DNA from: Candidatus Heimdallarchaeota archaeon
GTDB lineage: Archaea; Asgardarchaeota; Heimdallarchaeia; Heimdallarchaeales; Heimdallarchaeaceae
Reading direction: 5' to 3'
Length of the DNA: 64,000 nucleotides
Assembly: GCA_016839945.1 (NCBI GenBank)
Contig: JAEOTE010000019.1
Location: 326 to 64,325, forward strand
Translations under genes and position numbers: made by a program
Notes under the pieces: generated by a model
The model's input: only the letters and a program-made list of their open reading frames with translations
What the model was told of the DNA's origin: nothing
Database searches by the model: none
Shown: positions 1 to 64,000 of the stretch, piece by piece
Position numbering within the stretch: position 1 is the first letter of the stretch
Layout of the letters: the number at the start of each line of letters is the position of its first letter

Positions 1-917
1 ATTCCTCTCCAAAGCGCTTCAATATCTGATTTTTCTCTTAATGGTGGTTGAACTACATATAATGCTCCTTCTGGTTCTAGATATTTTTCTCGAGTTAAGT
101 AGAGGAAGATTGGTCTCCCTTCGACATATACTGGATATTTTTCGAATTGAGCTTTTTCACAGATTTTGAGAGCTTCTTCTGAAGAGATATGCACAACATA
201 AATTGGTGCTCCAGTTGTTTTTGAGATATCGACTGCTTTTTGTGTTGCAACTGATTCTGAATTAACGGGTCTGCTATCAGCGTAAAACTTCAATGACTCC
301 TTTCCCTCTTCAATCATCCTTTCACGAGTTTCTTTGAGAATTTCATTATCCTCACAGTGTATCATGGAAAGCATTCCACTGTCTTTAGCAGTTTGAATAG
401 CTTTTATGTATAAATCTTCTTTTGCATCATAATCATCTGTAACCATGAAAATCTTAATGGTGTTGCATCCTTTCTCCATTAATTTTGGTATCTCTAGAAT
501 AGTTTCTTCTGTTGGAAAGAATATAACTGGGTGGATAAAAAAATCTGCTATCGCATTCTCGTTAATGGACTTTGATTCTCTCTCAATCGTACATATTGGA
601 GTTTCCTCTTTGTCGGGGACAGAAATGCAGCCAAGTGTAGTAATCCCTCCTGCAAGAGCTGCTTTTGATCCACTCTCAAAATCATCTGTCCAACGGAATT
701 CTTCTGGAACATAATCAGGTAATGAAAGGTGAACATGCGGATCAATTCCTCCTGGTAAAACCACTAGATTATCAGCATTAATCTCTCTAACTATTTTTGA
801 AGTAGGTACTAGATTCTCTCCTATTTCATGAATTTTTTCATCAATGATTTTGATGTCAGCTCTAATTCGTTTAGATTCAGTAACAATTAGACCATTTCGA
901 ATTAATATCTCACTCAT
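1..917 (-). CDS. cyclic amidohydrolase (dihydropyrimidinase/D-hydantoinase/dihydroorotase-like); C-terminus lies beyond the window
   Basis: Not in the ORF track because it is open at the window edge. My translation from ATG (917-915): MSEILIRNGLIVTESKRIRADIKIIDEKIHEIGENL..VVLPGGIDPHVHLSLP.., then IKIFM, MIHCED and VVHISS blocks. GGIDPHVH is the amidohydrolase-superfamily metal site. Track ORFs 445..714 and 548..745 are shadow ORFs inside it. Confidence 0.75.
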   Translation of the reverse strand, partial: MSEILIRNGLIVTESKRIRADIKIIDEKIHEIGENLVPTSKIVREINADNLVVLPGGIDPHVHLSLPDYVPEEFRWTDDFESGSKAALAGGITTLGCISVPDKEETPICTIERESKSINENAIADFFIHPVIFFPTEETILEIPKLMEKGCNTIKIFMVTDDYDAKEDLYIKAIQTAKDSGMLSMIHCEDNEILKETRERMIEEGKESLKFYADSRPVNSESVATQKAVDISKTTGAPIYVVHISSEEALKICEKAQFEKYPVYVEGRPIFLYLTREKYLEPEGALYVVQPPLREKSDIEALWRG

Positions 918-965
918 AAGAATTCTACCAATTTTACAATAGTTAATGACAATTAAATAAATTGT

Positions 966-1799
966 CTATTGAATTGGAGGACCTTTTCTTATTACTTCTC
1001 TTATTGCTTCTGTATCTCCTGTCCAATCAGTTACTGTTTGTAACCACCAAGTAACTCCAATTTCTCTAAATTCGTTGAATTTATCATATTCTGTCTGAAT
1101 ATCTTCTCCCATATTCCAGTAAATGCGTACGATATCATATGAATCAGGAAGTTCACCTTGAAGTTTCAGATATTCTGTGATTTGCTTCAATTCTTCTAAG
1201 GAGAGAGGTCTCCCTAAACCACGTAAAGGAATAACACCATCGAGTCTAGATGCTCTTCTGAATGGTCCTTTTTTTGGCCAAGTTCCTGCTCCCCACAATT
1301 TTATTCTTGGTTGTTGAACTGGTTTAAGAGACATTTTGACTTTATCCAATTTATAATGTTCTCCCTCAAAACTGAATTCCTCACCACTCCACAATCCATT
1401 TAGAATCTCTATTTGTTCAGCTGCCATTTTAGCATGTATTTTTGGATTGGTTTCCTCGTTCATTAAACCTAGTTCCTCTGGTCCTCCGAGACCTATCCCC
1501 AAAACAGCTCTACCATTTGATAAATGATCAAGAGTAACACACTCACTTGCTAGTTTCCAGGGTCTTCTTCTTGGCACAGGAGTAACAGTTGTACCAAAAA
1601 GTATTCTTTCAGTTTTGACAGCTGCAGCTGCTAAAGTTACAAATGGATCTACTATCGATGTTGAGTCCTCGGGAAACAAGTGATCCCATAAGAAAAATCC
1701 ATCCCATCCAGCTTCTTCCGCTTCTGTAATTAGATCAACAACCACTTGAGGGTTACCAAATGTTTTACCGTAATTTGGAGCATATATACCGAATTTCAT
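966..1799 (-). CDS. LLM-class (luciferase-like) flavin/F420-dependent oxidoreductase
   Basis: 277 aa. N-terminus MKFGIYAPNYG..DLITEAEEAGWDGFFLWDHL and the GIGLGG block are typical of luciferase-like monooxygenase family proteins. Confidence 0.7.
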   Translation of the reverse strand: MKFGIYAPNYGKTFGNPQVVVDLITEAEEAGWDGFFLWDHLFPEDSTSIVDPFVTLAAAAVKTERILFGTTVTPVPRRRPWKLASECVTLDHLSNGRAVLGIGLGGPEELGLMNEETNPKIHAKMAAEQIEILNGLWSGEEFSFEGEHYKLDKVKMSLKPVQQPRIKLWGAGTWPKKGPFRRASRLDGVIPLRGLGRPLSLEELKQITEYLKLQGELPDSYDIVRIYWNMGEDIQTEYDKFNEFREIGVTWWLQTVTDWTGDTEAIREVIRKGPPIQ

Positions 1800-1904
1800 C
1801 TTTTACCACTTCTTTAATTCTTTAGGATTTGAGTATAAAAACTAATAAGTAAATCACTTCTAATTTCTAGTATTTTTGTAAGAAATTTCTTAATCTCTCT
1901 CTGA

Positions 1905-2288
1905 AAGTTTCTCTTCGTTTTATTTAATCAGCACTTAATTCTCAGTCAAGGGAAAATAGTTTCAATAGGTTCTATTGAGGATTTGATTAGTGAACATGTA
2001 GGAGAAAAGGTACTACAAGTTGGTCTTACAAAGGATTCTGATGAATTTGAGGATTATCTTAAGATTAAACGTAAAACAGATGTTGATTTAGATTATGTGA
2101 GGATTAAGGATACCTTTTTCATTAAAAGTAACATTTTGACAGAGCTTATGGATGACATTATGGAGATAAATATAAAACGTGGGGGATTGAAGGAGACTTT
2201 TCTCTTCATGACTAGAGAACTCTATAATAATGTTGTTTTAAGTAGTGAAGAAACTCCAGAAGCTGCTATAGGGGGTAGTGGAGAATGA
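1905..2288 (+). pseudogene. 5'-truncated remnant of an ABC-2-type transporter ATPase (C-terminal part only)
   Basis: The frame is open from 1905. It reads ..VLFNQHLILSQGKIVSIGSIEDLISEH.., which is the end of an ABC nucleotide-binding domain, and ends ..LKETFLFMTRE (the usual LEDVFLxLTG tail). Walker A, signature and Walker B are absent. The 105 bp upstream abut the divergent gene start at 1799. Confidence 0.6.
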
Positions 2289-3690
2289 TAGTTATAGATT
2301 TAGCTTTTACTAGAATTAAACAAGTTCTTAGATCTAAGGAATTTTATTTTTATGTAATAGCTCTCCCTCTTTTCTTCCTAATTTTATTAGGATTTCTCAG
2401 CAAAGGTTGGGCTCCAACAACACAAACCATTGATATTGGTTACTATACCTCTGATGTTACTGTAATGGACCCAATAACTGGTGAAACTCTCAATATGGAA
2501 GAGGAATTCTTTAAATTACTAGTAGCGCATGAAACTGATGAAGACCTCAAAACTTTTTCAATTTCAAATCATACAGATTTAGAAGTAATGGATAAAGATA
2601 TACAAGATTTAATTATCCAAGGAGGTATAGAAATCCCTAGTGATTTTTCTTTTCAAGCTAGCAATATTACTAGATTTTACTCAGCTCTGATGATTACTCA
2701 ACTCCTTATTGAATCATTTGACTTGTATCCCGCTGAATTTTCCAGTATAAATGCATCTTTAGCAGAAATAGCCCCTTATATTGAAAGTTCAGCAGATTTA
2801 GTAGTTAAATTCCATGGAGATGTCACTTTACAAACAGCTATGCAAGCTTACACAAGTACCTGGCAAATATTAAGTGAATTTCTCGTTGATTACACTATTA
2901 TTCATGCTAATTCAATTTGGTTGGAACTGAAATCAACTCACGGACTAACCTTCGATTTGAACATAACAAGCCAATCATCAGATAGCACAATTACAACAGA
3001 AGTTCAGCTTATCAGTGCAGGAACTGGAGATGTAGTAGAGGATTTTCAAGGTGAATTCTTTTCCAGATTGCTTCCAGGACAAATTATTCAAATGATAACA
3101 ATGTCTTCAATAAGTGCAATATGGGTTTTAGATCAAGAAATCAGATCTGGCTTGTTAAAGAGAATCAAGCTCACAAAAATTACTTCAGTACAATATTTTG
3201 GAAGTTTTCTGCTAGCTTGGTCTTTAATCGCTCTTTTACAAGGAATTTTCATTTTAGTACTTTCAGCAATACTAGGTTTCTTCAGTTTTGCAATAAATCC
3301 ACTAGCTTGGTTAATGATGTTAGTGTCAATGGTGATGTTGGATTAATTGCTGCAACATTAGCATTGCTACTGGGATCTTTTATGGAAGGTAGAGTGGCGA
3401 CTCCGATACTAGTGCTTTTTGGGAGTACTATACAAATGTTTGTTGCAGAATATTATATCGAGGTACAAACAGCTTTTACATTTGCAGGAAAGAACTTCAG
3501 TGCATTAGATTTCGTTTTCTTAAGACCTGCTTTCCTTATTATGAAAAAAAGTATGGGACTTGAATCAGCTGCTGATGTAACATATATGCTCTTTGATCTA
3601 CTTGTATTGTTCCTATGGTTTGTTCTAATCTTTGCTATAGGAGCCACATTGTTCAATAAGTTCAAATTAAGATATGCGGAAAAAGAATAG
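2285..3690 (+). pseudogene. ABC-2 family transporter permease interrupted by a 1-nt frameshift near 3335-3346
   Basis: Track ORF 2285..3346 (N-terminal TM, large loop, TM bundle) stops at 3346. The hydrophobic continuation GLIAATLALLLGSFMEGRVATPILVLFGS.. runs in another frame (tail of ORF 3121..3690) to 3690. It overlaps the ATPase remnant by 4 nt, as in an operon. Confidence 0.6.
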
Positions 3691-3706
3691 TTAATCTCTA
3701 TTTCTT

Positions 3707-4402
3707 TTACTTTTTTTCCAGAAGTTTTTTCAGAGCATTACTGCTAATTATACCCCCATGAGAAAGATGAAGTATTTTAGCACCTTCTTTCAGTATTCGT
3801 TCCCAACTTTTCTTCACTTCATCTAAACTATCAGCAATTATTGGCAATCCGGCTGAGAAATTCATAGGAAATCCCATAGCAATATCTCCTATAAACGCAT
3901 TCCCTTGTTCATCAATTAGGGAGATTGATCCCTTTGTATGCCCTGGTGTGTGAATAATCTTAGCTTTTAATCCAAAATCATAAAGAGAATAATTATCTTC
4001 AACAATAATATCAGCTTCTACTCCATCAAATTGATGGGATTTTTCAGGCATAAAGGAGGATATTTTTTCATAGAATTTTGACGTTGGTTTAACAGGATGA
4101 CTTTTACCCTTCATCAAAAATTCTTTTTCTTCTTGATGAACCAAAACCTTAGCTTTTGTGATCTCCTTAATCGCTTTTAAACTTCCTACATGGTCACCAT
4201 GGACGTGTGTAATAACTATTAGTTTTATATCCTTAGGGTTGATTTTTTTATTCTTCAAGAATCTAATTAGTTTCTTCTCTTTCTTCTTAAGTCCTGCATC
4301 AACTAGAATGTATCCTTTATCACTTTTGATTAAAAAACTACTTGCTACGCCTAATCTTATTTTCATTATTTCATTCATACTTCTCAACGTATTAGCTATC
4401 AA
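3707..4402 (-). CDS. MBL-fold metallo-hydrolase
   Basis: 231 aa with the HxHxDH motif (ITHVHGDHVGS) and a later HTPGHT block. Confidence 0.8.
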   Translation of the reverse strand: MIANTLRSMNEIMKIRLGVASSFLIKSDKGYILVDAGLKKKEKKLIRFLKNKKINPKDIKLIVITHVHGDHVGSLKAIKEITKAKVLVHQEEKEFLMKGKSHPVKPTSKFYEKISSFMPEKSHQFDGVEADIIVEDNYSLYDFGLKAKIIHTPGHTKGSISLIDEQGNAFIGDIAMGFPMNFSAGLPIIADSLDEVKKSWERILKEGAKILHLSHGGIISSNALKKLLEKK

Positions 4403-4958
4403 TGTCTTTTATTACTTTCTTATTCTTAATTATTCCCCACCCACAAAATTCCATTCTTTTCCACCTGTCAAAATATTCCTCTTTTCTTAAATTGAGAATA
4501 TATCCAAAATATAAGGATAATATTATACCATGACTTACAACAAGGATTTTCCTGTTCGAATGCTGATTATCTATTAAATCTGTAGCTTTCATTATTCGAT
4601 TTAATGCACTTTTTGCTGTTTCCCATTCTTTAATCTCTGAACAACCTTCCACAAGAATCAATCTAACCTGTTTCTCATACTCACCCTTACCTTCAATATA
4701 ACCCCCTTCCCTTCCCAATTCATTAAAATCTGAGTATGTATCTATCTTTTTTCCTAATCTTTCGGCAACAAAAGCTGCAGTTTGAATTGCTTTCTTTTCT
4801 TTTGAGGAAATTATTATATCTATATCATCAAAAATACCTGAACTAGCTATTTTAGACATCTTTTCCTTTCCACTCTTCGCTATTTCCCATTTAACCACTG
4901 GAGAATCTTGATCAATAATAGTTAATGCATGTCTAAGGAAGAAAAAGGAGTTATTCAT
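4392..4958 (-). CDS. histidine phosphatase family protein (phosphoglycerate-mutase-like), copy 2
   Basis: 188 aa with FFLRHA (RHG-type catalytic motif) and VVSHGIIL. Paralog of 5014..5580. Overlaps the MBL gene by 11 nt. Confidence 0.7.
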   Translation of the reverse strand: MNNSFFFLRHALTIIDQDSPVVKWEIAKSGKEKMSKIASSGIFDDIDIIISSKEKKAIQTAAFVAERLGKKIDTYSDFNELGREGGYIEGKGEYEKQVRLILVEGCSEIKEWETAKSALNRIMKATDLIDNQHSNRKILVVSHGIILSLYFGYILNLRKEEYFDRWKRMEFCGWGIIKNKKVIKDIDS

Positions 4959-5013
4959 TATTTAAGAATATAACAGAAAGAAAAATAAGAATTGTGGAAT
5001 AAAATACTGCTTT

Positions 5014-5580
5014 TTACAAAAATATATCTCTCAAAACCTCATTATCCTTAACTCTACCCCAAGCACAACTTTTCAGAGCTTTCCATCTTGGGAAAAGGTT
5101 GCCTTGATTTTCTTTTAGTAGATTATTGAAGTAAAGAGTTAACACTATACCATGGCTTACTATGAGTATTATATTATGTTTGTATTCTTGTTCAATTCTT
5201 TCCAAAGCTAGTTGAAATCTTCTAGAAGCTTGAATTGCAGGTTCCCAACCTGAAACACTCTCCGAATAATTTTCGAAAACTTTCTTTACCTGTTTTTCAT
5301 ATTCTTCAGGATCATCAATTAGATTGGTTCCTTTATCTATCTCGTTTAATCCAGGATTTGTAATTATTTCTTTATCAAGTCTATCAGCGAGAAAATAAGC
5401 AGTTTGAATAGACTTCTTTTGTGTAGAAGTTATGATTATTTCTACATTATCAAAAATTCCTGTAGCTGCTACTTCTTCTATGAATTTAAGACCATCTTCT
5501 GACATTACCCATTTTTCAGAAGGAGCTTCTGTATCTTTTCTTACTTTTGTATGACGAAGGAAAATATATGTATTATGCAT
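5014..5580 (-). CDS. histidine phosphatase family protein (phosphoglycerate-mutase-like), copy 1
   Basis: 188 aa with IFLRHT and IVSHGIVL. Collinear with its neighbour of identical length. Confidence 0.7.
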   Translation of the reverse strand: MHNTYIFLRHTKVRKDTEAPSEKWVMSEDGLKFIEEVAATGIFDNVEIIITSTQKKSIQTAYFLADRLDKEIITNPGLNEIDKGTNLIDDPEEYEKQVKKVFENYSESVSGWEPAIQASRRFQLALERIEQEYKHNIILIVSHGIVLTLYFNNLLKENQGNLFPRWKALKSCAWGRVKDNEVLRDIFL

Positions 5581-5644
5581 GAAATCAAGAATATTATAAC
5601 ATTATAAAATTTAAATCTTTTCAGAAGAAAACTAAGTATTTAAG

Positions 5645-5660
5645 TTGAGAAAGAAAAAAA
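5645..5660 (-). terminator. oligo-T tract immediately after the last gene of the redox operon
   Basis: The minus strand reads TAA-A-TTTTTTTCTTTCTC directly after the stop at 5662-5664. Archaeal terminators are oligo-T runs. Confidence 0.4.
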
Positions 5661-5661
5661 T

Positions 5662-7323
5662 TTAGAGAGAGCTTTCATATAATTGAACAAGTCTATCTCT
5701 TACGATTTCGCTTCTGTACTCTGGGAGTAACATAGGACCATATCTCTTCTCTTTTAGCTTTAATGCATCCATTGTTTCAACTGTTTTTTTAACATGGTCT
5801 AGAGTCAGTTTTCCTACTTTAGCTTTCTTAATTTCTTTTGCAGCTTGGATACCTGCTCTTCTTCCAAAAACATTGACTTCAAGAAGAGAATTGCCCATCA
5901 ATCTGTTTTTTCCATGTACTCCTCCAGAAACTTCTCCTGCAATTAACAAACCAGGAACAGAGCTGTGACACCATTCATCATGTAGAACTCCACCATTTTG
6001 GTAATGAAGTGTTGGATATACAAGTACAGGATCTACTGTCATATCAATTCCGAACCTTTGCAGCATTCGATCCATAGCTGCAAGATTTTTATCTATAGTA
6101 CCCTTTCCTCTGATTTCTTCAATTAGAGGAGAGTCTAACCATACTCCTCTCATACCTGTTGGTGTCTCAATGTAATTATCAGTACTGCTACAACAACGAA
6201 TAATAGCAGAAGCTTCAACGTCTCTTGGTTCAAGAGGGTAGCATACTTGTTCACCATTTCTACCAATAACTTGAGCTCCTAATCCTCTTACTTTCTCGGT
6301 GATTAGGAGACCAACAATTTGTTCTGGATAAGCTGCTCCAGTTGGATGAAATTGTGTAGATTCTAAATTGCGAAGTTTAGCTCCTGTTCTATAAGCCAGT
6401 AACACACCATCCATTGTCGCACCATAATGATTGGTTGTTGGAAAACCAGCAACATGTAGTCTTCCAAATCCACCTGTAGCCATGATTGTTGTCTTAGCTC
6501 GTACAACAAAATATTGTTTTGTTTCTAGATGGTATAGAATTGCCCCTGTTACTCTTCCGGTTTCATCTGTTAATAGTTCTATTGCTGGTGTGAATTCTAA
6601 GGTTGGAATTTCTAGATTTCTGTATTCATCTCTGATTACTCTGAAAATTTCAAGTCCTGTATAATCTTTTGCACTATGCATTCTGAAACGAGAAGTACCT
6701 CCTCCAGAAAGAACCATGAAATTTCCCTCCTCAGTTAAGTCATACATAACACCTAAATCTTTATGCCATTTTATAATTTCAGGACCATCGTTTACAAGAG
6801 CTTTTGCTAGTTCAGGAATATTATCAAAATGACCTCCACCAATAGCATCTAAATAATGAATTAGAGGAGAATCTTCTGGTCTATCAGCAGCTTGAATCCC
6901 TCCTTGTGCCATAACGGTGTTAGCATCCCCGTGTCTTAGCTTTGAGCTAACTAAGATGTCATCGACTGGAATTCCAGAATAATGTGCCCAAATTGCAGCT
7001 GCTGTTCCTGCACCTCCAGCTCCAATGATTAAAACTCCAACATCATAATCTATTTTTGAGAGATCAATATCATCAGGATTAATAAGAGGGTAAGATTCAA
7101 GAACATCTGCAACTTCTACAGGAACGATATCTCCCTTATTTTGCCCGTAAGCAAGTGCCCTTTTTACATCTACCTTATAATCAGGATGATAATTTTTTAG
7201 AACTTCATCTCGTTCTTTCATTGTCATATGAGCACATACTTCATCTAATCTCTTACTTCGTGTTTTGTTAACATTGTCTATTGATTTTCTCATTTCTTCT
7301 GTGTATCCACCTGTTAGTTTCAT
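5662..7323 (-). CDS. FAD-dependent succinate dehydrogenase/fumarate reductase-family flavoprotein (SdhA/FrdA/TfrA/NadB-like)
   Basis: 553 aa. Motifs: GAGGAGTAAA dinucleotide fold, TVMAQGGIQAA, STQFHPTG, ITEKVRGLGA, GLLIAGEVSGGVHGKNRLMGNSLLEVNVFGRRAG. There is no His at the covalent-FAD position (ANT instead of SHT). About 90 aa of extra N-terminus precede the FAD fold. Confidence 0.8.
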   Translation of the reverse strand: MKLTGGYTEEMRKSIDNVNKTRSKRLDEVCAHMTMKERDEVLKNYHPDYKVDVKRALAYGQNKGDIVPVEVADVLESYPLINPDDIDLSKIDYDVGVLIIGAGGAGTAAAIWAHYSGIPVDDILVSSKLRHGDANTVMAQGGIQAADRPEDSPLIHYLDAIGGGHFDNIPELAKALVNDGPEIIKWHKDLGVMYDLTEEGNFMVLSGGGTSRFRMHSAKDYTGLEIFRVIRDEYRNLEIPTLEFTPAIELLTDETGRVTGAILYHLETKQYFVVRAKTTIMATGGFGRLHVAGFPTTNHYGATMDGVLLAYRTGAKLRNLESTQFHPTGAAYPEQIVGLLITEKVRGLGAQVIGRNGEQVCYPLEPRDVEASAIIRCCSSTDNYIETPTGMRGVWLDSPLIEEIRGKGTIDKNLAAMDRMLQRFGIDMTVDPVLVYPTLHYQNGGVLHDEWCHSSVPGLLIAGEVSGGVHGKNRLMGNSLLEVNVFGRRAGIQAAKEIKKAKVGKLTLDHVKKTVETMDALKLKEKRYGPMLLPEYRSEIVRDRLVQLYESSL

Positions 7324-7336
7324 TTTTGCACCTCTA

Positions 7337-8050
7337 TTACTCCTTATCTCTATTCTTATATCTCTCTTCTAGTTTTTCTTTAGAGAGAGCCATTAGCTCT
7401 TTGAATCCGTCTTCGTACTTACCATCTATGATTTCTTTGATTCTTTCATCAAGATAACTTGGAGCTATCATTAGATATTTGCCATAAAGTCGTCGTGCTA
7501 ATTCTGCTACATGGTATTGTGGGATTTCCGCAGGACAACGAATTGCACAAAGACCACAAGAAACACAATCGAAGCTTTCCTCCGCTGCTTTATCAATTTG
7601 ACCTTGTAGACTAAATTGAATATAATCCATCACCTGTATGTCCTGAGGACAAACTTTGCTGCATGCATTACAACTTAAACACCTTGCCACTTCAGGATAA
7701 AATCGAAGGATGGTATTTGCAGAAGGTGTAAGATTATTAATATCATAAGTTGGTTTGTCTGCTGGAACAAAAGGAAGTTGAGTTAAAACCATCCCATCTT
7801 CCACCATAGTTTGACAAGCTAGAGCTGTATAAATTCGAAAATCTCCTTCTTTTCTATAAACAGTTGAGCAAGCACCGCAGAAACCTGCCCTACAACCTGA
7901 ACCTCTGGTAAATTTGTAACCTGCATATTCCATTGCTTTCATTATGGTTAAAGTTGCGGGAACTTCATAAGCACTTCCCATTATGTAAATCTTAACATTT
8001 CCAGTAGTTTCTTTTTTTGTGTTTTTTGATTCTGTTTTTGCCTTAGACAT
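7337..8050 (-). CDS. SdhB/FrdB-like iron-sulfur subunit ([2Fe-2S] plus two Cys-cluster motifs)
   Basis: 237 aa. CRAGFCGAC..(n)..C is a plant-type 2Fe-2S pattern as in SdhB. It is followed by CLSCNACSKVCP and CVSCGLCAIRCP. Confidence 0.75.
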   Translation of the reverse strand: MSKAKTESKNTKKETTGNVKIYIMGSAYEVPATLTIMKAMEYAGYKFTRGSGCRAGFCGACSTVYRKEGDFRIYTALACQTMVEDGMVLTQLPFVPADKPTYDINNLTPSANTILRFYPEVARCLSCNACSKVCPQDIQVMDYIQFSLQGQIDKAAEESFDCVSCGLCAIRCPAEIPQYHVAELARRLYGKYLMIAPSYLDERIKEIIDGKYEDGFKELMALSKEKLEERYKNRDKE

Positions 8051-8060
8051 TTTATAACCT

Positions 8061-8972
8061 CTACTTGAATTTCAATTCTTTCAATAAAATTCGAGGATCA
8101 ATTTTGTGATCTTCAAAGTGATTTATTTCCACAGGCTCACCCATTGCTAATGCCATTAATTGACTAAAATAAAAAATTGGAATAGCTTCTTTTTTACCTG
8201 TTTTTTCCATTAACATCTTTTGTTGTTGATCTAGGTTGTAAGCGCATAAGGGACATGCTACTGCTAAAGCATTAGCTCCACGAATCATTGCTGAATCTAT
8301 AATTTTCTGAACTTGCCTTGTAACAATATCCTCATCACTAACAATGTGATAAGATCCACAACAATATTTGAACAATGGAGAAAATACAACTTCAGCACCT
8401 AGACTTTCTATTAAGTTTTCTAATACTGAAGGCATTTCTTCGTCATCTATCTTTGCTTCTTCTGGGTGTAGTAACATGCACCCATAGTAGGGGGTGACTT
8501 TAAAACCTTTCAATGGTTTGACTACCTTATTTGCAATCTTAGCGAAACCGATATTATCTCTTAATATCTCAAGAAAATGTTTCACTTCCATATCACTAGA
8601 ATAGGTCTCTTCATCATCTTCTAGTTGAAAATTAATTACTTCTAGTTTCTCAGGATCTACCAATACTTCACTATTTACTATTTTTAGTGTACTATTACAC
8701 ATTGAGCACAACGTCACTATATCCTGAGACGAATTTTCTAGCTCTTCAACGTGTTTTCTTGATCTAGCAAGTACTCTCACAGGAGCTATTCTTTTCATTA
8801 AGTTATCAGCTGTCATTGTGTGAACTGTGCCACAACAATTCCAATTAGGGATCTCTACGAGTTCAGCTTCCAGTTTCTTACTCACAGCTATTGCTGATTT
8901 CTCGAACCCTTTAGCATTTGTTTTTAGATTGCAACCTGGAAAGTACGAATAGTTAACCATTTCTTTTTTCAC
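8061..8972 (-). CDS. hdrB: heterodisulfide reductase subunit B-like protein (two CCG domains)
   Basis: 303 aa. YFPGCNLKT...NWNCCGT and YYGCMLL...KYCCGSY are two CCG motifs, plus ACPLCAYNLD. Confidence 0.85.
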   Translation of the reverse strand: MKKEMVNYSYFPGCNLKTNAKGFEKSAIAVSKKLEAELVEIPNWNCCGTVHTMTADNLMKRIAPVRVLARSRKHVEELENSSQDIVTLCSMCNSTLKIVNSEVLVDPEKLEVINFQLEDDEETYSSDMEVKHFLEILRDNIGFAKIANKVVKPLKGFKVTPYYGCMLLHPEEAKIDDEEMPSVLENLIESLGAEVVFSPLFKYCCGSYHIVSDEDIVTRQVQKIIDSAMIRGANALAVACPLCAYNLDQQQKMLMEKTGKKEAIPIFYFSQLMALAMGEPVEINHFEDHKIDPRILLKELKFK

Positions 8973-9379
8973 CCTGTCATTTTCCTGAAGCTCCCAACTA
9001 ATGCAATGTTGGGGAGTTTTTCCAGAACATCTTTAGGAATATCTGCGATTTTGACTTTTTCTGGTTCCTCTCTCAATATATACTCACGCACAGCTTCCAT
9101 TAATGCTGCAACATCGATTTCACGAGGACACCTTATAGTGCAAGTTAAACAACTAGCACAGATCCAATGAGTATTGGCTTGTAATACTTTTTCTTTTTGA
9201 CCCATTTGTATATGGTTGATCAGCTGATTGACAGTTAAATCCATTTTACTACTGAATGGACAGCCTGCGCTGCATTTTCCACACTGATAGCAAGAATATA
9301 TGTTCTGTCCGGAAATTTCCTCAATCTTCTTAATGAATTCTTTTTCTTCCTGTCCGAATTTAATATACTCATACGACAT
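8969..9379 (-). CDS. hdrC: heterodisulfide reductase subunit C-like 4Fe-4S dicluster protein
   Basis: 136 aa with CYQCGKCSAGCP and CASCLTCTIRCP. Overlaps hdrB by 4 nt. Confidence 0.8.
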   Translation of the reverse strand: MSYEYIKFGQEEKEFIKKIEEISGQNIYSCYQCGKCSAGCPFSSKMDLTVNQLINHIQMGQKEKVLQANTHWICASCLTCTIRCPREIDVAALMEAVREYILREEPEKVKIADIPKDVLEKLPNIALVGSFRKMTG

Positions 9380-9863
9380 TTGTTTCTATTTCCTCCTTTA
9401 TTTCTTGGAGTATATATTTGTAAACTTCATCTACAATTTCATCAAATTTGGTTTGAATTTCTGGAGTAAGCTCATCGCTGAACTCCAATACATTGAAAAT
9501 TTCGATTCCAAGGATTGCAATATCCTTTGGAATATCATCATACATTTGATTACAGAATTCTAAAGCAGTAAAGAAGTCCATATTATGATAATCAGAAATA
9601 TGTAAAGCGCTAGCAAAATCATCCGGTTGAAGGTGAACAACTGTTCCCTTTGGATATTTGCCAGTTTGTATAGAATCAACTAAGATGATTTTTTCATATC
9701 CTCTAAAAATTTCTACAAGACCTATTCCTGCTAAAGAAACATCTTCTATTATTTCTACAAATTCTGGTAAGGAGTAAGTATCTCTAATATACTCTACTAC
9801 TTTGATGCCTATTGCATCATCACCAACTATAGGATTACCCAAACCAATTAATCCAATTTTCAT
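9369..9863 (-). CDS. [NiFe]-hydrogenase maturation endopeptidase (HycI/FrhD family)
   Basis: 164 aa. The N-terminus MKIGLIGLGNPIVGDDAIGIKV is the family signature. MvhA carries a cleavable tail after DPCLACATH. Confidence 0.8.
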   Translation of the reverse strand: MKIGLIGLGNPIVGDDAIGIKVVEYIRDTYSLPEFVEIIEDVSLAGIGLVEIFRGYEKIILVDSIQTGKYPKGTVVHLQPDDFASALHISDYHNMDFFTALEFCNQMYDDIPKDIAILGIEIFNVLEFSDELTPEIQTKFDEIVDEVYKYILQEIKEEIETNVV

Positions 9864-9884
9864 AGCTTCTTCCTTACCATTTTT

Positions 9885-11852
9885 TTATCCTTCACTAAGT
9901 GCTTGAATCAGATTTAAGATCTGACTATCTGTATATCCCAGATGATTAATAGCTCCATTTAAACATGCAGCTGCACAAGATCCACATCCTTTGCATACTG
10001 CTTCATTCACACTAGCAATTTCATATGAATGTCCATATCTATCTATTGCTTTCAATTCAATAGCTCCATAAGGACAAGATTCAACACAAAAACCACAACC
10101 TCTACATAAAAGCTCATCTACTTGTGCAATTGTTGCTTCAACTTCAAGTTCTTTTTGAGCTAATATGTTACATGCTTTTACTGCAGCTCTTCCAGCTTGA
10201 GATACAGTGTCTGGTATATCTCTTGGACCAGAAGCTGTTCCTGCAACAAAAACACCTGTAATAGCAGTTTCAACAGGCTTTAATTTTGGATGAGCCTCTC
10301 TAACAAAACCTATAATATCAGTTGAAAGTTTGAGTATCTTGGAAATTTCTTTTGTCCCCTCACTAGGTACCATACCTGTAGCTAATACCACTAAGTCGGC
10401 ATGTAATTCAACAGATTCAGCAGTTAAAGTATTTACTCCTCTAACTAGAATTTTATCAACATCTTGAATAAGTTCTGAGACCTTTCCTCTGATGAACATT
10501 ACATTCTCTTCTTCAGCAGCTCTTTGATAAAATTCTTCATAGTCCTTCCCCCCAGTTCTAATGTCGATGTAAAAATTAATCGCAAGAGCATCAGGATCCA
10601 GCTGTTTGAACATTAAAGCATGCTTAGTTGAATACATACAGCATATCCTTGAACAGTGAGGAAGATGTTTTGCTGGATCACGAGAGCCTGCACAATGAAT
10701 GAAAACTATTGTTTTAGGTACTTTTCCATCTGAAGGACGTCTGATGACTCCTTCTGTTGGTCCACCAGCTGAAATTAATCTTTCAAATTCTAATCCTGAG
10801 ACGACATCATGAATTGACCCATAACCATATTCACCAAGGTTTTCGATTGGATAAGTATCAAAACCTGTTGCAACTACGATAGCACCAAATTCCTCTTCCA
10901 TTATTTCCGGTTGCATATCAAAATCGATTGCTTCTGGTTCACAAACATCTTTGCATTTGGAACAAACGAGAGGTTCAATGCCTAAACAAGTTTTTGGATC
11001 TATTATATAAGATGCTGGTATAGCTTGAGGATATGAGATATAAATTGCTCTTCGTGGAGCAAGTTTTTCATTAAACTCATGATGAACAATCACAGGGCAA
11101 ACTGGTACACAATCATCACATAGTGTACATTTATCTTCAATAACATATCTAGGATTTCTCCTAATTTTAACTTTAAAATTCCCTATAAAACCATCTACTT
11201 CTGTAACTTCACTATTAGCTAGCAATGTAATATTAGGGTGACGACTAACTTCTACCATTTTAGGACTTAATATACAAGCTGAACAATCTAAAGTTGGAAA
11301 AGTTTTATCTAGTTGAGCCATTTTTCCACCAATTGTAGAATCTTTCTCAACTAGTACTACTTCATAACCTGTATTAGCAATGTCCAAAGCAGCTTGAATA
11401 CCTGCAATACCTCCTCCAATCACTAAAGCTTTGGAAGTTACACCTACTTTCTTCCTCCCCAGTGGTTTTATAGCAGCTGATTTTAGAACTGCTCCTTTCA
11501 CAAGTGCAGCAGCTTTTTCAGTTCCTTTTTCTACATCTTTGTGTACCCAAGAACATTGTTCTCGGATATTGACCATTTCTAAAAGGTAAGGATTTAATCC
11601 TTTATCTTCAAGCACTGTTCTAAAAGTGGGTTCATGCATTCGAGGTGAACATGCAGCTACAACAATCCTATCGAGATTAAACTCGTCTATATCCTCTTTG
11701 ATGAGTTCTTGTCCAGGTTCAGAGCATTTGTATTTGTAAATACGACTAACCTCAACATTGGGTAAATCTTTTACACTTTCTGCTACTTTCTCTAAGTCGA
11801 CTGTACCTGCAATATTACTCCCACATTCACAGAGATAAACACCAACTTTCAT
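9885..11852 (-). CDS. hdrA: heterodisulfide reductase subunit A (FAD and multi-[4Fe-4S] bifurcating flavoprotein), copy 2
   Basis: 655 aa. Motifs: VIGGGIAGIQAALDIA..VVLVEK, FPTLDCSACIL, CTLCDDCVPVCP, CRGCGFCVESCP, CKGCGSCAAAC. Confidence 0.9.
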   Translation of the reverse strand: MKVGVYLCECGSNIAGTVDLEKVAESVKDLPNVEVSRIYKYKCSEPGQELIKEDIDEFNLDRIVVAACSPRMHEPTFRTVLEDKGLNPYLLEMVNIREQCSWVHKDVEKGTEKAAALVKGAVLKSAAIKPLGRKKVGVTSKALVIGGGIAGIQAALDIANTGYEVVLVEKDSTIGGKMAQLDKTFPTLDCSACILSPKMVEVSRHPNITLLANSEVTEVDGFIGNFKVKIRRNPRYVIEDKCTLCDDCVPVCPVIVHHEFNEKLAPRRAIYISYPQAIPASYIIDPKTCLGIEPLVCSKCKDVCEPEAIDFDMQPEIMEEEFGAIVVATGFDTYPIENLGEYGYGSIHDVVSGLEFERLISAGGPTEGVIRRPSDGKVPKTIVFIHCAGSRDPAKHLPHCSRICCMYSTKHALMFKQLDPDALAINFYIDIRTGGKDYEEFYQRAAEEENVMFIRGKVSELIQDVDKILVRGVNTLTAESVELHADLVVLATGMVPSEGTKEISKILKLSTDIIGFVREAHPKLKPVETAITGVFVAGTASGPRDIPDTVSQAGRAAVKACNILAQKELEVEATIAQVDELLCRGCGFCVESCPYGAIELKAIDRYGHSYEIASVNEAVCKGCGSCAAACLNGAINHLGYTDSQILNLIQALSEG

Positions 11853-11968
11853 TTTTGCTCAACCTCATTGTAAAATATTCTAGATTTTAAGTTGTTAGTA
11901 TGAAAAATCAGACCTTTATTAGAGTACACTTCTTCCCAATTTAAAGCCTTTAATTCATTATTTTCCAT
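11849..11968 (-). CDS. candidate 39-aa small ORF between mvhA and hdrA
   Basis: Hand translation: MENNELKALNWEEVYSNKGLIFHTNNLKSRIFYNEVEQK*. GGTGG lies 5-9 nt upstream. The ATG starts 10 nt after the mvhA stop, and its TGA overlaps the hdrA ATG (ATGA). Below the size cut-off of the ORF track. Confidence 0.3.
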   Translation of the reverse strand: MENNELKALNWEEVYSNKGLIFHTNNLKSRIFYNEVEQK

Positions 11969-11977
11969 TTCAACCAC

Positions 11978-13453
11978 CTAAAACTTTCTTTTTAATATTC
12001 TTATTAATTTCTTATTCTGATCATAAATTTCTACTTGCAAAGGCATTTGGCCTGGTAATGAGTGAGTAGCACATGCTAAACAGGGGTCATAGGCCCTAAA
12101 AGCCATCTCTATTTTGTTTAATCCATCATCATTGTATTGTCCACGTTGTATCATTTCTTGTGCTGCTTGTTTAACACTTAAGCAAATAGCTGCGTTATTA
12201 TTTGTTGTTGCAACAATTATATTCGCATCTGTTACTCTACCCTCTTTATTAGTTTTATAATGGTGATAAAGTGTTCCACGAGGAGCTTCTATAACTCCAA
12301 CTCCTTCTCCTGTTATCATACTTTTAGTTACTGGAGTTCTGTATTTATCTGAAAAGACGTCAGGATTTTCAGCTATTTCTTTCATTCTTTCTCCGCAGTA
12401 GAGGATTTCAACTAATCTAGCCCAGTTAAATCCTAAAGTGTGATGAGATGGTTTTCCACCTAATATTTTGTACATATTTTCCATAGCTTCCTGAGCTAAG
12501 GGAGTTTTTATTTTATCAACAACGTTTAATCTTGCAAGAGAATTAACTCTATACAAACCATTATCTGGTTCAGCTACGAATCCTTTCCAACCTATTTTTT
12601 TCAGATATGGGAATTTCAGATATGACCAAGGTTCAACATGTTCTGATAAATAATCCAGATATTCTTTAGCATGATATTTTGCGACTTCTTTTCCTTTACT
12701 ATTTACTATCTTAACAGTATCATGTTGATAGAAATCTAATTCATTATCTGGTCCTACTACTGACATATAATAGGATTCCATTTTATAAGCATCTGAATCA
12801 ATAAGAGACATTAATTTATCATTTTTTACAACCAAATCATCAAATACTTTAAGACCCAGTTTACCAAATTCTATTGTCTCTATTGACATTTTTAGAATAT
12901 CTTCAGCTTGTTCTTGAGTTATTCCTTTACTTATACCACCTGGAATCACTGTTACTGGATGAGTGGCTTTAGCACCAACCATCGCTTGAATTTTTTGAGC
13001 AAAACCTCTGATTTTTATTGCTTCTTTTGCAACTTCAGGAAAAGCTTGGTAAATTCCTAAAATGTTGTGAGTACCTGGTTTGGTTTTTTCTCCTAACACA
13101 AAATCTGGTAGAGCAAAAGCATAGAAATGCAGTATGTGACTATGGATGTTATGCCCAAGTGCTAAAATCTCTCTTAGGAGCTTTGCTGTTTTTGGTGGGT
13201 CTATACCATATATCTGATCTGCTGCTTTTGCTGGAGCTAAATGATGTGGGATTGGACATACTCCACATATCCTTGGAGTTATTCTTAGAACTTCTTCAAT
13301 AGGTCTACCTTGTACAAATCTTTCAAAACCTCGAAGTTCTACTACTTGAAAATAAGCATCCTTTACGTTTCCTTCATCATTTAATACTACTGTAATTTTA
13401 GCTAAGCCTTCTAGTCTAGTGACAGGATCTATTGTTACAACTTTTCCACTCAT
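11978..13453 (-). CDS. mvhA: [NiFe] hydrogenase large subunit, MvhA-type (group 3c)
   Basis: 491 aa. N-terminal RICGVCPIPH (RxCGxCxxxH) and C-terminal DPCLACATH followed by a 27-aa tail. Confidence 0.9.
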   Translation of the reverse strand: MSGKVVTIDPVTRLEGLAKITVVLNDEGNVKDAYFQVVELRGFERFVQGRPIEEVLRITPRICGVCPIPHHLAPAKAADQIYGIDPPKTAKLLREILALGHNIHSHILHFYAFALPDFVLGEKTKPGTHNILGIYQAFPEVAKEAIKIRGFAQKIQAMVGAKATHPVTVIPGGISKGITQEQAEDILKMSIETIEFGKLGLKVFDDLVVKNDKLMSLIDSDAYKMESYYMSVVGPDNELDFYQHDTVKIVNSKGKEVAKYHAKEYLDYLSEHVEPWSYLKFPYLKKIGWKGFVAEPDNGLYRVNSLARLNVVDKIKTPLAQEAMENMYKILGGKPSHHTLGFNWARLVEILYCGERMKEIAENPDVFSDKYRTPVTKSMITGEGVGVIEAPRGTLYHHYKTNKEGRVTDANIIVATTNNNAAICLSVKQAAQEMIQRGQYNDDGLNKIEMAFRAYDPCLACATHSLPGQMPLQVEIYDQNKKLIRILKRKF

Positions 13454-14451
13454 TTTATCTCCTCCTCTGAATGAAGATTATAGATAAGTGATTTACCATA
13501 TGTAAAACGATAAAATGTTCCTAAGGGGTCAGGAATTTTATCTACTACTTTGTGCAATTCTTCTTCTGACATATCTTCTTCTACATCAACGTCTAGTAAT
13601 GATGTTAAAGCTGAAATCATCTTTAAACCATGATCTTTTACTTTGTCAGTTGGACCTAAACAACCTCTGCATCCAACATTCATCTTTGTGCATAAAGCAT
13701 CACAACCTGCTCGAGTTGCAGGTCCCATACAAATAATACCTTGAGGAATTAAACACAAATCAGGATCAATTTCTTGAACCTCTTGAGGAGAAATGAAATC
13801 TTTGAATGAGATTTCTTCTGGTTTTGTTCTTCCACACTCTTCACATAGTGTTTTTGTATCAGCAATAACTGTACCTTTAGGAGGTAATTGACCAGTTGAG
13901 GCAAAAACTTTCAAAACCTCAACAACTTGTTCAATTAATGGAACCATAGGGGGGCATCCTGGAACATAATAATCAATATCAATAACAGCATCTAATGCAT
14001 CAGCATCTTTTCTGATTCCAGGTAATGTTAGTTCTGTACCTTTAATTGTGATAGATGTTTGGGGGACAGTGCCTTCAGGATTGTCCATTGAAGGTACATC
14101 TTTATACACAACATCAAACATACTTTTCTCATAAGGCATATTAGCTAAGCTTGGTATTCCTCCAAAGTTCGCACAAGCACCAAAAGCTACTACAACTTTA
14201 GATTTCTTTCTAAGTATTTTAGCTATTTCAGCATCTTCTGTAGTCCTGATGGAACCATGGTAAATCCCAACATCTACTTCTCCATCCTTAAGATTCTTTA
14301 AATCATCAATTTTGAAATCCATAGCTGTAGGCCAGAATTTGAAATCAACTAAATCAAAGACTTCTAGTATTTTTTCATTTAAATCTAAGATAGCTACATC
14401 GCATCCGGCACATGTAGCTCCTAATGCAATCGCTAGGTTTATTTTCTTCAT
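13450..14451 (-). CDS. mvhG: [NiFe] hydrogenase small subunit, MvhG-type (no Tat signal)
   Basis: 333 aa. LGATCAGCDVAILD at the N-terminus, GACANFGGIP, further Cys clusters. Overlaps both neighbours by 4 nt. Confidence 0.85.
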   Translation of the reverse strand: MKKINLAIALGATCAGCDVAILDLNEKILEVFDLVDFKFWPTAMDFKIDDLKNLKDGEVDVGIYHGSIRTTEDAEIAKILRKKSKVVVAFGACANFGGIPSLANMPYEKSMFDVVYKDVPSMDNPEGTVPQTSITIKGTELTLPGIRKDADALDAVIDIDYYVPGCPPMVPLIEQVVEVLKVFASTGQLPPKGTVIADTKTLCEECGRTKPEEISFKDFISPQEVQEIDPDLCLIPQGIICMGPATRAGCDALCTKMNVGCRGCLGPTDKVKDHGLKMISALTSLLDVDVEEDMSEEELHKVVDKIPDPLGTFYRFTYGKSLIYNLHSEEEIK

Positions 14452-14903
14452 AATTCCTCCCCTCCTTTACCATTAATTTTGTATGGAGGAAGCTTTTTTA
14501 GCTCATCAACCATAGCAGTAACTGTTTTAGCAAATTTCGCAGCTTCAGTTGCAGAAATCCAGGTTAATCTAAATCTTTTTGGACTTACACCAACCTGCTT
14601 TAATAATTTTGATAATATTGACATTCTTCGAAATGTCTTATAATTCCCTGTTTTATAATGACAATCTCCAAAATTACAACCAGTTATAAGAACCCCGTCT
14701 GCTCCTTCTAAAAATGCCTCTACTACATGTTGTGGATCAATTCTACTTGAACAATTCACCATTATTGGAAGAACATTTGGAGGATATTGTAGTCTTGATG
14801 TCCCTGCTAGATCAGCTCCTTTTCCTGAGCACCACCTGCATAAGAAAAGAATTATGTTAGGATTTGGATTTTGGGACTCTGTTTCTTGCGTTGTTTTACT
14901 CAT
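14448..14903 (-). CDS. mvhD: MvhD, methyl-viologen-reducing hydrogenase delta subunit ([2Fe-2S] adaptor to HdrA)
   Basis: 151 aa with FLCRWCSGKGADLAG...ITGCNFGDCHY, the MvhD/FlpD signature. Confidence 0.85.
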   Translation of the reverse strand: MSKTTQETESQNPNPNIILFLCRWCSGKGADLAGTSRLQYPPNVLPIMVNCSSRIDPQHVVEAFLEGADGVLITGCNFGDCHYKTGNYKTFRRMSILSKLLKQVGVSPKRFRLTWISATEAAKFAKTVTAMVDELKKLPPYKINGKGGEEL

Positions 14904-14905
14904 TT

Positions 14906-16861
14906 CTACCCACTCCTTAGTAGTGCTTTAATGCTCGCACTAATACTTTCATATGTAGAATTTCTCAGTTCAATGCTTCCTGATGGACATGCAGAAGCAC
15001 AGCTCCCACACCCTTCACATAGAGCTTCTCTTACAACTATTTTATTCAGAGGTTCATCATAATAGATTGCTCCATAAGGACACACATGAATACAAGTATG
15101 ACAAACTCCACATGTATTTTCATCAATTTCTGCAATAACTGGATCTCTGTCCATAAAATCAGAGGATAAAATGGTTTCAGCTTTTGCAGCTGCTCCAGAT
15201 GCTTGTGCTACAGTTTCGGGAATATCCTTTGGACCAGATGCAGTACCTGCAACAAATACTCCAGCTATTGCTGTTTCAACTGGTTTTAGTTTTGGATGAG
15301 CTTCTTTCACAAATCCTTTATTATCACAAGAGAGTTTGAGTATGTTTGAAATTTCTTTTGTACCCTCACTAGGTAACAATCCTGTTGCTAAAACAACTAA
15401 ATCAGTGTGTAACTCGACAGCTTCAGAAGTAAGAGTATTCACTCCTCTGACTAGAATTCGTTCACCATCTTGCAGAAGTTCTGATACTTTCCCTCTAATA
15501 TATATTACACCTTCCTCTTCTGCAGCTCTCTTGTAAAATTCTTCATAATCTTTACCTGCAGTTCTAACATCGATGTAGAAGTTTATAGCTGTTCCATCAT
15601 GAACAAGATGTTTGTATTGCAAAGCATGCTTTGTTGCATACATGCAACAAATCTTTGAACAATATTCTAGATGCTTAGCAGGATCACGGGAACCTGCACA
15701 ATGAATAAAAACAACTGATTCTGGAATTTTCCCATCTGAGGGGCGTCTTATAACTCCTTGAGTAGGTCCATTTGCTGCTAAGATTCTTTCGAATTCCAAA
15801 CCTGAAATTACGTCATGAATAGTTCCGTATCCATACTCACCTATACTTTCTATTGGATAGGGTGTATAACCTGTTGCTACAATTATGGCACCAAATTCCT
15901 CTTCAATTATTTCCGGTTGCATGTCAAAATCGATTGCACGTGGTTCACACACTTCTTTACATTTAGCACAAATTAAGGGATCAATACCTAAACAAGTGTT
16001 AGGATCAATGATATAGTTAGCTGGAACAGCTTGTGGAAAAGCAATATAAATTGCTTTACGAGGAGTTAATCCTACATTATATTCATCGTGAACTATAACT
16101 GGACAAACTGATACACAATCATCACAAAGTGTGCATTTTTCTTCGATTACATAACGTGGTTTTTTGTTTATCCTTACTTTGAAGCTCCCAACATATCCAT
16201 CTATATTTTCTACTTCACTGTTTGTTAAAAGACTAATATTTGGATGTCTACCAACTGCAACCATTTTTGGAGTTAAGATACATTGAGAACAATCTAAAGT
16301 TGGGAAAGTTTCAGCAAGTTGAGCCATCTTTCCGCCAATCGTTGAATCTTTTTCTACAAGTACCACTTCATAACCAGCATCTGCAATATCTAAAGCAGCT
16401 TGGATTCCAGCTACCCCTCCACCAATCACCAAAGCTTTTTGTGTTACTGGAATTTGATAAGGAACTAACGGTTGATTTCTTTTTACTTTTTCAATAGTTG
16501 ATTCAATAATTCTAATCGTTTTTTCTGTAGCTTTATCCTTTTCCTCATGAACCCAGCTACATTGCTCTCTTATATTTGCCATTTCTGTCAAATACTGATT
16601 CAAACCTGCTTCTTTGGTTGCAATTCTGAAGGTATCTTCATGCATATCTTTGCTACAAGCTGCAACTACAACTCTATCCAGATTGTGTTTATTAATAGCA
16701 TCTTTCAAAACAGTTTGCCCTGGCTCTGAGCACATATACATATTACTTTCAATATGAATTACTTCATCAACATCTTTTATTTTTTCAACAACTTTTTCTA
16801 TATCTACTGTGTGGGCAATATTTCTCCCACAATGGCAAACAAAGACCCCTACTCTGCTCAT
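14906..16861 (-). CDS. hdrA: heterodisulfide reductase subunit A, copy 1
   Basis: 651 aa, collinear with copy 2 over its whole length, for example FPTLDCSQCILTPKMV..CTLCDDCVSVCP..IHCAGSRDPAKHL. Confidence 0.9.
   Translation of the reverse strand: MSRVGVFVCHCGRNIAHTVDIEKVVEKIKDVDEVIHIESNMYMCSEPGQTVLKDAINKHNLDRVVVAACSKDMHEDTFRIATKEAGLNQYLTEMANIREQCSWVHEEKDKATEKTIRIIESTIEKVKRNQPLVPYQIPVTQKALVIGGGVAGIQAALDIADAGYEVVLVEKDSTIGGKMAQLAETFPTLDCSQCILTPKMVAVGRHPNISLLTNSEVENIDGYVGSFKVRINKKPRYVIEEKCTLCDDCVSVCPVIVHDEYNVGLTPRKAIYIAFPQAVPANYIIDPNTCLGIDPLICAKCKEVCEPRAIDFDMQPEIIEEEFGAIIVATGYTPYPIESIGEYGYGTIHDVISGLEFERILAANGPTQGVIRRPSDGKIPESVVFIHCAGSRDPAKHLEYCSKICCMYATKHALQYKHLVHDGTAINFYIDVRTAGKDYEEFYKRAAEEEGVIYIRGKVSELLQDGERILVRGVNTLTSEAVELHTDLVVLATGLLPSEGTKEISNILKLSCDNKGFVKEAHPKLKPVETAIAGVFVAGTASGPKDIPETVAQASGAAAKAETILSSDFMDRDPVIAEIDENTCGVCHTCIHVCPYGAIYYDEPLNKIVVREALCEGCGSCASACPSGSIELRNSTYESISASIKALLRSG
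14906..16861 (-). repeat. dispersed ~2 kb gene duplication; partner copy is 9885..11852
   Basis: Long blocks of near-identical DNA, for example ttccggttgcatgtcaaaatcgattgc (about 15.91 kb) versus ttccggttgcatatcaaaatcgattgc (about 10.91 kb). By eye the proteins are roughly 70% identical. Confidence 0.8.
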
Positions 16862-16864
16862 TTT

Positions 16865-17413
16865 TTATCCTTCTTGACTGTGCTCTTTTCCTTTTTGGAA
16901 TGCAATAAGATTTTTTTCAACAAACCTTGCTTTTATTTTCTTTTTCATTACTTCAATTAGAGATTCCTCAGAAACAATGTCTTTAGTATTAGCACAAACA
17001 AACCCTAACATCACTATATTTGCAAAAATTCTATTCCCAAGAGTTTCAGCAATTTTAGTAGCAGGTATTTTGTATATTTTCTTAGCTTTGTCCGCATGCT
17101 CATCTAGTGATACTAGATTTTCTTCAACAAACAATATTCCCCCCTTCTTAAGTTTTGGAATGTATTTATCATACGCTTCTTCAGACATAACGACAAAATA
17201 ATCTAATTCTGTAGCTTTAGGATAATCGATATCAGCTGTATCAATAACAACATCAGAGCTACTAGCACCACCTCTGCTTTCAGGGCCATAGCTTTGTGTC
17301 ATAACAGAGTTTTTGTTTTTTTCGTATAAAGAAACAGCTTCCCCAACTAGTCTCCCCATAAGACCAATACCTTGACCACCAAAACCTGCAAATCGTACTT
17401 CAATTCTACTCAT
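16865..17413 (-). CDS. 2-oxoacid:ferredoxin oxidoreductase gamma subunit
   Basis: 182 aa with FAGFGGQGIGLMG and the SYGPESRGG motif. Confidence 0.85.
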   Translation of the reverse strand: MSRIEVRFAGFGGQGIGLMGRLVGEAVSLYEKNKNSVMTQSYGPESRGGASSSDVVIDTADIDYPKATELDYFVVMSEEAYDKYIPKLKKGGILFVEENLVSLDEHADKAKKIYKIPATKIAETLGNRIFANIVMLGFVCANTKDIVSEESLIEVMKKKIKARFVEKNLIAFQKGKEHSQEG

Positions 17414-18285
17414 TTCTTACCCCCCTTATTTAAAGCAGCTTCACCTTTTCTTTGAATTTCTAACAAATGGTCTGTTAAAGTTGGTTTATCTTCAATATCA
17501 ACAAATTTACCTACAATCATTGGACCATCTTTTTCTATATCTACTTTCTTTGTATCCATTCCATGCTGAAGAACTGCTTTCTCTTTGAAGTATTCTAGAA
17601 TCTTTTTTCCTTCAGCTAACTGGTTACGACGCCCATAAGTTGTAGGGCAACTACCTAGAACCTCTACAAATGAGAAACCCTTCTTTGTTATGGCTTCAAC
17701 AAAAGAATCTTTAACTCTTCTGACATCTAGAGCTGTCCATCGAGCAACATATACAGCTCCACAAGAAGCTGCTAAATCTGGTAAATTAAATGGTTCTTCA
17801 ACTGTTCCATAAGGTGTAGTAGATTGAAATTGTCCTACATAAGAAGTCGGACCAACTTGCCCTCCAGTCATTCCGTAATTGAAATTGTTAACACAGATAA
17901 CTGTAATGTCAGCATTTCTTCTAGCTGCGTGGATGAAGTGGTTACCACCTATAGCAAACAAATCTCCATCACCAGATACAACAATAACTTTACGATCAGG
18001 ATCAGTTACACTTAAACCAATCGCAAAAGGTATTGCTCTACCATGAGTAGTGTGAAAACTATCAAAATTAAGATATCCCGCAATTCTCCCAGTACATCCT
18101 ATACCTGATACAACAGCTACTTTTTTTGGATCAACTCCAGCTTCAAGTATGGCTTCTACAAGTACGGTGGTTATTGATCCTAAGCTACAGCCGGGACAGA
18201 AAATGTGTGGGATTCTACCCTCTCTTAGATAACCATCAAGTGGATGATCATGTGATTCAATTAATTCTATATTTTCTTCAGCCAT
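17410..18285 (-). CDS. 2-oxoacid:ferredoxin oxidoreductase beta subunit (TPP-binding)
   Basis: 291 aa. FCPGCSLG, GIGCTGR and SGDGDLFAIGGNH (the TPP GDG motif). Confidence 0.85.
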   Translation of the reverse strand: MAEENIELIESHDHPLDGYLREGRIPHIFCPGCSLGSITTVLVEAILEAGVDPKKVAVVSGIGCTGRIAGYLNFDSFHTTHGRAIPFAIGLSVTDPDRKVIVVSGDGDLFAIGGNHFIHAARRNADITVICVNNFNYGMTGGQVGPTSYVGQFQSTTPYGTVEEPFNLPDLAASCGAVYVARWTALDVRRVKDSFVEAITKKGFSFVEVLGSCPTTYGRRNQLAEGKKILEYFKEKAVLQHGMDTKKVDIEKDGPMIVGKFVDIEDKPTLTDHLLEIQRKGEAALNKGGKK

Positions 18286-18286
18286 T

Positions 18287-19447
18287 TTAACTCCTCTCTA
18301 TCTCTTTTAAAATGTCTTCAGGCAAGTGTATATCTCCCCCTAGTTTGAAGACTCCCTTTACTTCAGTTTTACCATGAGCTGCTCTTTCAACTTCCCTGGT
18401 TATTTGACCATAATTGATCTCAGGAACAATTATCTTCTTTACTTGGTCAGCTAGTTTTTCAATATGATCATCAGCGAAAGGCCAGATTGTAATTAATCTT
18501 AACAAGCCTGCTTTGATTCCTTTTTTACGAGCTCGATTTACTGCACCCTTTGCAACTCTAGCACTTGAGCCAAAAGAAACAAACGCTATATCGGCATCAT
18601 CTAGCTGATATTCTTCGACTTTTATTATTTTATCTTTGTTCAGTCGGATTTTGTCATTAATCCTCTTTACGAGTTTTTCTTGAGCTTCCGAGTTAATGAC
18701 AGGATAACCTCTTTCATCATGAGTTAATCCTGTTGTCATTATTCTATAACCGCTACTAGCTGTAGCCATTGGCGGTACTAAATCTTTGTCCGGTAAATAT
18801 GGTAAGTGTTCTTCTGGTGGTCCAGTAGGGGTTTTTCTATTTACACGTACAATTTTCTCTTCTTTTGGAATTACTAACTTTTCACTCATATGACCAAGAG
18901 CTTCATCCATTAACACTGTAACTGGTAACCTATACTTCTCTGCAAAATTAAAAGAATCGATTGTTAAATCAAAGCACTCTTGTACGGTACTCGGTGTGAT
19001 AGCAATAGGTTCGTAATCACCATGTGATCCCCATTTAGCTTGCATAATGTCTTGTTGTCCAACTAAAGTAGGTAAGCCAGTTGATGGTCCACCTCTCTGT
19101 ACATTTACAATAACACAAGGTGTTTCAGTCATCATACCAAGTCCGATATTTTCAAGCATTAATGAATAACCTGGACCTGATGTGGCGGTCATACTCTTAT
19201 AGCCGCCCCAAGAAGCTCCTAGAATTGAAGCAATTGAGGCAATTTCATCCTCAAATTGAACAAAATGGCCTTTTACTTGTGGAAGACGCAATGCTATGTG
19301 TTCAGCAATTTCAGAGCTAGGAGTTATTGGGTAACCACCAAAGAATTTACAGCCTGCAGCAATAGCACCTTCAGCTGCAGCATGATTACCTGTAGTAAAG
19401 TGTTCTCCTGTAAGTACTTCTCGTGGTAGTATTTTTTGTTCACTCAT
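18287..19447 (-). CDS. 2-oxoacid:ferredoxin oxidoreductase alpha subunit
   Basis: 386 aa. GNHAAAEGAIAAGCKFFGGYPITPSSEI and TSGPGYSLM blocks. Confidence 0.85.
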   Translation of the reverse strand: MSEQKILPREVLTGEHFTTGNHAAAEGAIAAGCKFFGGYPITPSSEIAEHIALRLPQVKGHFVQFEDEIASIASILGASWGGYKSMTATSGPGYSLMLENIGLGMMTETPCVIVNVQRGGPSTGLPTLVGQQDIMQAKWGSHGDYEPIAITPSTVQECFDLTIDSFNFAEKYRLPVTVLMDEALGHMSEKLVIPKEEKIVRVNRKTPTGPPEEHLPYLPDKDLVPPMATASSGYRIMTTGLTHDERGYPVINSEAQEKLVKRINDKIRLNKDKIIKVEEYQLDDADIAFVSFGSSARVAKGAVNRARKKGIKAGLLRLITIWPFADDHIEKLADQVKKIIVPEINYGQITREVERAAHGKTEVKGVFKLGGDIHLPEDILKEIERS

Positions 19448-19766
19448 CCTCTTCTGAACCTCCTTTATCTTCTTCTGGAACTTTTACATAAATTGCAAAT
19501 TCGGGACAGATTAACTCACAAAAATGACATTCTGCACAATCATCAAAGGTTTTCCCATCAACTAATTTAGGGGGGTGGTAGCCTTTTTCATTAATCTCAT
19601 CGGATTTTTCGAGTATCTCTTCAGGACAATGAATAATACACCATTCACATTCTTTACATCTTTCTTTAATGATGAAAACTTGTGGGGCTTTACCTTTATA
19701 TTTTCGAATGTCGATAAAAGCCGGCCATTCCGGCTTTTTTCGTCTTCTTTCCATTGATGAATTCAT
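19440..19766 (-). CDS. 2-oxoacid:ferredoxin oxidoreductase delta subunit (2x[4Fe-4S] ferredoxin)
   Basis: 108 aa with CKECEWCIIHCP and CAECHFCELICP. Overlaps alpha by 8 nt. The delta-alpha-beta-gamma order is kor-like; the substrate cannot be assigned. Confidence 0.8.
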   Translation of the reverse strand: MNSSMERRRKKPEWPAFIDIRKYKGKAPQVFIIKERCKECEWCIIHCPEEILEKSDEINEKGYHPPKLVDGKTFDDCAECHFCELICPEFAIYVKVPEEDKGGSEEDE

Positions 19767-19986
19767 GGAATTAAACCATCTCGAGATGTTGAGCGCGGTT
19801 CAGAATCTAATTATTTAAAGTTTTATTTTTATACTATACTAGTATTATAACTAAATGTTAAATAGTAAACGATTACTGCATTAAAAAAATCGAAAAAATC
19901 AACAATCAACCTAAAAAAGAAATTATTCAAAAAATTCCAAAAAAAAATTAAAGAAAAATTGAAATAGTGCGACATAGATAAAGTAA
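19767..19986. promoter_or_regulatory. divergent AT-rich intergenic region for the redox operon (-) and the GTPase gene (+)
   Basis: 220 bp. TATA-like elements on the minus strand (tttaaata at 19812-19819, tataaaaata at 19824-19833) lie 45-65 nt upstream of the ATG at 19766. Track ORF 19829..20023 here is low-complexity and unlikely to be real. Confidence 0.35.
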
Positions 19987-20637
19987 TTGTTGAAAATGTT
20001 AACAAGAGATTTGAGTGTAACAATTCTTGGCAACACTGGTGTTGGAAAGACTACTTTAATTCATCGTTTAATTGGTGAAAAATTTGAAGATATTAGTCCT
20101 ACCACAAGTATTGAAGTTCATCAAAAAACAATTCGCTTAAGGAGTCAATCTATTAAATCTAGTTTTAGTTTAGAGAAATATAGAAATTATAGAGTTAGAG
20201 CAATTGATTGTCCTGGTGATATGAGTTTGTGGCCTTATTGGAAAAAAGCTCTAGCTGATTATAATACTAATGGTATTATTTTTATGATAGATCCAACACA
20301 GGATGCAAAAGTACAGATAGATGCACTTACTCAGGTTTCCAATTATTTCTTAATGACACTGGATGATGATGTTGCCAGAGCTGAAAGAAAAGCAAGAAAA
20401 GTGAAAGCAATATTTTTCCTTGTAGTAAACAAAGTTGATCTTCTCGACTATAGCAAAGGAAAAGCAGATCAAGTAATCAGAGAAAATTATCAAACAGCTT
20501 GGAATCATCTAAAAGAAAGATATCCAAATAGTGGTCATTACTGGGAAGCTATATCCGCTATCGATGAATCAGAACAGATGTATGAGTCTATCGATGGAAT
20601 TTTTGAAACAATAAAAAGAGAGATTTATGGAGACTAA
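19987..20637 (+). CDS. Ras-superfamily small GTPase (Rag/Arf-like, Asgard-type)
   Basis: G1 GNTGVGKTT, G3 DCPGD, G4 NKVD, G5 SAI. A ~25-aa insert sits between G1 and G3. Start is either TTG 19987 or ATG 19996. Confidence 0.8.
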   Translation: MLKMLTRDLSVTILGNTGVGKTTLIHRLIGEKFEDISPTTSIEVHQKTIRLRSQSIKSSFSLEKYRNYRVRAIDCPGDMSLWPYWKKALADYNTNGIIFMIDPTQDAKVQIDALTQVSNYFLMTLDDDVARAERKARKVKAIFFLVVNKVDLLDYSKGKADQVIRENYQTAWNHLKERYPNSGHYWEAISAIDESEQMYESIDGIFETIKREIYGD

Positions 20638-20709
20638 TTCTTGTTATCCTAAATTATCTCCTTATCGAAAAATCTTTATTTTGATTTTTTATTTTCCTCA
20701 AGTGATAGT

Positions 20710-21432
20710 ATGATAGAGGAAAAAGAATCTACAGAAGTACTAGAAGAAGAAGTTCCAGAAGAAGAGGTTTCAGAGGAGATACCTTCTGAAGAAGAACTTC
20801 CCAAAAAAGATAAAGAAACTAAAAAATATATACATAATTGCACAAAATGTGGCAATTGCTGTGAAAAGTGGGGAGAAATTCCTATCTATTTAGAAGATTT
20901 ACAACGATGGTTTCTAGATGGAACAATAAGCTATGTTTTGCCTTTTATCCAGCTTCGAGAAGCACCTCCAGCTTATGTGCGGTTAGTTATCCAAAAACTT
21001 AGTACAGAAGGGGAAGATCCTAATCCTTCAGGTTGCCCTCTATATGACTATAGCAATAAAATCTGTAATGTTTATTCTTCAATGCCATTACATTGTGCTG
21101 CATATCCTTTAGCATTTAACGGTGAAAAATTCTTTTTAGTAGATACAGAATCTCCTGGACTTGGAAATGGTAATATGACAACCGAATCATTAGAGCATGC
21201 AAGACAAAGAGCTAAAGATCATTTCACTGCATTGTCTACAACAAGTTCACTGCTTCCTGTTCTTTATGCAGTCATTGTGGGAAATATTATGAGACAAAGC
21301 CAAGAAACCATGGAATCATTACCAGAAGAAGATAAGAAGAAATTGGAAGAGCTTTTCGCAAAGTCAAGAGAAACAGATTCTGATGAATCTGAAGAAATTC
21401 AAGATAAAGAACAAGAAGAAGAAATTGAGTGA
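20710..21432 (+). CDS. YkgJ/UPF0153-like CxxCxxCC cysteine-cluster protein with acidic tails
   Basis: 240 aa. CTKCGNCCEKWGEIPI..., GCPLYD...CNVY...HCAAYP. Both termini are Glu-rich and low-complexity. Confidence 0.5.
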   Translation: MIEEKESTEVLEEEVPEEEVSEEIPSEEELPKKDKETKKYIHNCTKCGNCCEKWGEIPIYLEDLQRWFLDGTISYVLPFIQLREAPPAYVRLVIQKLSTEGEDPNPSGCPLYDYSNKICNVYSSMPLHCAAYPLAFNGEKFFLVDTESPGLGNGNMTTESLEHARQRAKDHFTALSTTSSLLPVLYAVIVGNIMRQSQETMESLPEEDKKKLEELFAKSRETDSDESEEIQDKEQEEEIE

Positions 21433-21436
21433 AACT

Positions 21437-22123
21437 CTAAGCTGGATCTTCTTCATCTTGACAATAAAAAGCTTCTGAACCAAAAAGGTGGCCACTATTT
21501 GATTTAGTTTCTAGATATTTTACATTGTAGACGTTTGGTGTAATAGCAACAGGTATTCTTTCTGTTACTTCTATATCACTGTCACAGAGTTCTGTAACCT
21601 TTTTTGGATTATTTGTAATTAGCTTTACTTTGTTAATCTTTATGGCTTTCAATATATCAACTGCTACCAGATAAGACCTTTCATCAGCCTTGAATCCTAG
21701 TAACTCATTAGCTTCATTTGTGTCATATCCAATTTCTTGGAGAGTATAAGCTTTCAATTTGTTAAATAATCCTATACCTCTCCCTTCTTGTCTTAAATAA
21801 ATCATGACACCATTTTCTTCTTTTGACAAATGGTTAAGAGCACACTCTAATTGCTCTCTACAATCACATCTTAGTGAAGTAAAAGCATCTCCTGTCAAAC
21901 ATTCAGAATGTACTCGAAGTGGTATATTTTCTTTACCAACAGGATTACCCTTCACTATTATGACATGTTCTTTCATATCCCTTAAACTAAGAATTCCTAC
22001 AATTTCAAATTCTCCAAATTGTGTTGGAAGTTTCGCTATAGATCCGAAATGAACTAATTCTGTATCTTTTAAACCAAGCTGCTCTATTCTTGATCTGACT
22101 TTCCTTTCGATATTATTCGACAT
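21437..22123 (-). CDS. ribA: GTP cyclohydrolase II
   Basis: 228 aa. VHSECLTGDAF..LRCDCREQL (Zn site) and IYLRQEGRGIGLFNKLKAY. Confidence 0.85.
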   Translation of the reverse strand: MSNNIERKVRSRIEQLGLKDTELVHFGSIAKLPTQFGEFEIVGILSLRDMKEHVIIVKGNPVGKENIPLRVHSECLTGDAFTSLRCDCREQLECALNHLSKEENGVMIYLRQEGRGIGLFNKLKAYTLQEIGYDTNEANELLGFKADERSYLVAVDILKAIKINKVKLITNNPKKVTELCDSDIEVTERIPVAITPNVYNVKYLETKSNSGHLFGSEAFYCQDEEDPA

Positions 22124-22176
22124 TTATTCAACTCGAATATTATTCAGATACAATCTATTTTAAGTTTAAGTTCTTT

Positions 22177-22467
22177 CTAATATGTGATTTTGAAGAAAGG
22201 TAAATCTTCTTGCGGATTTTTCCATTCTATATTGATATCATATACTTTAGCTGAAGGAGGACCTTTTTTAGCAAATGAAATAAGTTCACAAAGGTCTTCC
22301 TCATTCCCCTCTGCTATTATTTCCACAGAACCATCATGTAGATTTCTTACAATTCCTCTTAATCCTAATTTTGTTGCAACGTCTCTAGTATTAGCTCTAA
22401 AAAAGACACCTTGAACAATACCATAAACAACAATTTCGACTCTTTTTATCTCTTTATCCTTTCCCAT
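22177..22467 (-). CDS. acyP: acylphosphatase
   Basis: 96 aa with VYGIVQGVFFRANTR...GIVRNLHDGSVEIIAEG. Confidence 0.85.
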   Translation of the reverse strand: MGKDKEIKRVEIVVYGIVQGVFFRANTRDVATKLGLRGIVRNLHDGSVEIIAEGNEEDLCELISFAKKGPPSAKVYDINIEWKNPQEDLPFFKITY

Positions 22468-22468
22468 C

Positions 22469-23233
22469 TTAATCCTCCTTCTTTATACTTTCAATTAAAA
22501 CATCAGTAAATTTAGGAAGCGTTTCTTCACAAGGACCTATCAAAGAGAAATCACAAATTGAAGAAATAGGGGTCTCTTCAATATTAAACTCTATAATTAT
22601 TGCGCCATTCTGCTTTGCATAATATGGAAGTGAAGCTACGGGGTGAACGACGCCCGACGTACCAATAACTAGAAGAACATTAGCTTCTAATGTCCATTTT
22701 ATAGCTTGTTCCCATTTTTCTGAATCAAGTGTTTCACCAAACCAAACAACATCAGGGCGTAGTAGATTTGTATTGCAATTAGGGCAATATAGCAAATCCG
22801 AGTCCTTTTTAGCTAATTCTTCTCTGTCCCACCTCTCGCTATAGTTACATGTCATGCATTTCGCATACCTTATTCTCCCATGAATTTCAACAAATTTCTT
22901 CATTCCAGCAATTTCATGTAATCCATCAACATTTTGTGTAATTGTACCAATAGAGATGCCTTCTTTCTCTAGTTTTACTAAAGATTCATGAGAGATATTT
23001 GGTTCAGCATCTAATAGAATTCTCATACGAGCTCTATACCATTCCCATACAAGTTTGGGATCTTTAGAAAACGCATATGGTGTTGCTAAATCCTCTGCTC
23101 TATATTGATTCCACCATCCATCCTCCCCTCTAAAAGTAGGCATACCAGAAGCTTTTGAAATACCCGCTCCTAGAACCGAAACAACTCTTGGTTTTGTTTT
23201 GGTGATTTCTTTTACAATAGAATCAATATGCAT
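22469..23233 (-). CDS. cobB: NAD-dependent protein deacylase, Sir2 family
   Basis: 254 aa. GAGISKASGMPTFRG, QNVDGLH, Zn ribbon CMTC...CPNC, and VVWFGE. Confidence 0.85.
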   Translation of the reverse strand: MHIDSIVKEITKTKPRVVSVLGAGISKASGMPTFRGEDGWWNQYRAEDLATPYAFSKDPKLVWEWYRARMRILLDAEPNISHESLVKLEKEGISIGTITQNVDGLHEIAGMKKFVEIHGRIRYAKCMTCNYSERWDREELAKKDSDLLYCPNCNTNLLRPDVVWFGETLDSEKWEQAIKWTLEANVLLVIGTSGVVHPVASLPYYAKQNGAIIIEFNIEETPISSICDFSLIGPCEETLPKFTDVLIESIKKED

Positions 23234-23307
23234 AGCTATAGATATTAATTCTCATAAATAAAAGTATTAGTGATTTAACTACATAGTTTTGTAGGAAATC
23301 ATAACAA

Positions 23308-24411
23308 CTATACATTAAATTTTCTTTTCTTACCTGTTATATCTTGATACAATTTGTCAATGCTATTTGTATATTCAGGGTATCTAGTAAATGCTATTTG
23401 AAAAGCCATATCGATTTCTGTTTCACCTAGACTTTCAAACTGTTGTTTTGGATTTGTTGTTAAAGCATAATATTGCGAAATTATACTTGTTCCAGAATAA
23501 CGGATTATCTTAACAACCTCTTCTTCAAGTTTTCTGATTGCAGAATCAATAATATCCCTGTGACTATATCCTCCTCCTTCTGCATCTGCTTGTAATTTTT
23601 GTAAGATCTCTATTGAATAGGGACTCTCTTCTCCTCCTCGTGCCTGTCCAACTGTTAAATCACAAATAATATTGTCTGGGTAATTTGACAGTAATTCAGG
23701 AGTTGCAAACAGAACGTCAAATTGATCAGGAGGGATATATTCCGGAGGAAAGAGTGAGACAAGTAGTTCTCTTCTTGGTTGGAATGATTGTAAAGATGAG
23801 AGGAATGGTTTAACCATTTCTTTTGAGCACATAACTATAAGTGGTTTCCCATTTAATAATGCATGAACAACTCTATCTTGACCTTGGCTTATAAGTCGCA
23901 TAAAGAAGTATGGAGCAGCAGCTGATCTTACAATTTCTATGGTTTGTACTCCAGCTGTTACATCTTGTTTAGTCTCTAAGATAGAATTTAGATTTGTACC
24001 CCAATTGAAAATCCTAGTTTTAAGGGATTCATCCATTTGGTAACCTGGTTCATATAATAACAAACCTGAAATTTGTTTTGCGATGTTGGAGCTGTGATAA
24101 TTGAAAACAGGAACCTTAATGTATAACTGAGACTGCATTTCTTCAGGTATTATGTAAGTTAAGCATGCCATGGTGATAGGTGATCTTTTACTTTTACATG
24201 GAACACCAAAGAAGAACGAATAAGCAACACCGCCTAAATCATGAAGAGGCATTACTGCACTAGCTTCTCTTAAGATATCTGTTGCTGCAGCACCCATCAA
24301 CATTCGAATGGATATCTTCTGTGCATCTTCTTCGGTTAAATTATCATAATATATCGCTCTTGTACCAACAGTATCATCAAATACACTAAAACACATTCTG
24401 TTTGGCATCAA
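23308..24411 (-). CDS. hypothetical protein; possible longin plus DENN-like (GEF-type) architecture
   Basis: 367 aa with no TM segments. See the finding; the assignment is pattern-based only. Confidence 0.3.
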   Translation of the reverse strand: MMPNRMCFSVFDDTVGTRAIYYDNLTEEDAQKISIRMLMGAAATDILREASAVMPLHDLGGVAYSFFFGVPCKSKRSPITMACLTYIIPEEMQSQLYIKVPVFNYHSSNIAKQISGLLLYEPGYQMDESLKTRIFNWGTNLNSILETKQDVTAGVQTIEIVRSAAAPYFFMRLISQGQDRVVHALLNGKPLIVMCSKEMVKPFLSSLQSFQPRRELLVSLFPPEYIPPDQFDVLFATPELLSNYPDNIICDLTVGQARGGEESPYSIEILQKLQADAEGGGYSHRDIIDSAIRKLEEEVVKIIRYSGTSIISQYYALTTNPKQQFESLGETEIDMAFQIAFTRYPEYTNSIDKLYQDITGKKRKFNV

Positions 24412-24511
24412 AAAATAATGACTTCCGGTCTCTATTAAATGTATTGTTGAGGGAAACTCATTTTTAGGTATTTTAAGGATATGAGCCTCTAAATCGAAGA
24501 AACACGGAATT

Positions 24512-24520
24512 TTTATATAT
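24512..24520 (+). promoter_or_regulatory. TATA-box candidate for the wHTH gene
   Basis: tttatatat lies about 35-45 nt upstream of the GTG 24555 / ATG 24564 start. Confidence 0.4.
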
Positions 24521-24554
24521 ACTCAATTATATAACACACCTATCCGGTTTAAAA

Positions 24555-24884
24555 GTGGTAGCTATGGGAGAAGAAATTGAACAACTTGTGGAAAGATTAG
24601 GTAGAACTAAACGCTTAATCCTTATCGAGCTATCAAAGGGAGCTGCCGGATATAAAAAGCTTTCAAAGAAATTACAAATAGGCATTGATACTATACGATC
24701 TCATGTAAAAACAGGTAAACATTCGACTTCTCTAACCCAGCTAGGGTTATTAAAACAAGAGGAAAGGGGTTATTCCGTTACAGATTTAGGCTACGATATA
24801 TTGGAGTTTTTGAAGAGAGATCCTAACTTTGCTCCCTATTTTGTAAATGCCCCTGCTATTAATGAAAGCGAAGATGAATCGTAA
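24555..24884 (+). CDS. winged-helix DNA-binding protein (ArsR/MarR-like regulator)
   Basis: 109 aa. RLILIELSKGAAGYKKLSKKLQIGIDTIRSHV..GLLKQEERGYSVTDLG has an HTH-plus-wing pattern. Start is GTG 24555 or ATG 24564. Confidence 0.55.
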   Translation: MVAMGEEIEQLVERLGRTKRLILIELSKGAAGYKKLSKKLQIGIDTIRSHVKTGKHSTSLTQLGLLKQEERGYSVTDLGYDILEFLKRDPNFAPYFVNAPAINESEDES

Positions 24885-24890
24885 TTACGA

Positions 24891-24910
24891 TTTCTCTTCT
24901 TTTTTTTTTA
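24891..24910 (+). terminator. oligo-T terminator between convergent genes
   Basis: tttctcttcttttttttttatt lies 7 nt after the stop at 24884. Confidence 0.5.
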
Positions 24911-24926
24911 TTATTAAAAACAAACA

Positions 24927-26282
24927 TTATTCCAATTTTCTATATATTTTTTCTATTTTCTTTTTCCATTCCATAAAAGTTTGAGGTGAGTTTGGGTAAT
25001 TTCTACACAATTCATCTATTTTCTTACTTAATGACATTGCTTTTTTGACAATTAGAAGTAGATGTAAACGGGGGAAACAACGGATAGTACGACCTAATAA
25101 AGATAAAATCGATTCCTTTCCTGTAACTAATTCAGATGTAAGATCTGACTTTTTAACTACTTTTCTTTTTAGTAGAAACTCAAGATTCTTAACACCTAAT
25201 CTGTTTAAAGCAATAGTTAATACCCTATATCTTGCATGTTCATTGCCGAAATCTTCCATTATTAGCTTATTGTATTTCCATAAACTTTCAGTTGAAACAT
25301 TGTTGTTTTTTATCGCATTTAGCGATGTTTTTGCTGCATAATATCCCGCCAATAAAGCTGGTCCATGACCTTCTGCTGTTAAAGGATCAGCATGAAATGC
25401 GGCATCTCCAGCAACAATTAGACCTGGTGCAACAGCATTCCACAAAGGTGGTCTTATTGGAACTGTTCCCCCTCTCCCATCTAAAGTTCTGTAAGTCTCT
25501 TTAGGATAATATTTCTCAATTGCATTGAAATAAACTGCTTTAACACTTCTTTCTTTATTTTTCCCTGTTTTTATAAAACCAGTACCACAATTTAATTTCC
25601 TTTTTCCATCAGCAAAAAACCATATATATCCTGGTTTTGGTATATCTCCTTCATATTGTAAAACAATCTTACCTTCTAAATTATGATCCTCTTCAAGCTC
25701 AATAATCTCTCTATAACAAGAAGCATAATCTGCTTTAGTTAACTCCTTGTTTAATAAGGTCTCAAAATCTTTTGGAAGGTTAGTACGAACAACTGCAAGA
25801 ATACCACTACAATCTATTACTATTGAACAATAAAGATTTTCATTTTGACCCTGTTTGTTTCTGATTTTAACTCCCTTAACTGTATTACTTTCAACTAAAG
25901 CTGAAATAACTCTTGTGTTATCCTGAATCTTTACACCTGCTTTAGTGGCATTTGCCAATAATCTTTGTCCATAGATGTACCTATCGACCATGTAACCAAT
26001 TGCTGGTAGAGAAATGTGATCAACTGGTAATGAAGTTCTTAGAACAAGTTGTTCTACATTAGTGTTTATTTCTCCTCCAGTTGGAGGTTCAACGTTTAGT
26101 TTTTCTGAAACATTGTGAACTGTCTTTTTTGAGATAGCTTCTCCACATACTTTATCTCCAATTTCTTTTTTTGGTTTACTATCCAATAATAAAGTATTCA
26201 ATCCTTTTTGTTGACAATAAATAGCTGCGCTTACACCTGCTGGTCCTGCACCAACAACAATTACATCAAATGTTTCAGACAT
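24927..26282 (-). CDS. geranylgeranyl reductase family FAD-dependent oxidoreductase
   Basis: 451 aa. FDVIVVGAGPAGVSAA...LLLD and VAGDAAFHADPLTAEG, with about 100 aa of extra C-terminus. Confidence 0.8.
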   Translation of the reverse strand: MSETFDVIVVGAGPAGVSAAIYCQQKGLNTLLLDSKPKKEIGDKVCGEAISKKTVHNVSEKLNVEPPTGGEINTNVEQLVLRTSLPVDHISLPAIGYMVDRYIYGQRLLANATKAGVKIQDNTRVISALVESNTVKGVKIRNKQGQNENLYCSIVIDCSGILAVVRTNLPKDFETLLNKELTKADYASCYREIIELEEDHNLEGKIVLQYEGDIPKPGYIWFFADGKRKLNCGTGFIKTGKNKERSVKAVYFNAIEKYYPKETYRTLDGRGGTVPIRPPLWNAVAPGLIVAGDAAFHADPLTAEGHGPALLAGYYAAKTSLNAIKNNNVSTESLWKYNKLIMEDFGNEHARYRVLTIALNRLGVKNLEFLLKRKVVKKSDLTSELVTGKESILSLLGRTIRCFPRLHLLLIVKKAMSLSKKIDELCRNYPNSPQTFMEWKKKIEKIYRKLE

Positions 26283-26353
26283 TGAGTAACAATCATAACA
26301 ACTAAGATATAAATATTTTAGAAAAAGAGAGTAAGGTTTTACTCTTAAAATTT

Positions 26354-27931
26354 CTAATATTGATCTAAGTTAAAAGCTAATAGTTCTCTCTCTATGTTAG
26401 ATACTTTTTCTTCTACTACCCCTTCTTCTATGTCGCCTATCCGGATTTGGAATAGCTCAAAAACGGGTTGAGTTTCCCCTGATACTGTAAGTAGAACAGA
26501 GATATCTTCATTTCTTTTAGGAGGATTAGTTATCCATGTAATGTACTTAAAGTTTGCATCAGAAGCTTCTTCCATAATCTGGGATTCTACAGGAGACGTA
26601 TTTACTATAACATGATCAGCAGGAATTTTATCTGTAAATGATATCACATCTTCTATATGACTCAGAGCTCTGATAACATATAGAATCTTATATCCTGACT
26701 CTCTAGTTGAAGGTTGAAGTATTTTCAAACTTTTCAGTATATGATTCCCTTCTTTGTCTGTTACAAGTTTTTTACCTCTGAATAAGTACGAGAAATAATC
26801 TAGATTGTATTTTTTCTCTATTAGGCCCTCTGCTTTAACCTTCTTATGTTTCCATCTAACAGTAATACCTTTCATTTTTGCCCTTTCAATAATCCCTTGT
26901 GGAGCAATAGCTTCTGGGATTGTTTTCAGGATGTTGAATTCAGGTGGAATGGTATCTGCAATATATAATTCCTTTATTTCTTTGGAATGTGTGTTAATAT
27001 AATGAGTATTAGATCTGTATTCTAGGTCAGAAGGATTTATATTTTCAAAGGTTTTTAGAACAGTAATTTCTTGTTCATTCACTTCAAGAATAATTCTATT
27101 TATTCTTCTTTTTAGATGATAAGTAATTTCAACTCTGTCTTTTGGATTCAAATCAGGAATTTTCCATTTTATAAGTAATGATTCGTCTCCTCTAACCTGA
27201 TCCTTTTCTGCTCCTTCTTTATCTACATTTGTCATTAAAATCTTGTAACTATATGGGATTTCATCAATGATTTCTATATCGGTCATTTTGGAATCGTATC
27301 TATTAATAACGGTAGTAATAACAGAATATGCACCAATTGTCTCACCTATATTTACGTGCTTCATTATTTCTATACTTTTCTTTTCTCCATCAGCAAGATT
27401 GAACTGATGAGTTCCTTTGATTGTTGAAGGAACGTCTACTCGATTTATATCCACTAGCTTCTGTATCAGTTCATTCATTACAAATTCGTCTTCTGGAAGT
27501 TGCTTTATTTTAGTTAACCTTCCAATGATACTGACATCCTCTTCAACATTAAATGCTACACGAAGGTTTTCAGTGGAGATCTTTAGAGTTTCCAAAATAA
27601 TGTCCTCTAATTGCTCTTCTATCATCTCTTCCGCTCTTATCAAACGTAAGAGTAATCCATAGTCACTTCTTATACCCATGTTTTGGAAATATTCATCTAA
27701 CCAGCGTGCAACTCTTGTTTCGTGTGGAGGTAAAATCGTTGACCAAAAATCAAAAACAGTTCTTACAAGTTCATGCAAATTTTCACATTCTTTTTCATTT
27801 AACAAGTCTCGTGTATCGAAAAACTGGACTAGACCACTCATTGCAGTGTTAAACAGATTAGTATTAGGTTCTATCTCAATGAAATATCTGGTTGATCCCC
27901 AAATTGCTTTTCTTTCTGCCATATCAATCAA
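26354..27931 (-). CDS. hypothetical protein: helical N-domain plus three DUF11-like beta-sandwich repeats
   Basis: 525 aa with no signal peptide or TM. The internal 3x repeat is described in the finding. Confidence 0.6.
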   Translation of the reverse strand: MIDMAERKAIWGSTRYFIEIEPNTNLFNTAMSGLVQFFDTRDLLNEKECENLHELVRTVFDFWSTILPPHETRVARWLDEYFQNMGIRSDYGLLLRLIRAEEMIEEQLEDIILETLKISTENLRVAFNVEEDVSIIGRLTKIKQLPEDEFVMNELIQKLVDINRVDVPSTIKGTHQFNLADGEKKSIEIMKHVNIGETIGAYSVITTVINRYDSKMTDIEIIDEIPYSYKILMTNVDKEGAEKDQVRGDESLLIKWKIPDLNPKDRVEITYHLKRRINRIILEVNEQEITVLKTFENINPSDLEYRSNTHYINTHSKEIKELYIADTIPPEFNILKTIPEAIAPQGIIERAKMKGITVRWKHKKVKAEGLIEKKYNLDYFSYLFRGKKLVTDKEGNHILKSLKILQPSTRESGYKILYVIRALSHIEDVISFTDKIPADHVIVNTSPVESQIMEEASDANFKYITWITNPPKRNEDISVLLTVSGETQPVFELFQIRIGDIEEGVVEEKVSNIERELLAFNLDQY

Positions 27932-28529
27932 TCCTCACTATTTCATTAACTGAGATAACTTCAAACTCTTCAAGAGTCTCTGTTATCATTTGTAACTCTT
28001 CAGTATTTTCTTGTTTGTGGTTGAAAATCTTAATTGTGTAAGTTCCTCCAGGAAGCTCATTCAAGATATAATTCCTTATTTGGGTGTTATTTTCAAAAAG
28101 GACATTTGGAGCTGTAACTGTTGGACCAAAATCACCAAAAATGTCTTTTTTTGCAATTTCAACCACTTCCTTCTTTGATTTCTTTTCTGTTCGTTTTTCA
28201 AAAATTGTTCGAACTGTATTAAGATGAAAACTGCTGAGATCTTTCTCTGATGCTTTCTTATACATCTCCTCAGCTTTTTTGATATCATCTATCATTAGGT
28301 ATCTGCTTATTAGTTTGCTGTAAACATAAGCTAAAAGAGCTTCTTCTTCCATATTTTCCATTGTTTCCTCAAAGAAATGCCAAACAATGATGGATTCAAG
28401 AAACTGATCTTTTAATTCAAGCTCATTTGTTTTTGTTTCAATGAATTTCACGAACTCATCAATAGATTGCTGAGTCAAAATCTCCTTTGCTTCTCGTATT
28501 AATATTTGTACTGTATCTTCCTTACTCAA
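27924..28529 (-). CDS. hypothetical protein (helical N-half, small beta C-domain)
   Basis: 201 aa. Its stop overlaps the start of 26354..27931 by 8 nt, so the two are co-transcribed. No recognisable motif. Confidence 0.55.
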   Translation of the reverse strand: MSKEDTVQILIREAKEILTQQSIDEFVKFIETKTNELELKDQFLESIIVWHFFEETMENMEEEALLAYVYSKLISRYLMIDDIKKAEEMYKKASEKDLSSFHLNTVRTIFEKRTEKKSKKEVVEIAKKDIFGDFGPTVTAPNVLFENNTQIRNYILNELPGGTYTIKIFNHKQENTEELQMITETLEEFEVISVNEIVRID

Positions 28530-28660
28530 TACAAATCACATTCCAGTCTAATGTTCTTACAAGTTATTATTTTTGATACTTCGTATTTAAGTTAATCCCT
28601 AATTCCCGTAAGTTATTCCTAAAATAACGAAGAAAATCAAAAACAACATAGATAATAAAG

Positions 28661-28670
28661 TTTTAAAAAT
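28661..28670 (+). promoter_or_regulatory. TATA-box candidate; spacing implies a leaderless or near-leaderless mRNA
   Basis: ttttaaaaat is centred about 26 nt upstream of the ATG at 28691. Confidence 0.35.
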
Positions 28671-28690
28671 GCCTAATTTTTTCTGTAGAT

Positions 28691-29749
28691 ATGGTTGAAG
28701 CTGAAAGAGAAGAATTTTGTGCATTTCACTATACAAATACTTCAGATGGAAAATGTTCTACGTGTGGTCTATCACTATGTAATCTAGAACAACATTATGG
28801 GGCATCAGCTGACAGAATATGCCAGCTTTGCTTTAATATCACAAAAGCAAGAAAAACAGTGAGATACGTTCAAATTAGTATATGGGTAGTTATTATTGCA
28901 CTAGTTATAACTTTGTGGCAAGTGTTAGGATCTGGAAATGTGATTTATGCTCTTTTACCAATTGCTCTTATTTTATTCGTTCCCTATATTCTACGTCCTT
29001 TGATATTTAGATTGTATTTTACTAATTTGTTACCAAAAGAATCAATTCTTCCAATTCTACGTTATTTTGAAGCTTCCGGAAATAATGAGCACTATAAAAT
29101 ATTCATGAAGTTGTTGAAAAGAATTAGTGAGGAAGAGTTAGATGAAATCAGACCAGCTCTGTACTCATATTTGATTCCCGCTTTAGCGTTTAATTTCTCG
29201 AGATTGCCTGAAGATTGGGAAGATGAAATGACTACAAATCTTAGAGTCTCAAAAGAAGATTTTGTTCAAATTTTTACAAAAGATTACCGTAAAATCCTCA
29301 TTCAAACAAGTGTTCATAATGCACAAGAAAATCTATCACAGTTTCTCATTTATCTTAGTAAAACAGCAGATGATAAAGAATTACTGAAAGAATATATTAC
29401 TGAAATTACATCAGCTGAAATAATGGCTTTAAGTGAAAATGATTTGAACACTATATATGGAAAACTCCTTGAAGATGTGTTCCTTTTTGAAGAACAATTC
29501 TACGAACTATGTGATGAACTAAATCTAGAAAAAGAGAAAGTATTACTCGCACAGTTATTATCTAGATATGAACCACCTCCTGTTCCTAAAAACCAAATCG
29601 AAGCAGTAATGACTCCTACTCAACTTAGAGAAAAAAGAAAGAAAGAAAGAGAAACAGCAAGTTTGCCAAAAGAAATAGAAAATTTAGCTCAAGACGATCC
29701 CGATTTACAACTCATTTTAGATGAAACTGAAGAGAAAGATAAAAAATAA
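28691..29749 (+). CDS. membrane protein with N-terminal B-box-type zinc finger and C-terminal helical cytoplasmic domain
   Basis: 352 aa. CAFH-x8-CSTC-x4-C...CQLC is followed by two TM helices (VRYVQISIWVVIIALVITLW, VIYALLPIALILFVPYIL). Confidence 0.5.
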   Translation: MVEAEREEFCAFHYTNTSDGKCSTCGLSLCNLEQHYGASADRICQLCFNITKARKTVRYVQISIWVVIIALVITLWQVLGSGNVIYALLPIALILFVPYILRPLIFRLYFTNLLPKESILPILRYFEASGNNEHYKIFMKLLKRISEEELDEIRPALYSYLIPALAFNFSRLPEDWEDEMTTNLRVSKEDFVQIFTKDYRKILIQTSVHNAQENLSQFLIYLSKTADDKELLKEYITEITSAEIMALSENDLNTIYGKLLEDVFLFEEQFYELCDELNLEKEKVLLAQLLSRYEPPPVPKNQIEAVMTPTQLREKRKKERETASLPKEIENLAQDDPDLQLILDETEEKDKK

Positions 29750-29854
29750 ACCCACTATAATTTTCTCTATTGTAAAGAATACTTGAAATATTATGTATCC
29801 ATTCTAAATTTGAGAATAGAGGAAATGATGATTTGTAACAACCTATGATTATAT

Positions 29855-31576
29855 ATGAACTACCTAGCTCACTCTGATCCAATATTCTCTATTTTAACAG
29901 AAATGCTTAAGAGAGTAACATATGCACAAAAACTTATAGGAAAGCGGTTACCTCTTATGGAAGTGCAATATTCTAAACAAGAAAATAATCTTTTAGGTTG
30001 GCGGATTACTGGTATACTTCTTTATGTGTTTACTATTGCAGTTCTACTCGTAGGTTCAATTTATTTTGTTTGGTCTATTGTTCTAATATCACAACAAACA
30101 AATTCAACTACCATACTTCAAACTATTCTAAATATTCTTTCTCTTTGTGTTGAAGTGATAGGTATTTTTTATACAGTTATGTTATTTAAGCATGTAAGTA
30201 CAACATGTTTTAATCCACCTACTAAAACCATTATTGAATATCCTCTTCATGAATTTCCTCTGGTAAGTATTTTATTACCAATTCGTGAAGCTGATCCAAC
30301 AGTTTTAGAATCGTCACTTAATGCTATAGTACAATCCAATTACCCAAATGAGAAAATTCAGATAATAGTGGGTGACGATACAGATCCCTCATATCCTGCT
30401 TTTGAACAAATCAAAGAAATATGTGAAAAGAATAATGTGGACTACATACACGATGTAAGTAATTTGATGTTTAAAGCAGGTATGTTAAACATAATGTTGG
30501 AAGAAGTAAAAGCTGAATTCATGGTTTTATTAGATTATGATCATAAGATATCTCCTAATTTTGTAAGAAAAAGTGTTTCAATATTACTAAATGATGATGA
30601 TATAGCTTTTGTTCAATCTAAAGTCAATTTCTATAATATTAAATCAAGATTACAAGTCTGGGAAGCAGTGATGTATGCACAATTTTTTGAAGTATTTCAG
30701 CGTTCGAAAAATCAAAGATCAACCGTTCTCTTCAATGGATCTACAGCATGTTTTAGAAAAAGAGTAATAAAGGAAGTAGGAGGAATTCCTACAGATACTT
30801 TTACTGAGGACATTGATCTTTCTGTACAAATTCTTACAAAAGGTTACAAAAGTACCTTGATAGATGAATATGGAAGTCTTGGATTAATTCCTGGGAATTT
30901 TTCTCTTTTACTATCACAAATATTGAGATGGGCAAAAGGAAGTATGCACACATTAAAACTGAGATGGAAGAAAATTTTAGTAGGAAAAATGTCAATTTAT
31001 GATAAAATTGATCTCTATTTCAGTACTCTACTATTCTTTGTTGCTTCATCAATGTACCTGACGATTTTACTTTATGTAATCATGTTCTTTACAGATAGTA
31101 TGGCCATTAGATTGGGCTTTCAAGTCTTTCCACCTCTTATTATAATGCCAATTGCTTTTTCTGTGGCTTATCAAATTTCTGGATTAATTGCTGTTATTTT
31201 TGCTCGAAAAGATGGTTTGGTTCAAATGAAAATTATTGATTTAATTCTCTTTTTTGTTATAGCTCTATCACTTAATCCATTCACAGTTTATGCTGTGATA
31301 AAAACATTATTTCGATTTCGTCCTCCAAATAGAAGGAGAGATAAGTGGAATGAAAAAATTCCCTTTATTCCGTTATCTATACTTTTCTCGTTATTAGGAG
31401 CTGGTATTCTCGTAGTTTCTTATTTTGATTTTATGGGAGCAGGAACATTGTGGTTAGTATTATGTCTTTTAGGTTTATCATTGATTGCTACTTTTCCAGT
31501 GTGTATGTATTTCCATTTTACAACGAGACATAACAAACCTTATTTTGTAGCTCAAAATACACAAATCACCGAGTAG
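29855..31576 (+). CDS. processive family-2 glycosyltransferase (cellulose/chitin/PNAG-synthase-like), copy 1
   Basis: 573 aa. D,D,D,QxxRW signature: GDDT, LLDYDH, TEDIDLS, QILRWAKG. TM helices flank the catalytic domain on both sides. Confidence 0.8.
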   Translation: MNYLAHSDPIFSILTEMLKRVTYAQKLIGKRLPLMEVQYSKQENNLLGWRITGILLYVFTIAVLLVGSIYFVWSIVLISQQTNSTTILQTILNILSLCVEVIGIFYTVMLFKHVSTTCFNPPTKTIIEYPLHEFPLVSILLPIREADPTVLESSLNAIVQSNYPNEKIQIIVGDDTDPSYPAFEQIKEICEKNNVDYIHDVSNLMFKAGMLNIMLEEVKAEFMVLLDYDHKISPNFVRKSVSILLNDDDIAFVQSKVNFYNIKSRLQVWEAVMYAQFFEVFQRSKNQRSTVLFNGSTACFRKRVIKEVGGIPTDTFTEDIDLSVQILTKGYKSTLIDEYGSLGLIPGNFSLLLSQILRWAKGSMHTLKLRWKKILVGKMSIYDKIDLYFSTLLFFVASSMYLTILLYVIMFFTDSMAIRLGFQVFPPLIIMPIAFSVAYQISGLIAVIFARKDGLVQMKIIDLILFFVIALSLNPFTVYAVIKTLFRFRPPNRRRDKWNEKIPFIPLSILFSLLGAGILVVSYFDFMGAGTLWLVLCLLGLSLIATFPVCMYFHFTTRHNKPYFVAQNTQITE

Positions 31577-31583
31577 ATGGTAA

Positions 31584-33275
31584 ATGGAATGGAAAAAGAT
31601 TTTGTGGTACTGTTTAACTCTCTTCTTATTTGGATTTTTAATCTATTATGTTATTTATAGTAGCATCTACATTATTCAAACATATAAAGGAAATCTGACA
31701 AATTGGGTTGCAATAGTTGGATTAATTTTTAATTTTCTCATTCTAATAGTTGAATTATTCTCAGCATTTTTCTCAGTCTTCATTTACTATTACATAGGTT
31801 CTTCCTCTTCTTATAGAAAAATCGTGGATAACAAAAACAGATTTTTAACTTCTGATCCTCTTCCATCTGTAACTATACTTCTTCCCTTTTATAGAGAACC
31901 TTTAGCAGTAGTCTCGAAAACAATAGATGGGTCATTAAATCTAGATTACCCAAAAGATAGGTATGAAGTTGTAGTTTGTGATGATAGTCCTCCTGAACAT
32001 TCAAAGGAGATTAAAGCATTTTGTAAGGAAAGAAATGTAAAATTTATTCAAAGAGCCGAAAGAATAGGTTTCAAAGCTGGTGCCATCAATAATGCACTAA
32101 AGCAAATTGACAGTGATTTTTTTGGTATTCTGGATTCAGACCATATCCCTACACCTAATTTTATTCGAACTTGTCTATCTGGATTTGTTGAAGATGATAT
32201 TATTTTAGTACAAGGGAAACCAATGTTTGTTAATCAAGATAATTATCTTTTGAGAAGCAGTGCATACATCCATACTCAATTCTTCCATATCTATCAAAAA
32301 AGCAGAGGTACTAGAAATGGAGCTATTTTCGCTGGAACAACTGGAATGTTTAGAACTGACCTATTAAAAGAAGCTGGAGGATTTTTAGAAGATACATTGG
32401 CAGAAGATACTGATACATCATTTGTGCTAATGTCTAAAGGATATAAAACAAGATATATCCATGAAGTTTGTTCAAAAGGATTAGTTCCATGGAATCCTAT
32501 AAGTATGGTAAATCAAGTTTGGAGATGGACAAACGGAATAACATCAATATTTCGAAAAAGATTGTTCACAGTAATCAAAGGAAAAAATTCTTTCATTAAC
32601 AAAGTTGACATTGTTTCAACAGTTTTAACTCCAATAATAGGAATAACAATGTGGTTTGTTTACCTCCTCCTTTTTGTCATGTATTTACTCAAGGAATTCT
32701 CAATTTACGCTGTAGAAATGAATTTTGTAAGACCTGATATGGGTCAAAATATTCCTTTGTTACTTCTAGCTCCTGTTTTGATTTCTTTTGCTAGCTTGAT
32801 AATGGCTCTTGTAGCTTGGAGACGAGAAGAAAAGGAAGACAGAATGATTAAATTGAGAGGATTCTTTGGGATGGTTTGGACAATTACTGCTTTTTATTTG
32901 CTTATGATGACAGCACAATCTTTCCTAGTTTGGGCTGTTTTGAGTGCTTTACTAGGAGTAAAGAAAGAATTTGATAGAACTGTTAAAGAAAAAACTAAAA
33001 CTATGGGTAAGATGAGTAAAAAAATCAAATACACTATCTGGTCTATTGGTTTGTTCATTCTTGCTATAGGTTACTATTTTGCAAGCATTAGATCTTTCAT
33101 ATTTGGTGATGCCTTAGGGGGTTGGTTTATTATTGGGGCAATAACTATAACAATACCAATAATAATAACTATACAACATTTCCGACAATTAGAAACTATG
33201 AAGAAAGTTGCTGCAACTAAAACAGCGGAGGATGTTGAAAAAGAGTATGGTGAAAAACTGAATGGTATCAATTGA
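31584..33275 (+). CDS. processive family-2 glycosyltransferase, copy 2
   Basis: 563 aa with CDDS, LDSDH, AEDTDTS and QVWRWTNG. Same topology as copy 1. Confidence 0.8.
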   Translation: MEWKKILWYCLTLFLFGFLIYYVIYSSIYIIQTYKGNLTNWVAIVGLIFNFLILIVELFSAFFSVFIYYYIGSSSSYRKIVDNKNRFLTSDPLPSVTILLPFYREPLAVVSKTIDGSLNLDYPKDRYEVVVCDDSPPEHSKEIKAFCKERNVKFIQRAERIGFKAGAINNALKQIDSDFFGILDSDHIPTPNFIRTCLSGFVEDDIILVQGKPMFVNQDNYLLRSSAYIHTQFFHIYQKSRGTRNGAIFAGTTGMFRTDLLKEAGGFLEDTLAEDTDTSFVLMSKGYKTRYIHEVCSKGLVPWNPISMVNQVWRWTNGITSIFRKRLFTVIKGKNSFINKVDIVSTVLTPIIGITMWFVYLLLFVMYLLKEFSIYAVEMNFVRPDMGQNIPLLLLAPVLISFASLIMALVAWRREEKEDRMIKLRGFFGMVWTITAFYLLMMTAQSFLVWAVLSALLGVKKEFDRTVKEKTKTMGKMSKKIKYTIWSIGLFILAIGYYFASIRSFIFGDALGGWFIIGAITITIPIIITIQHFRQLETMKKVAATKTAEDVEKEYGEKLNGIN

Positions 33276-36036
33276 TGCTCGAATAATTTTTCCCATCGTT
33301 TCAATATTGGCAGTAGGTTCATTAGAGGTAGATATAATCAAGAAAAGAATTCTTCGTATCAAGGATTCAGAAACCATCTTAGAATATCTTCTTGAATCAC
33401 TCATTTTAGGTTCAATTTCATTGATAATTCTTATGCTGATAATTGCAAGACTTGCAGATGTATTCGGTTTAACAACAATTTTGGAAAGATTTGTTTATGT
33501 TTATTTTTCCATAGGTTTGGCTTATCTAGTCTTTAAAATCTATAAATGGGTACGAAAGAAACTTCCAATTTATGCACTCTCAGATAAAAAAAGAATAACT
33601 GGTTCACTAGGAATTCTGCTTATAGTAATTATTATGTTAATGTTGTTTTTTTATATATTACAAGGGTTAGTATATCCTCTCCGAGGTTGGGATTTTCTTC
33701 ATTTTTACCTTCCAAATTCATTTCGTATTTATGTAACAGGTCAACTAGGAAAAATAAATGAGCTTAACTTCCTCCCTCAATTTAAACCCCCAGCAAATAT
33801 TTTATTGTATGCTTATACTTTCTTTGTAACTCAAGCTGAAATGCTTCATTTGGTTCCGATGCTCTTTTTATCTGGAACAGTTTTTCTTTGTTACAAAATA
33901 GCAATAGCTGAAGGGCTTTCAAAAAAAGTAGCATTGTTTGGTTCTATTGCTTTTTTGGCTACACCTTTAGTCTTTTTCTTAGTCTATGAATTTCAATACT
34001 ATCAAGAAGTATACATTATGTTCTTTTCAGCTGCTAGTTTCTATTTCTTTAGGCAATTTCTGAAAAAGAATACAACCAGAGAAAAGATATATACAGCACT
34101 TCTAACATCATTAAGTCTTACGGGGTGTGTGCTTAGTAAAATTAGTGGATTCATTATCCCTTTAGTAATTCTTGTAGCTGTTCCATCAGACAAAATTGGC
34201 AAAATCGTAAGATCAATCATCATTATTGGATTCACATTTCAATTATTCAGAAAATCTCTTTTTGATATCTTTTTAGGGACAAGCATTTTTCTTCTTCTTA
34301 TTGCTGGATACTGTGTTTATCTTGTTATGACCAGCAAATCATTACCATTTTCTTACACTAGGTGGTTGTACATAGCAGGTATCTATTCACTTCCCTTGGC
34401 AATAGGCGTATTTTGGGGGATTTTCATCTTAAGTATTCCTGGAGTTAAAGAGTACTTTTTAAGTCTGTATGTAAACCCAGTTTATCAAGTAGTTAGCTTG
34501 AAATGGCCTGGAATAGGTTTACCAGAAACTGAAACCTATCTAGAAAACGCTCATCATGCAACCTTTATTTCTTCATCATTTTCTATATTCCTTGCTTCTA
34601 TGTTTGCTGGAACATGGATCATTTTCAAAATAATTGGAATAGTCAAAACAAATAAGGAAAATAAAGAGATTTTACTTTGGTTATTCTTCTTCTTTTTGTT
34701 ATGGCAAGGTTTGTTTGCACATGGTTCAATAAGATATCTAACTCCTATCTTGATTCCTATATCTCTAGTTTTTGTGGTTGGAATTGATTCTGTAATTAAA
34801 TTCTTTAATAAAAGAGATGGATTGGAAAGAGATGGTTTCTTCGCAACAATTTTAATTATTGCTAGCGCTTATCTCTCACTCTATCCAATTATACCATTTG
34901 AAATTGTAAACGAAGATTTTCATCTACGATGGTATCAGGCTCACACTCATATTGGATCCTTACTTGGTTACATATTTTTATTTAATCTGTTATTTTTCTT
35001 GCTATTGTGGAAGGAGAAAAAGCTAAAGTTAAGTTTCTCTATGATATACAATAAGAAATTCAATTCTCGTAAAATTCTAGCTGGTTTTATTATTTTTATT
35101 CTATTTTTTGTGCCTTTTGGAGCACAAGCAGCTCTATTGATTCATGTGAAATTTGATATAGATAAGTTCCACAGTGAGTATTGCTATTATACTCGTACAT
35201 CTTTATTAGAATTAATTGATGCAATCAATAGATTAGGCTATGATGATAATCAAACAGTTTTATCAATCAACACTCCTGGATTAGAATATTACGCATCTCA
35301 ACCAGTGTTTGACATGTTTATGTTGAGCTTCATTGCTAGATCTGCATTAAGCAATTCAACGTTTCCATTAGCAACGAAAAACATTACGAAAATCATGGAA
35401 TTTTTCCAAAGCTATAACGTAGCAATCTTTGTTTCATTAAACACATCAAATGATTGGTATCCAGCATATCTAGAACGATACTATTGGAATTATGATATAT
35501 ATAGATTGATGAATAATAATCTCTTATTTACTTGGAGATTTTCTAATGAAGAGTATCTAATGTATACAATTAATTCTTACGATCAGTATATAGGTCCAGT
35601 AGACATTCAACTCGCAGGAAATGAAAGTAAAGAAAGTTTGTTAGCTAGAAATCCAAATTCTGCTGAGGTTCATGGAAACTATGCAAATCTTGATACTCTT
35701 CTTGATTTAACAGTAGTACCAACAAACGAATTAATTAACGTTAGTCTTTCAACAGCATATAATTTTTATGAGAATTCCTCAACTACAGTTTTTACAAAAG
35801 ATATTCAAATTGAAAAACCTTTGAATGATGAGTTTAACCGTTTAACACTCCTTTCTTTACCTAATGAAACAATAGCTATACAATCTGTTAATATTACAAT
35901 ATCCTATGAAAATTATGAAGGATATGTAGAAGAAATTTCATACAAACTGAAAGCTTTCATGCAAGAATCTGTTATTATTCAGAGAAGTACCAACTTCTGG
36001 TCTTATTCGGGGTATTATGGTTTTATTTACATATAA
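33262..36036 (+). CDS. polytopic GT-C-like membrane glycosyltransferase (ArnT/PMT_2-like) with large extracytoplasmic C-domain
   Basis: 924 aa with more than 13 TM helices. The first loop RGWDFLHFY...FKPPANILLYAY, followed by an A..P-rich helix, resembles GT39/GT83. No WWDYG motif, so it is not AglB/STT3. The C-terminal ~300 aa are soluble and rich in NxS/T. Start uncertain; it overlaps the upstream gene by 14 nt. Confidence 0.45.
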   Translation: MVSIDARIIFPIVSILAVGSLEVDIIKKRILRIKDSETILEYLLESLILGSISLIILMLIIARLADVFGLTTILERFVYVYFSIGLAYLVFKIYKWVRKKLPIYALSDKKRITGSLGILLIVIIMLMLFFYILQGLVYPLRGWDFLHFYLPNSFRIYVTGQLGKINELNFLPQFKPPANILLYAYTFFVTQAEMLHLVPMLFLSGTVFLCYKIAIAEGLSKKVALFGSIAFLATPLVFFLVYEFQYYQEVYIMFFSAASFYFFRQFLKKNTTREKIYTALLTSLSLTGCVLSKISGFIIPLVILVAVPSDKIGKIVRSIIIIGFTFQLFRKSLFDIFLGTSIFLLLIAGYCVYLVMTSKSLPFSYTRWLYIAGIYSLPLAIGVFWGIFILSIPGVKEYFLSLYVNPVYQVVSLKWPGIGLPETETYLENAHHATFISSSFSIFLASMFAGTWIIFKIIGIVKTNKENKEILLWLFFFFLLWQGLFAHGSIRYLTPILIPISLVFVVGIDSVIKFFNKRDGLERDGFFATILIIASAYLSLYPIIPFEIVNEDFHLRWYQAHTHIGSLLGYIFLFNLLFFLLLWKEKKLKLSFSMIYNKKFNSRKILAGFIIFILFFVPFGAQAALLIHVKFDIDKFHSEYCYYTRTSLLELIDAINRLGYDDNQTVLSINTPGLEYYASQPVFDMFMLSFIARSALSNSTFPLATKNITKIMEFFQSYNVAIFVSLNTSNDWYPAYLERYYWNYDIYRLMNNNLLFTWRFSNEEYLMYTINSYDQYIGPVDIQLAGNESKESLLARNPNSAEVHGNYANLDTLLDLTVVPTNELINVSLSTAYNFYENSSTTVFTKDIQIEKPLNDEFNRLTLLSLPNETIAIQSVNITISYENYEGYVEEISYKLKAFMQESVIIQRSTNFWSYSGYYGFIYI

Positions 36037-36078
36037 AATTCTAAAGAGTAAATAAAATTTCCTTGATTTTCGCAAAAT

Positions 36079-39000
36079 TTACCTTCGAGAATATACAATG
36101 CTTTTCTGTTTTCTATCTCTTCTAGCTATAATCAGAGATGTTATGAATGCTATTAGTAGAACAAACACGATATTTATGAAGAAAATAGACCAACTTCCTG
36201 TTGGTGCAAAAGTATGTCCAAAGAAAACAGTTTGATTAGCTGAAGCTAAAAACTTCAAAATGGCTCCTCCTATACCATAACCAAAACAAGCAGCAATAAG
36301 CGCAACAACGCTTATTCGAGAAAAAATTGAAACAAATACATTCAGATTAGTTCCACCAATCATTCTTAGTATGGTGCTTTCTCTTCTACTTTCAACATGA
36401 ACATTTTGCAATATTGAATACATATTTACAACGACAACTATCATAATGAGTAGTATCTCAGCATAAGCTAAGGTGTAAGTAAACAATAATGAACCTTTCA
36501 AATAATAATCCATATATTCTAGAGAAAGAGAAATAAAAAATTCAAAACCAGCATATGCTCTAAAAGGTATTTTCAGCCATTGATCTTCTGTTTCACTTGC
36601 AACAATTATCGTAATAGCTTCTTTTCCAGGTTCAAAAGCTCTTCTTAAATTAATAATATTCTCGTTAAAATCAATAAAAGATACATTTACGTAACCATAC
36701 GAAATCCAAAGGGAAACACTAGAGTAGAAACCTGTTGTGGTAGAAATATTTCCATCAAATAAAGTTGAGAAAACAACAGGTAAATTGAATACTTTAGATC
36801 CATTATCATAAACAAAAATAAATGTAACTTTGCTTCTATGAGAAGGGATTTTAAGATGAGTATACTGATTCGGATTAAATACCTGGAACGATACTGGATT
36901 AGCATTTCTGTGATCTGAGAAATAACAAGTATAATCCCCAGTAGCTAACAAAGTAGAGATCATTCCATTGTTATCAGTTCGTATTGACAAAACTCTTCTT
37001 CCTCTTACATCTCTAAAGATGCAATATTGATCAATAAGAGGTGAATCTGCGAAGTAATCACTTAAAGAAATAGTAACATTAGAAAAACCAATAAATATCT
37101 CTTGTTCTAGACCTACATTTGTGTTTAGAATAAAATCATATTGCAAAGTACTATAGTTAAAATGCACATGATAACTCCCTGAAAATATGTGAAAATCAAG
37201 AACACCTTCATTATTTGTATTCTTTTCATATACCGTTGTATTAAAGTTACTTCTAACTATAACTGAAAAATTAGATAATGGAAGAAGGGTTCCACTTCCT
37301 TGTACTTGGAATAATAATTGCTGATTTACATATTCTTTCCCTACATATATTGTATAGTCTACTGTTTTTTGGTTGTACAAAGAATCTTCTAAAAACAAAG
37401 TTATTGTATGCTTGCCAGCTTCATTAAAATCAACTAAAGAAAATCCTTGATATTGAAAAAGAGGACCTCTGTGATCTAGTTGAACCAATATGTTGACAGC
37501 ATCACTTTCTAAATCTAGAAATACATCTATCTCATGGCTACCAATTTCTGGGGATAGAAAAGTCACATAAGGTGGAATTGTATCAATGATGTAATCGAAT
37601 GAAGATTGAGAATCTGGGAAACCAGTTAATATTGAAGAGAAATTGTAATAACCATCGCTTAAATGAATTGGATTATTATTATTTATAGTAAAATTACAAT
37701 CATAATAAGGAAATGTGACAACTATATCACCTGTATAACTACTGTTAATCTGGTTAGCTTGTAACTGTGAGGAGCTTAATCCTTCTGTAATATTGAAATT
37801 CCAGCTTTTTATTTCATAATTGAAAACATCTATCCAGTATTCAATAACTAATGTATATTCTCCTGGATAAAGATATATCCTTGTATACTCAGTAATTTCT
37901 CCACTAAAATTCGCTTCTCCAAAAATTTCATACTTTATTTGGAAAAAACCTATAGAAGATATGGTTTGAATATCAATAAATGTTTGAGTAATTATTCCAT
38001 AATAATCATGTGCAAAATAGAAGTCTACTGGTGTCGTTCCTGTAAAATTCTCAGTGTTATATTCATAGTATTTCTGTATCAGATTTCCTGCAATATCCCG
38101 GGCTTCTATTGTTAAATTATGATAACCTTCTTTAAATGGACAACTAATCAAACCATATGCATATGAAAAATCTAGATTGTCCCAAGAGTAGCGAATCATT
38201 GAAAGGCTCTCATTAGAAGTGTAAAACATAGAACTCCCTGAGCTAATATCAGAACTATTGGAATGCTCTAATGTTATATCAGGTGGAGAGTTGTCAATAG
38301 TAATTTCATAATCTCTAAAATACCATACTGAACTTATAAGAGTTGACAGATGAAGTGTATGATTCCCCTCACTCAAACTCTCTGCTATAATCGTTCCATT
38401 ATTAGGAACAGGAATATCTACTTGGCTATCCCAATGATAGAGAACATTTGAAGCACCAATAGTATACCAGATCTGAATCTCTTCACTTTCTTTTATTATT
38501 CTATCTTGTAATCCAATAATCCCTAACTTCTCTGGATTTGAGGATGTAATGAAGATATAACTCCATTCTTTATTCTGGTTCCCTATTGAAGCTTTAATTA
38601 CAAGTCTATGAATACCTTTTTCTGCAGGAGTACGAATATTATGATTTTCTAAAATTTGCCAAATATCACTATTCCACTTATATTTAATATTATGACCAAA
38701 GTATATAGAATCGTTGAGATAAAGATTGCTTGAATATGGAATATGAGATCCATTCATAGCATTAAGAATATGCAACTCCTCTGGGAGACTGTGTGATATC
38801 GTAAAATACACTTTTGTTTCAGCATAATTTTGACTCTTATCACCATCAGATTCATAATCCTTGTTATAACATATAATTGTTAGAGAATGAGGACCTTCAT
38901 CAAATGGAATTACAATTTGATCAGGCACTATCTCTCCTTCAGAAGAGAAATGATATTCCTGAATATTTCCAGGATTTTCATCATAATAGAAATATGTTGA

Positions 39001-40260
39001 ATAACCTTGTGTAGCTGAAATTGAAACATTAAGATCATACCCTATGACAAGACTATGATTCTTGGGAAAACTAACTTGAATACTAGGGTGTCTATCTATT
39101 AACACAACTTCAAAGTAGTTATCTTCTCCTGTTGTGAAAGAAAATTCTCGATGATAAACCCCATATCTAAATGCAGCAGTATAACTCCCATTACTTGTTG
39201 TGAAAGATGCTTCTCCTGTACTATTAGTAAATAGACTGTATGATTTTAGACCTAGAACTTGTTCTACTGTAGACTTACTTTGAACAAATATCCAAGCTTC
39301 CTCAATTGGCTCATCTTCATCTGTTATAACTCTAAATGTAACCTCTCTCTCTATATAATTAATAAAAATAGAAATTGAAGTATCTCTTTCCAATATAATT
39401 CGTTTTGGTTCTGATACAATGTTTTCAATTTCTGCTTGAATTTCATATTCTCCAAAAGATAAATTTAAATCTACAATATTTGTGTTTAAAGGATATAGTT
39501 TCAAAGTACCTTTACTACTACTAATAGTGATTGTAGAATTTAGGACTTCTAAGCTATCTGGTGTGTTAAGTATTACTCTTAATGAATATTCAGATGTGAT
39601 TTTTTCCCTAATATACTCTTTATCAACCAAATTTGTGTCTATTTTTACTCTTATGTGGGTAACTCTGTTAAAATTCTCAAAAGAGAAAAATTGTCCTATC
39701 CAAAGAGGTGCAATTATCTCATCATCCAACAATGTTCCTGATCTGAATATAGATTTAACCTTCAGTTCAATTGCAGAATCACTTCTAGTTGAAAAAATTA
39801 AAAAGTATTCTCCTATTTCTAGGTTGTTTCTTTCTGCAAAATTGATTCCAATACTTACTTCAAATGTATCATTTTCGTCTAGCTTATAGCCTTCTTCAAT
39901 TTGAATGTCTGTGAATTCTGAAAATTTATTAACATCAACCCCTCTAAAATAAACTGCTTTATCTCTATAAACTGCAGCAGTCATCACTTCAGGACTGACG
40001 TCAATAACACCATAAACCGTTTTTATTGTTTCTGCTAATTCTAGAGGTAGGACACTAGTATATGGTGTTGAAGCTTGAGGATTGAAAATTACAAGAATAT
40101 CATCGCTTTCACCCAAATAGGAAGTTGTAGAATCAATAATACTTGTCATAAGTATTGCTCCTCCTGTAATTATAGTTGAGCTGATTAAGAAACCAATAAA
40201 AGCGATGAGGATACGTTTCTTGGGTAATATGTTATAGAGAAAAACATTTCTGATGTTCAC
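36079..40260 (-). CDS. giant FtsX/MacB-type permease with ~1000-aa extracytoplasmic insertion
   Basis: 1393 aa. N-terminal TM plus MacB-like periplasmic domain (YGVIDVSPEV..AVYFRGVD...IGINFAERNNLEIGEYF). C-terminal FtsX 3-TM bundle (STILRMIGGTNLNVFVSIF..). The middle is beta-rich with dozens of NxS/T sequons. The GTG start overlaps the upstream stop (GTGA). Confidence 0.7.
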   Translation of the reverse strand: MNIRNVFLYNILPKKRILIAFIGFLISSTIITGGAILMTSIIDSTTSYLGESDDILVIFNPQASTPYTSVLPLELAETIKTVYGVIDVSPEVMTAAVYRDKAVYFRGVDVNKFSEFTDIQIEEGYKLDENDTFEVSIGINFAERNNLEIGEYFLIFSTRSDSAIELKVKSIFRSGTLLDDEIIAPLWIGQFFSFENFNRVTHIRVKIDTNLVDKEYIREKITSEYSLRVILNTPDSLEVLNSTITISSSKGTLKLYPLNTNIVDLNLSFGEYEIQAEIENIVSEPKRIILERDTSISIFINYIEREVTFRVITDEDEPIEEAWIFVQSKSTVEQVLGLKSYSLFTNSTGEASFTTSNGSYTAAFRYGVYHREFSFTTGEDNYFEVVLIDRHPSIQVSFPKNHSLVIGYDLNVSISATQGYSTYFYYDENPGNIQEYHFSSEGEIVPDQIVIPFDEGPHSLTIICYNKDYESDGDKSQNYAETKVYFTISHSLPEELHILNAMNGSHIPYSSNLYLNDSIYFGHNIKYKWNSDIWQILENHNIRTPAEKGIHRLVIKASIGNQNKEWSYIFITSSNPEKLGIIGLQDRIIKESEEIQIWYTIGASNVLYHWDSQVDIPVPNNGTIIAESLSEGNHTLHLSTLISSVWYFRDYEITIDNSPPDITLEHSNSSDISSGSSMFYTSNESLSMIRYSWDNLDFSYAYGLISCPFKEGYHNLTIEARDIAGNLIQKYYEYNTENFTGTTPVDFYFAHDYYGIITQTFIDIQTISSIGFFQIKYEIFGEANFSGEITEYTRIYLYPGEYTLVIEYWIDVFNYEIKSWNFNITEGLSSSQLQANQINSSYTGDIVVTFPYYDCNFTINNNNPIHLSDGYYNFSSILTGFPDSQSSFDYIIDTIPPYVTFLSPEIGSHEIDVFLDLESDAVNILVQLDHRGPLFQYQGFSLVDFNEAGKHTITLFLEDSLYNQKTVDYTIYVGKEYVNQQLLFQVQGSGTLLPLSNFSVIVRSNFNTTVYEKNTNNEGVLDFHIFSGSYHVHFNYSTLQYDFILNTNVGLEQEIFIGFSNVTISLSDYFADSPLIDQYCIFRDVRGRRVLSIRTDNNGMISTLLATGDYTCYFSDHRNANPVSFQVFNPNQYTHLKIPSHRSKVTFIFVYDNGSKVFNLPVVFSTLFDGNISTTTGFYSSVSLWISYGYVNVSFIDFNENIINLRRAFEPGKEAITIIVASETEDQWLKIPFRAYAGFEFFISLSLEYMDYYLKGSLLFTYTLAYAEILLIMIVVVVNMYSILQNVHVESRRESTILRMIGGTNLNVFVSIFSRISVVALIAACFGYGIGGAILKFLASANQTVFFGHTFAPTGSWSIFFINIVFVLLIAFITSLIIARRDRKQKSIVYSRR

Positions 40261-41432
40261 ATATGATCCTCCCTGATAACTTTAATTTTGGATGCTACTA
40301 TTGAAGGATATATTCCTGATACTATTGATAATGATATAGCAAATAAAAAAATGATTCCCACTGTTGCAGCATTAATATTCATTGATAAGAATGGTAATCC
40401 AATAAAAGCTGAAACTAAACCAACTATACCACTTACAGCAAAATATCCAATAAACAAAGAAAGAACAGCTGAAATAACACCAATAAACAAGGCTTGCATC
40501 ATAAACAGAAGAATTATTTGTCCCCTAGTTGCTCCAATCGATCTTAAAATAAATATCTCTTCTTCACTTTCTTTGACTAAGGTATAAATACTGTAAGTTA
40601 TAGAAACAAGCATCAAAGCAAAGAACATAATCTCTAGTAAGGTTAGTGTTTTTACTACCTCTTCAGTTGCATAACGAATAAAATTCTGTGTTTGTTTTTC
40701 TTCCGTAATTTCAAGACCATCAAACTTCATAGTTATTTCTTCAATTATTGTACCAACCTCTCTTGTATCTAAAATAAATAGCTCAATAAAAGACACATAA
40801 TTCAAAGTGGTATTTATAAAAAAATCGTTAATTGAACCTAAAACTTCAATATCAAATTCTTGACCCGTTTCTAGAATATTAGTTATTGTATAATTATCTT
40901 TAATATAGAACGAAGAAGATGAGTTTATTGTAATAATTGAGCTTTCTACTCCCACAATAGCTCCAGCTCCCGCAGTTAGAAAATTCACTATCTGTTGTCC
41001 CATAATTAACTCATTACTCTCTGGTGGTTCAAAACTATAGGTATACTTTGGATTGTGATATTGATGAAACGTAGTGAAATTCAATAAACGCAAATGTGTG
41101 TCAATCTCAATTCCAGTTTCCCCAACAACTGATATAGGAAAATAGAGTTGAGGTAAAATTATATTTACATTAGGTGTTGTTTCCGAATACTCTTCTAGAA
41201 AAGCAATAACCTCTATATCGATTCTGCTATCAGAAAAGCTTTTTTGATTTTCAGTAATTAGAAGATAATGTGATGGTTGGATTATATTTGCCATTCCGCT
41301 AATATTAGCAGCATATCCTCCAACAAGAAGAACTGTTGCAAGATAAATTACCAAAGCTAAGGTCAGAGTCAAAGTAGCTTGATATGTTCTCTTTCTGTTA
41401 TGAAAAAAGAATCTAACAATAAATCTTAGCAT
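40257..41432 (-). CDS. FtsX/MacB-type ABC permease-like protein
   Basis: 391 aa. N-terminal TM, ~230-aa external domain, FtsX signature ILRSIGATRGQIILLFMMQALFIG. Confidence 0.7.
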   Translation of the reverse strand: MLRFIVRFFFHNRKRTYQATLTLTLALVIYLATVLLVGGYAANISGMANIIQPSHYLLITENQKSFSDSRIDIEVIAFLEEYSETTPNVNIILPQLYFPISVVGETGIEIDTHLRLLNFTTFHQYHNPKYTYSFEPPESNELIMGQQIVNFLTAGAGAIVGVESSIITINSSSSFYIKDNYTITNILETGQEFDIEVLGSINDFFINTTLNYVSFIELFILDTREVGTIIEEITMKFDGLEITEEKQTQNFIRYATEEVVKTLTLLEIMFFALMLVSITYSIYTLVKESEEEIFILRSIGATRGQIILLFMMQALFIGVISAVLSLFIGYFAVSGIVGLVSAFIGLPFLSMNINAATVGIIFLFAISLSIVSGIYPSIVASKIKVIREDHM

Positions 41433-41531
41433 TTACTATCACTTTCTCTTTTCTAAAAAGTAGGAAATAACGATATAAAACTTTCTAAACAAATGTAGGG
41501 AGAAATTACTCCCTTTTCTAAATGTATATTT

Positions 41532-42863
41532 TTACGTTGGAGCTGCCCAAGAGAAGAAGAACAACCTCTGAATAATCAATGTTAGATATATTGAAACTGC
41601 TATTGCAAATAGTGAGGGTATTCTTGTTTTAGAAGGTGTAATCCTATTAACACCAATACCTAGGAAGAGCAGGAAAATTACTAGAAATATATTAAGTGGT
41701 ATTTGTACCGCAAGCTGGTACGTTAGGTGTAAAGATTCCTCAGCAAATATAGCTTCACCTGGGTGAAGTCCTATAGCTTCGAGATAAGTTGTTCCTCCAA
41801 ATATGCTTCCTATTAGAAGTAAAAAGATAGCAATTGATGAGATAAACATTGCATTCTTGTAGATATTTCCCCATTTTTTCCTTTCACCTAGTAAAGATGA
41901 ATAAATCAGTGGAAAGATAAATACCCATGAGAACCAAGTTACAGAACCAATTAGTATTTGATCTCCTACGTCACTCTCATGAATATTGAATGTACGAAAA
42001 TCAAAATCTGCTTCCAAACCACCTATCAAGTTACCTGGTGATAATGGATACACTCGCAATTCAACGAAATATCCACCTGCAAAACACATTATACTTAAGA
42101 AGACTATGAATGAAACAAATATGCTTATCAAGAAATAATTTGGGAGAAGTTCTGCATAACTTGCTCTTGTTGGTCTTAATAAGTAGTCTCTAGAGAATCT
42201 AAATATATCTTTTACATGTGTAAATTTGAATAACAAATAAACTGCTATCGCTGGTATTCCAATTACTGCAATTAGAAGTAGAATATACAGAATAAAGTCA
42301 ACTACACCAATTGTAAGTTTATCTAATAAACCATTCCAAATAAAGGTTTTAATATCAAAATCTGGCATCCCCTTGAAAGGTGGAGAACCAAATATAATCA
42401 TGGTATACCAGCTTATAGTTAAAGCCACAAATATTGTAGCCAAATAGTCCCATACTCTGAATTTCCTCTTTTGGGTGTCAAGATACCATAATTTCTTGTA
42501 AATGATTTCGGTTGCATCAACTTCAAAGTCTGAAAGAACTAAACCATCTATCCTTACTTCTCCATATTTCTCAAAGAATCTTCTGGCAATCATATCGAGG
42601 AGGTCCTCTGTATCTTTTGTATCCATCCTTTTGTCAACTGTTAAAACAAACAATAGGTCGCTTTCTTCCTCTTGAAAAACTACTCTTGATGTCACCATTT
42701 CAAATTCAGATATTTTCTCTCTTTGGGTTTCAGAAGCCATAGAATATATGGCACTCATTAAACCACCAGTGAGAGCAATATCAACAGCCTCTTCAGTTTT
42801 CTCAAATTCTTGACTATAGAAAATCTGTCCATAAGTTGTTAAGATGAGAAGATGCTTTATCAC
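41532..42863 (-). CDS. membrane protein: N-terminal longin-like domain fused to a ~7-TM domain
   Basis: 443 aa. The first ~115 aa are soluble (MIKHLLILTTYGQIFYSQEF...GGLMSAIYSMASE...LLFVLTVD...LLDMIARRFFEKYGE), followed by seven hydrophobic helices. Confidence 0.5.
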   Translation of the reverse strand: MIKHLLILTTYGQIFYSQEFEKTEEAVDIALTGGLMSAIYSMASETQREKISEFEMVTSRVVFQEEESDLLFVLTVDKRMDTKDTEDLLDMIARRFFEKYGEVRIDGLVLSDFEVDATEIIYKKLWYLDTQKRKFRVWDYLATIFVALTISWYTMIIFGSPPFKGMPDFDIKTFIWNGLLDKLTIGVVDFILYILLLIAVIGIPAIAVYLLFKFTHVKDIFRFSRDYLLRPTRASYAELLPNYFLISIFVSFIVFLSIMCFAGGYFVELRVYPLSPGNLIGGLEADFDFRTFNIHESDVGDQILIGSVTWFSWVFIFPLIYSSLLGERKKWGNIYKNAMFISSIAIFLLLIGSIFGGTTYLEAIGLHPGEAIFAEESLHLTYQLAVQIPLNIFLVIFLLFLGIGVNRITPSKTRIPSLFAIAVSIYLTLIIQRLFFFSWAAPT

Positions 42864-42966
42864 GCTATATTCCCCTTTTCTTATATCTCTTAATATGAAA
42901 GCTCTGACCTAAAAATCTTGTGGCGAAGTCCAAGAGAAGAAGAATGTGAATGATAAATAAGAAACT

Positions 42967-44220
42967 TTAAGTTCCTTCGTAGTATGCATCTTTATAGTTT
43001 TCTTGCTCAGCTGTTAAGTGATCAATTTGATAGTCCATTAATTCTAGTTTTAATTTTGCAATTGTTTCATCCTGTTCTCTTGGAATATCATAAACTTTGT
43101 TTTCCAAATTTTTAGCATTTTCAGCTAAATAAATTAGGCTTAATAGTTGATTTGCAAAGGACATATCCATTACTTCTGATGGATGTCCCTCTGCAGCTGA
43201 TAGATTAACAAGTCTTCCTTTTGCAAGAAGGTATATTCGTCTTCCATCCTCTAGAACATATTCTTCATTATTTGTTCTGATTTCTCGTTTTGATTCTGAA
43301 AGTTTTTCTAAATCACCAATGTTAATTTCTACATCGTAATGACCAGTATTACAAACAATCGCTCCATCTTTCATTGCTTTAAAGTGTTTTTCAACTAGAA
43401 CATCTTTCATACCTGTTGCGGTAATAAACACATCGCCAATTCTAGCTGCATTGTTCATCTTCATTACCCTAAAACCATCCATAGCAGCTTTTAGAGCTTG
43501 TATTGGGTTTACTTCAGTTACAACAATATCTGCCCCTAAACCTGAAGCGTTTTTAGCTAAACCTTTACCACAGTGACCATAACCAGCAATAACAACAATC
43601 TTTCCTGCAAAGATTATGTTCGTTGCTCTTAAAATACCATCTAATGTAGATTGTCCAGTTCCATAATAATTATCAAAATCGCTTTTTGTTTCTGCATCAT
43701 TAACTGCTATGATCGGATAATGAAGTTTTCCTGCCTTATCCATTGCACGAAGTCGATGCACTCCTGTTGTTGTTTCTTCAGTTCCACCTAGTATATTTTC
43801 TGCTAGTTTAGGTGATTCTGAGTGAACTCTAAATATAAGATCTGCTCCATCATCCAATGTTAATGTTGGGTTTAATTCTAGTACTTTATCAATTGCCCAA
43901 TAGAACTCCTCTGTGCTCATACCATACCATGCAAAAATGGGAACATTTTTCGCTGCTAAAGCTGCTGCCACATCATCTTTTGTGGATAGGGGATTACACC
44001 CACTCCAAGACAACTCTGCTCCAGCTGCTAATAAGGTCTCAACAAGTACTGCTGTTTCTTTTGTTACATGAAGACATCCTGCTATTTTCATACCTTTTAG
44101 AGGTTTAGTTTCAGAAAACTGTTTTCGAAGTTTCATTAATACAGGCATTCTTGATTCTGCCCAATCAATTTTCTTTCTACCTTGTTCTGCCAAATTGATA
44201 TCTTTAATCTTATAATCCAT
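42967..44220 (-). CDS. ahcY: adenosylhomocysteinase
   Basis: 417 aa. INLAEQGRKKIDWAESRMPVL, NAD fold VVIAGYGHCGKG, and EGRLVNL-like LAKGRLVNLSAAEGHP. Confidence 0.9.
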   Translation of the reverse strand: MDYKIKDINLAEQGRKKIDWAESRMPVLMKLRKQFSETKPLKGMKIAGCLHVTKETAVLVETLLAAGAELSWSGCNPLSTKDDVAAALAAKNVPIFAWYGMSTEEFYWAIDKVLELNPTLTLDDGADLIFRVHSESPKLAENILGGTEETTTGVHRLRAMDKAGKLHYPIIAVNDAETKSDFDNYYGTGQSTLDGILRATNIIFAGKIVVIAGYGHCGKGLAKNASGLGADIVVTEVNPIQALKAAMDGFRVMKMNNAARIGDVFITATGMKDVLVEKHFKAMKDGAIVCNTGHYDVEINIGDLEKLSESKREIRTNNEEYVLEDGRRIYLLAKGRLVNLSAAEGHPSEVMDMSFANQLLSLIYLAENAKNLENKVYDIPREQDETIAKLKLELMDYQIDHLTAEQENYKDAYYEGT

Positions 44221-44309
44221 GAATGAACCATATTATAGAGTCTTAAAAATGTGTCGAGAAGAGATAATTAGTGCAAAAAATTAATCTACTGTAAAGTTAT
44301 TTTTTTCTT

Positions 44310-45023
44310 GTGAAAAAGACTGAACAACCATTAGTGATTGCACATAGAGGATCTTCAGTAGATGCTTACGCTAATTCAAATGAAGCCTTTAAGTTAGCTA
44401 TTGAACAAAAAGCAGATATGATTGAACTTGATACTCACTTAACTAAAGATGGACATTTTATTATTTATCATGATTATATAATCAAACATCAGGAAAAAAA
44501 ATATAAAATATCTGAAACAAATCTGGAGACCATAAAAACAATATTATTACCAAATAAGGAACCTATTCCATTGCTAGAAGATGTTCTAAAACAATTGCTG
44601 TCAAAGATCAAGTTTAATATAGAAATTAAATGTCTAGTAGAGAGAGAAGAATTTGATGCTCTACTTTCAAATGTAGGAGGAGATAACTCTAGAGTCTTAG
44701 TAAGTTCCTTTAGACGTAAAGTTTTGTATAATCTTAGAAATTCTGATCTGGGTTATTCATTAGCATTTTTATGCAGAAGATTAGGTTTAAGAACTAGGAA
44801 AATGGTTCAAAATGATTTCGTTGAAGCAATTAATCCATCTTACAAACATCTAAGAAAAAAGCATGTAAATTTCTATCATAAAAATAACAAAAAAGTTTAC
44901 TCATGGACAGTAAATGAAGAAAAAGACATCAAGAGTTTAATTACAAAAAGAGTAGATGGTATAATAACAGATAATCCTCAAAAAGCAAGACAGATTATTC
45001 AATCTTATATAACACAAATTTAA
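44310..45023 (+). CDS. glycerophosphodiester phosphodiesterase family protein
   Basis: 237 aa with VIAHRGSS, ELDTHLTKDGHFIIYHD and a C-terminal GIITDNP. GTG start. Confidence 0.75.
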   Translation: MKKTEQPLVIAHRGSSVDAYANSNEAFKLAIEQKADMIELDTHLTKDGHFIIYHDYIIKHQEKKYKISETNLETIKTILLPNKEPIPLLEDVLKQLLSKIKFNIEIKCLVEREEFDALLSNVGGDNSRVLVSSFRRKVLYNLRNSDLGYSLAFLCRRLGLRTRKMVQNDFVEAINPSYKHLRKKHVNFYHKNNKKVYSWTVNEEKDIKSLITKRVDGIITDNPQKARQIIQSYITQI

Positions 45024-45737
45024 CTATTTAAACTTCTTAACTAAAGAAAAAGCAAATTCTTGCCAATCAGTAATAGCATTTATGTCCTTAAGTAACTCTT
45101 CTAAATTCTCATCTTCAATATAAAATAACATACTTATTATTTCTGGATTATATCCTTGTTCAATTATTCTTCTATAATCACTGGGTTCTTCAATGATTTC
45201 AATTCCATACGTGTCGTTTTTAGAAACCATAACTTCTATAAGTTCGGGTTTAATCCCCTCATTTATAGTATTATAAATTTGAACAAATTCTGTTTTTTTT
45301 GCTAATTCCTTACTTACTCTAAGAACAGAAGATGAATACCCCCCTTCTTGAACAAAAAATGGAATTAACCAAAAAGACTGACTGGGCAGTGTAAGCTCGA
45401 TATTTGGACATGTTTGATGAGTAGCTAAGTTATCTATGTCTAACAAGAGTTGTTTTATTGTATCATTGTCTCTATAATCTAATAATATTACAATCTCTTC
45501 AATAACTAAGGTTTTGATATCTCTTTTGATTTCTTCTTCCTCTTCTTTTTCTATCTCAACAAGCCATATTATATATCCTATATTTTTTTCATTTAAACAA
45601 ATTAGATTTATCTGAGCATTCCGAGAAACAATTGCGGAATCAACAAATTCTTTAGTTGAAATTTCTTCCCCATATAGATTCTCTAATACAACTCTAAGTT
45701 CCTCATAGTTATTCTTTTCATCTACTTTTTCAAACAT
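45024..45737 (-). CDS. hypothetical protein (acidic)
   Basis: 237-aa ORF with no recognisable motif. Its stop codon directly abuts the stop of the convergent GDPD gene. Confidence 0.45.
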   Translation of the reverse strand: MFEKVDEKNNYEELRVVLENLYGEEISTKEFVDSAIVSRNAQINLICLNEKNIGYIIWLVEIEKEEEEEIKRDIKTLVIEEIVILLDYRDNDTIKQLLLDIDNLATHQTCPNIELTLPSQSFWLIPFFVQEGGYSSSVLRVSKELAKKTEFVQIYNTINEGIKPELIEVMVSKNDTYGIEIIEEPSDYRRIIEQGYNPEIISMLFYIEDENLEELLKDINAITDWQEFAFSLVKKFK

Positions 45738-45811
45738 TTCTGATTGAATTAAAAAATATGTACTAAATAAAGCTGTTCTTTTATTCTAAATGTGGAATTA
45801 AACAACCAAAA

Positions 45812-45843
45812 GTAATAAAGAAAAAGAAAAAGAAAAGAAAATT
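45812..45843 (-). terminator. pyrimidine/oligo-T tract downstream of the pilin gene
   Basis: The minus strand reads tttcttttctttttctttttctttatt immediately after the stop at 45844-45846. Confidence 0.4.
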
Positions 45844-46242
45844 TTATGCTTTGTGATCAAGTACTTTTTCGAATGTACTATCACCTGATGTAAAGGTAAA
45901 TGTGAAAGTATATTCAGTACCTATTGCAAAAGTACCTTTAATTATAACTGTAATTTTTGCGTTTTCAGCAATTGCAGCTCCCACGTTACTTACTTCTAAG
46001 GGTGTCACTGTTTCACACGTCACTCCATCAAATATTAAATCTCCACCTCTTGCTTCAATTTCAATTGAAATGGATCTATGTGTTCCATTTACAGATGAAG
46101 ATGCTGGAGTAGCTACAAAGTAAGGTGTTGCACCTGGTCGAAGCATAGGTATAACCACTAAGAAAACAATTGCTGCTGCAGCTGTTACTAGAGCGATTAG
46201 TAAGACTGTTGCTATTACTGGAGATACGGCTCTCTTCTTCAT
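45844..46242 (-). CDS. archaeal type IV pilin-like protein (class III signal peptide, DUF361-type)
   Basis: 132 aa. MKKRA|VSPVIATVLLIALVTAAAAIVFLVV is the canonical prepilin-peptidase site plus hydrophobic helix. Confidence 0.75.
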   Translation of the reverse strand: MKKRAVSPVIATVLLIALVTAAAAIVFLVVIPMLRPGATPYFVATPASSSVNGTHRSISIEIEARGGDLIFDGVTCETVTPLEVSNVGAAIAENAKITVIIKGTFAIGTEYTFTFTFTSGDSTFEKVLDHKA

Positions 46243-46408
46243 ATTTATTCACCATTTATTTTATAAAGTAGTCGAGTCTTTTTATTGTCGCCTTACTTAA
46301 AAACGTAGCGATAGTTTTTTACTTAAGGTTATTAGCAACCATTTTGGAAGAGTTTTTGCAAATTAACAATTGTTTATATTTGTGTATGTTATTATTTATT
46401 TGACAAAA

Positions 46409-47104
46409 ATGGATGCTGCAGCTAATATGATTTTTCGATCCATAAATGCTATTTATGAAGGAGCAATTAGCAGCAGTACTCTCTATCCAACATTATACTT
46501 TCTTGAAAATGAAAAGAAATGCACATTTTATGGTTTTAGAATCAGAGAAATAATTCCTACACGTTTGATTGTTAGAATATATGAAGAAGAGAAGAATTTC
46601 GTTGTAGATATGCTGTGGTTAGTTGATGATATAAAAATAGAAGGTAAGGGTCATTTATTATTTTCAGGAAAATCTTCAAAGATAAGTGTTGAAGGGTCTC
46701 CAAAATTTTATTTAAATAAAACAAAAGATGATGTAACAATTCAAGCATGTTATGAAGATTTGTTACTACCTTCTGACTTCTTTCAAATGATGGTTGTTGG
46801 TTCTAAAGAATTGTTTCCTCCTAAAATCCAAAGTGAAACCAAAATCAACATTGGAAAAATTCCTACTCATCTATATTCATTCTCAAGGTGCATTTTGAAT
46901 CAAAAAAAGATTAAAGATGAGGAATATCAAGATATTGTAATAAACGCTTTTCTAGCTCTTATCGATTTAGTTCATAGATCATTAGAAATATTAAACTCTT
47001 TGAATCAAAAGCACAAGGGACCTGATGTTTTTTGCATTAGATGTGGACAAAAATTACCCTCTGATTCATATTACTGTCCTATATGTGGAACAAAGCAAAG
47101 TTAA
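46409..47104 (+). CDS. hypothetical protein with C-terminal zinc ribbon
   Basis: CIRCGQKLPSDSYYCPICGTKQS at the C-terminus. I prefer ATG 46409 over the track start 46370. Confidence 0.5.
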   Translation: MDAAANMIFRSINAIYEGAISSSTLYPTLYFLENEKKCTFYGFRIREIIPTRLIVRIYEEEKNFVVDMLWLVDDIKIEGKGHLLFSGKSSKISVEGSPKFYLNKTKDDVTIQACYEDLLLPSDFFQMMVVGSKELFPPKIQSETKINIGKIPTHLYSFSRCILNQKKIKDEEYQDIVINAFLALIDLVHRSLEILNSLNQKHKGPDVFCIRCGQKLPSDSYYCPICGTKQS

Positions 47105-47114
47105 GATTAAGTTA

Positions 47115-47462
47115 TCAAGTATGATACAATATTTCTGCTTTTTCTATTAGCTCTAAAGTATCGGTCTGGTTAGCTAAATCTCTAGCATTTGGGGAAAAAT
47201 TATTTGCGATTATAAACCCACCACTTAAATTTGTTCTCTGTACTAGTCGTTCAATATGAATGATTTTATCAGTTCCCACAGATCTTTTCCAATCAAGTAC
47301 CCAGACTCCTACTAATAGCTCTTGTACTAAGATAAGAAAATCAATAGAATGTTTAGTGGAACCTTGGATTAATGATAATTCATGAGTAATAGTTCCGTAA
47401 TTTTTTAAATATTCCAACGCTAGTTCCATAAGTGGTGTATCGCGAGCCATTTTAACCGGCAA
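47115..47462 (-). CDS. small Mrr/PD-(D/E)xK-like restriction-endonuclease-fold protein
   Basis: 115 aa. HSIDFLIL...VWVLDWKRSVGTDKI..ERLV...GGFIIANNFSPNARDLA matches the D...(D/E)xK core and the Mrr_cat C-terminal pattern. Confidence 0.4.
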   Translation of the reverse strand: MPVKMARDTPLMELALEYLKNYGTITHELSLIQGSTKHSIDFLILVQELLVGVWVLDWKRSVGTDKIIHIERLVQRTNLSGGFIIANNFSPNARDLANQTDTLELIEKAEILYHT

Positions 47463-47496
47463 AATTCCTAAAACTATTAAAAGATTTGTATCAACT

Positions 47497-47802
47497 CTAC
47501 TCTTTTATCTCAGTTTCGATTATCTTTCTATTACATTTAACAGTCCATTTTCCCTTTTTACTAAAATTTAGAGAAATTTCTTTTTGAAATCCTTTGATAA
47601 CTTGAGCTGCCATTAAATCCGGGTTCCTTTTTGCGAACAGTTTTATGTCAACTTCTAAAATCTCTGGAGAATAGTAAATTTTTTCTGATTCTAGATTCCA
47701 AGCTGCATCTCTAAGATATCCAACTATTTCGAGAATTACTTCTTCATCTACTTTTGGTTCGGTTTTAAACCTTAATTCAGAGATATCCGCAAGCTTCTTC
47801 AT
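47497..47802 (-). CDS. hypothetical protein
   Basis: 101-aa ORF lying 34 nt upstream of, and co-directional with, the Mrr-like gene. Confidence 0.4.
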   Translation of the reverse strand: MKKLADISELRFKTEPKVDEEVILEIVGYLRDAAWNLESEKIYYSPEILEVDIKLFAKRNPDLMAAQVIKGFQKEISLNFSKKGKWTVKCNRKIIETEIKE

Positions 47803-47911
47803 TAGGACATTAAAACGAATTTCTAAATATAAAGTTGATTATTTGATTTTTTTTAATTTATTTTACTTCATAAAGCAAAAATTTTATAGTGTTCCGAACA
47901 AAAATCAAACA

Positions 47912-49381
47912 ATGTCTTCGTCTTTATCTAAACTTCTAAAAAGAATTAATGTTAAAGATGCAATTTATTTGTCAGTGTTTGCAATTATTATCTTCTTAAT
48001 TGTAAAGATGATGTTTGGAGGGATTTTTGGTCTATCATTAGTTGTTATAGAAAATGGTCCTAGATCAAGTATGTGGCCAACTTATGATCAAGGGGATATG
48101 TTTCTTATCAATCGATGTTCTCCTGAAAAAATAGAAATGGGAGATGTTATAGTATATGAATCAGCAAATTCATTCAATAGCGGAATTCTGATTATCCATC
48201 GTGTTATTAATATTACAGTTTTTGAAGATGCTACTGGATCTCATTATTACTTTAGAGTAAGTGGGGATAATCCTATAACAAACAACAATGTTGACAGTTA
48301 TAATATATCATCAACACTTATCCCTTATGATGCTGTTCTTGGAAAAACTGTATTACTTATTCCAAAAATAGGGTATGTTCGCTTGTGGATGACAAATTTT
48401 CCAGCTATCAGATATATAATACTTGGTGCTCTGATTATATTCGGATTATATCTGATTTTAACACCTGATAAAGAAGAAGCTAAAAAAGCAAAAGATGCTG
48501 TTCAGAAAGATAAAAAGAAAAATATCTGTCTGTTTTGTAAAAATAAGATCGAAAAAACTGATGATCAAGGTTTAGGTGTTTGCAGTAATTGTGGTAAGCA
48601 ATCTCCCTTTTGTGAAATTTGTAAAAATCCTATGACAAGTGATCAAACACTTTTACAAGCTGAAGCATGTGGTCATATTTATCATGAAGAGCATATTTTG
48701 GAATGGATTAAAATAAAAGGAACTTGTCCTGTGTGTAAAGTTAAAATCACTGAAAATACATTAAACATCTGGGAAAGCTCTGAAAAAGATGAGATTACAA
48801 GTTCAACAGAAGAGACAATAGATAAAGAATTCCATAACCTTGGTGAACAAGAAACTGAAACAAAATTTGATTTTAAATTATTCTTAAATAATCAATGGAC
48901 AAAAACAAAAAAGAATTTCAAAGAACTTTTCACAGTTAAACAAAAAAGGATTAAATTAATAATTTTCGTATCAGTAATTTTGTTCTTAATAATAGCTATT
49001 CCAGTTATAGATACTCTAATTCGTTATCCTAATCTAAATACTGCAATAGACGATGTTAAACTTCTGCCTTATAGGGAGTATGAGGATGAATCAATGGTAT
49101 TTCTTCCATTCACAATTTATTTCAAACATGATGGTTCATGGAATAAAGTAGTGAAGAATTTTGAAATATTTGGACTACAAAATGATACCGTTCTATCAAC
49201 TATGAAATGGTATTCTTATTTACAAGTTGAGGGAAATCAGACTTTAGGGGGATCCTTGATTTTTAATTCATTTGAGTTTAACTCTAATGTTACATTGACG
49301 ATTGAAATTCACTACTCCATTCATTATAGATTTGGTGCAGATAGAAGTATGGTTTATACTGAAGATTTTAATTTATCTTAA
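47912..49381 (+). CDS. SEC11/archaeal-type signal peptidase I domain fused to a cytoplasmic zinc ribbon plus RING-H2 finger and an extracytoplasmic C-domain
   Basis: SPase motifs SSMWPT (catalytic Ser), IIHRVI (His) and SGDNP. Three TM helices. CLFC..CSNC ribbon, then CEIC-x14-CGHIYHEEH-x10-CPVC. I prefer ATG 47912, which is in frame with the track start 47843. Confidence 0.75.
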   Translation: MSSSLSKLLKRINVKDAIYLSVFAIIIFLIVKMMFGGIFGLSLVVIENGPRSSMWPTYDQGDMFLINRCSPEKIEMGDVIVYESANSFNSGILIIHRVINITVFEDATGSHYYFRVSGDNPITNNNVDSYNISSTLIPYDAVLGKTVLLIPKIGYVRLWMTNFPAIRYIILGALIIFGLYLILTPDKEEAKKAKDAVQKDKKKNICLFCKNKIEKTDDQGLGVCSNCGKQSPFCEICKNPMTSDQTLLQAEACGHIYHEEHILEWIKIKGTCPVCKVKITENTLNIWESSEKDEITSSTEETIDKEFHNLGEQETETKFDFKLFLNNQWTKTKKNFKELFTVKQKRIKLIIFVSVILFLIIAIPVIDTLIRYPNLNTAIDDVKLLPYREYEDESMVFLPFTIYFKHDGSWNKVVKNFEIFGLQNDTVLSTMKWYSYLQVEGNQTLGGSLIFNSFEFNSNVTLTIEIHYSIHYRFGADRSMVYTEDFNLS

Positions 49382-49411
49382 AAAATTCACAAAAAGAGAA
49401 TAAGAAAAATT

Positions 49412-50278
49412 TTAGTTGGTATCCAAAATATAAGTTGGGATCTCACTTGGAGTCTTTACTGTGGTTATACCAACTTCACTTAAGATTCTCATTTTCTCTT
49501 TTGCAGTTCCTGATTTACCATGAACAATAGCACCAGCATGTCCCATCTGCTTCCCAGGAGGGGCAGTTTGACCTGCTATAAATGCATAAACAGGTTTGGA
49601 GATTTCTTTCTTTACAAGATCTGCTGCCTGCTGTTCACCAGTACCTCCAATTTCTCCAACTAAAACAATTTGTTTGGTTTGAGGATCATTTTCAAACATT
49701 GTAAGGCATTCATTAAATCCTATACCCTTAACAGGATCTCCACCTAAACCTACACAAGTAGATTGACCTAAACCGTTTATAGTTAAGTTTTGAATAATTT
49801 CATATGTTAAGGTTCCACTCCTACTTACAATACCAACATTACCCTTTGAACAAATCTCTCCAGGAATAATACCTATTTTGCTTTCTTCAGGAGTAATTAA
49901 TCCTGGACAATTAGGTCCGATCATGATTACGTCGTTCATCATAGCTTTTTGTTTTATTTTAGCAGTATCTTTAACTGGTACTCCTTCTGTTATCACTGTT
50001 AGTAGTTTGATTCCAGCATCTATAGCTTCTAAAGCTGCAGAATATGCGAATCGTGCTGGTATGAAAATAACAGAAGCATTAGCTTGAGTAGCTTCAACAG
50101 CTTCTTTCATACTATCATAAACTGGAACTCCTAGGTGTTCTTGTCCCCCTTTACCTGGGGTAACACCAGCAACAACTTTAGTTCTATAATCAATCATCGA
50201 TCGTGCATGAAAAGTACCCTGTTTTCCAGTAATACCTTGAACAATAACCTTTGTTTTCTCGTCTAATAAAATCGCCAT
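49412..50278 (-). CDS. sucD: succinyl-CoA synthetase alpha subunit
   Basis: VIVQGITGKQGTFH, SRSGTLTYE and MGHAGAIV (phospho-His). I place the start at MAILLDEK (50278), 1 nt after the sucC stop. Confidence 0.9.
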   Translation of the reverse strand: MAILLDEKTKVIVQGITGKQGTFHARSMIDYRTKVVAGVTPGKGGQEHLGVPVYDSMKEAVEATQANASVIFIPARFAYSAALEAIDAGIKLLTVITEGVPVKDTAKIKQKAMMNDVIMIGPNCPGLITPEESKIGIIPGEICSKGNVGIVSRSGTLTYEIIQNLTINGLGQSTCVGLGGDPVKGIGFNECLTMFENDPQTKQIVLVGEIGGTGEQQAADLVKKEISKPVYAFIAGQTAPPGKQMGHAGAIVHGKSGTAKEKMRILSEVGITTVKTPSEIPTYILDTN

Positions 50279-50279
50279 T

Positions 50280-51422
50280 TTAATTACCTCCTTTAACAAG
50301 CTCAACTATTCTTTTCGCAGCAGGTTCCATTTTACCGTAAGCATTAATACCGTTCTCTTCAAGCATTTGAATTCCTATATCATCGTTTGTTCCAACAAGT
50401 CTAATGACCATTGGTACTTTAATTTCAAATTTCTTTGAAGCGTTTATAATCCCCTGAGCAACATCATCACAGCGAGTTATACCTGCGAAGAAGTTAATGA
50501 ATATCCCTTTAATTTCTTGTCTTGACAAGATTTCCAAGGATTTCTCTATTTTTGTTTCGTCTGCTCCACCCCCCACATCAAGAAAATTAGCAGGGGAGCT
50601 TCCATAAAATTCTAACAGATCGCATGTTGCCATAGCAAGACCAGCTCCTCCTGAAATTATCCCAATTTCACCTTCAAGCTGAACATAACTAATTCCTGCT
50701 TGATCAGCTTCAAATTCTAAATCAGTGTGTCTATCTTTTTGCGACTTAAGAGATGCGACATCAAGCTGTCGAAAATCTGCATTTCCATCTATAACAACCT
50801 TCGAATCAGCTGCTATTATTTTATTATCTGGCGTAAGAATTAAAGGATTGATTTCAATAAGAGTTAAGTCTCTTTGCTGAGCCATTATAAACATGTTTTT
50901 CATGATATTGGAAAAGGAAGTAAGTGTTTTAGCTTTAAATCCTAGATTCTTTCCAATCTCTATAAACATATAGGATTGTGGTTCTACAAATGCTGAGAAA
51001 TACTCCTTAAAGATCTCATCTGGGTACTTCTCAGCGACTTCTTCAATATCGACTCCCCCTCGAGAGCTAGCTAAAACCAAATATTTCCCAGAAGCATTAT
51101 CTAACATAACTGATAGATAATACTCATTTACAATTTCCATTGGTTCTTCAAGCATAACAATTTCTACTGGCTTTCCTTGATGATCTCTTCCAAGTATACT
51201 CTGAATATACTCTTCAGCTTCTGAAGAGGACACTTTTTGGATTAATCCAGCTTTTCCTCTCCCTCCAGAAAGAGCTTGAGCTTTAGCCATCATTATGTCA
51301 CTACCTAGCTCTTCAACAAAAGCTTTGATGCTTTCAATTCCATCGTAAGCTTTGAACTTCGGAACAGGTATTCCATTCTCTTTGAATAATTGCTTTCCCT
51401 CAATTTCATAAAGCATTGGCAT
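50280..51422 (-). CDS. sucC: succinyl-CoA synthetase beta subunit (ATP-grasp)
   Basis: 380 aa. YEIEGKQLFKENGIPVP, AQALSGGRGKAG, and INFFAGITRCD-type C-terminal blocks. Confidence 0.9.
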   Translation of the reverse strand: MPMLYEIEGKQLFKENGIPVPKFKAYDGIESIKAFVEELGSDIMMAKAQALSGGRGKAGLIQKVSSSEAEEYIQSILGRDHQGKPVEIVMLEEPMEIVNEYYLSVMLDNASGKYLVLASSRGGVDIEEVAEKYPDEIFKEYFSAFVEPQSYMFIEIGKNLGFKAKTLTSFSNIMKNMFIMAQQRDLTLIEINPLILTPDNKIIAADSKVVIDGNADFRQLDVASLKSQKDRHTDLEFEADQAGISYVQLEGEIGIISGGAGLAMATCDLLEFYGSSPANFLDVGGGADETKIEKSLEILSRQEIKGIFINFFAGITRCDDVAQGIINASKKFEIKVPMVIRLVGTNDDIGIQMLEENGINAYGKMEPAAKRIVELVKGGN

Positions 51423-51531
51423 ATGTATCCAACTGGTTCTACAGTCTTTTTAAGGTCTTTGAAGTAAGCTTACTAATGTACATAAAAAAACATACACTAA
51501 GTAAGATACAAAATAAAAGAATGTAGAGTTT

Positions 51532-51843
51532 CTATTTTACAAATTCAACTCTTTTTGTCCTTGGGTAAGATAACACCCATTTCTTTCCGCAATCTGGACA
51601 AGTCAATCGTAAATCTACTTTTCTTGAAGTTTTTGAAGCCATTTTTGTTTGAGTGACTGGTCTTTTACTAAACCTACCTAGATTTCCATACCCTCTTCTG
51701 CTTCGCTTTTCTCTTCGAGCCATAGCTGTCATTCCTCCCTTTCTTCTTGCTGCTTTTTCTTGCTTTACACTCATAGTAACGTGTTTACCACAATTTGGGC
51801 AATATTTATTCATTTTTTCGGGAAGTTTAACCATTTTAATCAC
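51532..51843 (-). CDS. rpl44e: ribosomal protein L44e (eL42)
   Basis: KYCPNCGKH...GNLGRFSKRP...LTCPDCGKK zinc-ribbon layout. The true start may be the internal MVKLPEK. Confidence 0.85.
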   Translation of the reverse strand: MIKMVKLPEKMNKYCPNCGKHVTMSVKQEKAARRKGGMTAMARREKRSRRGYGNLGRFSKRPVTQTKMASKTSRKVDLRLTCPDCGKKWVLSYPRTKRVEFVK

Positions 51844-51907
51844 TCATTGTAGTGCTTGGATATGTCTTTTTATTTTTTTCCTTATGTGAGCTTGAAGATA
51901 TCAAGGA

Positions 51908-52225
51908 TTAGATTTCTCGGATTGCTTGAATATCTCTCAATTTCTGTAAAGGTATAACTTGATAGGTTTTGTTAGGTTGCTCTCTTCTAATACTAATAGG
52001 TAGAGCTTTTATTCTTATCTCCATCTCTGCAATTACAAGTGGTGATAAAGCTTCATAATCCTCACTAGCTAGAAGTATTGGAGCGCCCATGGATAATTGT
52101 AAAGCTCTTGCCCCCACAATTCTTGCTCGCTCAAAACGTGTCAAACGATCAGGGCCAACAACAACTTTATTCGAGATAATTTCCTCAGCAATACTGCTTT
52201 CATCCAAATCAGAGCTATTACTCAT
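51908..52225 (-). CDS. rpoK: DNA-directed RNA polymerase subunit K (Rpb6 homolog)
   Basis: 105 aa with [22 protein letters not shown]. Confidence 0.85.
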
Positions 52226-52506
52226 TAGTATCCACCAAAATCTGCTAAAGCGCTACATCATCCAGTCGATATTGTTATCTTAAAAATATTTAGATATCTG
52301 GCAAGTTTTAATGGTCTTTTCTTCTTCATCTAAATTTCTCTTCGAAGATATGATAAACCGAAATTTTTAAAACAACTTTATTAAAGCACAAAGTGAGTTG
52401 AATAAGTCTTAAAATACAGAAATATGCTTAAATGGTTGCATATCTGGAAAAACTTTAATAAGAAATTAGGACAATTTAAACAGATAATACAAATAATAAA
52501 AAAAGA

Positions 52507-52515
52507 CTTATAAAA
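52507..52515 (+). promoter_or_regulatory. TATA-box candidate for the Arf-like GTPase gene
   Basis: cttataaaa lies about 45 nt upstream of the ATG at 52556. Confidence 0.3.
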
Positions 52516-52555
52516 CCCCCAAGAATAGTAAAGTAATTACACGGAATGTCAACAC

Positions 52556-53125
52556 ATGAGCATGTTCGGTTCATTCTCTACATGGTTAAGGGCTAAACTC
52601 AAAAAAGAACAAAAAGCCAAAATTCTTATTCTAGGACTAGATGCGGCAGGGAAAACAACCCTAACCAGATTCATGAGATTTGGAAGATTTGCAGAAAATC
52701 TCACACCTACTATAGGACAGAACATTGAAAGTTTTGAATTTGAAGGATGGACTATTACAGCAATTGATGTTGCTGGACAATCACATTTCCGTTTCTTGTG
52801 GGAAGCTCATTATCCTGGTTGTAGTGCTGTTATTTTTGTTATTGATGCAGCTGATATAGAGCGTTTACCAGAAGCAAGAGATGTCTTAAAGACTCATGTT
52901 TTTAATAATCCGTACATGGAAAATGTACCAACATTAATCATGGCCAATAAACAAGATCTTCCTGGAGCAGTGGAAGCCCCACTACTAATTCAAATGCTAG
53001 GTCTTCATCTTGATTTGAAGGACAGAACCTTTGCTGTTTTTGATACAAGTATTTTACATGGGAAGGGAATTAAAGAAGCTTTTATATGGTTAGTAAATGA
53101 ATTGGATACTCATTTAGAACAATAA
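52556..53125 (+). CDS. Arf/Arl-family small GTPase
   Basis: 189 aa. ILILGLDAAGKTT, PTIGQN, IDVAGQ..FLW, ANKQDL and a predicted N-terminal amphipathic helix (MFGSFSTWLRAKLKK). Collinear with eukaryotic Arf1. Confidence 0.85.
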   Translation: MSMFGSFSTWLRAKLKKEQKAKILILGLDAAGKTTLTRFMRFGRFAENLTPTIGQNIESFEFEGWTITAIDVAGQSHFRFLWEAHYPGCSAVIFVIDAADIERLPEARDVLKTHVFNNPYMENVPTLIMANKQDLPGAVEAPLLIQMLGLHLDLKDRTFAVFDTSILHGKGIKEAFIWLVNELDTHLEQ

Positions 53126-53130
53126 TTTAA

Positions 53131-54408
53131 CTAAGTTTCTTTTTGTTTAAATTTGAACTTAGCAATGAATCCGCCTATATTTTCTGTTTTAGTAGGATCT
53201 AAAAAGATTGTTGCTTTTTCATGTTCCATTTGATATAATCTTTCTTCATTTAACTCTGGTTTTCTTGTTTTCAGTTTGTTTTTATTTTGCAACAATCGAA
53301 TTTCTTCTGGAAGGCTCTGACTATCATAGTATGCTTTTTCCATGATTGCTTTGAACACACTTTCATTTTCAAGATAATCTAATGAATGTGTTATATAAGA
53401 TAAGGAAGCTTGACCATGTAGACATCTATAAAGATTAGATAGTATACTTATCTGGTTCTTTACCATTTGTTTTAGTTTTCCAATACTTAGATTTGATGAG
53501 AAAACAGGCATCAAAGCAGTTCTTGAATTTGGTAATTCAATATAGATTGAGCTATATTTGATTTCATGCCGTTCTTTAAGAAAATGAAGAAAAGGAGCAT
53601 GTATGACTCTAATTGCTTTTGACTTGATTCTTTCAAGCTGCTTTTTTATTGCTTTTAAATGCATTTCATTTCTTGCAACAACAGTAATTGGGCATTTGTG
53701 GTTTGTTATCTTTGCTATGTATCCTGCTACCTCTCCTCTATCAACTGACATAACGAGGATGTTATCTTTACTATCAAGATACAAAGATTTAACACCAATA
53801 GTTTGAGCAGGGGTAAGGATATTAAAGTACCCTTTTCTATATTCTTTCATCTCTGTTAAAGGAGGTACATATCCAAAGGAATCAGTAACTCTAGCTATAA
53901 TTCTTTGAGACAAATTAGATATTTCATTACTTTCTACTTCACTTGTAGCAATTGCAATTGTACTTCCAGCTAAATCTGCAATTCTAACCCTCTCACCAGT
54001 AGAAAATCTGTCATGTTTAGTAACAGCGGATGTATGAACATCTTTTCCTAGGGAGATATTTGAAGCAGATTCTATGTCTACTCTTATTGTGGGATAAGTA
54101 AAGCTTTTTTCTGTTATCTTTCTTTTTTCCACTTTCACTTCTAAGAAATCATCAAAAAGAGTATGTCTTTGAACATTGAATTCGTTTTCCTCAAAAATAT
54201 CATAAAGAGAATCATAATCAATTTTATCAGTATTTATCTGAATCCAGAGAGAATTTGGGGGTTTTCTTAGTTGTTCTAAAATATTCATGGTTTCGGTCAA
54301 TCCAAAGGAATTTATCCAATGATACAGTAAGCTAGGTGAGTATTGAAATCTCTTTAAGATCTCAGTGGAAACTGCATCATTTTCTTTTGAATTCTCTTCC
54401 GAAGTCAT
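53131..54408 (-). CDS. NOL1/NOP2/Sun (NSUN)-family RNA m5C-methyltransferase homolog with PUA domain; catalytic motifs degenerate
   Basis: 425 aa. The family scaffold is recognisable (LLYHWINSFG..IQINT.., YRKGYFNIL, ..SLSYITHSLDYLENESV), but the SAM and Cys motifs are replaced; see the finding. Confidence 0.55.
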   Translation of the reverse strand: MTSEENSKENDAVSTEILKRFQYSPSLLYHWINSFGLTETMNILEQLRKPPNSLWIQINTDKIDYDSLYDIFEENEFNVQRHTLFDDFLEVKVEKRKITEKSFTYPTIRVDIESASNISLGKDVHTSAVTKHDRFSTGERVRIADLAGSTIAIATSEVESNEISNLSQRIIARVTDSFGYVPPLTEMKEYRKGYFNILTPAQTIGVKSLYLDSKDNILVMSVDRGEVAGYIAKITNHKCPITVVARNEMHLKAIKKQLERIKSKAIRVIHAPFLHFLKERHEIKYSSIYIELPNSRTALMPVFSSNLSIGKLKQMVKNQISILSNLYRCLHGQASLSYITHSLDYLENESVFKAIMEKAYYDSQSLPEEIRLLQNKNKLKTRKPELNEERLYQMEHEKATIFLDPTKTENIGGFIAKFKFKQKET

Positions 54409-54482
54409 GAGTTACATGAAAGTTCGTGATTCTAGCTTTAAGAATATTTTTGCAATAGAGATTTCAAAGCCTTAACAAAAAA

Positions 54483-55025
54483 TTGAAAAAAGAACTATTA
54501 TTTCTGAAGTATAGAGGTCCAGATATGACTTCAGAATTCACTGTACGACAAGCAGAATTAACTGACATAAATGATATAATTAAAATCAACCGTTTATGTC
54601 TACCAGAAAATTACTCTTTCGATTTCTTTTATAGAATACTTTCAGAGTTTGGATATGCTTGTGCTGTTGGGGAAGTTAATGGAGAAGTAATTGGTTACCT
54701 CCTTTCAAGAATTGAAAGACCTTTTTCTTCCTTTATTGGTTTAAATCCCTCGAAAGGTCATGTAATATCAATCGCTGTTTTACCTCAGTATAGAAGACAG
54801 GGGTTAGGGATACTAATAATGAAATATGGTATGAAGAAACTTATAGAACACAAAGTCGATTCTATTTATCTTGAAGTAAGAGTATCAAATGTTGCAGCTG
54901 TTGAGATGTATAAAAAACTTGGTTACTACATCAAAAGAGAATTCAAGCAATACTACAGGGATGGAGAATCTGCGTTTGTAATGGAATGGGGAAAGAAAGA
55001 TTCTACAGAAGAAAATCATGAATAA
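54483..55025 (+). CDS. GNAT N-alpha-acetyltransferase (RimI/Ard1-Naa10-like)
   Basis: AVLPQYRRQGLGILIM (Q/RxxGxG), IYLEVRVSNVAAVEMYKKLGY, YYRDGESAFVM. The start may be ATG 54525. Confidence 0.8.
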   Translation: MKKELLFLKYRGPDMTSEFTVRQAELTDINDIIKINRLCLPENYSFDFFYRILSEFGYACAVGEVNGEVIGYLLSRIERPFSSFIGLNPSKGHVISIAVLPQYRRQGLGILIMKYGMKKLIEHKVDSIYLEVRVSNVAAVEMYKKLGYYIKREFKQYYRDGESAFVMEWGKKDSTEENHE

Positions 55026-55120
55026 TGCCATTCTTCAGCCAATTAATTGCTTTTTTAATGTTTGTAATTTCTCTATAAAACTCAACTATTTATATCAAAA
55101 AAATAGTTAGAATTACTGCT

Positions 55121-58100
55121 ATGACCATTCATTATCTTGATCAACCATCAACACATGCATCTATCTATTCATTCTTAGATGAAGAGATAAAAGATTGGTT
55201 TACAACAAGATTTCCGGATGGTTTTACCCCACCTCAGCTTTATGCTATCCCTTCAATACATGAAAGAAAAAACACTCTTGTTTTTAGTTCTACAGGTTCA
55301 GGAAAAACTTTTGCTGCTTTCTTGGCAGCGATAAACGAGTTATTTATAGAATCTAAGAAGGGGAAGCTAAAAGACCAGATTTATGTCCTCTATATTTCTC
55401 CTCTCAAAGCTTTAGGGAATGATATAAGAAAAAATCTTGAGGAACCTCTGCAAGGCATACAAGATTTAGCAGCTGCAAATAACATAGTAATTCCCAAAAT
55501 AAGAGCTGCTGTAAGAACAGGAGATACAACCCAAGCTCAAAGAACAAGTATGTTGAAAACTCCTCCTCACATTCTCATTACTACTCCGGAGAGTCTTGGA
55601 TTAATACTAACATCTCCTAAATTCTCTCAGAAACTGAAAAGTGTTAGATGGGTAATTTTAGATGAAATCCATGAGGTGAGTTCAAACAAAAGAGGAGTGT
55701 TTCTTACTTTATGTCTTGAATACCTTCAAGCTGAAATAGCTGAGAAAGCGTTTACTCGAATAGGTTTGTCAGCTACTCAAGCACCTATTGAAGAAATAGC
55801 AAGATTTCTTGTTGGTCGAGATGAAGAAAGTAAGGAAAATGATTGTCACATTGCAAATCTCCCACCTCAACGTAAGTTGGATCTTGAAGTGAAGAGTCCG
55901 GTAAAGGATTTATTACACACCCCATATGTTATGGTTCAAGAGGGGATTTATGCTCTTCTTTCTGATTTAATACTAGATCATGAAACATCTATAGTATTTA
56001 CTAATACTCGAAAAGGGGCTGAGAGTGTAGCATTCAAACTGAAAGAATTTTTAGGTGATGAATATTCATCAGTCATTGCAGTTCATCACTCAAGTTTGTC
56101 AAGAGACACTCGATTAGATGTTGAAGATAGGTTGAAAAATAATGAGCTTCTTGCAGCTGTTACTTCAACTTCCTTAGAGTTAGGGATTGATATAGGCAGT
56201 GTGGAACTAGTTGCACAAATAGGTTCTCCAAAAACTGTAGCTAAGTATCTACAAAGAGTAGGAAGAAGTGGTCATTCACTAGATAGATTTGCAAAAGGAA
56301 GGTTGCTAGTTACTGATCGAGATGACGCAATAGAATGTTCTGTAATAACAAAAAGTACATACAGCAGAGATCTTGATAAAGTTCAGATACCAACAAATTG
56401 TTTGGATGTTCTAGCTCAATTCTTAGTAGGGATATCTATAACTAAAAGATGGAATGTTGATGAAGCTTATAATCTTGTTAAAAAGTCATATAATTATAGC
56501 TCTTTAGAATATGATGATTATATTAATGTATTAGAGTATCTGGGAGGGTATAATTTAGAACTTGAGGAAAGAAAAGTCTACCGAAAAATTTGGTATGATC
56601 ACGAAGAGAAAGCATTTGGAAAAAAGAAGAACACTCGAATTATTTTCTATACAAATTTAGGAACAATTCCAGATAGTTCGGATTATCGAGTTGAATTAGA
56701 AACCTATCGAACAAGACTTGGTGCTCTCTCAGAAAAGTTCATTGAAAGATTAACTCCCGGTGACATATTTGTACTTGGAAGTCATACTTATCAATTCAGA
56801 AGAACTGTAGGGTCTAGAGTTATTGTTTCGGAAGCATTCGGTAGGAGACCTTCAATTCCTAACTGGGTAGGAGAAGAACTCCCAAGATCTTTTGAGCTTT
56901 CTCAGCAAATAGGACGTTTCATCGAAGCAATTGCTCAGAGAATCCAAAAGGATGAAGAAACTGAAGTATTAGATTGGATACAGAGATCCTTTCAATGTGA
57001 TGAAATAATAGCTAAAACTCTTATAGCATATGTAAAGGAGCAATTATTGTTTCTAAACACTGTTCCAAACGATAAAAAATTGCTAATTGAATCTTTTATA
57101 GACCCTCAAGGAAGAATGAATCTAGTTTTTCATGCTTATTATGGGAGAAGAGTCAATGACGCTTTATCGAGAGCATTCGCTTATGCTATTGGGTATAAAC
57201 TTGATTCAGATATCGCATCTGCAGTAAATGACAATGGATTCTTGCTTACTTTTCCTGTTGGTAAGATAATGGAAGTATCTGAAATTCCAGGAATTATTAA
57301 TTCTGCGGATTTAGAGTCTATCCTTAAAAAAGCCATAATAAATACTGAACTATTTCAAACTAGATTCAGGCATGTAGCAAACAGAGCTCTTATGATTCTG
57401 AGAAGAAGTAATAATCGAAGTGTTCCTGTTTCTAGACAAACAATGTATGCAAGAAGGATTCTCTCAACACTTAAAGATCAAGAAAACCTTTGCGTAATAA
57501 ATGAAACTTATAGAGAGATTTTGAGAGATTATATGGATCTTGAAAATTCTCTAACAGTTCTAAAGAAGCTTGAAAGAGGAGAATTTCAATACGAGATAAC
57601 ACCTCTTTCAGATATACCAAGCCCTTTTTCTCATGGTATAGTCTTACTAGGCATAGCTGATATTGTTCAGATATCAGATAGAAGCGCACTACTTAGAGAT
57701 TTACATCAACAGGTTTTAGCAAAAGTATTTGGAAAAGAAGGAACTAAAGAAATTCTTTTCAGTAAAGCTCTTGTAACAAGAATTTTCAATAATCGAAGCT
57801 ACAAGAATGAAGATTTACCTATCTTATCACTGAAACAATTAAGAGCTGCAATTCATGCATTAGCTCCAATAAAATCTATTGAAAGCACAAGTCCTAGTAT
57901 ATATCATTTAGCGGTTGATGATCCTTTGAAATTAAGATCATGGGCATTAGCTCTTCACAACAACAAGGAGTTCATAGATATTTATGTAGAGAAAGGGGAT
58001 TTGAGAACTATTCCAGTAAATGATTATCCAATATTCTGGAATGTATACTCAAAGTCAATTGAACTGACAGACATAGATAAGAAAATATTAAAAACATTAA

Positions 58101-60847
58101 AAACAAAAAGCCCTCTTTCAGCACAAGATATCTCTATTGAAATAAAAGAAACAAAAGGTATAACAGAAAATAGTTTGGAAACTTTAGAAAGAGCTATGTT
58201 AGTAACAAGAACACAGTATGAGCTACAGGGTGGAAAAGTGAAATGGAAACATTGTTTAATAGAGGATATTGTTCCTGATCATCTTACAAAACAAGCCAAT
58301 AGACTTGACCCAGAAGAGTGTTTAAAGAAGCTTCTTCTTCGGTATCTCAAAGTAAATGGACCTTCTACCATCCATCAAATAATAGAATATTTGCGAGTAG
58401 AAGAGGATAAAATTTTACGTGCATTAACAGAACTTGAACAAAAGAGTGAAATCCTAAAAGGACAAATAATTGAATCAACATTGGAACCACAGTACATCAG
58501 ATTGGAAGATAGGGAACTACTTAGAAATCTGAGTAATAGGAAGCTTGATTCAATCATTCTAACTCCAGAAGAATTGAACTTCATTCATTATTATTTTGTG
58601 GTTGACAAATATCACCAAAAGGAACTGATGGGAAAAGAAAATGTATTAGGAATTTTGAACACTTTTGGATCTCTAGAAGATTTAAGTTCCTTAGCTGTTA
58701 GAATAAAAGATTATGATATAGAATGGATAAGACAGCTGGTAGAGAAAAACGAATTGATACAAGGAAGGTTTAGCCATGGAAGAATTTCTTATGTGACAAG
58801 AGAGGTGTTTCCCCATTATTATATGGCTTACAGACAATCCTTCAAACTAACAAGAGTAGAAGAAGAAATTATTGCTTCAATACGAAAATATGGTCCTCTC
58901 ACAAAAAGAGAAATTATTGAATTTACAGAGCTTGAAAATGATGTAGTACAAGAGAGTCTGTCGATTTTAGATAAAACTCTCTATTTAGTCAGGAAGTCAG
59001 TTACTACAGGTTCCTTCCTTCCCAAGCACTTCATTCCTAATGTTTATGATATATCTTCTAGATATCTTCCATCTGGGAATCTACCTTCTTATGAAGAGAG
59101 TCAAAAGCACATACTTCTAAAAACAATAAAGTGTTTAGGCCCAGTTTCCCTTGTTGAACTCACTCATGTTTTAGGTTTCAGATATGGTGACGTTGAAAGA
59201 ATGATTAAAGAACTGATTAAGAAGGAAAGAATAATCGAGAAGAAACTTACCGAAAGAGAAACTAACTATTATATGACAAGTGAAAGATTTACTGAAATAT
59301 CAAAGATTAAACAAGATTTTATTTATTCTGCTTTGAGAGAAGATGAAAAAGTAAAGATTATTCCCAGAGATGATCCATTCACAAAACTTGGTTTAAGAAT
59401 CCATTTAAGAGATATATATGGAGAAGGTCACATAGATCCAATACTGCTAGATGGAAAAACCATTGGTTCAGTAGAATATAAATTGTTTAAAGGACAATAT
59501 CTCCAGATTTATGATTTGAAGTTAAATGATGATATTCTATATTCATCACAGATTCTTCAAAAAATATCGATTGAGTTAATAAATTATATCCGTCGTGTTC
59601 ATAAGGTTCTAAGTCTTCAGATTGAGGATATTAATGGTAAATCAGTGTTATCAAAATCAAACAAATTTGTAACTGATTACTTTGTTAAAACAGGTTTCAA
59701 GTTAATAAAAGATACTTTGGTCGGTGGAGACACAGTCTCAAGAGTTTTCCAGAAAAGTATCGTAAATAAATTAGTTATGGATAAACTCTGGCTAAAGAAA
59801 CAAAGTCCTAGTTTAAATGCTGAGATTCTCTTAGCTTTAGTGAATCATCTTGGATTTGTTAGCATCAATGAGATACTTGTTAGATTCCCAGAAAATATTA
59901 CAACAGTAATAGTTTATCTGATCAATAAACTCTTGGAAAAGAAATCAATAATTCTCCAAGATGGTGTTCTCTATTCTCTCTCCTTTGCTAGATACAGAAA
60001 AAGTGGTCTTCGTAGAAGAAGGAAAATAAGTTCTAAACACCAGGAACTTTACAAGAATATACAGAAAGGTTTCACAAATATTCAAGAATTAAGTAATAAG
60101 TGGAAAGACACTAGTGTTAGTCTCAAATCCTCTTTAGCTGTTCTGGAAAACAATCTGTTGATCAGTGTCAAATCTATAGATAACTTCCTCAATCCATTAG
60201 ATTACCAAGATATCAGTTCATTCATTCCAGAATTAGAAGAGGATATAGTTCAAGTAAAACAGAATTACATTTATGACATCGTGCAAAGTTTAGGAATTGC
60301 TAAAGAAGAACAGATTGCTGAGAGAGGAGCAATTCCTGGAGTTTTGTCTAAGGTTAGAATTAGGGAGATACTTGCAATATTGGTTGAAAACGAGAGGATT
60401 TTTGGAGGAAGGTTTATTGAAAATGATTTACAATTTTATTATCTAACAAAACAAAACTATGATGAGCTAATAATGCTAACAAAGAAGGAAGAGTCAAAGG
60501 TTGAATATGCACCTAAGGAAGAAAGAGAAAGATTCTACTTAATCCATCCAACTGATGTTGCTAACATTGTACTAAGGCAAGATTATCCTGAAGGTTTTGA
60601 TGTATCAAATGATAACTATACAGTGATTCTTAATCAGAAACTTGTAGCTCAATGCAAAATAGATGTTTCTGATGAGAAAAGAATTGTAGTTAAGAATCTT
60701 AATCTTGTTCCTGGATTAGAATCAGAAATAGCATACAACTACATAGTAAATGCCATAGAGACTATTCCAACTTCTTCTACTAGAGAAATAGAAGCTATAA
60801 TTATAAAGAAAATAAACAATATCCCAACCAATTCCTTGGTGATTTAA
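55121..60847 (+). CDS. lhr: Lhr-family superfamily-2 helicase with ~1050-aa C-terminal extension of AlkZ/YcaQ-like (HTH_42) winged-helix modules
   Basis: 1908 aa. Helicase motifs: I STGSGKT, II DEIH, III SAT, VI QRVGRSGH. Lhr-specific blocks: YTNLGTIPD, LTPGDIFVLG..YQF, HAYYGRRVNDAL. The core ends about nt 57700. After that come repeated xxLLxxYLxxxGPxTxxxI winged-helix units and two (I/L)xPxDP...ILLxGK beta-units. Confidence 0.85.
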   Translation: MTIHYLDQPSTHASIYSFLDEEIKDWFTTRFPDGFTPPQLYAIPSIHERKNTLVFSSTGSGKTFAAFLAAINELFIESKKGKLKDQIYVLYISPLKALGNDIRKNLEEPLQGIQDLAAANNIVIPKIRAAVRTGDTTQAQRTSMLKTPPHILITTPESLGLILTSPKFSQKLKSVRWVILDEIHEVSSNKRGVFLTLCLEYLQAEIAEKAFTRIGLSATQAPIEEIARFLVGRDEESKENDCHIANLPPQRKLDLEVKSPVKDLLHTPYVMVQEGIYALLSDLILDHETSIVFTNTRKGAESVAFKLKEFLGDEYSSVIAVHHSSLSRDTRLDVEDRLKNNELLAAVTSTSLELGIDIGSVELVAQIGSPKTVAKYLQRVGRSGHSLDRFAKGRLLVTDRDDAIECSVITKSTYSRDLDKVQIPTNCLDVLAQFLVGISITKRWNVDEAYNLVKKSYNYSSLEYDDYINVLEYLGGYNLELEERKVYRKIWYDHEEKAFGKKKNTRIIFYTNLGTIPDSSDYRVELETYRTRLGALSEKFIERLTPGDIFVLGSHTYQFRRTVGSRVIVSEAFGRRPSIPNWVGEELPRSFELSQQIGRFIEAIAQRIQKDEETEVLDWIQRSFQCDEIIAKTLIAYVKEQLLFLNTVPNDKKLLIESFIDPQGRMNLVFHAYYGRRVNDALSRAFAYAIGYKLDSDIASAVNDNGFLLTFPVGKIMEVSEIPGIINSADLESILKKAIINTELFQTRFRHVANRALMILRRSNNRSVPVSRQTMYARRILSTLKDQENLCVINETYREILRDYMDLENSLTVLKKLERGEFQYEITPLSDIPSPFSHGIVLLGIADIVQISDRSALLRDLHQQVLAKVFGKEGTKEILFSKALVTRIFNNRSYKNEDLPILSLKQLRAAIHALAPIKSIESTSPSIYHLAVDDPLKLRSWALALHNNKEFIDIYVEKGDLRTIPVNDYPIFWNVYSKSIELTDIDKKILKTLKTKSPLSAQDISIEIKETKGITENSLETLERAMLVTRTQYELQGGKVKWKHCLIEDIVPDHLTKQANRLDPEECLKKLLLRYLKVNGPSTIHQIIEYLRVEEDKILRALTELEQKSEILKGQIIESTLEPQYIRLEDRELLRNLSNRKLDSIILTPEELNFIHYYFVVDKYHQKELMGKENVLGILNTFGSLEDLSSLAVRIKDYDIEWIRQLVEKNELIQGRFSHGRISYVTREVFPHYYMAYRQSFKLTRVEEEIIASIRKYGPLTKREIIEFTELENDVVQESLSILDKTLYLVRKSVTTGSFLPKHFIPNVYDISSRYLPSGNLPSYEESQKHILLKTIKCLGPVSLVELTHVLGFRYGDVERMIKELIKKERIIEKKLTERETNYYMTSERFTEISKIKQDFIYSALREDEKVKIIPRDDPFTKLGLRIHLRDIYGEGHIDPILLDGKTIGSVEYKLFKGQYLQIYDLKLNDDILYSSQILQKISIELINYIRRVHKVLSLQIEDINGKSVLSKSNKFVTDYFVKTGFKLIKDTLVGGDTVSRVFQKSIVNKLVMDKLWLKKQSPSLNAEILLALVNHLGFVSINEILVRFPENITTVIVYLINKLLEKKSIILQDGVLYSLSFARYRKSGLRRRRKISSKHQELYKNIQKGFTNIQELSNKWKDTSVSLKSSLAVLENNLLISVKSIDNFLNPLDYQDISSFIPELEEDIVQVKQNYIYDIVQSLGIAKEEQIAERGAIPGVLSKVRIREILAILVENERIFGGRFIENDLQFYYLTKQNYDELIMLTKKEESKVEYAPKEERERFYLIHPTDVANIVLRQDYPEGFDVSNDNYTVILNQKLVAQCKIDVSDEKRIVVKNLNLVPGLESEIAYNYIVNAIETIPTSSTREIEAIIIKKINNIPTNSLVI

Positions 60848-63193
60848 ATGTCCTTAGAGAATATAACCCTTAATCTTGAACAATTAAGTCTTTATCTTTC
60901 TGAAAAACAGAACCTATCACACAAGTATAAAGGGATAAATTACAGTCATTCGATTTCTATAATTAACAACATTGTTGTATTTCAAGATACAGAATCACTT
61001 TATGTTAGAATGAGAACATTCTCACCTGCTCTTATTCATTCACTTGTCAAAAACAAGCATCTAGTGCATGCTCCTTTCAAATCTGGAAAATTAGCATATG
61101 TTGGAAAACAGCTCTTATCAAGTTTTTATTATATGAATCTAAAAGAAAATATTGAATACAAAAAACCAGATACAAGAGCAGTATTGGATTTTATTAAAGA
61201 TCAAGGAGCAGCAACTCGACAGAAAATTATGGAATCTTTTAAGTTATCAAAAGAAGAAGTCATGGATATTCTTTCAGAACTTAGAATGAACTTTCAAATA
61301 TTCATGTTCTATGATGGAACTACTTGGACAATTAATCATGCAGACATTCTACTAGATGAAACTCAAATTAGCAAAGCTTCTGCAACCACTGAACTAATTC
61401 GTAAGCTGATCAAAAGCTATGGCCCCATCACGGTTCCTCAAATCATGTCTATTCTCCAGATGTCGGGAGGAAGAGTAAGTACAAGTATCATTGAGTTGTT
61501 TGAGAACAAGAAAATTATTAGAGGATACTTCATAGAAAACTCTAGCTATGAAGCATTCTTAGCAGCTGATGAACTAGAGTATCTTGAGGAATTCCTCAAC
61601 AAATATTCAAGTGAAAGCAAAAAGGAATTAGAAATTTTACCATTATCTGACCCATTAGCTGAATATTGGGCGTCTGCAGATTTTATTAACCTAGGTGAAA
61701 TTCATCAAGAAATACTTCTAGTTTCAGGAAAACCAATATGTTCTTTTGATTATAAGATAATAGGAGATAACCTACATATTCTAAACCTCACTAAATCCTC
61801 TGAATATCCAAGCTTTGAAGATGAAGCAAAAACAAAAATACAAGAATTTTCCGAAAACAAAGGTAAAATTCTTGTTTTCCCAGAATTACGGTCAGAAGCC
61901 CTTGAAAATCAATCAAGAGAATTTGTACAAACACTAACTCAAAGAGGATATTTAGCTAGATCAGATGGATTAGTATATCATGCCTCTAAATTTACTAAGA
62001 AAGAAAGTAGTGAAAGACTACTATCTTATAGTGATGTTTTTGAGCTTCTAATAGACATTCAATCATTAATAAAAACAAGGTTATTTAGTTCTAAAGCTGA
62101 TATTGTTAAAGGGTTGTCTAATCTAGGGATTCCCCTCTCCACCTCCTCATTACTTATTCGGATAGAAACTGGAAAAGATCATTTAGTTAATGAGATGATT
62201 ATTAACAAACAATTAGTATCAGGAAAATTTGGAGCTTTTTTTAGAGGTATTATTTCTTCTAAAGATTACAAAATATTTTCTAAACTAAGCGTTACTAAAA
62301 AAGTGGGAGTATTAGAAGAAAAGACTCTGAATTTTATTAAACAGAAAGAAAAAGTTGACTTTAAACAATTAAAAGCTGCTATTAATCTTTCAGATAGAGT
62401 ATTGTTGTCAACATTACTTCGTCTTGAAACTGCACATGAGATAGTTCAATCAAAATCAGTATCAAATCAAACAATCTGGATGCCTGTCTCTAAGTTTATG
62501 AGTGGAGTTAAAGCAATTGAGATAGAATCACAGAGAGAAGCTTGGATAGACGTTCTTTACAGATTTTTGTCATCAAATCTACCTTTGACTATTAATCAAA
62601 TAGCAAATATAACTGGATTATCAAATACACAGATTGAGGTCTATCTTAAAGAAATGATAGCTTCCAAAGGAGTTAGATCTGGACGCTTTATTGAAGAAGA
62701 AAATGAAGTTCAATTCACAACTAAAGAAATTGAAGAATTAATAGCTGGATACATCTATCAAAGAGGTGAATTGGAAGGACAAAAAGAATCTATATCGATG
62801 ATTTATATTCCACGAAACGATCCTTTACTAACATTATACAAAACCTATCTCCTAAAAAGATTCAAACTTAAATCTCTCTTTATTAGAGCTTTACCCTCTG
62901 ATTTTGCTGAATTAATTCTTATGAATGGCATTCCTGTTACCGCTTTACATTTCAAAAAACAGGAAAAGATTGAGTATGTAAACAATATTGAAATTCTGCC
63001 CGAATACAATGACTCTCACTCTCTCATACTGATATTTAGTGCGATACAAGAGCACCTGAACAAAACAAAAGATAAAGGAAAACGCCAGTTAAGAATAAAA
63101 CAAATAAACGGTGTCTTACTCCATTCAGAAGCAGGAAAAAAATATCTCTCTCTAATCAAGGATATGCAACTTGATTTTCTTATCCAACCTTAG
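60848..63193 (+). CDS. stand-alone tandem AlkZ/YcaQ-like winged-helix repeat protein (paralog of the Lhr C-terminal extension)
   Basis: 781 aa. The ATG directly follows the Lhr TAA (TAAATG). WH units include LIRKLIKSYGPITVPQIMSIL and LPLTINQIANITGLSNTQIEVYL. Beta-units include LEILPLSDPLAEYW..ILLVSGKPICSFDYKI and MIYIPRNDPLLTLY. Confidence 0.6.
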   Translation: MSLENITLNLEQLSLYLSEKQNLSHKYKGINYSHSISIINNIVVFQDTESLYVRMRTFSPALIHSLVKNKHLVHAPFKSGKLAYVGKQLLSSFYYMNLKENIEYKKPDTRAVLDFIKDQGAATRQKIMESFKLSKEEVMDILSELRMNFQIFMFYDGTTWTINHADILLDETQISKASATTELIRKLIKSYGPITVPQIMSILQMSGGRVSTSIIELFENKKIIRGYFIENSSYEAFLAADELEYLEEFLNKYSSESKKELEILPLSDPLAEYWASADFINLGEIHQEILLVSGKPICSFDYKIIGDNLHILNLTKSSEYPSFEDEAKTKIQEFSENKGKILVFPELRSEALENQSREFVQTLTQRGYLARSDGLVYHASKFTKKESSERLLSYSDVFELLIDIQSLIKTRLFSSKADIVKGLSNLGIPLSTSSLLIRIETGKDHLVNEMIINKQLVSGKFGAFFRGIISSKDYKIFSKLSVTKKVGVLEEKTLNFIKQKEKVDFKQLKAAINLSDRVLLSTLLRLETAHEIVQSKSVSNQTIWMPVSKFMSGVKAIEIESQREAWIDVLYRFLSSNLPLTINQIANITGLSNTQIEVYLKEMIASKGVRSGRFIEEENEVQFTTKEIEELIAGYIYQRGELEGQKESISMIYIPRNDPLLTLYKTYLLKRFKLKSLFIRALPSDFAELILMNGIPVTALHFKKQEKIEYVNNIEILPEYNDSHSLILIFSAIQEHLNKTKDKGKRQLRIKQINGVLLHSEAGKKYLSLIKDMQLDFLIQP

Positions 63194-63239
63194 TGCTTTC
63201 CAAGGGAATCTTTTTTACTTAAGAAGTAAATTTTCATTT

Positions 63240-64000
63240 ATGAAAAGATCAGCTCAATATGCTGGTACATTTTACTCAAATAAACCAGAAGAGTTAATTC
63301 GTTCTATCAAAGAATGCTTTCAGAGTCCTTTTGGTCCTCAGAAATCTATTGATCAAGTAGAAAAAACAACAGAACCAATACCTTTCTTCCTTGCACCTCA
63401 TGCGGGATATATGTATAGTGGCCCTGTTGCAGCATGGAGTTTTCTGGAGCTAAGCAAGTATGAGCAACCTGAAACAGTAATCGTTATAGGGCCTAATCAT
63501 ACTGGATTGGGTTCAGAAATAGCAATAGCGGATGATGTTAGTGCTTGGGAAACTCCTTTAGGTGACGTAGAAATAAACCATGAACTTATAGATAAGATTA
63601 CAGATTTAAGCCACTTAATAACAAAAGATGATAGAGCACATTCTAGAGAACATTCCATTGAAGTTCAACTGCCATTCCTTCAATTCATCTATAAAGAACC
63701 TATTAAGTTTGTACCTATTTCATTATTGAATCAAGGGATGGATGCTGCAATAATGTTAGGAGAAATTATAAGTAAAGCATGCGAAAATGAAAGTGTAAGT
63801 GTAATAGCTAGCAGTGATTTTACTCACTATGAACATCATGATGTAGCTTCAAATCAAGATAATAAAGTTCTTGAAAAAATTGTTAATTTAGACATAAAAG
63901 GAATGTATGACTTGAAATACGAACTGAATGTTTCAATGTGTGGATATGGTCCAATTGCTACAACAATTGAAGCAGCAAAAAGAATGAATAGAACTAAAGG
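63240..64000 (+). CDS. MEMO1/AmmeMemoRadiSam system protein B family; C-terminus lies beyond the window
   Basis: Not in the ORF track because it is open at the window edge. From ATG 63240: MKRSAQYAGTFYSNKPEEL...FLAPHAGYMYSGPVAAWSF...VIGPNHTG...HSIEVQLPFL...SSDFTHYE. Confidence 0.8.
   Translation, partial: MKRSAQYAGTFYSNKPEELIRSIKECFQSPFGPQKSIDQVEKTTEPIPFFLAPHAGYMYSGPVAAWSFLELSKYEQPETVIVIGPNHTGLGSEIAIADDVSAWETPLGDVEINHELIDKITDLSHLITKDDRAHSREHSIEVQLPFLQFIYKEPIKFVPISLLNQGMDAAIMLGEIISKACENESVSVIASSDFTHYEHHDVASNQDNKVLEKIVNLDIKGMYDLKYELNVSMCGYGPIATTIEAAKRMNRTK

Follow-up and report, generated by a model that had tools for sequence, protein, structure and literature searches.

A Heimdallarchaeal gene cluster predicted to couple H2 oxidation with ferredoxin and fumarate reduction

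A 14-gene cluster in the 64,000-nt stretch of Heimdallarchaeota DNA analysed here (the window) would, in our best explanation, to which we give a probability of roughly 0.55, encode H2-driven electron bifurcation to ferredoxin and fumarate that feeds a 2-oxoglutarate synthase, with succinyl-CoA synthetase (SucCD) as the linking enzyme. In the ORF list of the window, the 14 genes form one minus-strand cluster from 19766 down to 5662, in the order δ, α, β and γ subunits of a Kor-type 2-oxoacid:ferredoxin oxidoreductase (OFOR), HdrA, MvhD, MvhG, MvhA, a second HdrA, a HycI protease, HdrC, HdrB, a [2Fe-2S]+2×[4Fe-4S] protein (FeS subunit) and a FrdA/TfrA-like flavoprotein. Successive junctions are an overlap of 8 nt, a gap of 1, an overlap of 4, gaps of 3 and 2, two overlaps of 4, gaps of 125 and 21, overlaps of 11 and 4, and gaps of 10 and 13. 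The first-pass annotation had given exactly these genes and junctions, each of its gene identities was backed by Pfam and NCBIfam profile searches, and it was right that a T tract (T7) follows the last stop and that the window lacks methanogenesis genes (none among ORFs of at least 110 aa). None of the cluster proteins reached the NCBIfam equivalog cut-offs for TfrA, TfrB or HdrA/B/C, which means that homology does not allow their substrates to be assigned.

19767..19986 (-): AT-rich intergenic region with TATA-like boxes before the first gene, likely the cluster promoter
19440..19766 (-): OFOR delta, 108 aa, 2x[4Fe-4S] ferredoxin-like (Pfam Fer4_7)
18287..19447 (-): OFOR alpha, 386 aa, Kor/2-oxoglutarate clade by profile (POR_N and PFOR_II)
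17410..18285 (-): OFOR beta, 291 aa, TPP-binding (TPP_enzyme_C)
16865..17413 (-): OFOR gamma, 182 aa (Pfam POR; NCBIfam 2-oxoacid:ferredoxin oxidoreductase gamma)
14906..16861 (-): HdrA-1, bifurcating FAD/Fe-S subunit (666 bits, full-length, against 5ODC_A, HdrA of the solved Mvh-Hdr complex)
14448..14903 (-): MvhD, [2Fe-2S] adaptor between hydrogenase and HdrA (Pfam FlpD, 165 bits)
13450..14451 (-): MvhG, [NiFe] hydrogenase small subunit (Oxidored_q6; top NCBIfam match VhuG)
11978..13453 (-): MvhA, group 3c-type [NiFe] hydrogenase large subunit (410 bits against MvhA 5ODC_F)
11853..11977 (-): 125-nt spacer between MvhA and HdrA-2, with a 39-codon ORF, a T5 run and an 18-nt element
9885..11852 (-): HdrA-2, second intact HdrA, 66% identical to HdrA-1
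9369..9863 (-): HycI/HybD-type hydrogenase maturation endopeptidase (Pfam HycI)
8969..9379 (-): HdrC-like 2x[4Fe-4S] subunit, 136 aa (Fer4_8/Fer4_17)
8061..8972 (-): HdrB-like subunit, both of its CCG motifs complete (Pfam CCG x2)
7337..8050 (-): FeS subunit of the flavoenzyme (Fer2/Fer2_4 and Fer4)
5662..7323 (-): FrdA/TfrA-like flavoprotein, Sdh/Frd/Tfr/NadB family (FAD_binding_2, 194 bits)
5645..5661 (-): oligo-T tract, T7 then CTTTCTC, straight after the last stop, likely an archaeal terminator
49412..51422 (-): SucD and SucC (succinyl-CoA synthetase; Pfam), outside the cluster, 30 kb away

The cluster would be transcribed as one unit or as two, depending on the 125-nt spacer. The small coupled gene placed there by the first-pass annotation exists as an ORF (11849-11968 including the stop, which overlaps the HdrA-2 start as ATGA), but in the closest relative (locus L007, whose flanking genes share ~90% aa identity) the spacer measures ~77 nt and has stops in all frames; lacking conservation, it is probably a spurious ORF. 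By comparison with L007 and L006, the spacer does hold a conserved element of 18 nt, AACAACTTAAAATCTAGA (11879-11896), and after it a ribosome-binding site, GAGGT. An internal promoter may lie in the spacer, and its conserved TATA-like element means that the cluster is perhaps read as two transcripts. Relatives carry flx-like genes at this position. At the other end of the cluster, the upstream region is flanked by a divergently oriented gene, which encodes an Arf-like GTPase.

Conservation was assessed across 41 related loci, each having no less than 8 kb upstream and 4.5 kb downstream of the flavoprotein gene, with flanks of up to 10 kb. The FeS gene lies immediately upstream of the flavoprotein gene in all 41, accompanied by HdrB (36/41), HdrC (35/41), HdrA (35/41), MvhD (33/41) and MvhAG (20/41); OFOR alpha/beta was found in at least 26 of the 41 within these flanks, the core together with OFOR in 23, and both of these with MvhAG in 14. 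The loci come from Heimdall/Asgard, Thermoplasmata, 'Thermococci', Acetothermia, Thermotogae, Anaerolineae, Chloroflexaceae (Chloroflexi), Fraserbacteria, WOR-3 and Eubacteriales, and in Methanofastidiosa, Theionarchaea, Mnemosynella and Culexarchaeia the HdrC-HdrB-FeS-flavoprotein module stands alone. The association withstands rearrangement, since the OFOR genes are found upstream in certain lineages but directly downstream in others. Against L007, at dS ~1, dN/dS was 0.02-0.09 in all ten comparable genes, which are under strong purifying selection. Together, these dN/dS values and the recurrence of the gene set across phyla argue that the arrangement is far beyond chance. The first-pass annotation had called for such a survey of OFOR-Hdr-Mvh-Sdh-like linkage and had suggested that the three parts form one electron-routing unit; the linkage does recur in the 41 loci, in Asgard archaea and beyond, and synteny kept across at least 10 phyla, archaeal and bacterial, strongly supports the unit.

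The electron donor module is interchangeable: MvhAG (H2) alternates with a Flx-like NAD(P)H module, which replaces MvhAG in L009-L011, L014, L029 and L062 and stands beside it in L006. The two HdrA proteins of the window can be read in these terms. HdrA-1 is orthologous to the Mvh-linked HdrA found in relatives: it shares 77% identity with the only HdrA of L001/L002 (HdrA-2, 63-65%). HdrA-2, 'orphaned' here, is orthologous to the HdrA placed after the Flx-like module, being 73-78% identical to the Flx-linked HdrA of L006/L009-L011/L014 (HdrA-1, 64-65%). In our reading, the window has kept the HdrA of the Flx module and lost the flx genes; the dN/dS of HdrA-2 against L007 is 0.052. HdrA, HdrB and MvhA align full-length with the solved Mvh-Hdr complex, all cluster ligands and NiFe motifs being present, and MvhD matches the NCBIfam VhuD/HdrA2 C-terminal region. 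MvhA has the motifs RICGVC and DPCLACATH with 26 residues beyond the His, an extension predicted to serve proteolytic maturation. The protease scored 100.5 bits against TIGR00072 (cut-off 47), and its gene directly follows mvhA in single-HdrA relatives.

On the acceptor side, HdrC (top NCBIfam matches HdrC and QmoC) and OFOR delta (OGOR_delta and OorD) each carry two CxxCxxCxxxCP motifs, and the FeS subunit combines a [2Fe-2S] motif at its N-terminus (CX4CX2CX17C) with two motifs of the [4Fe-4S] type. HdrB aligns full-length with HdrB of 9SFI, 8RVU and 5ODC (115-129 bits, all Cys aligned), scores near-equally to the NCBIfam model of SdhE of methylmenaquinol:fumarate reductase, and has ten Cys (14, 46, 47, 89, 92, 165, 204, 205, 240 and 243) whose two CCG motifs are the predicted sites of two non-cubane [4Fe-4S] clusters. 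The FeS N-terminus matches the TfrB N-terminus, and FeS N-terminus, HdrC and HdrB match successive parts of the NCBIfam TfrB model (19-85, 164-204 and 259-471). The TfrB of that model is a single-chain methanogen protein, which is Rosetta-stone evidence for an HdrC-HdrB-FeS association. The only HdrCB pair of the cluster adjoins the FeS and flavoprotein genes, and HdrB probably contacts the FeS subunit.

OFOR alpha belongs to the 2-oxoglutarate clade: it scored 565 bits against NF006412 (cut-off 411) and, among PDB entries, 420 bits against 1YD7, 275 against the OGOR 8YS5 and 250 against 6N2N, but only 54 against a pyruvate enzyme. The top NCBIfam match of OFOR beta is the 2-oxoglutarate ferredoxin oxidoreductase beta subunit, under cut-off. 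SucD and SucC exceeded their NCBIfam cut-offs (389 bits against 370; 425 against 336), and their tie to the cluster would be functional, turning the presumed flavoenzyme product, succinate, into the Kor substrate succinyl-CoA.

We suggest that the cluster specifies a soluble, HdrA-based system for flavin-based electron bifurcation. Electrons taken from H2 by MvhAG would reach the flavin of HdrA by way of MvhD and there part. One path would run uphill to ferredoxin; the other would run downhill via HdrC, HdrB with its non-cubane clusters, and the FeS subunit ([2Fe-2S]/2x[4Fe-4S]) to the flavoprotein, at whose non-covalent FAD fumarate would become succinate; the sum would be 2 H2 + Fd(ox) + fumarate -> Fd(red) + succinate. 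SucCD would convert succinate to succinyl-CoA, and the Kor-type OFOR, acting as 2-oxoglutarate synthase, would use the reduced ferredoxin, one per fumarate. The weakest step is the direction of the Kor reaction, which could well be oxidative in a glutamate-rich fermenter. HdrC-HdrB-FeS-flavoprotein would amount to a thiol:fumarate reductase in split form that is connected straight to HdrA, which would make the CoM/CoB heterodisulfide unnecessary. The methanogen route of Tfr, Mvh/Hdr and Kor follows the same path but with thiol coenzymes, whereas the proposed route does without them.

A thiol may nevertheless take part. HdrB keeps all ten Cys of its two catalytic CCG motifs; such sites perform disulfide chemistry in methanogens, and their completeness leaves room for a thiol/disulfide intermediate. 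It is conceivable, though unlikely, that co-regulated but separate enzymes are at work, with a canonical MvhADG-HdrA(BC) reducing an unnamed low-molecular-weight or protein disulfide, a Tfr-like thiol:fumarate reductase re-oxidising the thiol, and Kor tied in through free ferredoxin only. Methanogen Tfr uses thiols (Heim 1998, as cited in PMC6315080), and this scheme is one of two options in Rubin-Blum et al. Moreover, the Thermoplasmata locus L021 has one HdrCB pair by Mvh and another by FeS-flavoprotein, and the lone module occurs in a methanogen lineage with CoM/CoB (L004, L020). However, the window, like most other loci, has a single HdrCB pair, which the two enzymes would then have to share, and no thiol-coenzyme genes were seen within the window. 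The net chemistry and direction would equal those of our best explanation, so this reading differs from it in mechanism and not in function.

The flavoprotein and the energetics bear on direction. The top NCBIfam match of the flavoprotein is TfrA (285 bits, cut-off 718), while NadB gave 249 (cut-off 453) and SdhA/FrdA models scored lower; the AF2 model (pLDDT 81) has E. coli FrdA as top Foldseek match. Residue mapping placed H326, T342/E343, H440 and R474 at SdhA H242, T254/E255, H354 and R399; the PRDV motif (R367) is invariant, as are all residues that bind or protonate fumarate in Sdh/Frd, pointing to fumarate as the probable substrate. The equivalent of the covalent-FAD His45 is invariably Asn (Asn135) in 60 family sequences. 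That histidine is required for succinate oxidation in Sdh/Frd enzymes, and family members with non-covalent flavin reduce fumarate and oxidise succinate poorly. Thermodynamics favour fumarate reduction: H2-driven reduction of ferredoxin (-500 mV) and fumarate yields -24 kJ at 10 Pa H2 and -12.6 kJ at 1 Pa, compared with +9 kJ at 10 Pa for the heterodisulfide version. The first-pass annotation had put the opposite direction first, H2 made by confurcation of electrons from reduced ferredoxin (2-oxoacid oxidation) and from the Sdh-like/HdrBC branch; the H2-consuming reverse that it also offered fits better. In the H2-evolving scheme, electrons of succinate, passing through flavoprotein, FeS and HdrBC, would join those of ferredoxin at HdrA, and the H2 would go to a syntrophic partner. 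Kor-type enzymes are often oxidative in peptide fermenters, and bifurcation of the Hdr type can in principle run backwards. In Ca. Heimdallarchaeum aukensis, glutamate dehydrogenase is encoded close to the cluster, and cultured Asgard relatives are described as peptide- and amino-acid-fermenting H2 producers whose Mvh-Hdr has been read as confurcating and H2-evolving (PMC7015854; bioRxiv 10.1101/2025.02.26.640444). Against this stand the Asn in 60/60 family members and an endergonic balance (+24 kJ at 10 Pa H2, +12.6 kJ at 1 Pa) that turns favourable only when H2 does not exceed 1 Pa and fumarate/succinate does not exceed 1e-3; the cluster also occurs in autotrophs, tied there to the reductive TCA cycle with other rTCA genes alongside (PMC6315080, PMC11636981). 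We consider H2 evolution improbable.

Least probable of all is a Hdr-based bifurcating reductase for another unsaturated or amino dicarboxylate, for instance an L-aspartate-oxidase-like enzyme: the flavoprotein misses every curated equivalog cut-off, has a highly conserved, family-specific 95-aa N-terminal extension and a truncated C-terminus without Succ_DH_flav_C, and belongs to a subfamily for which residue mapping and Foldseek found no solved structure, but its fumarate residues are invariant, it is always accompanied by a SdhB/TfrB-like Fe-S partner of a kind absent from NadB-type enzymes, and it is repeatedly linked to 2-oxoglutarate-clade OFOR, with rTCA genes in published clusters.

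The first-pass annotation knew of no such arrangement characterised as a unit, which holds for its biochemistry, but the Flx version has been described: flxABCD-hdrABC-korABCD-tfrAB of tubeworm symbionts and Thioflavicoccus was proposed as one bifurcating complex, with co-expression support (PMC6315080, PMC11636981; for tubeworm symbionts, Rubin-Blum 2019). The donor there is NADH (Flx), whereas here it would be H2 (MvhAG). Judged from sequence, the Heimdall cluster is most likely a hydrogen-driven variant of that unit, and the whole would form a reductive TCA branch from fumarate to 2-oxoglutarate.

The cluster consists of 14 consecutive minus-strand ORFs running from 19766 down to 5662. Its gene order and junctions, together with the identities of all 14 genes by Pfam and NCBIfam, agree exactly with the first-pass annotation.

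Genes of the cluster (19766 down to 5662, all on the minus strand) in product order, with the spacing to the next gene
OFOR (2-oxoacid:ferredoxin oxidoreductase) delta; overlap 8 nt
OFOR alpha; gap 1 nt
OFOR beta; overlap 4 nt
OFOR gamma; gap 3 nt
HdrA (HdrA-1); gap 2 nt
MvhD (FlpD domain); overlap 4 nt
MvhG; overlap 4 nt
MvhA; gap 125 nt
second HdrA (HdrA-2); gap 21 nt
HycI-type maturation protease; overlap 11 nt
HdrC; overlap 4 nt
HdrB (two CCG domains); gap 10 nt
8050-7337, FeS subunit; gap 13 nt
7323-5662, FAD_binding_2 flavoprotein

An AT-rich region with TATA-like boxes lies 5′ of the cluster, where the neighbouring gene is divergent, and the oligo-T tract described after the final stop codon is present as a T7 run. 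The window has a G+C content of 30–37%, and its proteins are 72–91% identical to proteins of Heimdall-type Asgard MAGs, which points to a Heimdallarchaeia-like archaeon as the source. All ten genes comparable with L007, the closest relative among the related loci fetched for their flavoprotein homologues, have dN/dS values of 0.02–0.09, HdrA-2 among them.

The 125-nt gap between mvhA and the second hdrA holds a 39-codon ORF (11968 to 11849 with its stop codon), previously read as a coupled small gene; its TGA and the ATG of HdrA-2 overlap. Because the L007 spacer is only about 77 nt long and has stops in all three frames, with flanking proteins about 90% identical and dS about 1, we regard this ORF as spurious and reject it as a coupled gene. 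Conservation of the spacer is limited to an 18-nt element, AACAACTTAAAATCTAGA (11879–11896, minus strand), and a GAGGT ribosome-binding site. This TATA-like element, some 40 nt ahead of the HdrA-2 start, is 94% conserved with L007 although synonymous positions in the neighbouring genes are close to saturation. It is a possible internal archaeal promoter, so that the cluster may form one transcript or two.

Several other genes of the window deserve mention. Two tandem paralogous histidine-phosphatase (His_Phos_1) genes (4392–4958 and 5014–5580, minus strand) lie directly downstream of the cluster; the pair is also found 3′ of the cluster in L006, an 88% relative, and has no evident functional tie to it. 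Eukaryote-like signature proteins, namely two Arf/Ras-family small GTPases (19987–20637 and 52556–53125, plus strand) and a RING-finger protein (47843–49381, plus strand), are consistent with an Asgard origin, and one of the GTPase genes lies divergently on the other side of the cluster's presumed promoter region. Two unusually large proteins are unrelated to the cluster: a 1908-aa fusion of an Lhr-type helicase with an AlkZ-like DNA glycosylase region (55121–60847, plus strand) and a 1393-aa FtsX/MacB-like permease (36079–40260, minus strand).

Judged by their matches and motifs, the individual cluster proteins look functional, and the hydrogenase–Hdr part resembles the methanogen MvhADG–HdrABC complex (5ODC; Wagner et al. 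2017), with full-length matches for HdrA, MvhA and HdrB and with the FAD, Fe–S, NiFe and CCG motifs intact. Residues 3–634 of HdrA-1 align with 5ODC_A (666 bits), HdrA-2 is full length and 66% identical to HdrA-1, and both copies carry the FAD domain, the N-terminal cluster domain and the inserted and C-terminal ferredoxin domains, at scores below the NCBIfam equivalog cut-off (821 and 824 versus 1100). MvhA matches 5ODC_F (410 bits), has the nickel-site motifs RICGVC and DPCLACATH and ends in a 26-residue tail such as HycI-type proteases cleave off; together with MvhG (Oxidored_q6, best match VhuG) and MvhD (FlpD, 165 bits), it gives the large and small subunits of a group 3c [NiFe] hydrogenase and the [2Fe–2S] adaptor. 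HdrB matches 5ODC over its full length (115 bits) and has exactly ten cysteines, arranged in two CX(31–38)CCX(34–41)CXXC motifs, all ten of which align with solved HdrB structures; HdrC has two CxxCxxCxxxCP motifs ([4Fe–4S]), and both proteins score under their NCBIfam equivalog cut-offs (151 versus 345 for HdrB, 70 versus 160 for HdrC). Unlike the methanogen complex, the window has two HdrA paralogues for a single HdrBC, and its HdrCB genes are linked to the FeS/flavoprotein pair instead of standing alone, which suggests fumarate rather than CoM-S-S-CoB as the terminal acceptor. The window ORFs of at least 110 aa include no methanogenesis or coenzyme genes; the first reading of the sequence had likewise noted no methanogenesis genes.

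The flavoprotein (553 aa) belongs to the SdhA/FrdA/TfrA/NadB family by Pfam and NCBIfam. FAD_binding_2 spans residues 97–480, there is no Succ_DH_flav_C domain, and the best NCBIfam match is TfrA (285 bits against a 718-bit cut-off, with HMM positions 427–546 unmatched and different domain ends), followed by the L-aspartate oxidase and SdhA/FrdA models. Foldseek placed the AF2 model (pLDDT 81, pTM 0.83) closest to Escherichia coli FrdA and other Frd/Sdh flavoproteins (TM 0.62–0.66); none of the structure-search matches was a solved structure from its own subfamily, and an exact-sequence look-up returned no identical database entry, relatives reaching at most 91% identity. By alignment and residue counting, E. 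coli SdhA His242, Thr254/Glu255, His354 and Arg399 correspond to His326, Thr342/Glu343, His440 and Arg474, and Arg286 was assigned to Arg367 by inspection of the motif (GRDV versus PRDV), the HMMER alignment being out of register there; the fold and catalytic residues of the complex II flavoprotein are retained. SdhA His45, the site of covalent 8-alpha-N3-histidyl FAD attachment, aligns to Asn135. All mapped positions, Asn135 included, are invariant in the 60-sequence family alignment, and the covalent-FAD histidine of complex II is thus lacking in all 60 members. In the Sdh/Frd family succinate oxidation depends on the covalent flavin link, and members with non-covalent FAD (soluble fumarate reductases and FrdA His44 variants) reduce fumarate and oxidise succinate poorly. 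Because the histidine is absent and such members reduce fumarate, the sequence argues for the flavoprotein being a fumarate reductase. Residues 1–95 form a family-specific N-terminal extension that is predicted to be folded (pLDDT 81–94) and has the invariant residues H46-P47-D48-Y49, K54, G60, G64 and E70; Pfam does not match it, solved Sdh/Frd/NadB structures lack an equivalent, and it might be a docking domain.

The FeS subunit contains a CX4CX2CX17C motif and two CxxCxxCxxxCP motifs, corresponding to one [2Fe–2S] and two [4Fe–4S] clusters. Its PDB matches, generic ferredoxin-domain hits and a marginal one to 9LAY_B (an Sdh/Frd-partner Fe–S protein), were indecisive. The FeS N-terminus, HdrC and HdrB match consecutive segments of the methanogen TfrB model (19–85, 164–204 and 259–471), each only its own part and at 27–37 bits against a cut-off of 385; the function of the single TfrB polypeptide is split here over three genes, a Rosetta-stone indication that their products may work in contact. 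The likeness to Methanothermobacter TfrAB (Heim et al. 1998) lies in a soluble fumarate reductase that combines a flavoprotein, a [2Fe–2S]/[4Fe–4S] module and HdrB-type CCG domains. Unlike TfrAB, which takes its electrons from CoM-SH plus CoB-SH, the window has three genes in place of TfrB and two additional [4Fe–4S] clusters, and its flavoprotein has the N-terminal extension and a shorter C-terminus and scores far under the curated cut-offs; thiol donors are possibly unnecessary for it. A CCG-domain protein (SdhE) is likewise paired with SdhA/SdhB-like subunits in type E succinate:quinone oxidoreductases and methylmenaquinol:fumarate reductases, and HdrB scores 143 bits against the SdhE model, nearly equal to its own HdrB score. 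Those enzymes are membrane- and quinone-linked with covalent FAD, whereas the window enzyme lacks the covalent-FAD histidine and is linked to HdrA and a hydrogenase; each of the 14 products was identified, and none is a membrane anchor or quinone-site subunit.

The OFOR falls in the Kor (2-oxoglutarate-type) clade, not with the Por, Vor or Ior enzymes. OFOR alpha passes NF006412 (565 versus 411) and in the PDB matches two OGORs at 275 and 250 bits versus 54 bits for the pyruvate enzyme (POR); delta, which has two CxxCxxCxxxCP motifs, and beta match 2-oxoglutarate (Kor/Oor) models best, and gamma matches generic 2-oxoacid:ferredoxin oxidoreductase gamma and then OorC. As the specific 2-oxoglutarate equivalog cut-offs were missed (406 versus 579 and 239 versus 364), we infer the substrate, 2-oxoglutarate, and the reaction direction from context only. 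The direction is the least secure of these inferences, and could be oxidative in a peptide fermenter. SucD and SucC (ADP-forming succinyl-CoA synthetase; 49412–51422, minus strand), both above the NCBIfam curated cut-offs, lie 30 kb from the cluster; outside the cluster, no TCA-related genes besides these two were found in the window. In L001 (Candidatus Heimdallarchaeum aukensis CP084166), a glutamate dehydrogenase gene (12681–14033) lies about 1 kb downstream of the cluster and would connect 2-oxoglutarate and glutamate in either direction.

The first-pass annotation had proposed that the locus encodes one electron-routing machine, and conservation of the linkage supports this. The flavoprotein family (57–91% identity over the full length) is carried by at least 584 GTDB species representatives in more than ten phyla. 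All 14 window proteins were compared by tblastn with the 86 fetched loci, and components were counted in the 41 non-duplicate loci that extend at least 8 kb upstream and at least 4.5 kb downstream of the flavoprotein gene.

Components found beside the flavoprotein gene in 41 non-duplicate loci
FeS: 41/41
HdrB: 36/41
HdrC: 35/41
HdrA: 35/41
MvhD: 33/41
OFOR alpha/beta: at least 26/41 (flanks at most 10 kb)
MvhAG: 20/41
FeS, HdrBC, HdrA, MvhD and OFOR: 23/41
FeS, HdrBC, HdrA, MvhD, OFOR and MvhAG: 14/41
FeS–flavoprotein alone: 4/41

The complete set occurs in Heimdall/Asgard MAGs (L001–L003, L007), a 'Thermococci'-labelled archaeon (L005) and many Thermoplasmata, and among bacteria in Acetothermia (L025, L033), Thermotogae (L043) and Anaerolineae (L069). 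OFOR genes lie upstream in Asgard archaea and some others, and directly downstream of the flavoprotein gene in Thermoplasmata, Acetothermia, Thermotogae and Chloroflexi; as its position differs by lineage, the association has outlived rearrangement, which is strong evidence of functional coupling. HdrC–HdrB–FeS–flavoprotein is found as a stand-alone four-gene module in Methanofastidiosa, Theionarchaea, Mnemosynella and Culexarchaeia. Lone FeS–flavoprotein pairs, with no Hdr, Mvh or OFOR genes within 8–10 kb, occur in certain unclassified bacterial MAGs (L040, L060, L063, L083) as well as on shorter contigs of WOR-3 and Stahlbacteria (L044, L058, L065, L084). In L003 (Asgardarchaeia MAG JBNGVH010000002), the HdrA gene at 2617–4590 is uncalled in the public record and has a single in-frame TGA at codon 509; selenocysteine was rejected, the position aligning to Leu and not Cys, and stop-codon recoding, a pseudogene or an error of sequencing seems the likelier reading of the TGA.

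A closely similar unit has been described from tubeworm symbionts and Thioflavicoccus mobilis, where the order is frdBA-hdrCB-korDABC-hdrA-flxDCBA (Rubin-Blum et al. 2019, PMC6315080, Supplementary Note 3) and where one complex bifurcating to ferredoxin/OGOR and fumarate reductase was proposed; co-expression support was added by Mitchell et al. 2024 (PMC11636981). Like that cluster in Ca. Endoriftia, the Escarpia symbiont and T. mobilis, the window encodes HdrA, an MvhD/FlxD adaptor, HdrC, HdrB, FrdB/TfrB-like and FrdA/TfrA-like subunits and a four-subunit Kor, the kor, hdrA, hdrBC and frdAB/tfrAB genes being co-directional and interspersed, as in 23 of the 41 loci. The exact Flx-type form is present in the Heimdall loci L009–L011 and L014 and in the bacterial loci L029 and L062. 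The window departs from it in its Asgard host and its second, orphan HdrA, and its flanking genes are unrelated, with neither ATP-citrate lyase nor other rTCA genes adjoining the cluster. It also has the [NiFe] hydrogenase MvhAG and a HycI protease as its donor module, and therefore H2, not NADH, as the donor. The locus is thus an H2-driven archaeal variant of a previously hypothesised Hdr–Kor–fumarate-reductase bifurcating unit. A tfr syntenic with an Hdr-like complex is described in Mnemosynellales, with such reductases proposed in some Asgard lineages (Adam et al., bioRxiv 10.1101/2021.08.02.454722), and Tfr is mentioned in Sifarchaeia (Sun et al. 2021, PMC9723677). Apart from the Flx-type description and these scattered mentions of Tfr in archaea, the literature outside subscription journals yielded no description of an H2-dependent (Mvh) Kor–Hdr–Frd cluster or its phylum breadth, and no biochemical test of any version. 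The initial view that the arrangement had no precedent therefore gives way for the unit as hypothesised with Flx, and holds for its biochemical characterisation.

Comparison of the relatives points to an exchangeable donor module. The single-HdrA loci L001, L002 and L003 have the order OFOR-HdrA-MvhDGA-HycI-HdrCB-FeS-flavoprotein, and L006 carries four extra genes between mvhA and the second hdrA, encoding an MvhD-like protein, an Fe–S protein, a HydB/AsrA-like protein and a HydG/AsrB-like NAD-binding flavoprotein, the same types of subunit as in the FlxABCD NAD(P)H dehydrogenase. An Flx-type module stands in place of MvhAG in Heimdall AB_125-type loci (L009–L011, L014), Eubacteriales (L029) and Chloroflexaceae (L062). 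Among the relatives' HdrA proteins, HdrA-1 comes nearest to the Mvh-linked type (77% versus 63–65%) and HdrA-2 to the Flx-linked type (73–78% versus 64–65%). As in Desulfovibrio FlxABCD–HdrABC, the relatives' extra genes (MvhD-like, two Fe–S proteins and NAD-binding flavoprotein) lie upstream of an HdrA, of which HdrA-2 is the orthologue, whereas the window itself has no flx genes, MvhAG being in their place; no flx remnant was found in the spacer by tblastn and blastn against L006 and L007, the 18-nt element being the sole match. For Desulfovibrio the acceptor proposed is DsrC, not fumarate reductase (Ramos et al. 2015, as summarised in PMC6315080). In the simplest history, an flx–hdrA unit entered between mvhA and hycI, giving the arrangement of L006, and the lineage leading to the window and L007 later lost flx; what stayed behind was the 125-nt spacer and an orphan HdrA-2, intact and under constraint. 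The two HdrA paralogues on a single HdrBC perhaps form a heterodimer.

In the mechanism that we consider most likely, MvhAG would oxidise H2 and MvhD would hand the electrons to the bifurcating FAD of HdrA, from which the low-potential electron would pass to ferredoxin and the high-potential electron through HdrC, HdrB and FeS to the flavoprotein FAD and fumarate. A bolder form, to which we give a probability of roughly 0.3, is that HdrA, HdrC, HdrB, FeS and the flavoprotein form a hard-wired megacomplex, with MvhAGD or Flx as plug-in donor, that bifurcates directly to fumarate and to ferredoxin/Kor, thiol-free. The products would feed a reductive branch, fumarate to succinate to succinyl-CoA to 2-oxoglutarate, without CoM or CoB; methanogens run this branch to 2-oxoglutarate with Tfr, Mvh–Hdr and Kor. 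Such a branch would be stoichiometrically matched, since one reduced ferredoxin is made per fumarate and one is used per succinyl-CoA carboxylated.

The same net reaction would result from a thiol shuttle between separate Mvh–Hdr and Tfr-like enzymes, an explanation that we consider doubtful, though the strongest of the alternatives: HdrB retains its catalytic CCG sites, and there are two HdrCB pairs in the Thermoplasmata locus L021 (JAGGXG010000053, 568–11644; MvhD-MvhG-MvhA-HdrC-HdrB-HdrA-HdrC-HdrB-FeS-flavoprotein), a layout that could represent separate Hdr and Tfr-like enzymes. We favour the direct wire over a free thiol because a single HdrCB pair lies always beside FeS–flavoprotein and because the FeS N-terminus, HdrC and HdrB are collinear on TfrB. 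The two mechanisms share a direction, which the energetics address.

Free energies computed with ferredoxin at −500 mV
2 H2 + Fd(ox) + fumarate → Fd(red) + succinate, 1 atm H2: −70 kJ
2 H2 + Fd(ox) + fumarate → Fd(red) + succinate, 10 Pa H2: −24 kJ
2 H2 + Fd(ox) + fumarate → Fd(red) + succinate, 1 Pa H2: −12.6 kJ
Methanogen heterodisulfide version, 10 Pa H2: +9 kJ
Confurcation from succinate (reverse), fumarate/succinate = 1, 10 Pa H2: +24 kJ

Ferredoxin reduction by H2 is exergonic at 1–10 Pa H2 if fumarate (+33 mV) is the acceptor, whereas the methanogen reaction is not. H2-evolving confurcation from succinate, the direction that the first-pass annotation had put first, would suit the lifestyle of cultured Asgard archaea, but the covalent-FAD histidine is absent and the reaction is favourable only at H2 of at most 1 Pa with fumarate/succinate of at most 1e-3; we consider it unlikely, and its stated alternative, H2 consumption with reduction of fumarate and ferredoxin, is the better supported direction. 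Least probable of all is a flavoenzyme substrate other than fumarate, to which the missed equivalog cut-offs and unique N-terminal extension would point, but against which stand the fully conserved dicarboxylate site, the obligatory Fe–S partner and the Kor linkage.

What HdrABC acts on in organisms without CoM and CoB is a long-standing open question, and for this gene set, which is very widespread, the cluster suggests a concrete candidate: fumarate, with a split Tfr-like module leading to it. If the hard-wired reading is true, fumarate would be the long-sought physiological high-potential acceptor of 'HdrABC' in many non-methanogens (at least 584 species representatives), and its being exergonic at 1–10 Pa H2 would account for the spread of the system among sediment anaerobes. 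The exchange of Mvh and Flx around a constant core is a clear case of modular evolution in bifurcating enzymes. Asgard MvhADG–HdrABC has been treated as an H2-evolving, confurcating hydrogenase and a marker of syntrophy (Imachi et al., PMC7015854 and 2025 preprint), and genomes that carry Mvh–Hdr are scored as 'syntrophic' in recent surveys (Imachi et al. 2025 preprint). Under the hard-wired reading, the Heimdall-type 'MvhADG–HdrABC' now used as such a marker would not evolve H2, but would consume it at very low H2 and feed a reductive TCA branch, which bears on whether Asgard archaea make or consume H2, a question central to syntrophy models of eukaryogenesis.

Follow-up and report, generated by a model that had tools for sequence, protein, structure and literature searches.

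The window analysed here, a stretch of 64,000 nucleotides from a Candidatus Heimdallarchaeota archaeon, carries a 14-gene cluster on the minus strand, running from 19766 to 5662. In order, the cluster consists of korDABG-like genes, an hdrA, mvhD, mvhG and mvhA, a second hdrA, a hydrogenase protease gene, hdrC, hdrB, the gene for an iron–sulfur (FeS) subunit and a flavoprotein gene. Succinyl-CoA synthetase is encoded in the same window but not in the operon. The features are as follows.

5662..7323, minus strand: flavoprotein, FrdA/SdhA-like, 553 aa (Pfam FAD_binding_2, residues 97-480)
7337..8050, minus strand: FeS subunit, SdhB/FrdB-like, 237 aa (Pfam Fer2/Fer2_4 and Fer4 dicluster)
8061..8972, minus strand: HdrB-like protein, 303 aa, with two intact CCG motifs (Pfam CCG, twice)
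8969..9379, minus strand: HdrC-like 2x[4Fe-4S] protein, 136 aa (TIGR03290, 70 bits; QmoC, 70 bits)
9369..9863, minus strand: [NiFe]-hydrogenase maturation endopeptidase (Pfam HycI; TIGR00072, 100 bits, above cut-off)
9885..11852, minus strand: HdrA paralogue 2, 655 aa, FAD and FeS flavoprotein (NCBIfam HdrA2/HdrA, 824/641 bits)
11978..13453, minus strand: MvhA/VhuA-like [NiFe]-hydrogenase large subunit (best match NF041785 VhuA, 405 bits)
13450..14451, minus strand: MvhG/VhuG-like hydrogenase small subunit (best match NF045875 VhuG, 171 bits)
14448..14903, minus strand: MvhD/VhuD-like [2Fe-2S] adaptor (NF045873 VhuD, 117 bits)
14906..16861, minus strand: HdrA paralogue 1, 651 aa (NCBIfam HdrA2/HdrA, 821/656 bits)
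16865..19766, minus strand: Kor/Oor-type (2-oxoglutarate) four-subunit 2-oxoacid:ferredoxin oxidoreductase (gamma 16865-17413, beta 17410-18285, alpha 18287-19447, delta 19440-19766)
49412..50305 and 50280..51422, minus strand: succinyl-CoA synthetase SucD and SucC, respectively

A first-pass annotation had treated the last four genes as a self-contained unit. The four open reading frames are indeed found at 5662-9379 on the minus strand, but this block is the 3′ end of the longer co-oriented cluster. The intergenic gaps in the cluster range from −11 to +21 bp, with the single exception of 125 bp between mvhA and hdrA paralogue 2, where it may be split into two transcripts. Among the last four genes, the spacings are +13 bp (flavoprotein/FeS), +10 bp (FeS/two-CCG) and −4 bp (two-CCG/dicluster), and an oligo-T run lies 3′ of the flavoprotein stop codon. 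As had been noted at first, an SdhC/D-type anchor is absent, with none of the 14 operon proteins showing a transmembrane-like segment (maximum KD19 1.83).

In the Kor enzyme, the alpha subunit scores 565 bits with PRK08659 (cut-off 411) and 406 bits with the 2-oxoglutarate synthase alpha model, against just 109 with PorA; the best matches of beta and delta are also 2-oxoglutarate:ferredoxin oxidoreductase models. The two HdrA paralogues are about 65% identical, as estimated via the syntenic locus L005, and paralogue 2 is the presumed bifurcation site. The MvhD/VhuD-like adaptor also scores 167 bits on the MvhD-like tail of the HdrA2 model. SucC is 37% identical to E. coli SucC (tblastn), and SucC and SucD carry the Pfam pairs ATP-grasp_2/Ligase_CoA and CoA_binding/Ligase_CoA.

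The flavoprotein and its partner subunits

The domains originally assigned to the last four proteins agree with those found here (FAD_binding_2; Fer2 and 2x[4Fe-4S]; 2xCCG; 4Fe-4S dicluster), so that the inventory is upheld: a flavoprotein of SdhA type in which the dicarboxylate site is complete, an FeS subunit resembling SdhB, and HdrB-like (two-CCG) and HdrC-like (dicluster) proteins. All of the motifs quoted at that stage were likewise recovered, namely CRAGFCGAC at residues 53-61 of the FeS subunit and, in the flavoprotein, QFHPTG (324-329), TEKVRG with R346, and HGKNRLMGNSLLE (470-482). The catalytic His, Arg and Thr residues of the flavoprotein align as well: H326, T342, E343, R346, R367, H440 and R474 correspond to catalytic residues of E. 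coli FrdA/SdhA, and these dicarboxylate-site positions are 100% conserved in 77 sequences. By contrast, the residue aligned with NadB Glu121 varies in the family, being Ser in the window and H, P, A or S elsewhere. The His used for covalent FAD is missing, as first reported, the motif being ANT, with N135 in place of the His of E. coli SdhA/FrdA; the FAD is thus predicted to be non-covalent.

In the AF2 model of the flavoprotein (pLDDT 81.6), the top Foldseek matches are FrdA and Sdh1 SdhA. The best NCBIfam match is TfrA, although its score of 285 bits is below the cut-off of 718, and NadB models score 249 bits. In the tree, the family lies apart from the NadB clade and outside the TfrA-like clade. 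Assignment to TfrA was rejected on both its score and its position in the tree, as was assignment to NadB, whose curated cut-offs are not reached and whose branch does not contain the protein. The flavoprotein is instead a member of a distinct family marked by an N-terminal extension of about 90 aa. This extension had been described as unique, but homologues carrying it occur in at least 597 GTDB species genomes, both archaeal and bacterial. The relatives are about 550 aa long, are 57-91% identical across residues 1-553 and span Asgard, Thermoplasmata, Theionarchaea, Methanofastidiosum, WOR-3, Acetothermia, Thermotogae, Chloroflexota and others; many residues of the extension are invariant among them. 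The alignment also shows that the flavoprotein lacks the C-terminal helical domain of SdhA, FrdA, NadB and TfrA, an absence that had been overlooked.

The FeS subunit has one [2Fe-2S] site and two full CxxCxxCxxxCP motifs. It aligns with E. coli SdhB/FrdB over residues 26-177 (hhalign probability 89.8%) with all three Cys motifs in register, and 12 of 12 cysteines are conserved at 99-100% in 76 sequences. Identity with TfrB was rejected (NCBIfam, 37 bits against a cut-off of 385). The HdrB-like protein aligns over its full length with the methanogen HdrB structures 9sfi_C and 5odc_B, and each of its 10 cysteines is kept in 98-100% of 50 sequences; it scores 151 bits with TIGR03288 HdrB and 143 bits with MFR SdhE, both below cut-off. 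The HdrC-like protein aligns with the first ~100 residues of HdrC structures, and 8/8 cysteines are conserved at 98-100% (49 sequences).

Gene context across genomes

The synteny set comprised 80 species-level loci from about 20 phyla; HdrA, HdrB, Kor and MvhA were counted in the 39 loci with enough flank, Kor homologues when they lay in the same orientation no more than 10 kb from the flavoprotein gene. The FeS gene is directly upstream of the flavoprotein gene in all 74 of 74 loci, and hdrC-hdrB directly precedes this pair in 45 of 69. HdrA and HdrB are each found nearby, in the same orientation, in 34/39 loci, Kor homologues in 24/39 and MvhA in 20/39. In some 10 loci besides this one, SucC is within 10 kb of the flavoprotein gene. 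Across 43 loci, the four proteins diverge in step, their pairwise identities being correlated at r = 0.74-0.85. Some loci that lack MvhAG (L008, L056 and L027) have a FlxABC-like NAD(P)H module in the same slot; it thus appears that the donor module alone is swapped around a constant HdrA-HdrCB-FeS-flavoprotein core. Since, here and in most related loci, hdrC-hdrB comes right after hdrA/mvhD and mvhGA or flxABC-like genes, with kor linked, HdrCB looks like the BC module of a bifurcating HdrABC.

Nevertheless, about a third of the loci, mostly bacterial, lack Hdr genes up to 10 kb from the FeS/flavoprotein pair, so that the Hdr link is frequent but not obligatory. The two proteins are fused as a single chain in P0123, and in a sister subfamily the pair stands beside a NuoF-like NADH module. 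Together with the stand-alone pairs, these cases indicate that the pair, and not the four-gene block, is the constant unit; the fusion and the NuoF-like partner further suggest that its electrons come from FeS partners and need not come from thiols. No hdrA adjoins the four genes in Methanofastidiosia (L001), Theionarchaea (L015) and Culexarchaeum (L034), an arrangement consistent with a Tfr-like unit.

A possible route from hydrogen to fumarate

In the reading that we favour, the FeS subunit and the flavoprotein would constitute a soluble, anchor-less fumarate reductase of the FrdAB type, with non-covalent FAD, one [2Fe-2S] and two [4Fe-4S] clusters, attached as terminal reductase to an MvhAGD-HdrA-HdrC-HdrB complex. 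Fumarate reduction would then be the high-potential outlet of H2-driven bifurcation at HdrA, with Kor using the reduced ferredoxin; we give this proposal about an even chance of being correct. MvhA would oxidise H2, and the electron pair would pass through MvhG and MvhD to the HdrA flavin and be bifurcated there. One branch would lead via HdrC, the HdrB clusters, the FeS subunit and FAD to fumarate, yielding succinate, whereas the other would reduce ferredoxin. Reduced ferredoxin would in turn serve the Kor-type enzyme in carboxylating succinyl-CoA to 2-oxoglutarate. SucCD, which would supply the succinyl-CoA, is the step linking the two redox enzymes. The net result would be an H2-driven reductive path from fumarate to 2-oxoglutarate or, alternatively, the use of fumarate as a plain electron sink that also gives reduced ferredoxin. 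The fumarate/succinate couple has a potential of +30 mV, and textbook values indicate that electron transfer from H2 or NADH to fumarate frees enough energy to drive ferredoxin reduction.

From synteny, we infer that the Mvh, Hdr, FeS and flavoprotein subunits form a physical complex in which HdrB would pass electrons directly to the FeS subunit, towards fumarate. In solved HdrABC structures, the electron chain ends at the HdrB clusters, and we know of no structural precedent for an onward route to another FeS protein. The close scores of the HdrB-like protein with the SdhE and HdrB models support this wiring, because in the SdhE systems a CCG protein partners an SdhAB-type enzyme. Such transfer would make a CoM/CoB-like thiol couple unnecessary, although full CCG conservation may just as well reflect retained disulfide chemistry. 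Fumarate as the substrate is suggested by conserved residues that are also present in L-aspartate oxidase.

It is possible, if on the unlikely side, that the same complex runs backwards, with succinate oxidation and Kor-derived reduced ferredoxin confurcated at HdrA to give H2 at Mvh; in this way, a syntrophic Asgard archaeon living by amino-acid fermentation could run glutamate through 2-oxoglutarate and succinate to fumarate without quinone or membrane. The synteny evidence applies identically, SdhA/FrdA-type enzymes are reversible with a direction not readable from sequence (PMC13147460), and Asgard archaea, cultured and inferred, have been described as H2-evolving amino-acid degraders with confurcating Mvh-Hdr (PMC9723677). 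However, the potentials of succinate/fumarate (+30 mV) and ferredoxin (about −500 mV) average about −235 mV, and H2 output would require an H2 pressure of about 1 Pa or less together with succinate in very large excess over fumarate; for the NADH-linked (Flx) variants, this direction would be still less favourable, and the tubeworm-symbiont homologues work in an autotrophic rTCA setting (PMC6315080, PMC11636981). Distinctly unlikely, in our judgement, is the original proposal of a split thiol:fumarate reductase, in which a thiol pair would be oxidised at the HdrB CCG clusters, electrons would reach fumarate via HdrC and the FeS subunit, and the disulfide would be re-reduced by the Mvh-Hdr complex. 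Neither of the outcomes that were to count against it, a flavoprotein branching with NadB or a misaligned His/Arg/Thr set, was observed. Its parts list stands, as does the likeness to TfrAB and type-E SdhE. TfrB amounts to an SdhB-like protein with CCG domains added, no NCBIfam model matches the flavoprotein better than TfrA, both CCG motifs are fully conserved, hdrA-less four-gene loci exist and several metagenome papers label these genes thiol:fumarate reductase. The interpretation itself passes over the hdrA/mvh/flx/kor context, and the cluster's single HdrB would have to be Tfr thiol oxidase and Hdr disulfide reductase at once, which renders the thiol loop redundant. Moreover, the TfrA and TfrB cut-offs are widely missed, the flavoprotein falls outside the TfrA-like clade and the FeS/flavoprotein pair is found elsewhere with NuoF-like partners or on its own. 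For most host lineages, no thiol cofactor is known.

There is also a small chance that separate enzymes are merely co-located, Mvh-HdrABC reducing some disulfide and the FeS/flavoprotein pair acting as an independent ferredoxin- or carrier-dependent fumarate reductase or succinate dehydrogenase, with clustering solely for co-regulation of a TCA-branch regulon. The loci without nearby hdr genes, the Kor and SucCD linkage, which points to a pathway regulon, and the 125-bp gap are in keeping with this, but in most loci HdrC-HdrB adjoins the FeS gene across junctions that are short or overlap, different donor modules are combined with one constant core and the divergence of the four proteins is correlated. 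The chance that the flavoprotein acts on another dicarboxylate, such as L-aspartate (as NadB does) or a substituted succinate, is very small. NadB shares with it the non-covalent FAD, the fold (Foldseek 1knp, TM 0.61) and the dicarboxylate-binding residues; NadB models nearly equal TfrA in score, the reduced C-terminus is reminiscent of NadB and short archaeal NadBs, and the family-specific invariant residues and N-terminal extension may also point this way. Against this, the flavoprotein has no conserved Glu121 equivalent, a different C-terminus, a place in another clade and an FeS partner, which NadB itself lacks, while the Kor and SucCD linkage suggests succinate.

Relation to known systems

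The proposed H2-to-fumarate complex shares HdrA, MvhD/G/A and the protease with methanogen MvhAGD-HdrABC (PDB 5odc, 8rvu, 9sfi), and here too the HdrB-like protein keeps all CCG cysteines and the HdrC-like protein both clusters. However, every subunit is below the methanogen equivalog cut-offs, two extra subunits follow hdrB, and the HdrC-like protein, at 136 aa against ~185 aa, lacks about 50 C-terminal residues. The acceptor would be fumarate instead of CoM-S-S-CoB, and the gene neighbourhood suggests that, outside methanogens, such complexes reduce fumarate and not a disulfide of the methanogen type; CoM/CoB are presumably absent in the host. Methanothermobacter TfrAB (Heim et al. 1998, cited in PMC8163825) is similarly soluble and anchorless and combines a flavoprotein with [2Fe-2S], 2x[4Fe-4S] and CCG modules, but TfrB is one chain, whereas here its parts are in three chains, with HdrC additional. 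Compared with TfrA, the flavoprotein has the N-terminal extension and no C-terminal domain.

Type-E succinate:quinone oxidoreductase (SdhABEF) and Campylobacter MFR (SdhABE) also pair a CCG protein with an SdhAB-type enzyme. Type-E SdhB reportedly has a second [4Fe-4S] replacing [3Fe-4S]. Unlike the present system, these enzymes are membrane-associated and quinone-linked, lack HdrC, HdrA and hydrogenase, and have a full-length flavoprotein; the SdhE cut-off is 500 bits, against 143 here. In Hydrogenobacter thermophilus, HdrB/HdrC-like and GltD-like proteins are said to be among the extra subunits of fumarate reductase; the enzyme would in that case be the sole biochemical precedent for HdrBC-like proteins feeding FrdAB without thiols. 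That five-subunit enzyme (Miura et al. 2008, cited in PMC13147460) is a soluble rTCA-cycle enzyme of FrdAB type and, as here, has additional subunits for electron input, but it is NADH-dependent and its genes are scattered.

The closest counterpart is the rTCA cluster of tubeworm symbionts and Thioflavicoccus mobilis (FlxABCD-HdrABC/KorABCD/'TfrAB'), which likewise has frdB-frdA, hdrC-hdrB, korDABC, hdrA and an MvhD-like flxD. In the symbionts, the set frdB-frdA-hdrC-hdrB-korDABC-hdrA-flxDCBA is conserved and co-expressed, and direct bifurcation to OGOR and fumarate reductase has been proposed (Rubin-Blum et al. 2019, PMC6315080; Mitchell et al. 2024, PMC11636981). The logic of that genomic and transcriptomic hypothesis, in which HdrA bifurcates to fumarate reductase and to ferredoxin/OGOR, is the same. 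As the wiring had already been put forward in 2019 by Rubin-Blum and colleagues, the present cluster, of a widespread type, is an archaeal, hydrogenase-linked variant of an existing genome-based hypothesis. Compared by gene set, it differs in its Asgard host, in having no linked ATP-citrate lyase and in having two hdrA paralogues, and the donor is an MvhAG [NiFe]-hydrogenase with its protease in place of FlxABC (NADH).

The minus-strand cluster and its limits

The flavoprotein (SdhA/FrdA-like) and the adjoining FeS protein (SdhB/FrdB-like), referred to here as the pair, are encoded at the 3′ end of a 14-gene cluster on the minus strand, in a window whose G+C content is 30-38%. The four open reading frames in 5662-9379 are exactly as described in the first-pass annotation, the domain calls made there agree with Pfam and NCBIfam, and all of the quoted motifs are present. 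These four genes are not free-standing, as they had been taken to be, since co-oriented protease, hdrA, mvh and kor genes lie directly upstream:

5662-7323, minus strand: flavoprotein, 553 aa; Pfam FAD_binding_2 at residues 97-480
7337-8050, minus strand: FeS protein, 237 aa; Fer2 and 2x[4Fe-4S] domain
8061-8972, minus strand: two-CCG (HdrB-like) protein, 303 aa; two CCG domains, best model HdrB
8969-9379, minus strand: dicluster (HdrC-like) protein, 136 aa; HdrC/QmoC-like
9369-9863, minus strand: hydrogenase maturation protease
9885-11852, minus strand: hdrA
11978-14903, minus strand: mvhA, mvhG and mvhD ([NiFe]-hydrogenase module)
14906-16861, minus strand: second hdrA
16865-19766, minus strand: 2-oxoacid:ferredoxin oxidoreductase (Kor), four subunits; best scores on 2-oxoglutarate-type (Kor/Oor) models

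Spacings within the four-gene block are +13, +10 and -4 bp, and the same-strand gaps upstream of it range from -11 to +21 bp, with a single exception of 125 bp. The upstream boundary of the cluster is a divergent small-GTPase gene. Read by eye, the flanks show an oligo-T run after the flavoprotein stop codon and, ahead of the next gene, a TATA-like stretch rich in A/T. The alpha subunit of the oxidoreductase scores above the PRK08659 cut-off and reaches only 109 bits as PorA. No transmembrane-like segment was found in any of the 14 cluster proteins, which agrees with the earlier remark that a membrane anchor gene is missing, and no SdhC/D or FrdC/D anchor gene lies beside the pair in the related loci inspected. 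SucD and SucC (succinyl-CoA synthetase) are encoded at 49412-51422, about 30 kb from the cluster; in about 10 related loci, SucC is within 10 kb of the flavoprotein gene.

The two hdrA paralogues are approximately 65% identical and flank mvhDGA, with the 125-bp gap before the one at 9885-11852. The same cluster has a single hdrA in the close relatives L010 (Heimdallarchaeum aukensis) and L011, and a Flx-type (NAD(P)H) donor replaces Mvh in the Heimdall loci L007-L009. The arrangement in the window looks as if two cluster types had merged, or as if HdrA were heterodimeric.

Cofactor motifs and family of the pair

The flavoprotein belongs to the SdhA/FrdA superfamily, with a FAD_binding_2 match (Pfam E = 7e-57) and a complete catalytic set of His, Thr-Glu, Arg, His and Arg. 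It was aligned with E. coli SdhA, FrdA and NadB (from NC_000913) and with TfrA-like representatives. In this alignment H326, T342, E343, R346, R367, H440 and R474 fall in invariant columns of known dicarboxylate and proton-shuttle residues, as expected of the fumarate reductase-like active site proposed earlier. These seven residues, together with N135, are 100% conserved among 77 distinct family members. N135 occupies the position of the His that carries covalent FAD (8-alpha-N3-histidyl FAD) in SdhA/FrdA, so the reported lack of this His holds for the whole family. By contrast, the column of NadB Glu121 holds a Ser in the window and is only 23% conserved in the family (n=77). The chain stops about 50 residues past the NRLMGNS helix, whereas SdhA, FrdA, NadB and the TfrA-like proteins run on for 130-190 residues, and there is no Pfam match in it to Succ_DH_flav_C, the C-terminal helical domain with the ESRGAH motif.

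The N-terminal extension had been considered unique. It marks a family with confirmed relatives in at least 597 GTDB species genomes, and is shared by sister subfamilies as well. A word-indexed search with the flavoprotein gave 8000 matches, the best 120 of which are all of about 550 aa and 61-91% identical along the full length, including residues 1-95; their hosts are Heimdallarchaeaceae, Loki- and Thorarchaeota, Theionarchaea, Methanofastidiosia and Thermoplasmata. Among the best 80 of the genomes with confirmed relatives, 34 are bacterial (WOR-3, Acetothermia/Bipolaricaulota, Thermotogae, Stahlbacteria, Aminicenantes, Chloroflexaceae, Anaerolineae, Spirochaetota and Fibrobacterota). In an alignment of 11 sequences across phyla, the mean column identity is 76%, and many residues of the extension are invariant. 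An exhaustive HMMER search of representatives at 50% identity separates three tiers: the family itself (756 bits), sister subfamilies in which the extension is also present (300-440 bits, 40-44% identity), and canonical TfrA-, SdhA- and NadB-like proteins (230 bits at most), whose alignment starts only at residue 95 or so. The flavoprotein scores below the cut-off of every curated model, the best being TfrA, and the same is true of the sister subfamilies. The family is very widespread and covered by no curated model; it is recognized by the N-terminal extension and by the lack of both the covalent-FAD His and the C-terminal domain.

A neighbor-joining tree contains a supergroup with short C-termini (84/100 bootstraps) that unites the family with its N-extended sisters and with proteins of about 400 aa; the core family is recovered in 72/100. 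This tree does not settle how the N-extended sister groups branch, and fragments among the representatives blur it. The TfrA-like, SdhA/FrdA and NadB clades are separate from the supergroup. The AF2 model of the flavoprotein (pLDDT 81.6, pTM 0.84) has as its nearest structures in Foldseek E. coli FrdA, M. smegmatis Sdh1 SdhA, human SDHA, flavocytochrome c3 and NadB, and the extension is modeled as a small helical/beta unit (helices 9-27, 35-45 and 69-75; pLDDT 82-94). The proteins of about 400 aa (P0149, P0166, P0169 and P0179, among others) are FAD_binding_2 proteins with neither the extension nor the C-terminal domain; they are either real minimal enzymes or truncated gene calls.

The FeS protein is a member of SdhB/FrdB, as it carries a CxxxxCxxC...C [2Fe-2S] site and two further Cys motifs, and a 76-sequence profile aligns with E. 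coli SdhB/FrdB with the three motifs in register (hhalign probability 89.8%, E = 1.8e-6). Curated SdhB models match it weakly. A plain sequence search (phmmer) with it found no SdhB in the PDB and, thus, it is a divergent, shortened SdhB-like protein. Its second motif is a full, invariant CxxCxxCxxxCP (C162, C165, C168, C172) and not the three-Cys [3Fe-4S] type. As the fourth Cys is missing from [3Fe-4S]-type SdhB, a second [4Fe-4S] cluster is predicted here, and the protein would hold one [2Fe-2S] and two [4Fe-4S] clusters.

Cluster-ligand Cys residues conserved in at least 98% of sequences number 12 in the FeS protein (n=76), 10 in the CCG protein (n=50) and eight in the dicluster protein (n=49). 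Structures of methanogen HdrB can be aligned with the CCG protein over its whole length, and the protein has two CX31-39CCX35-41CXXC motifs (C14/C46/C47/C89/C92 and C165/C204/C205/C240/C243, 98-100% conserved, n=50), a pair that is the signature of two non-cubane [4Fe-4S] clusters. In the dicluster protein, both [4Fe-4S] motifs are 98-100% conserved; it scores 70 bits on the HdrC model (cut-off 160) and matches the first 100 or so residues of HdrC structures, without the C-terminal 50 or so.

Several known identities were rejected. The CCG protein is neither the HdrB equivalog, the CoB-CoM heterodisulfide reductase (TIGR03288, 151 vs a cut-off of 345 bits), nor the type-E SdhE or MFR anchor (NF042965, 143 vs 500 bits). 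Canonical complex II is contradicted by the lack of an anchor, of the covalent-FAD His and of the C-terminal domain. NadB (TIGR00551, 249 vs 453 bits) is set aside by the variable Glu121 position, the presence of an FeS partner and the separate place in the tree. What the annotation proposed, a thiol:fumarate reductase (Tfr) split into four polypeptides, survives in part: the components are present, but the Tfr cut-offs are missed and the flavoprotein is outside the TfrA-like clade. On the TfrA model (NF004900), it scores 285 bits vs a cut-off of 718, whereas the TfrA-like representatives P0186, P0190 and P0173 reach 565-646 bits and group in a clade of their own. TfrB (NF004898) is a single-chain fusion of a [2Fe-2S]/2x[4Fe-4S] domain and two CCG domains, the parts of which are here on three open reading frames that score 37, 27 and 28 bits vs a cut-off of 385. 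Bona fide TfrAB is thus ruled out by curated cut-offs, split architecture and clade. In effect, the original observation was mostly right and its interpretation partly so.

Gene neighborhoods and related systems

In 80 species-level loci searched by tblastn with the proteins of the window, the flavoprotein gene is immediately preceded by the FeS gene wherever there is room for it (74/74). The FeS gene, in turn, is immediately preceded by hdrC-hdrB in 45 of 69 loci (30/39 in archaea, 15/30 in bacteria). In 39 loci the flanks extend for at least 8 kb upstream and at least 4 kb downstream; the co-oriented neighbors in these include hdrA and hdrB (34 each), kor (24) and mvhA (20). The kor genes are found either upstream of hdrA, as in the window, or immediately downstream of the flavoprotein gene. 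In loci without mvhGA (L008 of Heimdallarchaeota, L056 of Chloroflexaceae, and L027), three other genes are located between mvhD and hdrA, encoding two 4Fe-4S proteins (one of the Fer4_22 type) and an FAD/NAD-binding protein with a DHODB-type FeS domain, a trio reminiscent of FlxABC of the Desulfovibrio FlxABCD-HdrABC complex. The four-gene block occurs alone in some loci of Methanofastidiosia, Theionarchaea and Culexarchaeum, and the pair alone in some bacterial loci. Pairwise identities of the four proteins correlate across 43 loci (r = 0.74-0.85); conservation is highest in the flavoprotein, whose identity across domains never falls below 54%.

Where the pair is alone in L035, L054 and L057 (about 11300-14500), its neighbors, judged by eye from their N-termini, resemble glutamate dehydrogenase and an archaeal-type glutamate synthase domain protein, which hints at 2-oxoglutarate/glutamate metabolism. 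In an N-extended sister subfamily (42% identical), FeS-flavoprotein-NuoF-like triplets are found (L088-L090, 7366-10891), on contigs that also hold DsrE and rhodanese genes; this unit is possibly a soluble NADH:fumarate reductase. There is also a natural fusion of an FeS dicluster domain with an N-extended flavoprotein (P0123, 727 aa).

Papers on Asgard and other MAGs have called such genes 'thiol:fumarate reductase' or 'cytoplasmic fumarate reductase' and left the CoM/CoB cycle open (PMC9723677, PMC8163825, PMC9635834), and in Culexarchaeia SdhA adjoins HdrBC-linked group 4 hydrogenases (PMC9723716). Mvh-Hdr and Flx-Hdr gene sets have been reported in very many non-methanogenic anaerobes, including Asgard, with the high-potential substrate given as 'CoM-S-S-CoB' by default or left open. 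The nearest precedent is an rTCA cluster of tubeworm symbionts and Thioflavicoccus, with the order frdB, frdA, hdrC, hdrB, korDABC, hdrA, flxDCBA (Rubin-Blum 2019, PMC6315080); the hypothesis attached to it was later supported by co-expression (PMC11636981) and restated in a 2026 survey (PMC13147460). The window shares with it the co-oriented frdB-frdA, hdrC-hdrB, hdrA, mvhD/flxD-like and kor genes. It differs in the donor module, which is FlxABC in the precedent and MvhAG here, although relatives of the window have Flx-type versions. On the evidence of sequence, the cluster in the window is an archaeal variant, linked to a hydrogenase, of a gene set that had previously been hypothesized to form a bifurcating system reducing fumarate and ferredoxin. 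The bifurcation idea itself is not new, and the present results are those of comparative genomics; the literature searched contains no biochemical characterization of the family and no account of its Mvh-linked archaeal form or its breadth.

A five-subunit, NADH-dependent fumarate reductase of H. thermophilus, reportedly described by Miura et al. in 2008, is a possible biochemical precedent, with extra subunits that are perhaps HdrB/C-like. A two-chain PDB entry of recent date, 9lay_A/B ('succinate dehydrogenase or fumarate reductase flavoprotein subunit' and '4Fe-4S ferredoxin iron-sulfur binding domain protein'), weakly matches the flavoprotein as well as the FeS and HdrC-like proteins, and may represent a solved soluble FrdAB-type enzyme.

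A candidate bifurcating route to fumarate

In our reading, the pair is a fumarate reductase or succinate dehydrogenase of the soluble FrdAB type, and the constant unit that would plug into exchangeable electron modules. In this genome and most relatives, this module would be HdrA-HdrC-HdrB, fed by Mvh with electrons from H2 or by Flx from NAD(P)H, with Kor genetically linked. In the most economical mechanism, electrons would be bifurcated at HdrA; the exergonic branch would pass through HdrC, HdrB and the FeS subunit to fumarate, and the endergonic branch would deliver reduced ferredoxin to Kor. Textbook potentials are +30 mV for fumarate, -414 mV for H2, -320 mV for NADH and about -500 mV for ferredoxin and, consequently, the bifurcating direction, to fumarate and ferredoxin, would be strongly favorable. 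We give this direct, reductive wiring about an even chance; the complex as a physical entity, its substrate and its direction are each inferred.

The same genes may work in reverse, with succinate and reduced ferredoxin being confurcated to H2 in a syntrophic fermenter, a direction that would demand extreme conditions. A split thiol:fumarate reductase is also possible, especially in lineages that have the four genes alone and make CoM/CoB. In the window, however, one HdrB would have to both oxidize and reduce the same thiol couple, which would make a thiol intermediate superfluous. Direct wiring to fumarate may also be extended beyond this genome, although we consider this extension somewhat doubtful: wherever HdrABC-type complexes bifurcate electrons outside methanogens (in Asgard, Thermoplasmatota, Acetothermia, WOR-3, Chloroflexota and others), the N-extended pair could serve as their general high-potential acceptor module, independent of thiols. 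H2 (Mvh) or NAD(P)H (Flx) would then reduce fumarate and ferredoxin together in one supercomplex, with the non-cubane clusters of HdrB acting as an electron relay and not as a disulfide site. Direct channeling of electrons to the Kor enzyme might also be conceivable.

A complete, anchor-less fumarate reductase-like pair kept beside hdrC-hdrB, with Kor and SucCD, makes fumarate a concrete and testable acceptor candidate. If it is the acceptor, flavin-based electron bifurcation would gain a new acceptor type, and metabolic reconstructions of lineages with these gene sets would change in their account of how hydrogen is used, how ferredoxin is supplied, the reductive branch of the TCA cycle and the role of fumarate as an electron sink. 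The wider extension, if true, would define a new class of flavin-based electron-bifurcating enzyme and a soluble fumarate 'respiration', and would answer what Mvh-Hdr does without CoM/CoB. Asgard archaea that carry such gene sets are relatives of eukaryotes.

Elsewhere in the window, the divergent GTPase gene (19987-20637) encodes a small Arf/Ras/Roc-like protein, and the 512-aa product of 47843-49381 has a RING-finger domain; the two are signature proteins of eukaryote-like type, consistent with an Asgard origin of the window. Directly 3′ of the flavoprotein gene, on the same strand, are tandem paralogous histidine-phosphatase (His_Phos_1) genes (4392-4958 and 5014-5580), each apparently preceded by its own A/T-rich promoter-like stretch. 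There are also two very large open reading frames (36079-40260, 1393 aa; 55121-60847, 1908 aa) and, at 966-1799, a luciferase-like monooxygenase family protein (Pfam Bac_luciferase), the N-terminus of which appears similar to F420-dependent oxidoreductases.

Follow-up and report, generated by a model that had tools for sequence, protein, structure and literature searches.

Introduction

FLCN together with FNIP1/2 acts as a GAP for RagC/D and C9orf72-SMCR8 (the CSW complex) acts as a GAP for Arf GTPases, and these eukaryotic longin-DENN GAP complexes are heterodimers. DENND1A/B, by comparison, are exchange factors for Rab35.

Proteins of this kind are already known from archaea: DENN proteins of Asgard archaea have been described, and so have FLCN-like longin-DENN proteins of Heimdallarchaeia (bioRxiv 10.1101/2020.10.19.343400) and Heimdallarchaeial longins with a GP motif and an arginine finger (PMC12290439, Traffic 2025). 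Two features characterize GAP-type longins, the GP motif at strand 2 and, next to it, an arginine finger; both are present in Heimdallarchaeial "Folliculin/SMCR8 longin" proteins, and DENND proteins have neither (PMC12290439). An Asgard DENN operon, combining a LAMTOR1-like roadblock protein, a Rab-like GTPase and a DENN protein, was reported by Liu et al. 2021. According to Zhu et al. 2025 (PMC11914678), no native GEF or GAP has yet been identified for the Arf- and Rag-like GTPases of Asgard archaea.

Because the general idea is published, the value of the gene studied here lies in its being a well-defined test case and not in discovery. Our analysis adds that the gene is universal, single-copy and very conserved in Heimdallarchaeaceae and goes unrecognised by the present Pfam and NCBIfam models. 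It further adds that the KSKRSP loop, with its candidate arginine finger, is invariant, that GT stands in place of the GP motif, and that gene linkage gives no client. As the protein is compact, soluble, conserved and single-copy and has a candidate finger, it offers a practical entry for testing whether longin-DENN regulation predates eukaryotes.

Results and Discussion

The gene and its conservation

The gene lies on the minus strand of the window (the 64,000-nucleotide stretch of DNA that was analysed) at positions 23308-24411, as an ORF of 367 aa with the boundaries given in the original prediction, and it is a real gene. The listed start is a TTG at 24411, which yields the 367 aa, and an ATG (24408-24406) follows directly. 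Because this ATG is the next codon and the close homologues, which are 364-366 aa long, mostly begin with MPN/MVN, the ATG at 24408 is probably the true start, giving a protein of 366 aa.

The window is AT-rich (GC 30-37%), and the gene is flanked by a divergent gene for a 109-aa winged-helix-like protein on one side and by a Sir2 deacetylase gene on the other. The A/T-rich spacers around it measure 143 bp and 74 bp, so the gene is probably monocistronic. The divergent intergenic region at 24412-24554, common to the winged-helix-like gene, contains a TATA-like A/T-rich TTTAATA ∼25-30 nt 5' of the ATG and is, judged by its letters only, a putative promoter. Metabolic genes lie nearby (Sir2, acylphosphatase, GTP cyclohydrolase II and geranylgeranyl reductase, or GGR). 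The adjacency of the Liu-type operon was not encountered at this locus, where the neighbours are the winged-helix-like gene and these metabolic genes and the nearest GTPase gene is 2.7 kb off on the other strand.

Some 30 clusters of close homologues align over the full length at 68-95% identity (mean column identity 81%); those that are named all come from Heimdallarchaeaceae/Heimdallarchaeota MAGs, except one labelled Thorarchaeota. A profile of the close homologues found exactly one full-length copy in each of the family's 31 species-representative genomes, which span 5 genera and include two single-contig (closed) genomes with a single-copy gene and two fragmented genomes in which the gene is divided across contig ends. 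Identity of the protein across three syntenic loci is 68-77%, on a par with or higher than that of nearby enzymes (51-63% for GGR, 63-69% for Sir2 and 59-78% for GTP cyclohydrolase II); the only better-conserved neighbours there are the GTPase (74-86%) and the oxidoreductase subunits.

Among 1.84e9 representative proteins, phmmer identified 53 relatives; a profile search of a word-indexed set of 5.8e9 proteins, in which the number of candidates was capped, brought no further ones. Beyond the close set the relatives are mostly ∼335-380 aa long and 20-30% identical, with E-values down to 1e-56, and the named distant relatives from other Asgard lineages belong to Promethearchaeota, to Hermod-, Hod- and Heimdallarchaeota (including LC_3) and to Jordarchaeum. 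Every database copy, close or distant, is annotated as "hypothetical protein". A broad profile gave full-length matches in 17 of 17 sampled from its own family and likewise in two further families of its class (7/7 and 1/1), which often carry several paralogues; with the same profile the other Asgard families gave partial longin-only or DENN-only matches or none, and no full-length match. The family is Asgard-wide, with its compact full-length form concentrated in Heimdallarchaeia, and the distribution of that form is consistent with Liu et al. (bioRxiv 10.1101/2020.10.19.343400).

A longin-DENN fold

An AlphaFold2 model built from close homologues only (model 1) reached a pLDDT of 71 with a poor DENN core, which was resolved in model 2 with a deeper alignment of 46 sequences including distant members (pLDDT 87.5, pTM 0.71). 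The evidence supports a two-domain longin and DENN build, all of it encoded on the minus strand. The longin domain (residues 1-120; 24052-24411) has the order β-β-α-β-β-β-α, with strands at 5-12, 16-23, 50-56, 61-72 and 79-89 and helices at 27-41 and 90-117. The original prediction had read a longin-like N-terminal domain with the order β-β-α-β-β-α from the letters alone; the domain was there, at residues 5-117 of the model, and the elements named fit it, but the strand at 50-56 had been missed. A linker follows (residues 121-167; 23911-24051), which forms a long helix at 128-146 and is poorly predicted at ∼150-160. The DENN α/β core (residues 168-262; 23626-23910) comprises helices at 168-173, 178-187, 197-208 and 238-243 and strands at 191-194, 218-220, 233-235, 248-251 and 256-258, in the middle region where a DENN-core-like segment had been predicted, and the protein ends in a dDENN-like helical region (residues 263-367; 23311-23625) with helices at 264-278, 284-306, 310-324 and 330-359.

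Comparison of the model with the PDB by Foldseek agreed with the proposed uDENN-cDENN-dDENN module: ranks 1-9 were all full-length longin-DENN proteins (E 2.6e-8 to 6.7e-6, probability 1.00, alignments covering ∼390-500 columns), and no unrelated fold was encountered in their place. The best match was DENND10 (8p0v_M, E 2.6e-8). The remainder of the top nine were chains of the FLCN-FNIP2 complex (6nzd_H, 8dhb_J and 6ulg_L, at E 5.6e-8 to 6e-7, together with 6nzd_I and 6ulg_N), a chain of DENND1A-Rab35 (6ekk_B, E 1.4e-6) and chains of the C9orf72-SMCR8 complex (6lt0_C and 7o2w_A); 7mge_B, from the last of these, was also a full-length match. Model 1 left this picture unchanged. Global TM-scores of the full-length matches were low (0.25-0.36, rmsd 15-28 Å), which we attribute to differences in inter-domain orientation.

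Single-domain comparisons gave a TMt of 0.71 (rmsd 3.1) with a Lokiarchaeota longin (8yqg_B), 0.5-0.6 with the Lst4 longin (4zy8) and a TMt of 0.53 with the FLCN DENN crystal structure (3v42), and PAS/LOV-like sensor domains were weaker matches to the longin part. The Lokiarchaeota longin crystal 8yqg was also matched at the profile level, by the family profile at E 3e-4 and by the longin part alone at E 9.2e-5 (8yqg_A). The DENN core is further supported by Folliculin_C and SMCR8_C matches of distant homologues. Foldseek is without power to split GAP-type from GEF-type DENN proteins, as DENND10 and DENND1A rank alongside FLCN.

Sequence affinity and the direction of regulation

A Pfam scan of the protein itself matched no family even at E≤10, and this whole-Pfam scan included uDENN and dDENN (PF03456 and PF03455). 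NCBIfam gave noise only, phmmer of the protein against the PDB gave nothing, and phmmer of two distant members (P0062 and P0043) against the PDB gave chance matches only (OMP decarboxylase, PrgZ). The classical DENN model PF02141 found nothing in the protein and nothing across the whole genome. In its distant homologues, weak Pfam matches fall at the right positions and in a consistent pattern: C9orf72-like was the commonest (5 members, best 6.8e-5), followed by Folliculin_C (3 members), the Folliculin N-terminal model (2 members, best 9e-5) and Fuz_longin_1, the FUZ/MON1 longin model (1 member). SMCR8_C (PF27109) appeared in precomputed annotation only, in the distant member P0068 and weakly in P0041. 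The matches of these homologues to Folliculin, Folliculin_C, C9orf72-like and Fuz_longin_1, at E 7e-5 to 3e-3, all fell short of the curated cut-offs; the folliculin, C9orf72 and SMCR8 families carry the accessions PF11704, PF16692, PF15019 and PF27109. By sequence, the affinity is thus exclusively with the FLCN/SMCR8/C9orf72 branch and not with the classical DENN GEFs. A literature search on a link between TagF and DENN gave no usable result.

These matches bear on the title of the original prediction, which was a candidate GEF, although its text had allowed for "GEFs or GAP scaffolds". A DENN-type GEF, whose DENN core would engage the switch regions of a Rab/Arf-like GTPase to promote release of GDP, has in its favour that DENND1A-Rab35 is among the top full-length fold matches, that a GEF role has been proposed for an Asgard DENN module (Liu et al., bioRxiv 10.1101/2020.10.19.343400), and that conservation in the protein peaks at residues 205-235, within the DENN core. 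The block of the core with the highest conservation, S205-P222 (SSLQSFQPRRELLVSLFP; 23746-23799, minus strand), contains the family-wide signature LExFxP-x-R/K-x-L, and distant members retain P212 in 28/32 and R/K214 in 24/32. However, a dimer interface would explain the conservation of the DENN core equally well. Since every weak sequence match leads to the FLCN/SMCR8/C9orf72 GAP branch, and the classical DENN, uDENN and dDENN models give no signal in protein or genome, exchange is the less likely direction, and we regard a GEF role as unlikely.

Small GTPases and gene linkage

The window does encode the two small GTPases that the original prediction had pointed out: an Arf/Rag-like small GTPase at 19987-20637 on the plus strand, 2.7 kb from the longin-DENN gene (Pfam Arf, 7.8e-10), which we treat as context only, and another at 52556 (Pfam Arf, 2.8e-43). 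A functional link to them had been hinted at, and for this we found nothing beyond conserved block synteny. The GTPase gene at 19987 does keep its proximity to the longin-DENN gene in relatives, but the whole ∼13-kb block is syntenic in related genomes, so this proximity carries little weight and we rejected it as a ground for naming that GTPase as the client.

We also considered linkage outside the gene's own family, at 15 loci of other Heimdallarchaeia families and 4 loci of distant members. A small-GTPase gene lies within 5 kb at about 3 of these 19 loci (L013, L026 and L028), which is not clearly above a rough chance expectation of ∼10%, and linkage was therefore rejected as client evidence. 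The frequency fits the statement of Tran et al. 2024 (PMC10933270) that operons uniting a GTPase gene with longin or roadblock genes are not the general rule in Asgard archaea. Individual cases exist. The distant member P0068 has a canonical Arf gene (at L013; Pfam 1.2e-39) 15 bp downstream, and P0028, of the close subfamily, adjoins a gene for a divergent 308-aa Arf-family GTPase. Both are useful test pairs, and P0068 with its Arf is a concrete regulator-client candidate. Overall, linkage to GTPase genes is only occasional and is without an assignable client GTPase.

If the longin-DENN fold had been reused apart from small GTPases (e.g., for ligand sensing or for membrane or protein targeting), the lack of an identified client GTPase, the metabolic neighbours and the PAS/LOV-like matches to the longin part would be readily accommodated. 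The source genome (3.0 Mb, 88% complete) is nevertheless rich in Arf/Rag-like GTPases, with at least 18 Arf/Ras-type GTPase matches, and Arf genes share operons with some members of the family. To our knowledge, moreover, all characterised longin-DENN proteins have small GTPases or trafficking complexes as their targets or partners, which counts against such a reuse, and we consider it the least probable of the readings, and very unlikely.

A candidate arginine finger and a proposed GAP-type role

An hhalign comparison of the longin profile with FLCN sets CKSKRS on DSLARG and thereby R76 on FLCN R164, the arginine finger of folliculin (in SLARG); the alignment is weak (E 0.004, probability 8%). 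R76 lies in the loop K73-S-K-R76-S-P78 (24178-24195, minus strand), in the hairpin between the strands at 61-72 and 79-89, and the loop shows no variation among the close homologues (24/24). At the corresponding place a subset of the distant members has ARG, RRG or LRG (xRG), and the rest have no Arg. We thus view R76 as a candidate arginine finger on the basis of these alignments, which is a lead and not a test, and the division of distant members into Arg-bearing and Arg-less loops may recall that between catalytic and non-catalytic subunits.

The GP-motif position, as defined in PMC12290439, falls at the start of strand 2 and is occupied by G16-T17 (24361-24366, minus strand). G16 is invariant, and residue 17 is T, V or S in 14/14 close homologues examined; the GP motif proper is thus absent from the Heimdallarchaeaceae subfamily among these 14. 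In this the subfamily differs from the Asgard FLCN-type longin-DENN proteins described previously (Liu et al. 2021; PMC12290439). Distant members have G at this position in 26/30 and P in 24/30, with the consensus FSxFDxxxGP.

The incomplete GP motif would suit a subunit that serves as a non-catalytic platform or scaffold, as do FNIP, C9orf72 and DENND10, and that is paired for example with a roadblock-DENN or longin paralogue. Possible partners exist among the several DENN and longin paralogues of the genome, the top fold match DENND10 is itself a non-enzymatic subunit of Commander, and the matches to FNIP2 and C9orf72 are no worse than those to FLCN. A fully invariant loop such as KSKRSP, with its arginine at the putative site of the FLCN finger, is, however, more typical of a catalytic subunit, and it is the many distant relatives without this Arg that look more like the non-catalytic type. 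A platform role is therefore doubtful in our view, although it is the strongest of the alternatives.

We favour, tentatively and at somewhat less than an even chance, a GAP-type longin-DENN protein of the FLCN/SMCR8/C9orf72 branch that would stimulate an Arf/Rag-like GTPase with R76 as its finger. By analogy with the eukaryotic complexes, the soluble two-domain protein would form a dimer, using both its longin and its DENN domain, and the longin face would be the docking site for a small GTPase of Arf- or Rag-like type; GTP hydrolysis would then be stimulated, with the invariant arginine of the hairpin loop supplying the finger. We place this role ahead of the platform, the GEF and the unrelated use of the fold, in that order.

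The GAP-type reading is favoured by the fold matches, by recurrent Pfam matches to FLCN/SMCR8/C9orf72 only, by the invariance of G16 and R76 and by the single copy in 31/31 genomes; the number of GTPases in the genome and the location of P0068 and P0028 beside Arf-family genes lend it context. Against it stand the replacement of the P of the GP motif by T/V/S, Pfam matches below their cut-offs, the weakness of the R76-R164 alignment, GTPase adjacency at about the level of chance, and a single full-length longin-DENN gene where the eukaryotic GAP complexes are heterodimeric. It also counts against a GAP that two Asgard C9orf72-SMCR8-like candidates were found to be without Arf-interacting regions (Zhu et al. 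2025, PMC11914678).

A more specific proposal, which we think unlikely, is that the protein would be a minimal counterpart of the eukaryotic longin-DENN GAP complexes, of ancestral type, built as a homodimer from one gene and acting on an Asgard Arf-family GTPase. If this were true, no native regulator of the Arf/Rag-like switches of Asgard archaea would have been identified before it, and it would offer a living model of how FLCN-FNIP and SMCR8-C9orf72 originated by duplication.

Comparison with eukaryotic systems and paralogues in the genome

The protein resembles FLCN in the order of its parts (longin, linker, DENN core, helical tail), in its full-length Foldseek matches, in the weak Folliculin and Folliculin_C matches of distant family members and, if the weak alignment above is correct, in an invariant Arg in the longin hairpin where FLCN has R164. 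It differs in that identity to FLCN is only ∼10-12% and it has no HMM match of its own; it is also much shorter, is without the long disordered inserts and has GT for GP. No FNIP-like partner was identified, and the clear Gtr1/RagA-type GTPase of the genome adjoins a different longin protein.

With C9orf72-SMCR8 it shares the fold matches 6lt0_C, 7o2w_A and 7mge_B and, through distant members, the commonest weak Pfam match (C9orf72-like) as well as the SMCR8_C match of P0068, the member with the adjacent Arf gene. The archaeal system, however, is without a WDR41-like component or an identified heterodimer partner, and these matches are sub-threshold. The likeness to DENND1A/B and DENND10 is in the overall uDENN(longin)-cDENN-dDENN fold, but Pfam DENN (PF02141) detects no similarity in either the protein or the genome.

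The 88%-complete source genome yielded a single full-length longin-DENN gene. The other paralogues are DENN-only with roadblock-like N-termini, or are longin-only. They include a 326-aa protein on contig C66 with a roadblock/longin-like N-terminus and a DENN part (Folliculin_C 1.6e-3), tandem ∼467-aa DENN proteins on C102 and a fragment on C122. The longin protein beside the Gtr1/RagA-type GTPase gene (Pfam 2.1e-25) is encoded directly upstream of it, on C46; it is membrane-anchored and has a C-terminal FLCN-type longin with the motif RKGP. A weak longin-only match (E 0.0018) was also seen on C89, inside a long open frame.

GTPase genes near longin and DENN genes

On contig C46 of the genome that carries the window, a 444-aa longin protein (stretch L009: 1498-2832, minus strand) is encoded directly upstream of, and on the same strand as, a 463-aa Gtr1/RagA-type GTPase (L009: 1-1389, minus strand; Pfam Gtr1_RagA, 2.1e-25) that ends in a long acidic tail. 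The longin protein consists of an extracellular-looking N-terminal region, a single transmembrane segment, and a C-terminal FLCN-type longin domain containing the motif FDQRKGPIPLV (Pfam Folliculin, 0.017), and the two products may form a membrane-anchored longin-Rag pair.

A 326-aa paralogue of the longin-DENN protein lies on contig C66 (stretch L006: 1168-2148, plus strand), with a DENN core following a roadblock/longin-like N-terminus and a Folliculin_C match of 1.6e-3, or 5.8e-4 when the genome was searched; elsewhere on C66, at a distance of about 3 kb, an open frame of ∼322 aa contains an Arf-family GTPase match (C66:7749-8501, minus strand). Contig C102 carries two tandem paralogues on the plus strand, the first of 467 aa (stretch L007: 757-2160) and the second partial at the end of the stretch examined (L007: 2233-2916). 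Their N-termini are alike, the C-terminal half of the first is DENN-like, and a small GTPase gene lies upstream (match at C102:656-1141), an arrangement similar to the GTPase-DENN neighbourhood that Liu et al. 2021 (bioRxiv 10.1101/2020.10.19.343400) reported.

Among relatives, the gene for P0068, a distant Asgard family member with a precomputed SMCR8_C match (locus L013: 5001-6089), is followed after 15 bp by one for a canonical Arf-family GTPase (L013: 6104-6652; Pfam Arf, 1.2e-39), making the two a candidate natural regulator-client pair. At the locus of the close-subfamily member P0028, the divergent upstream slot, held in the window by a 109-aa winged-helix-like gene, is occupied by a gene for a 308-aa Arf-family GTPase with a C-terminal extension of ∼120 aa (L002: 4875-5801, minus strand).

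Conservation of the surrounding genes

The most conserved gene in the neighbourhood of the longin-DENN gene encodes an Arf/Rag-like GTPase with a switch-region insertion (19987-20637, plus strand), which shares 74-86% identity with its relatives, above the level of the surrounding metabolic enzymes. Two genes of 525 aa and 201 aa that overlap by 8 bp (26354-28529, minus strand) had no Pfam matches; they diverge fast (42-52% identity), and their synteny is kept in all related loci examined. In the related loci L001-L004, a class I lysyl-tRNA synthetase gene has the geranylgeranyl reductase gene on one side and the longin-DENN gene's upstream neighbour on the other; it is absent from this position in the window (24885-24926), where these two flanking genes lie just 42 bp apart.

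A structural match in bacteria

TagF, a bacterial T6SS accessory protein (9t0n), was a weaker full-length structural match to the AlphaFold2 model of the folliculin-like protein encoded at 23308-24411 (E 1.7e-3, probability 0.80, 405 columns). The match hints that TagF has a longin-DENN-like build.
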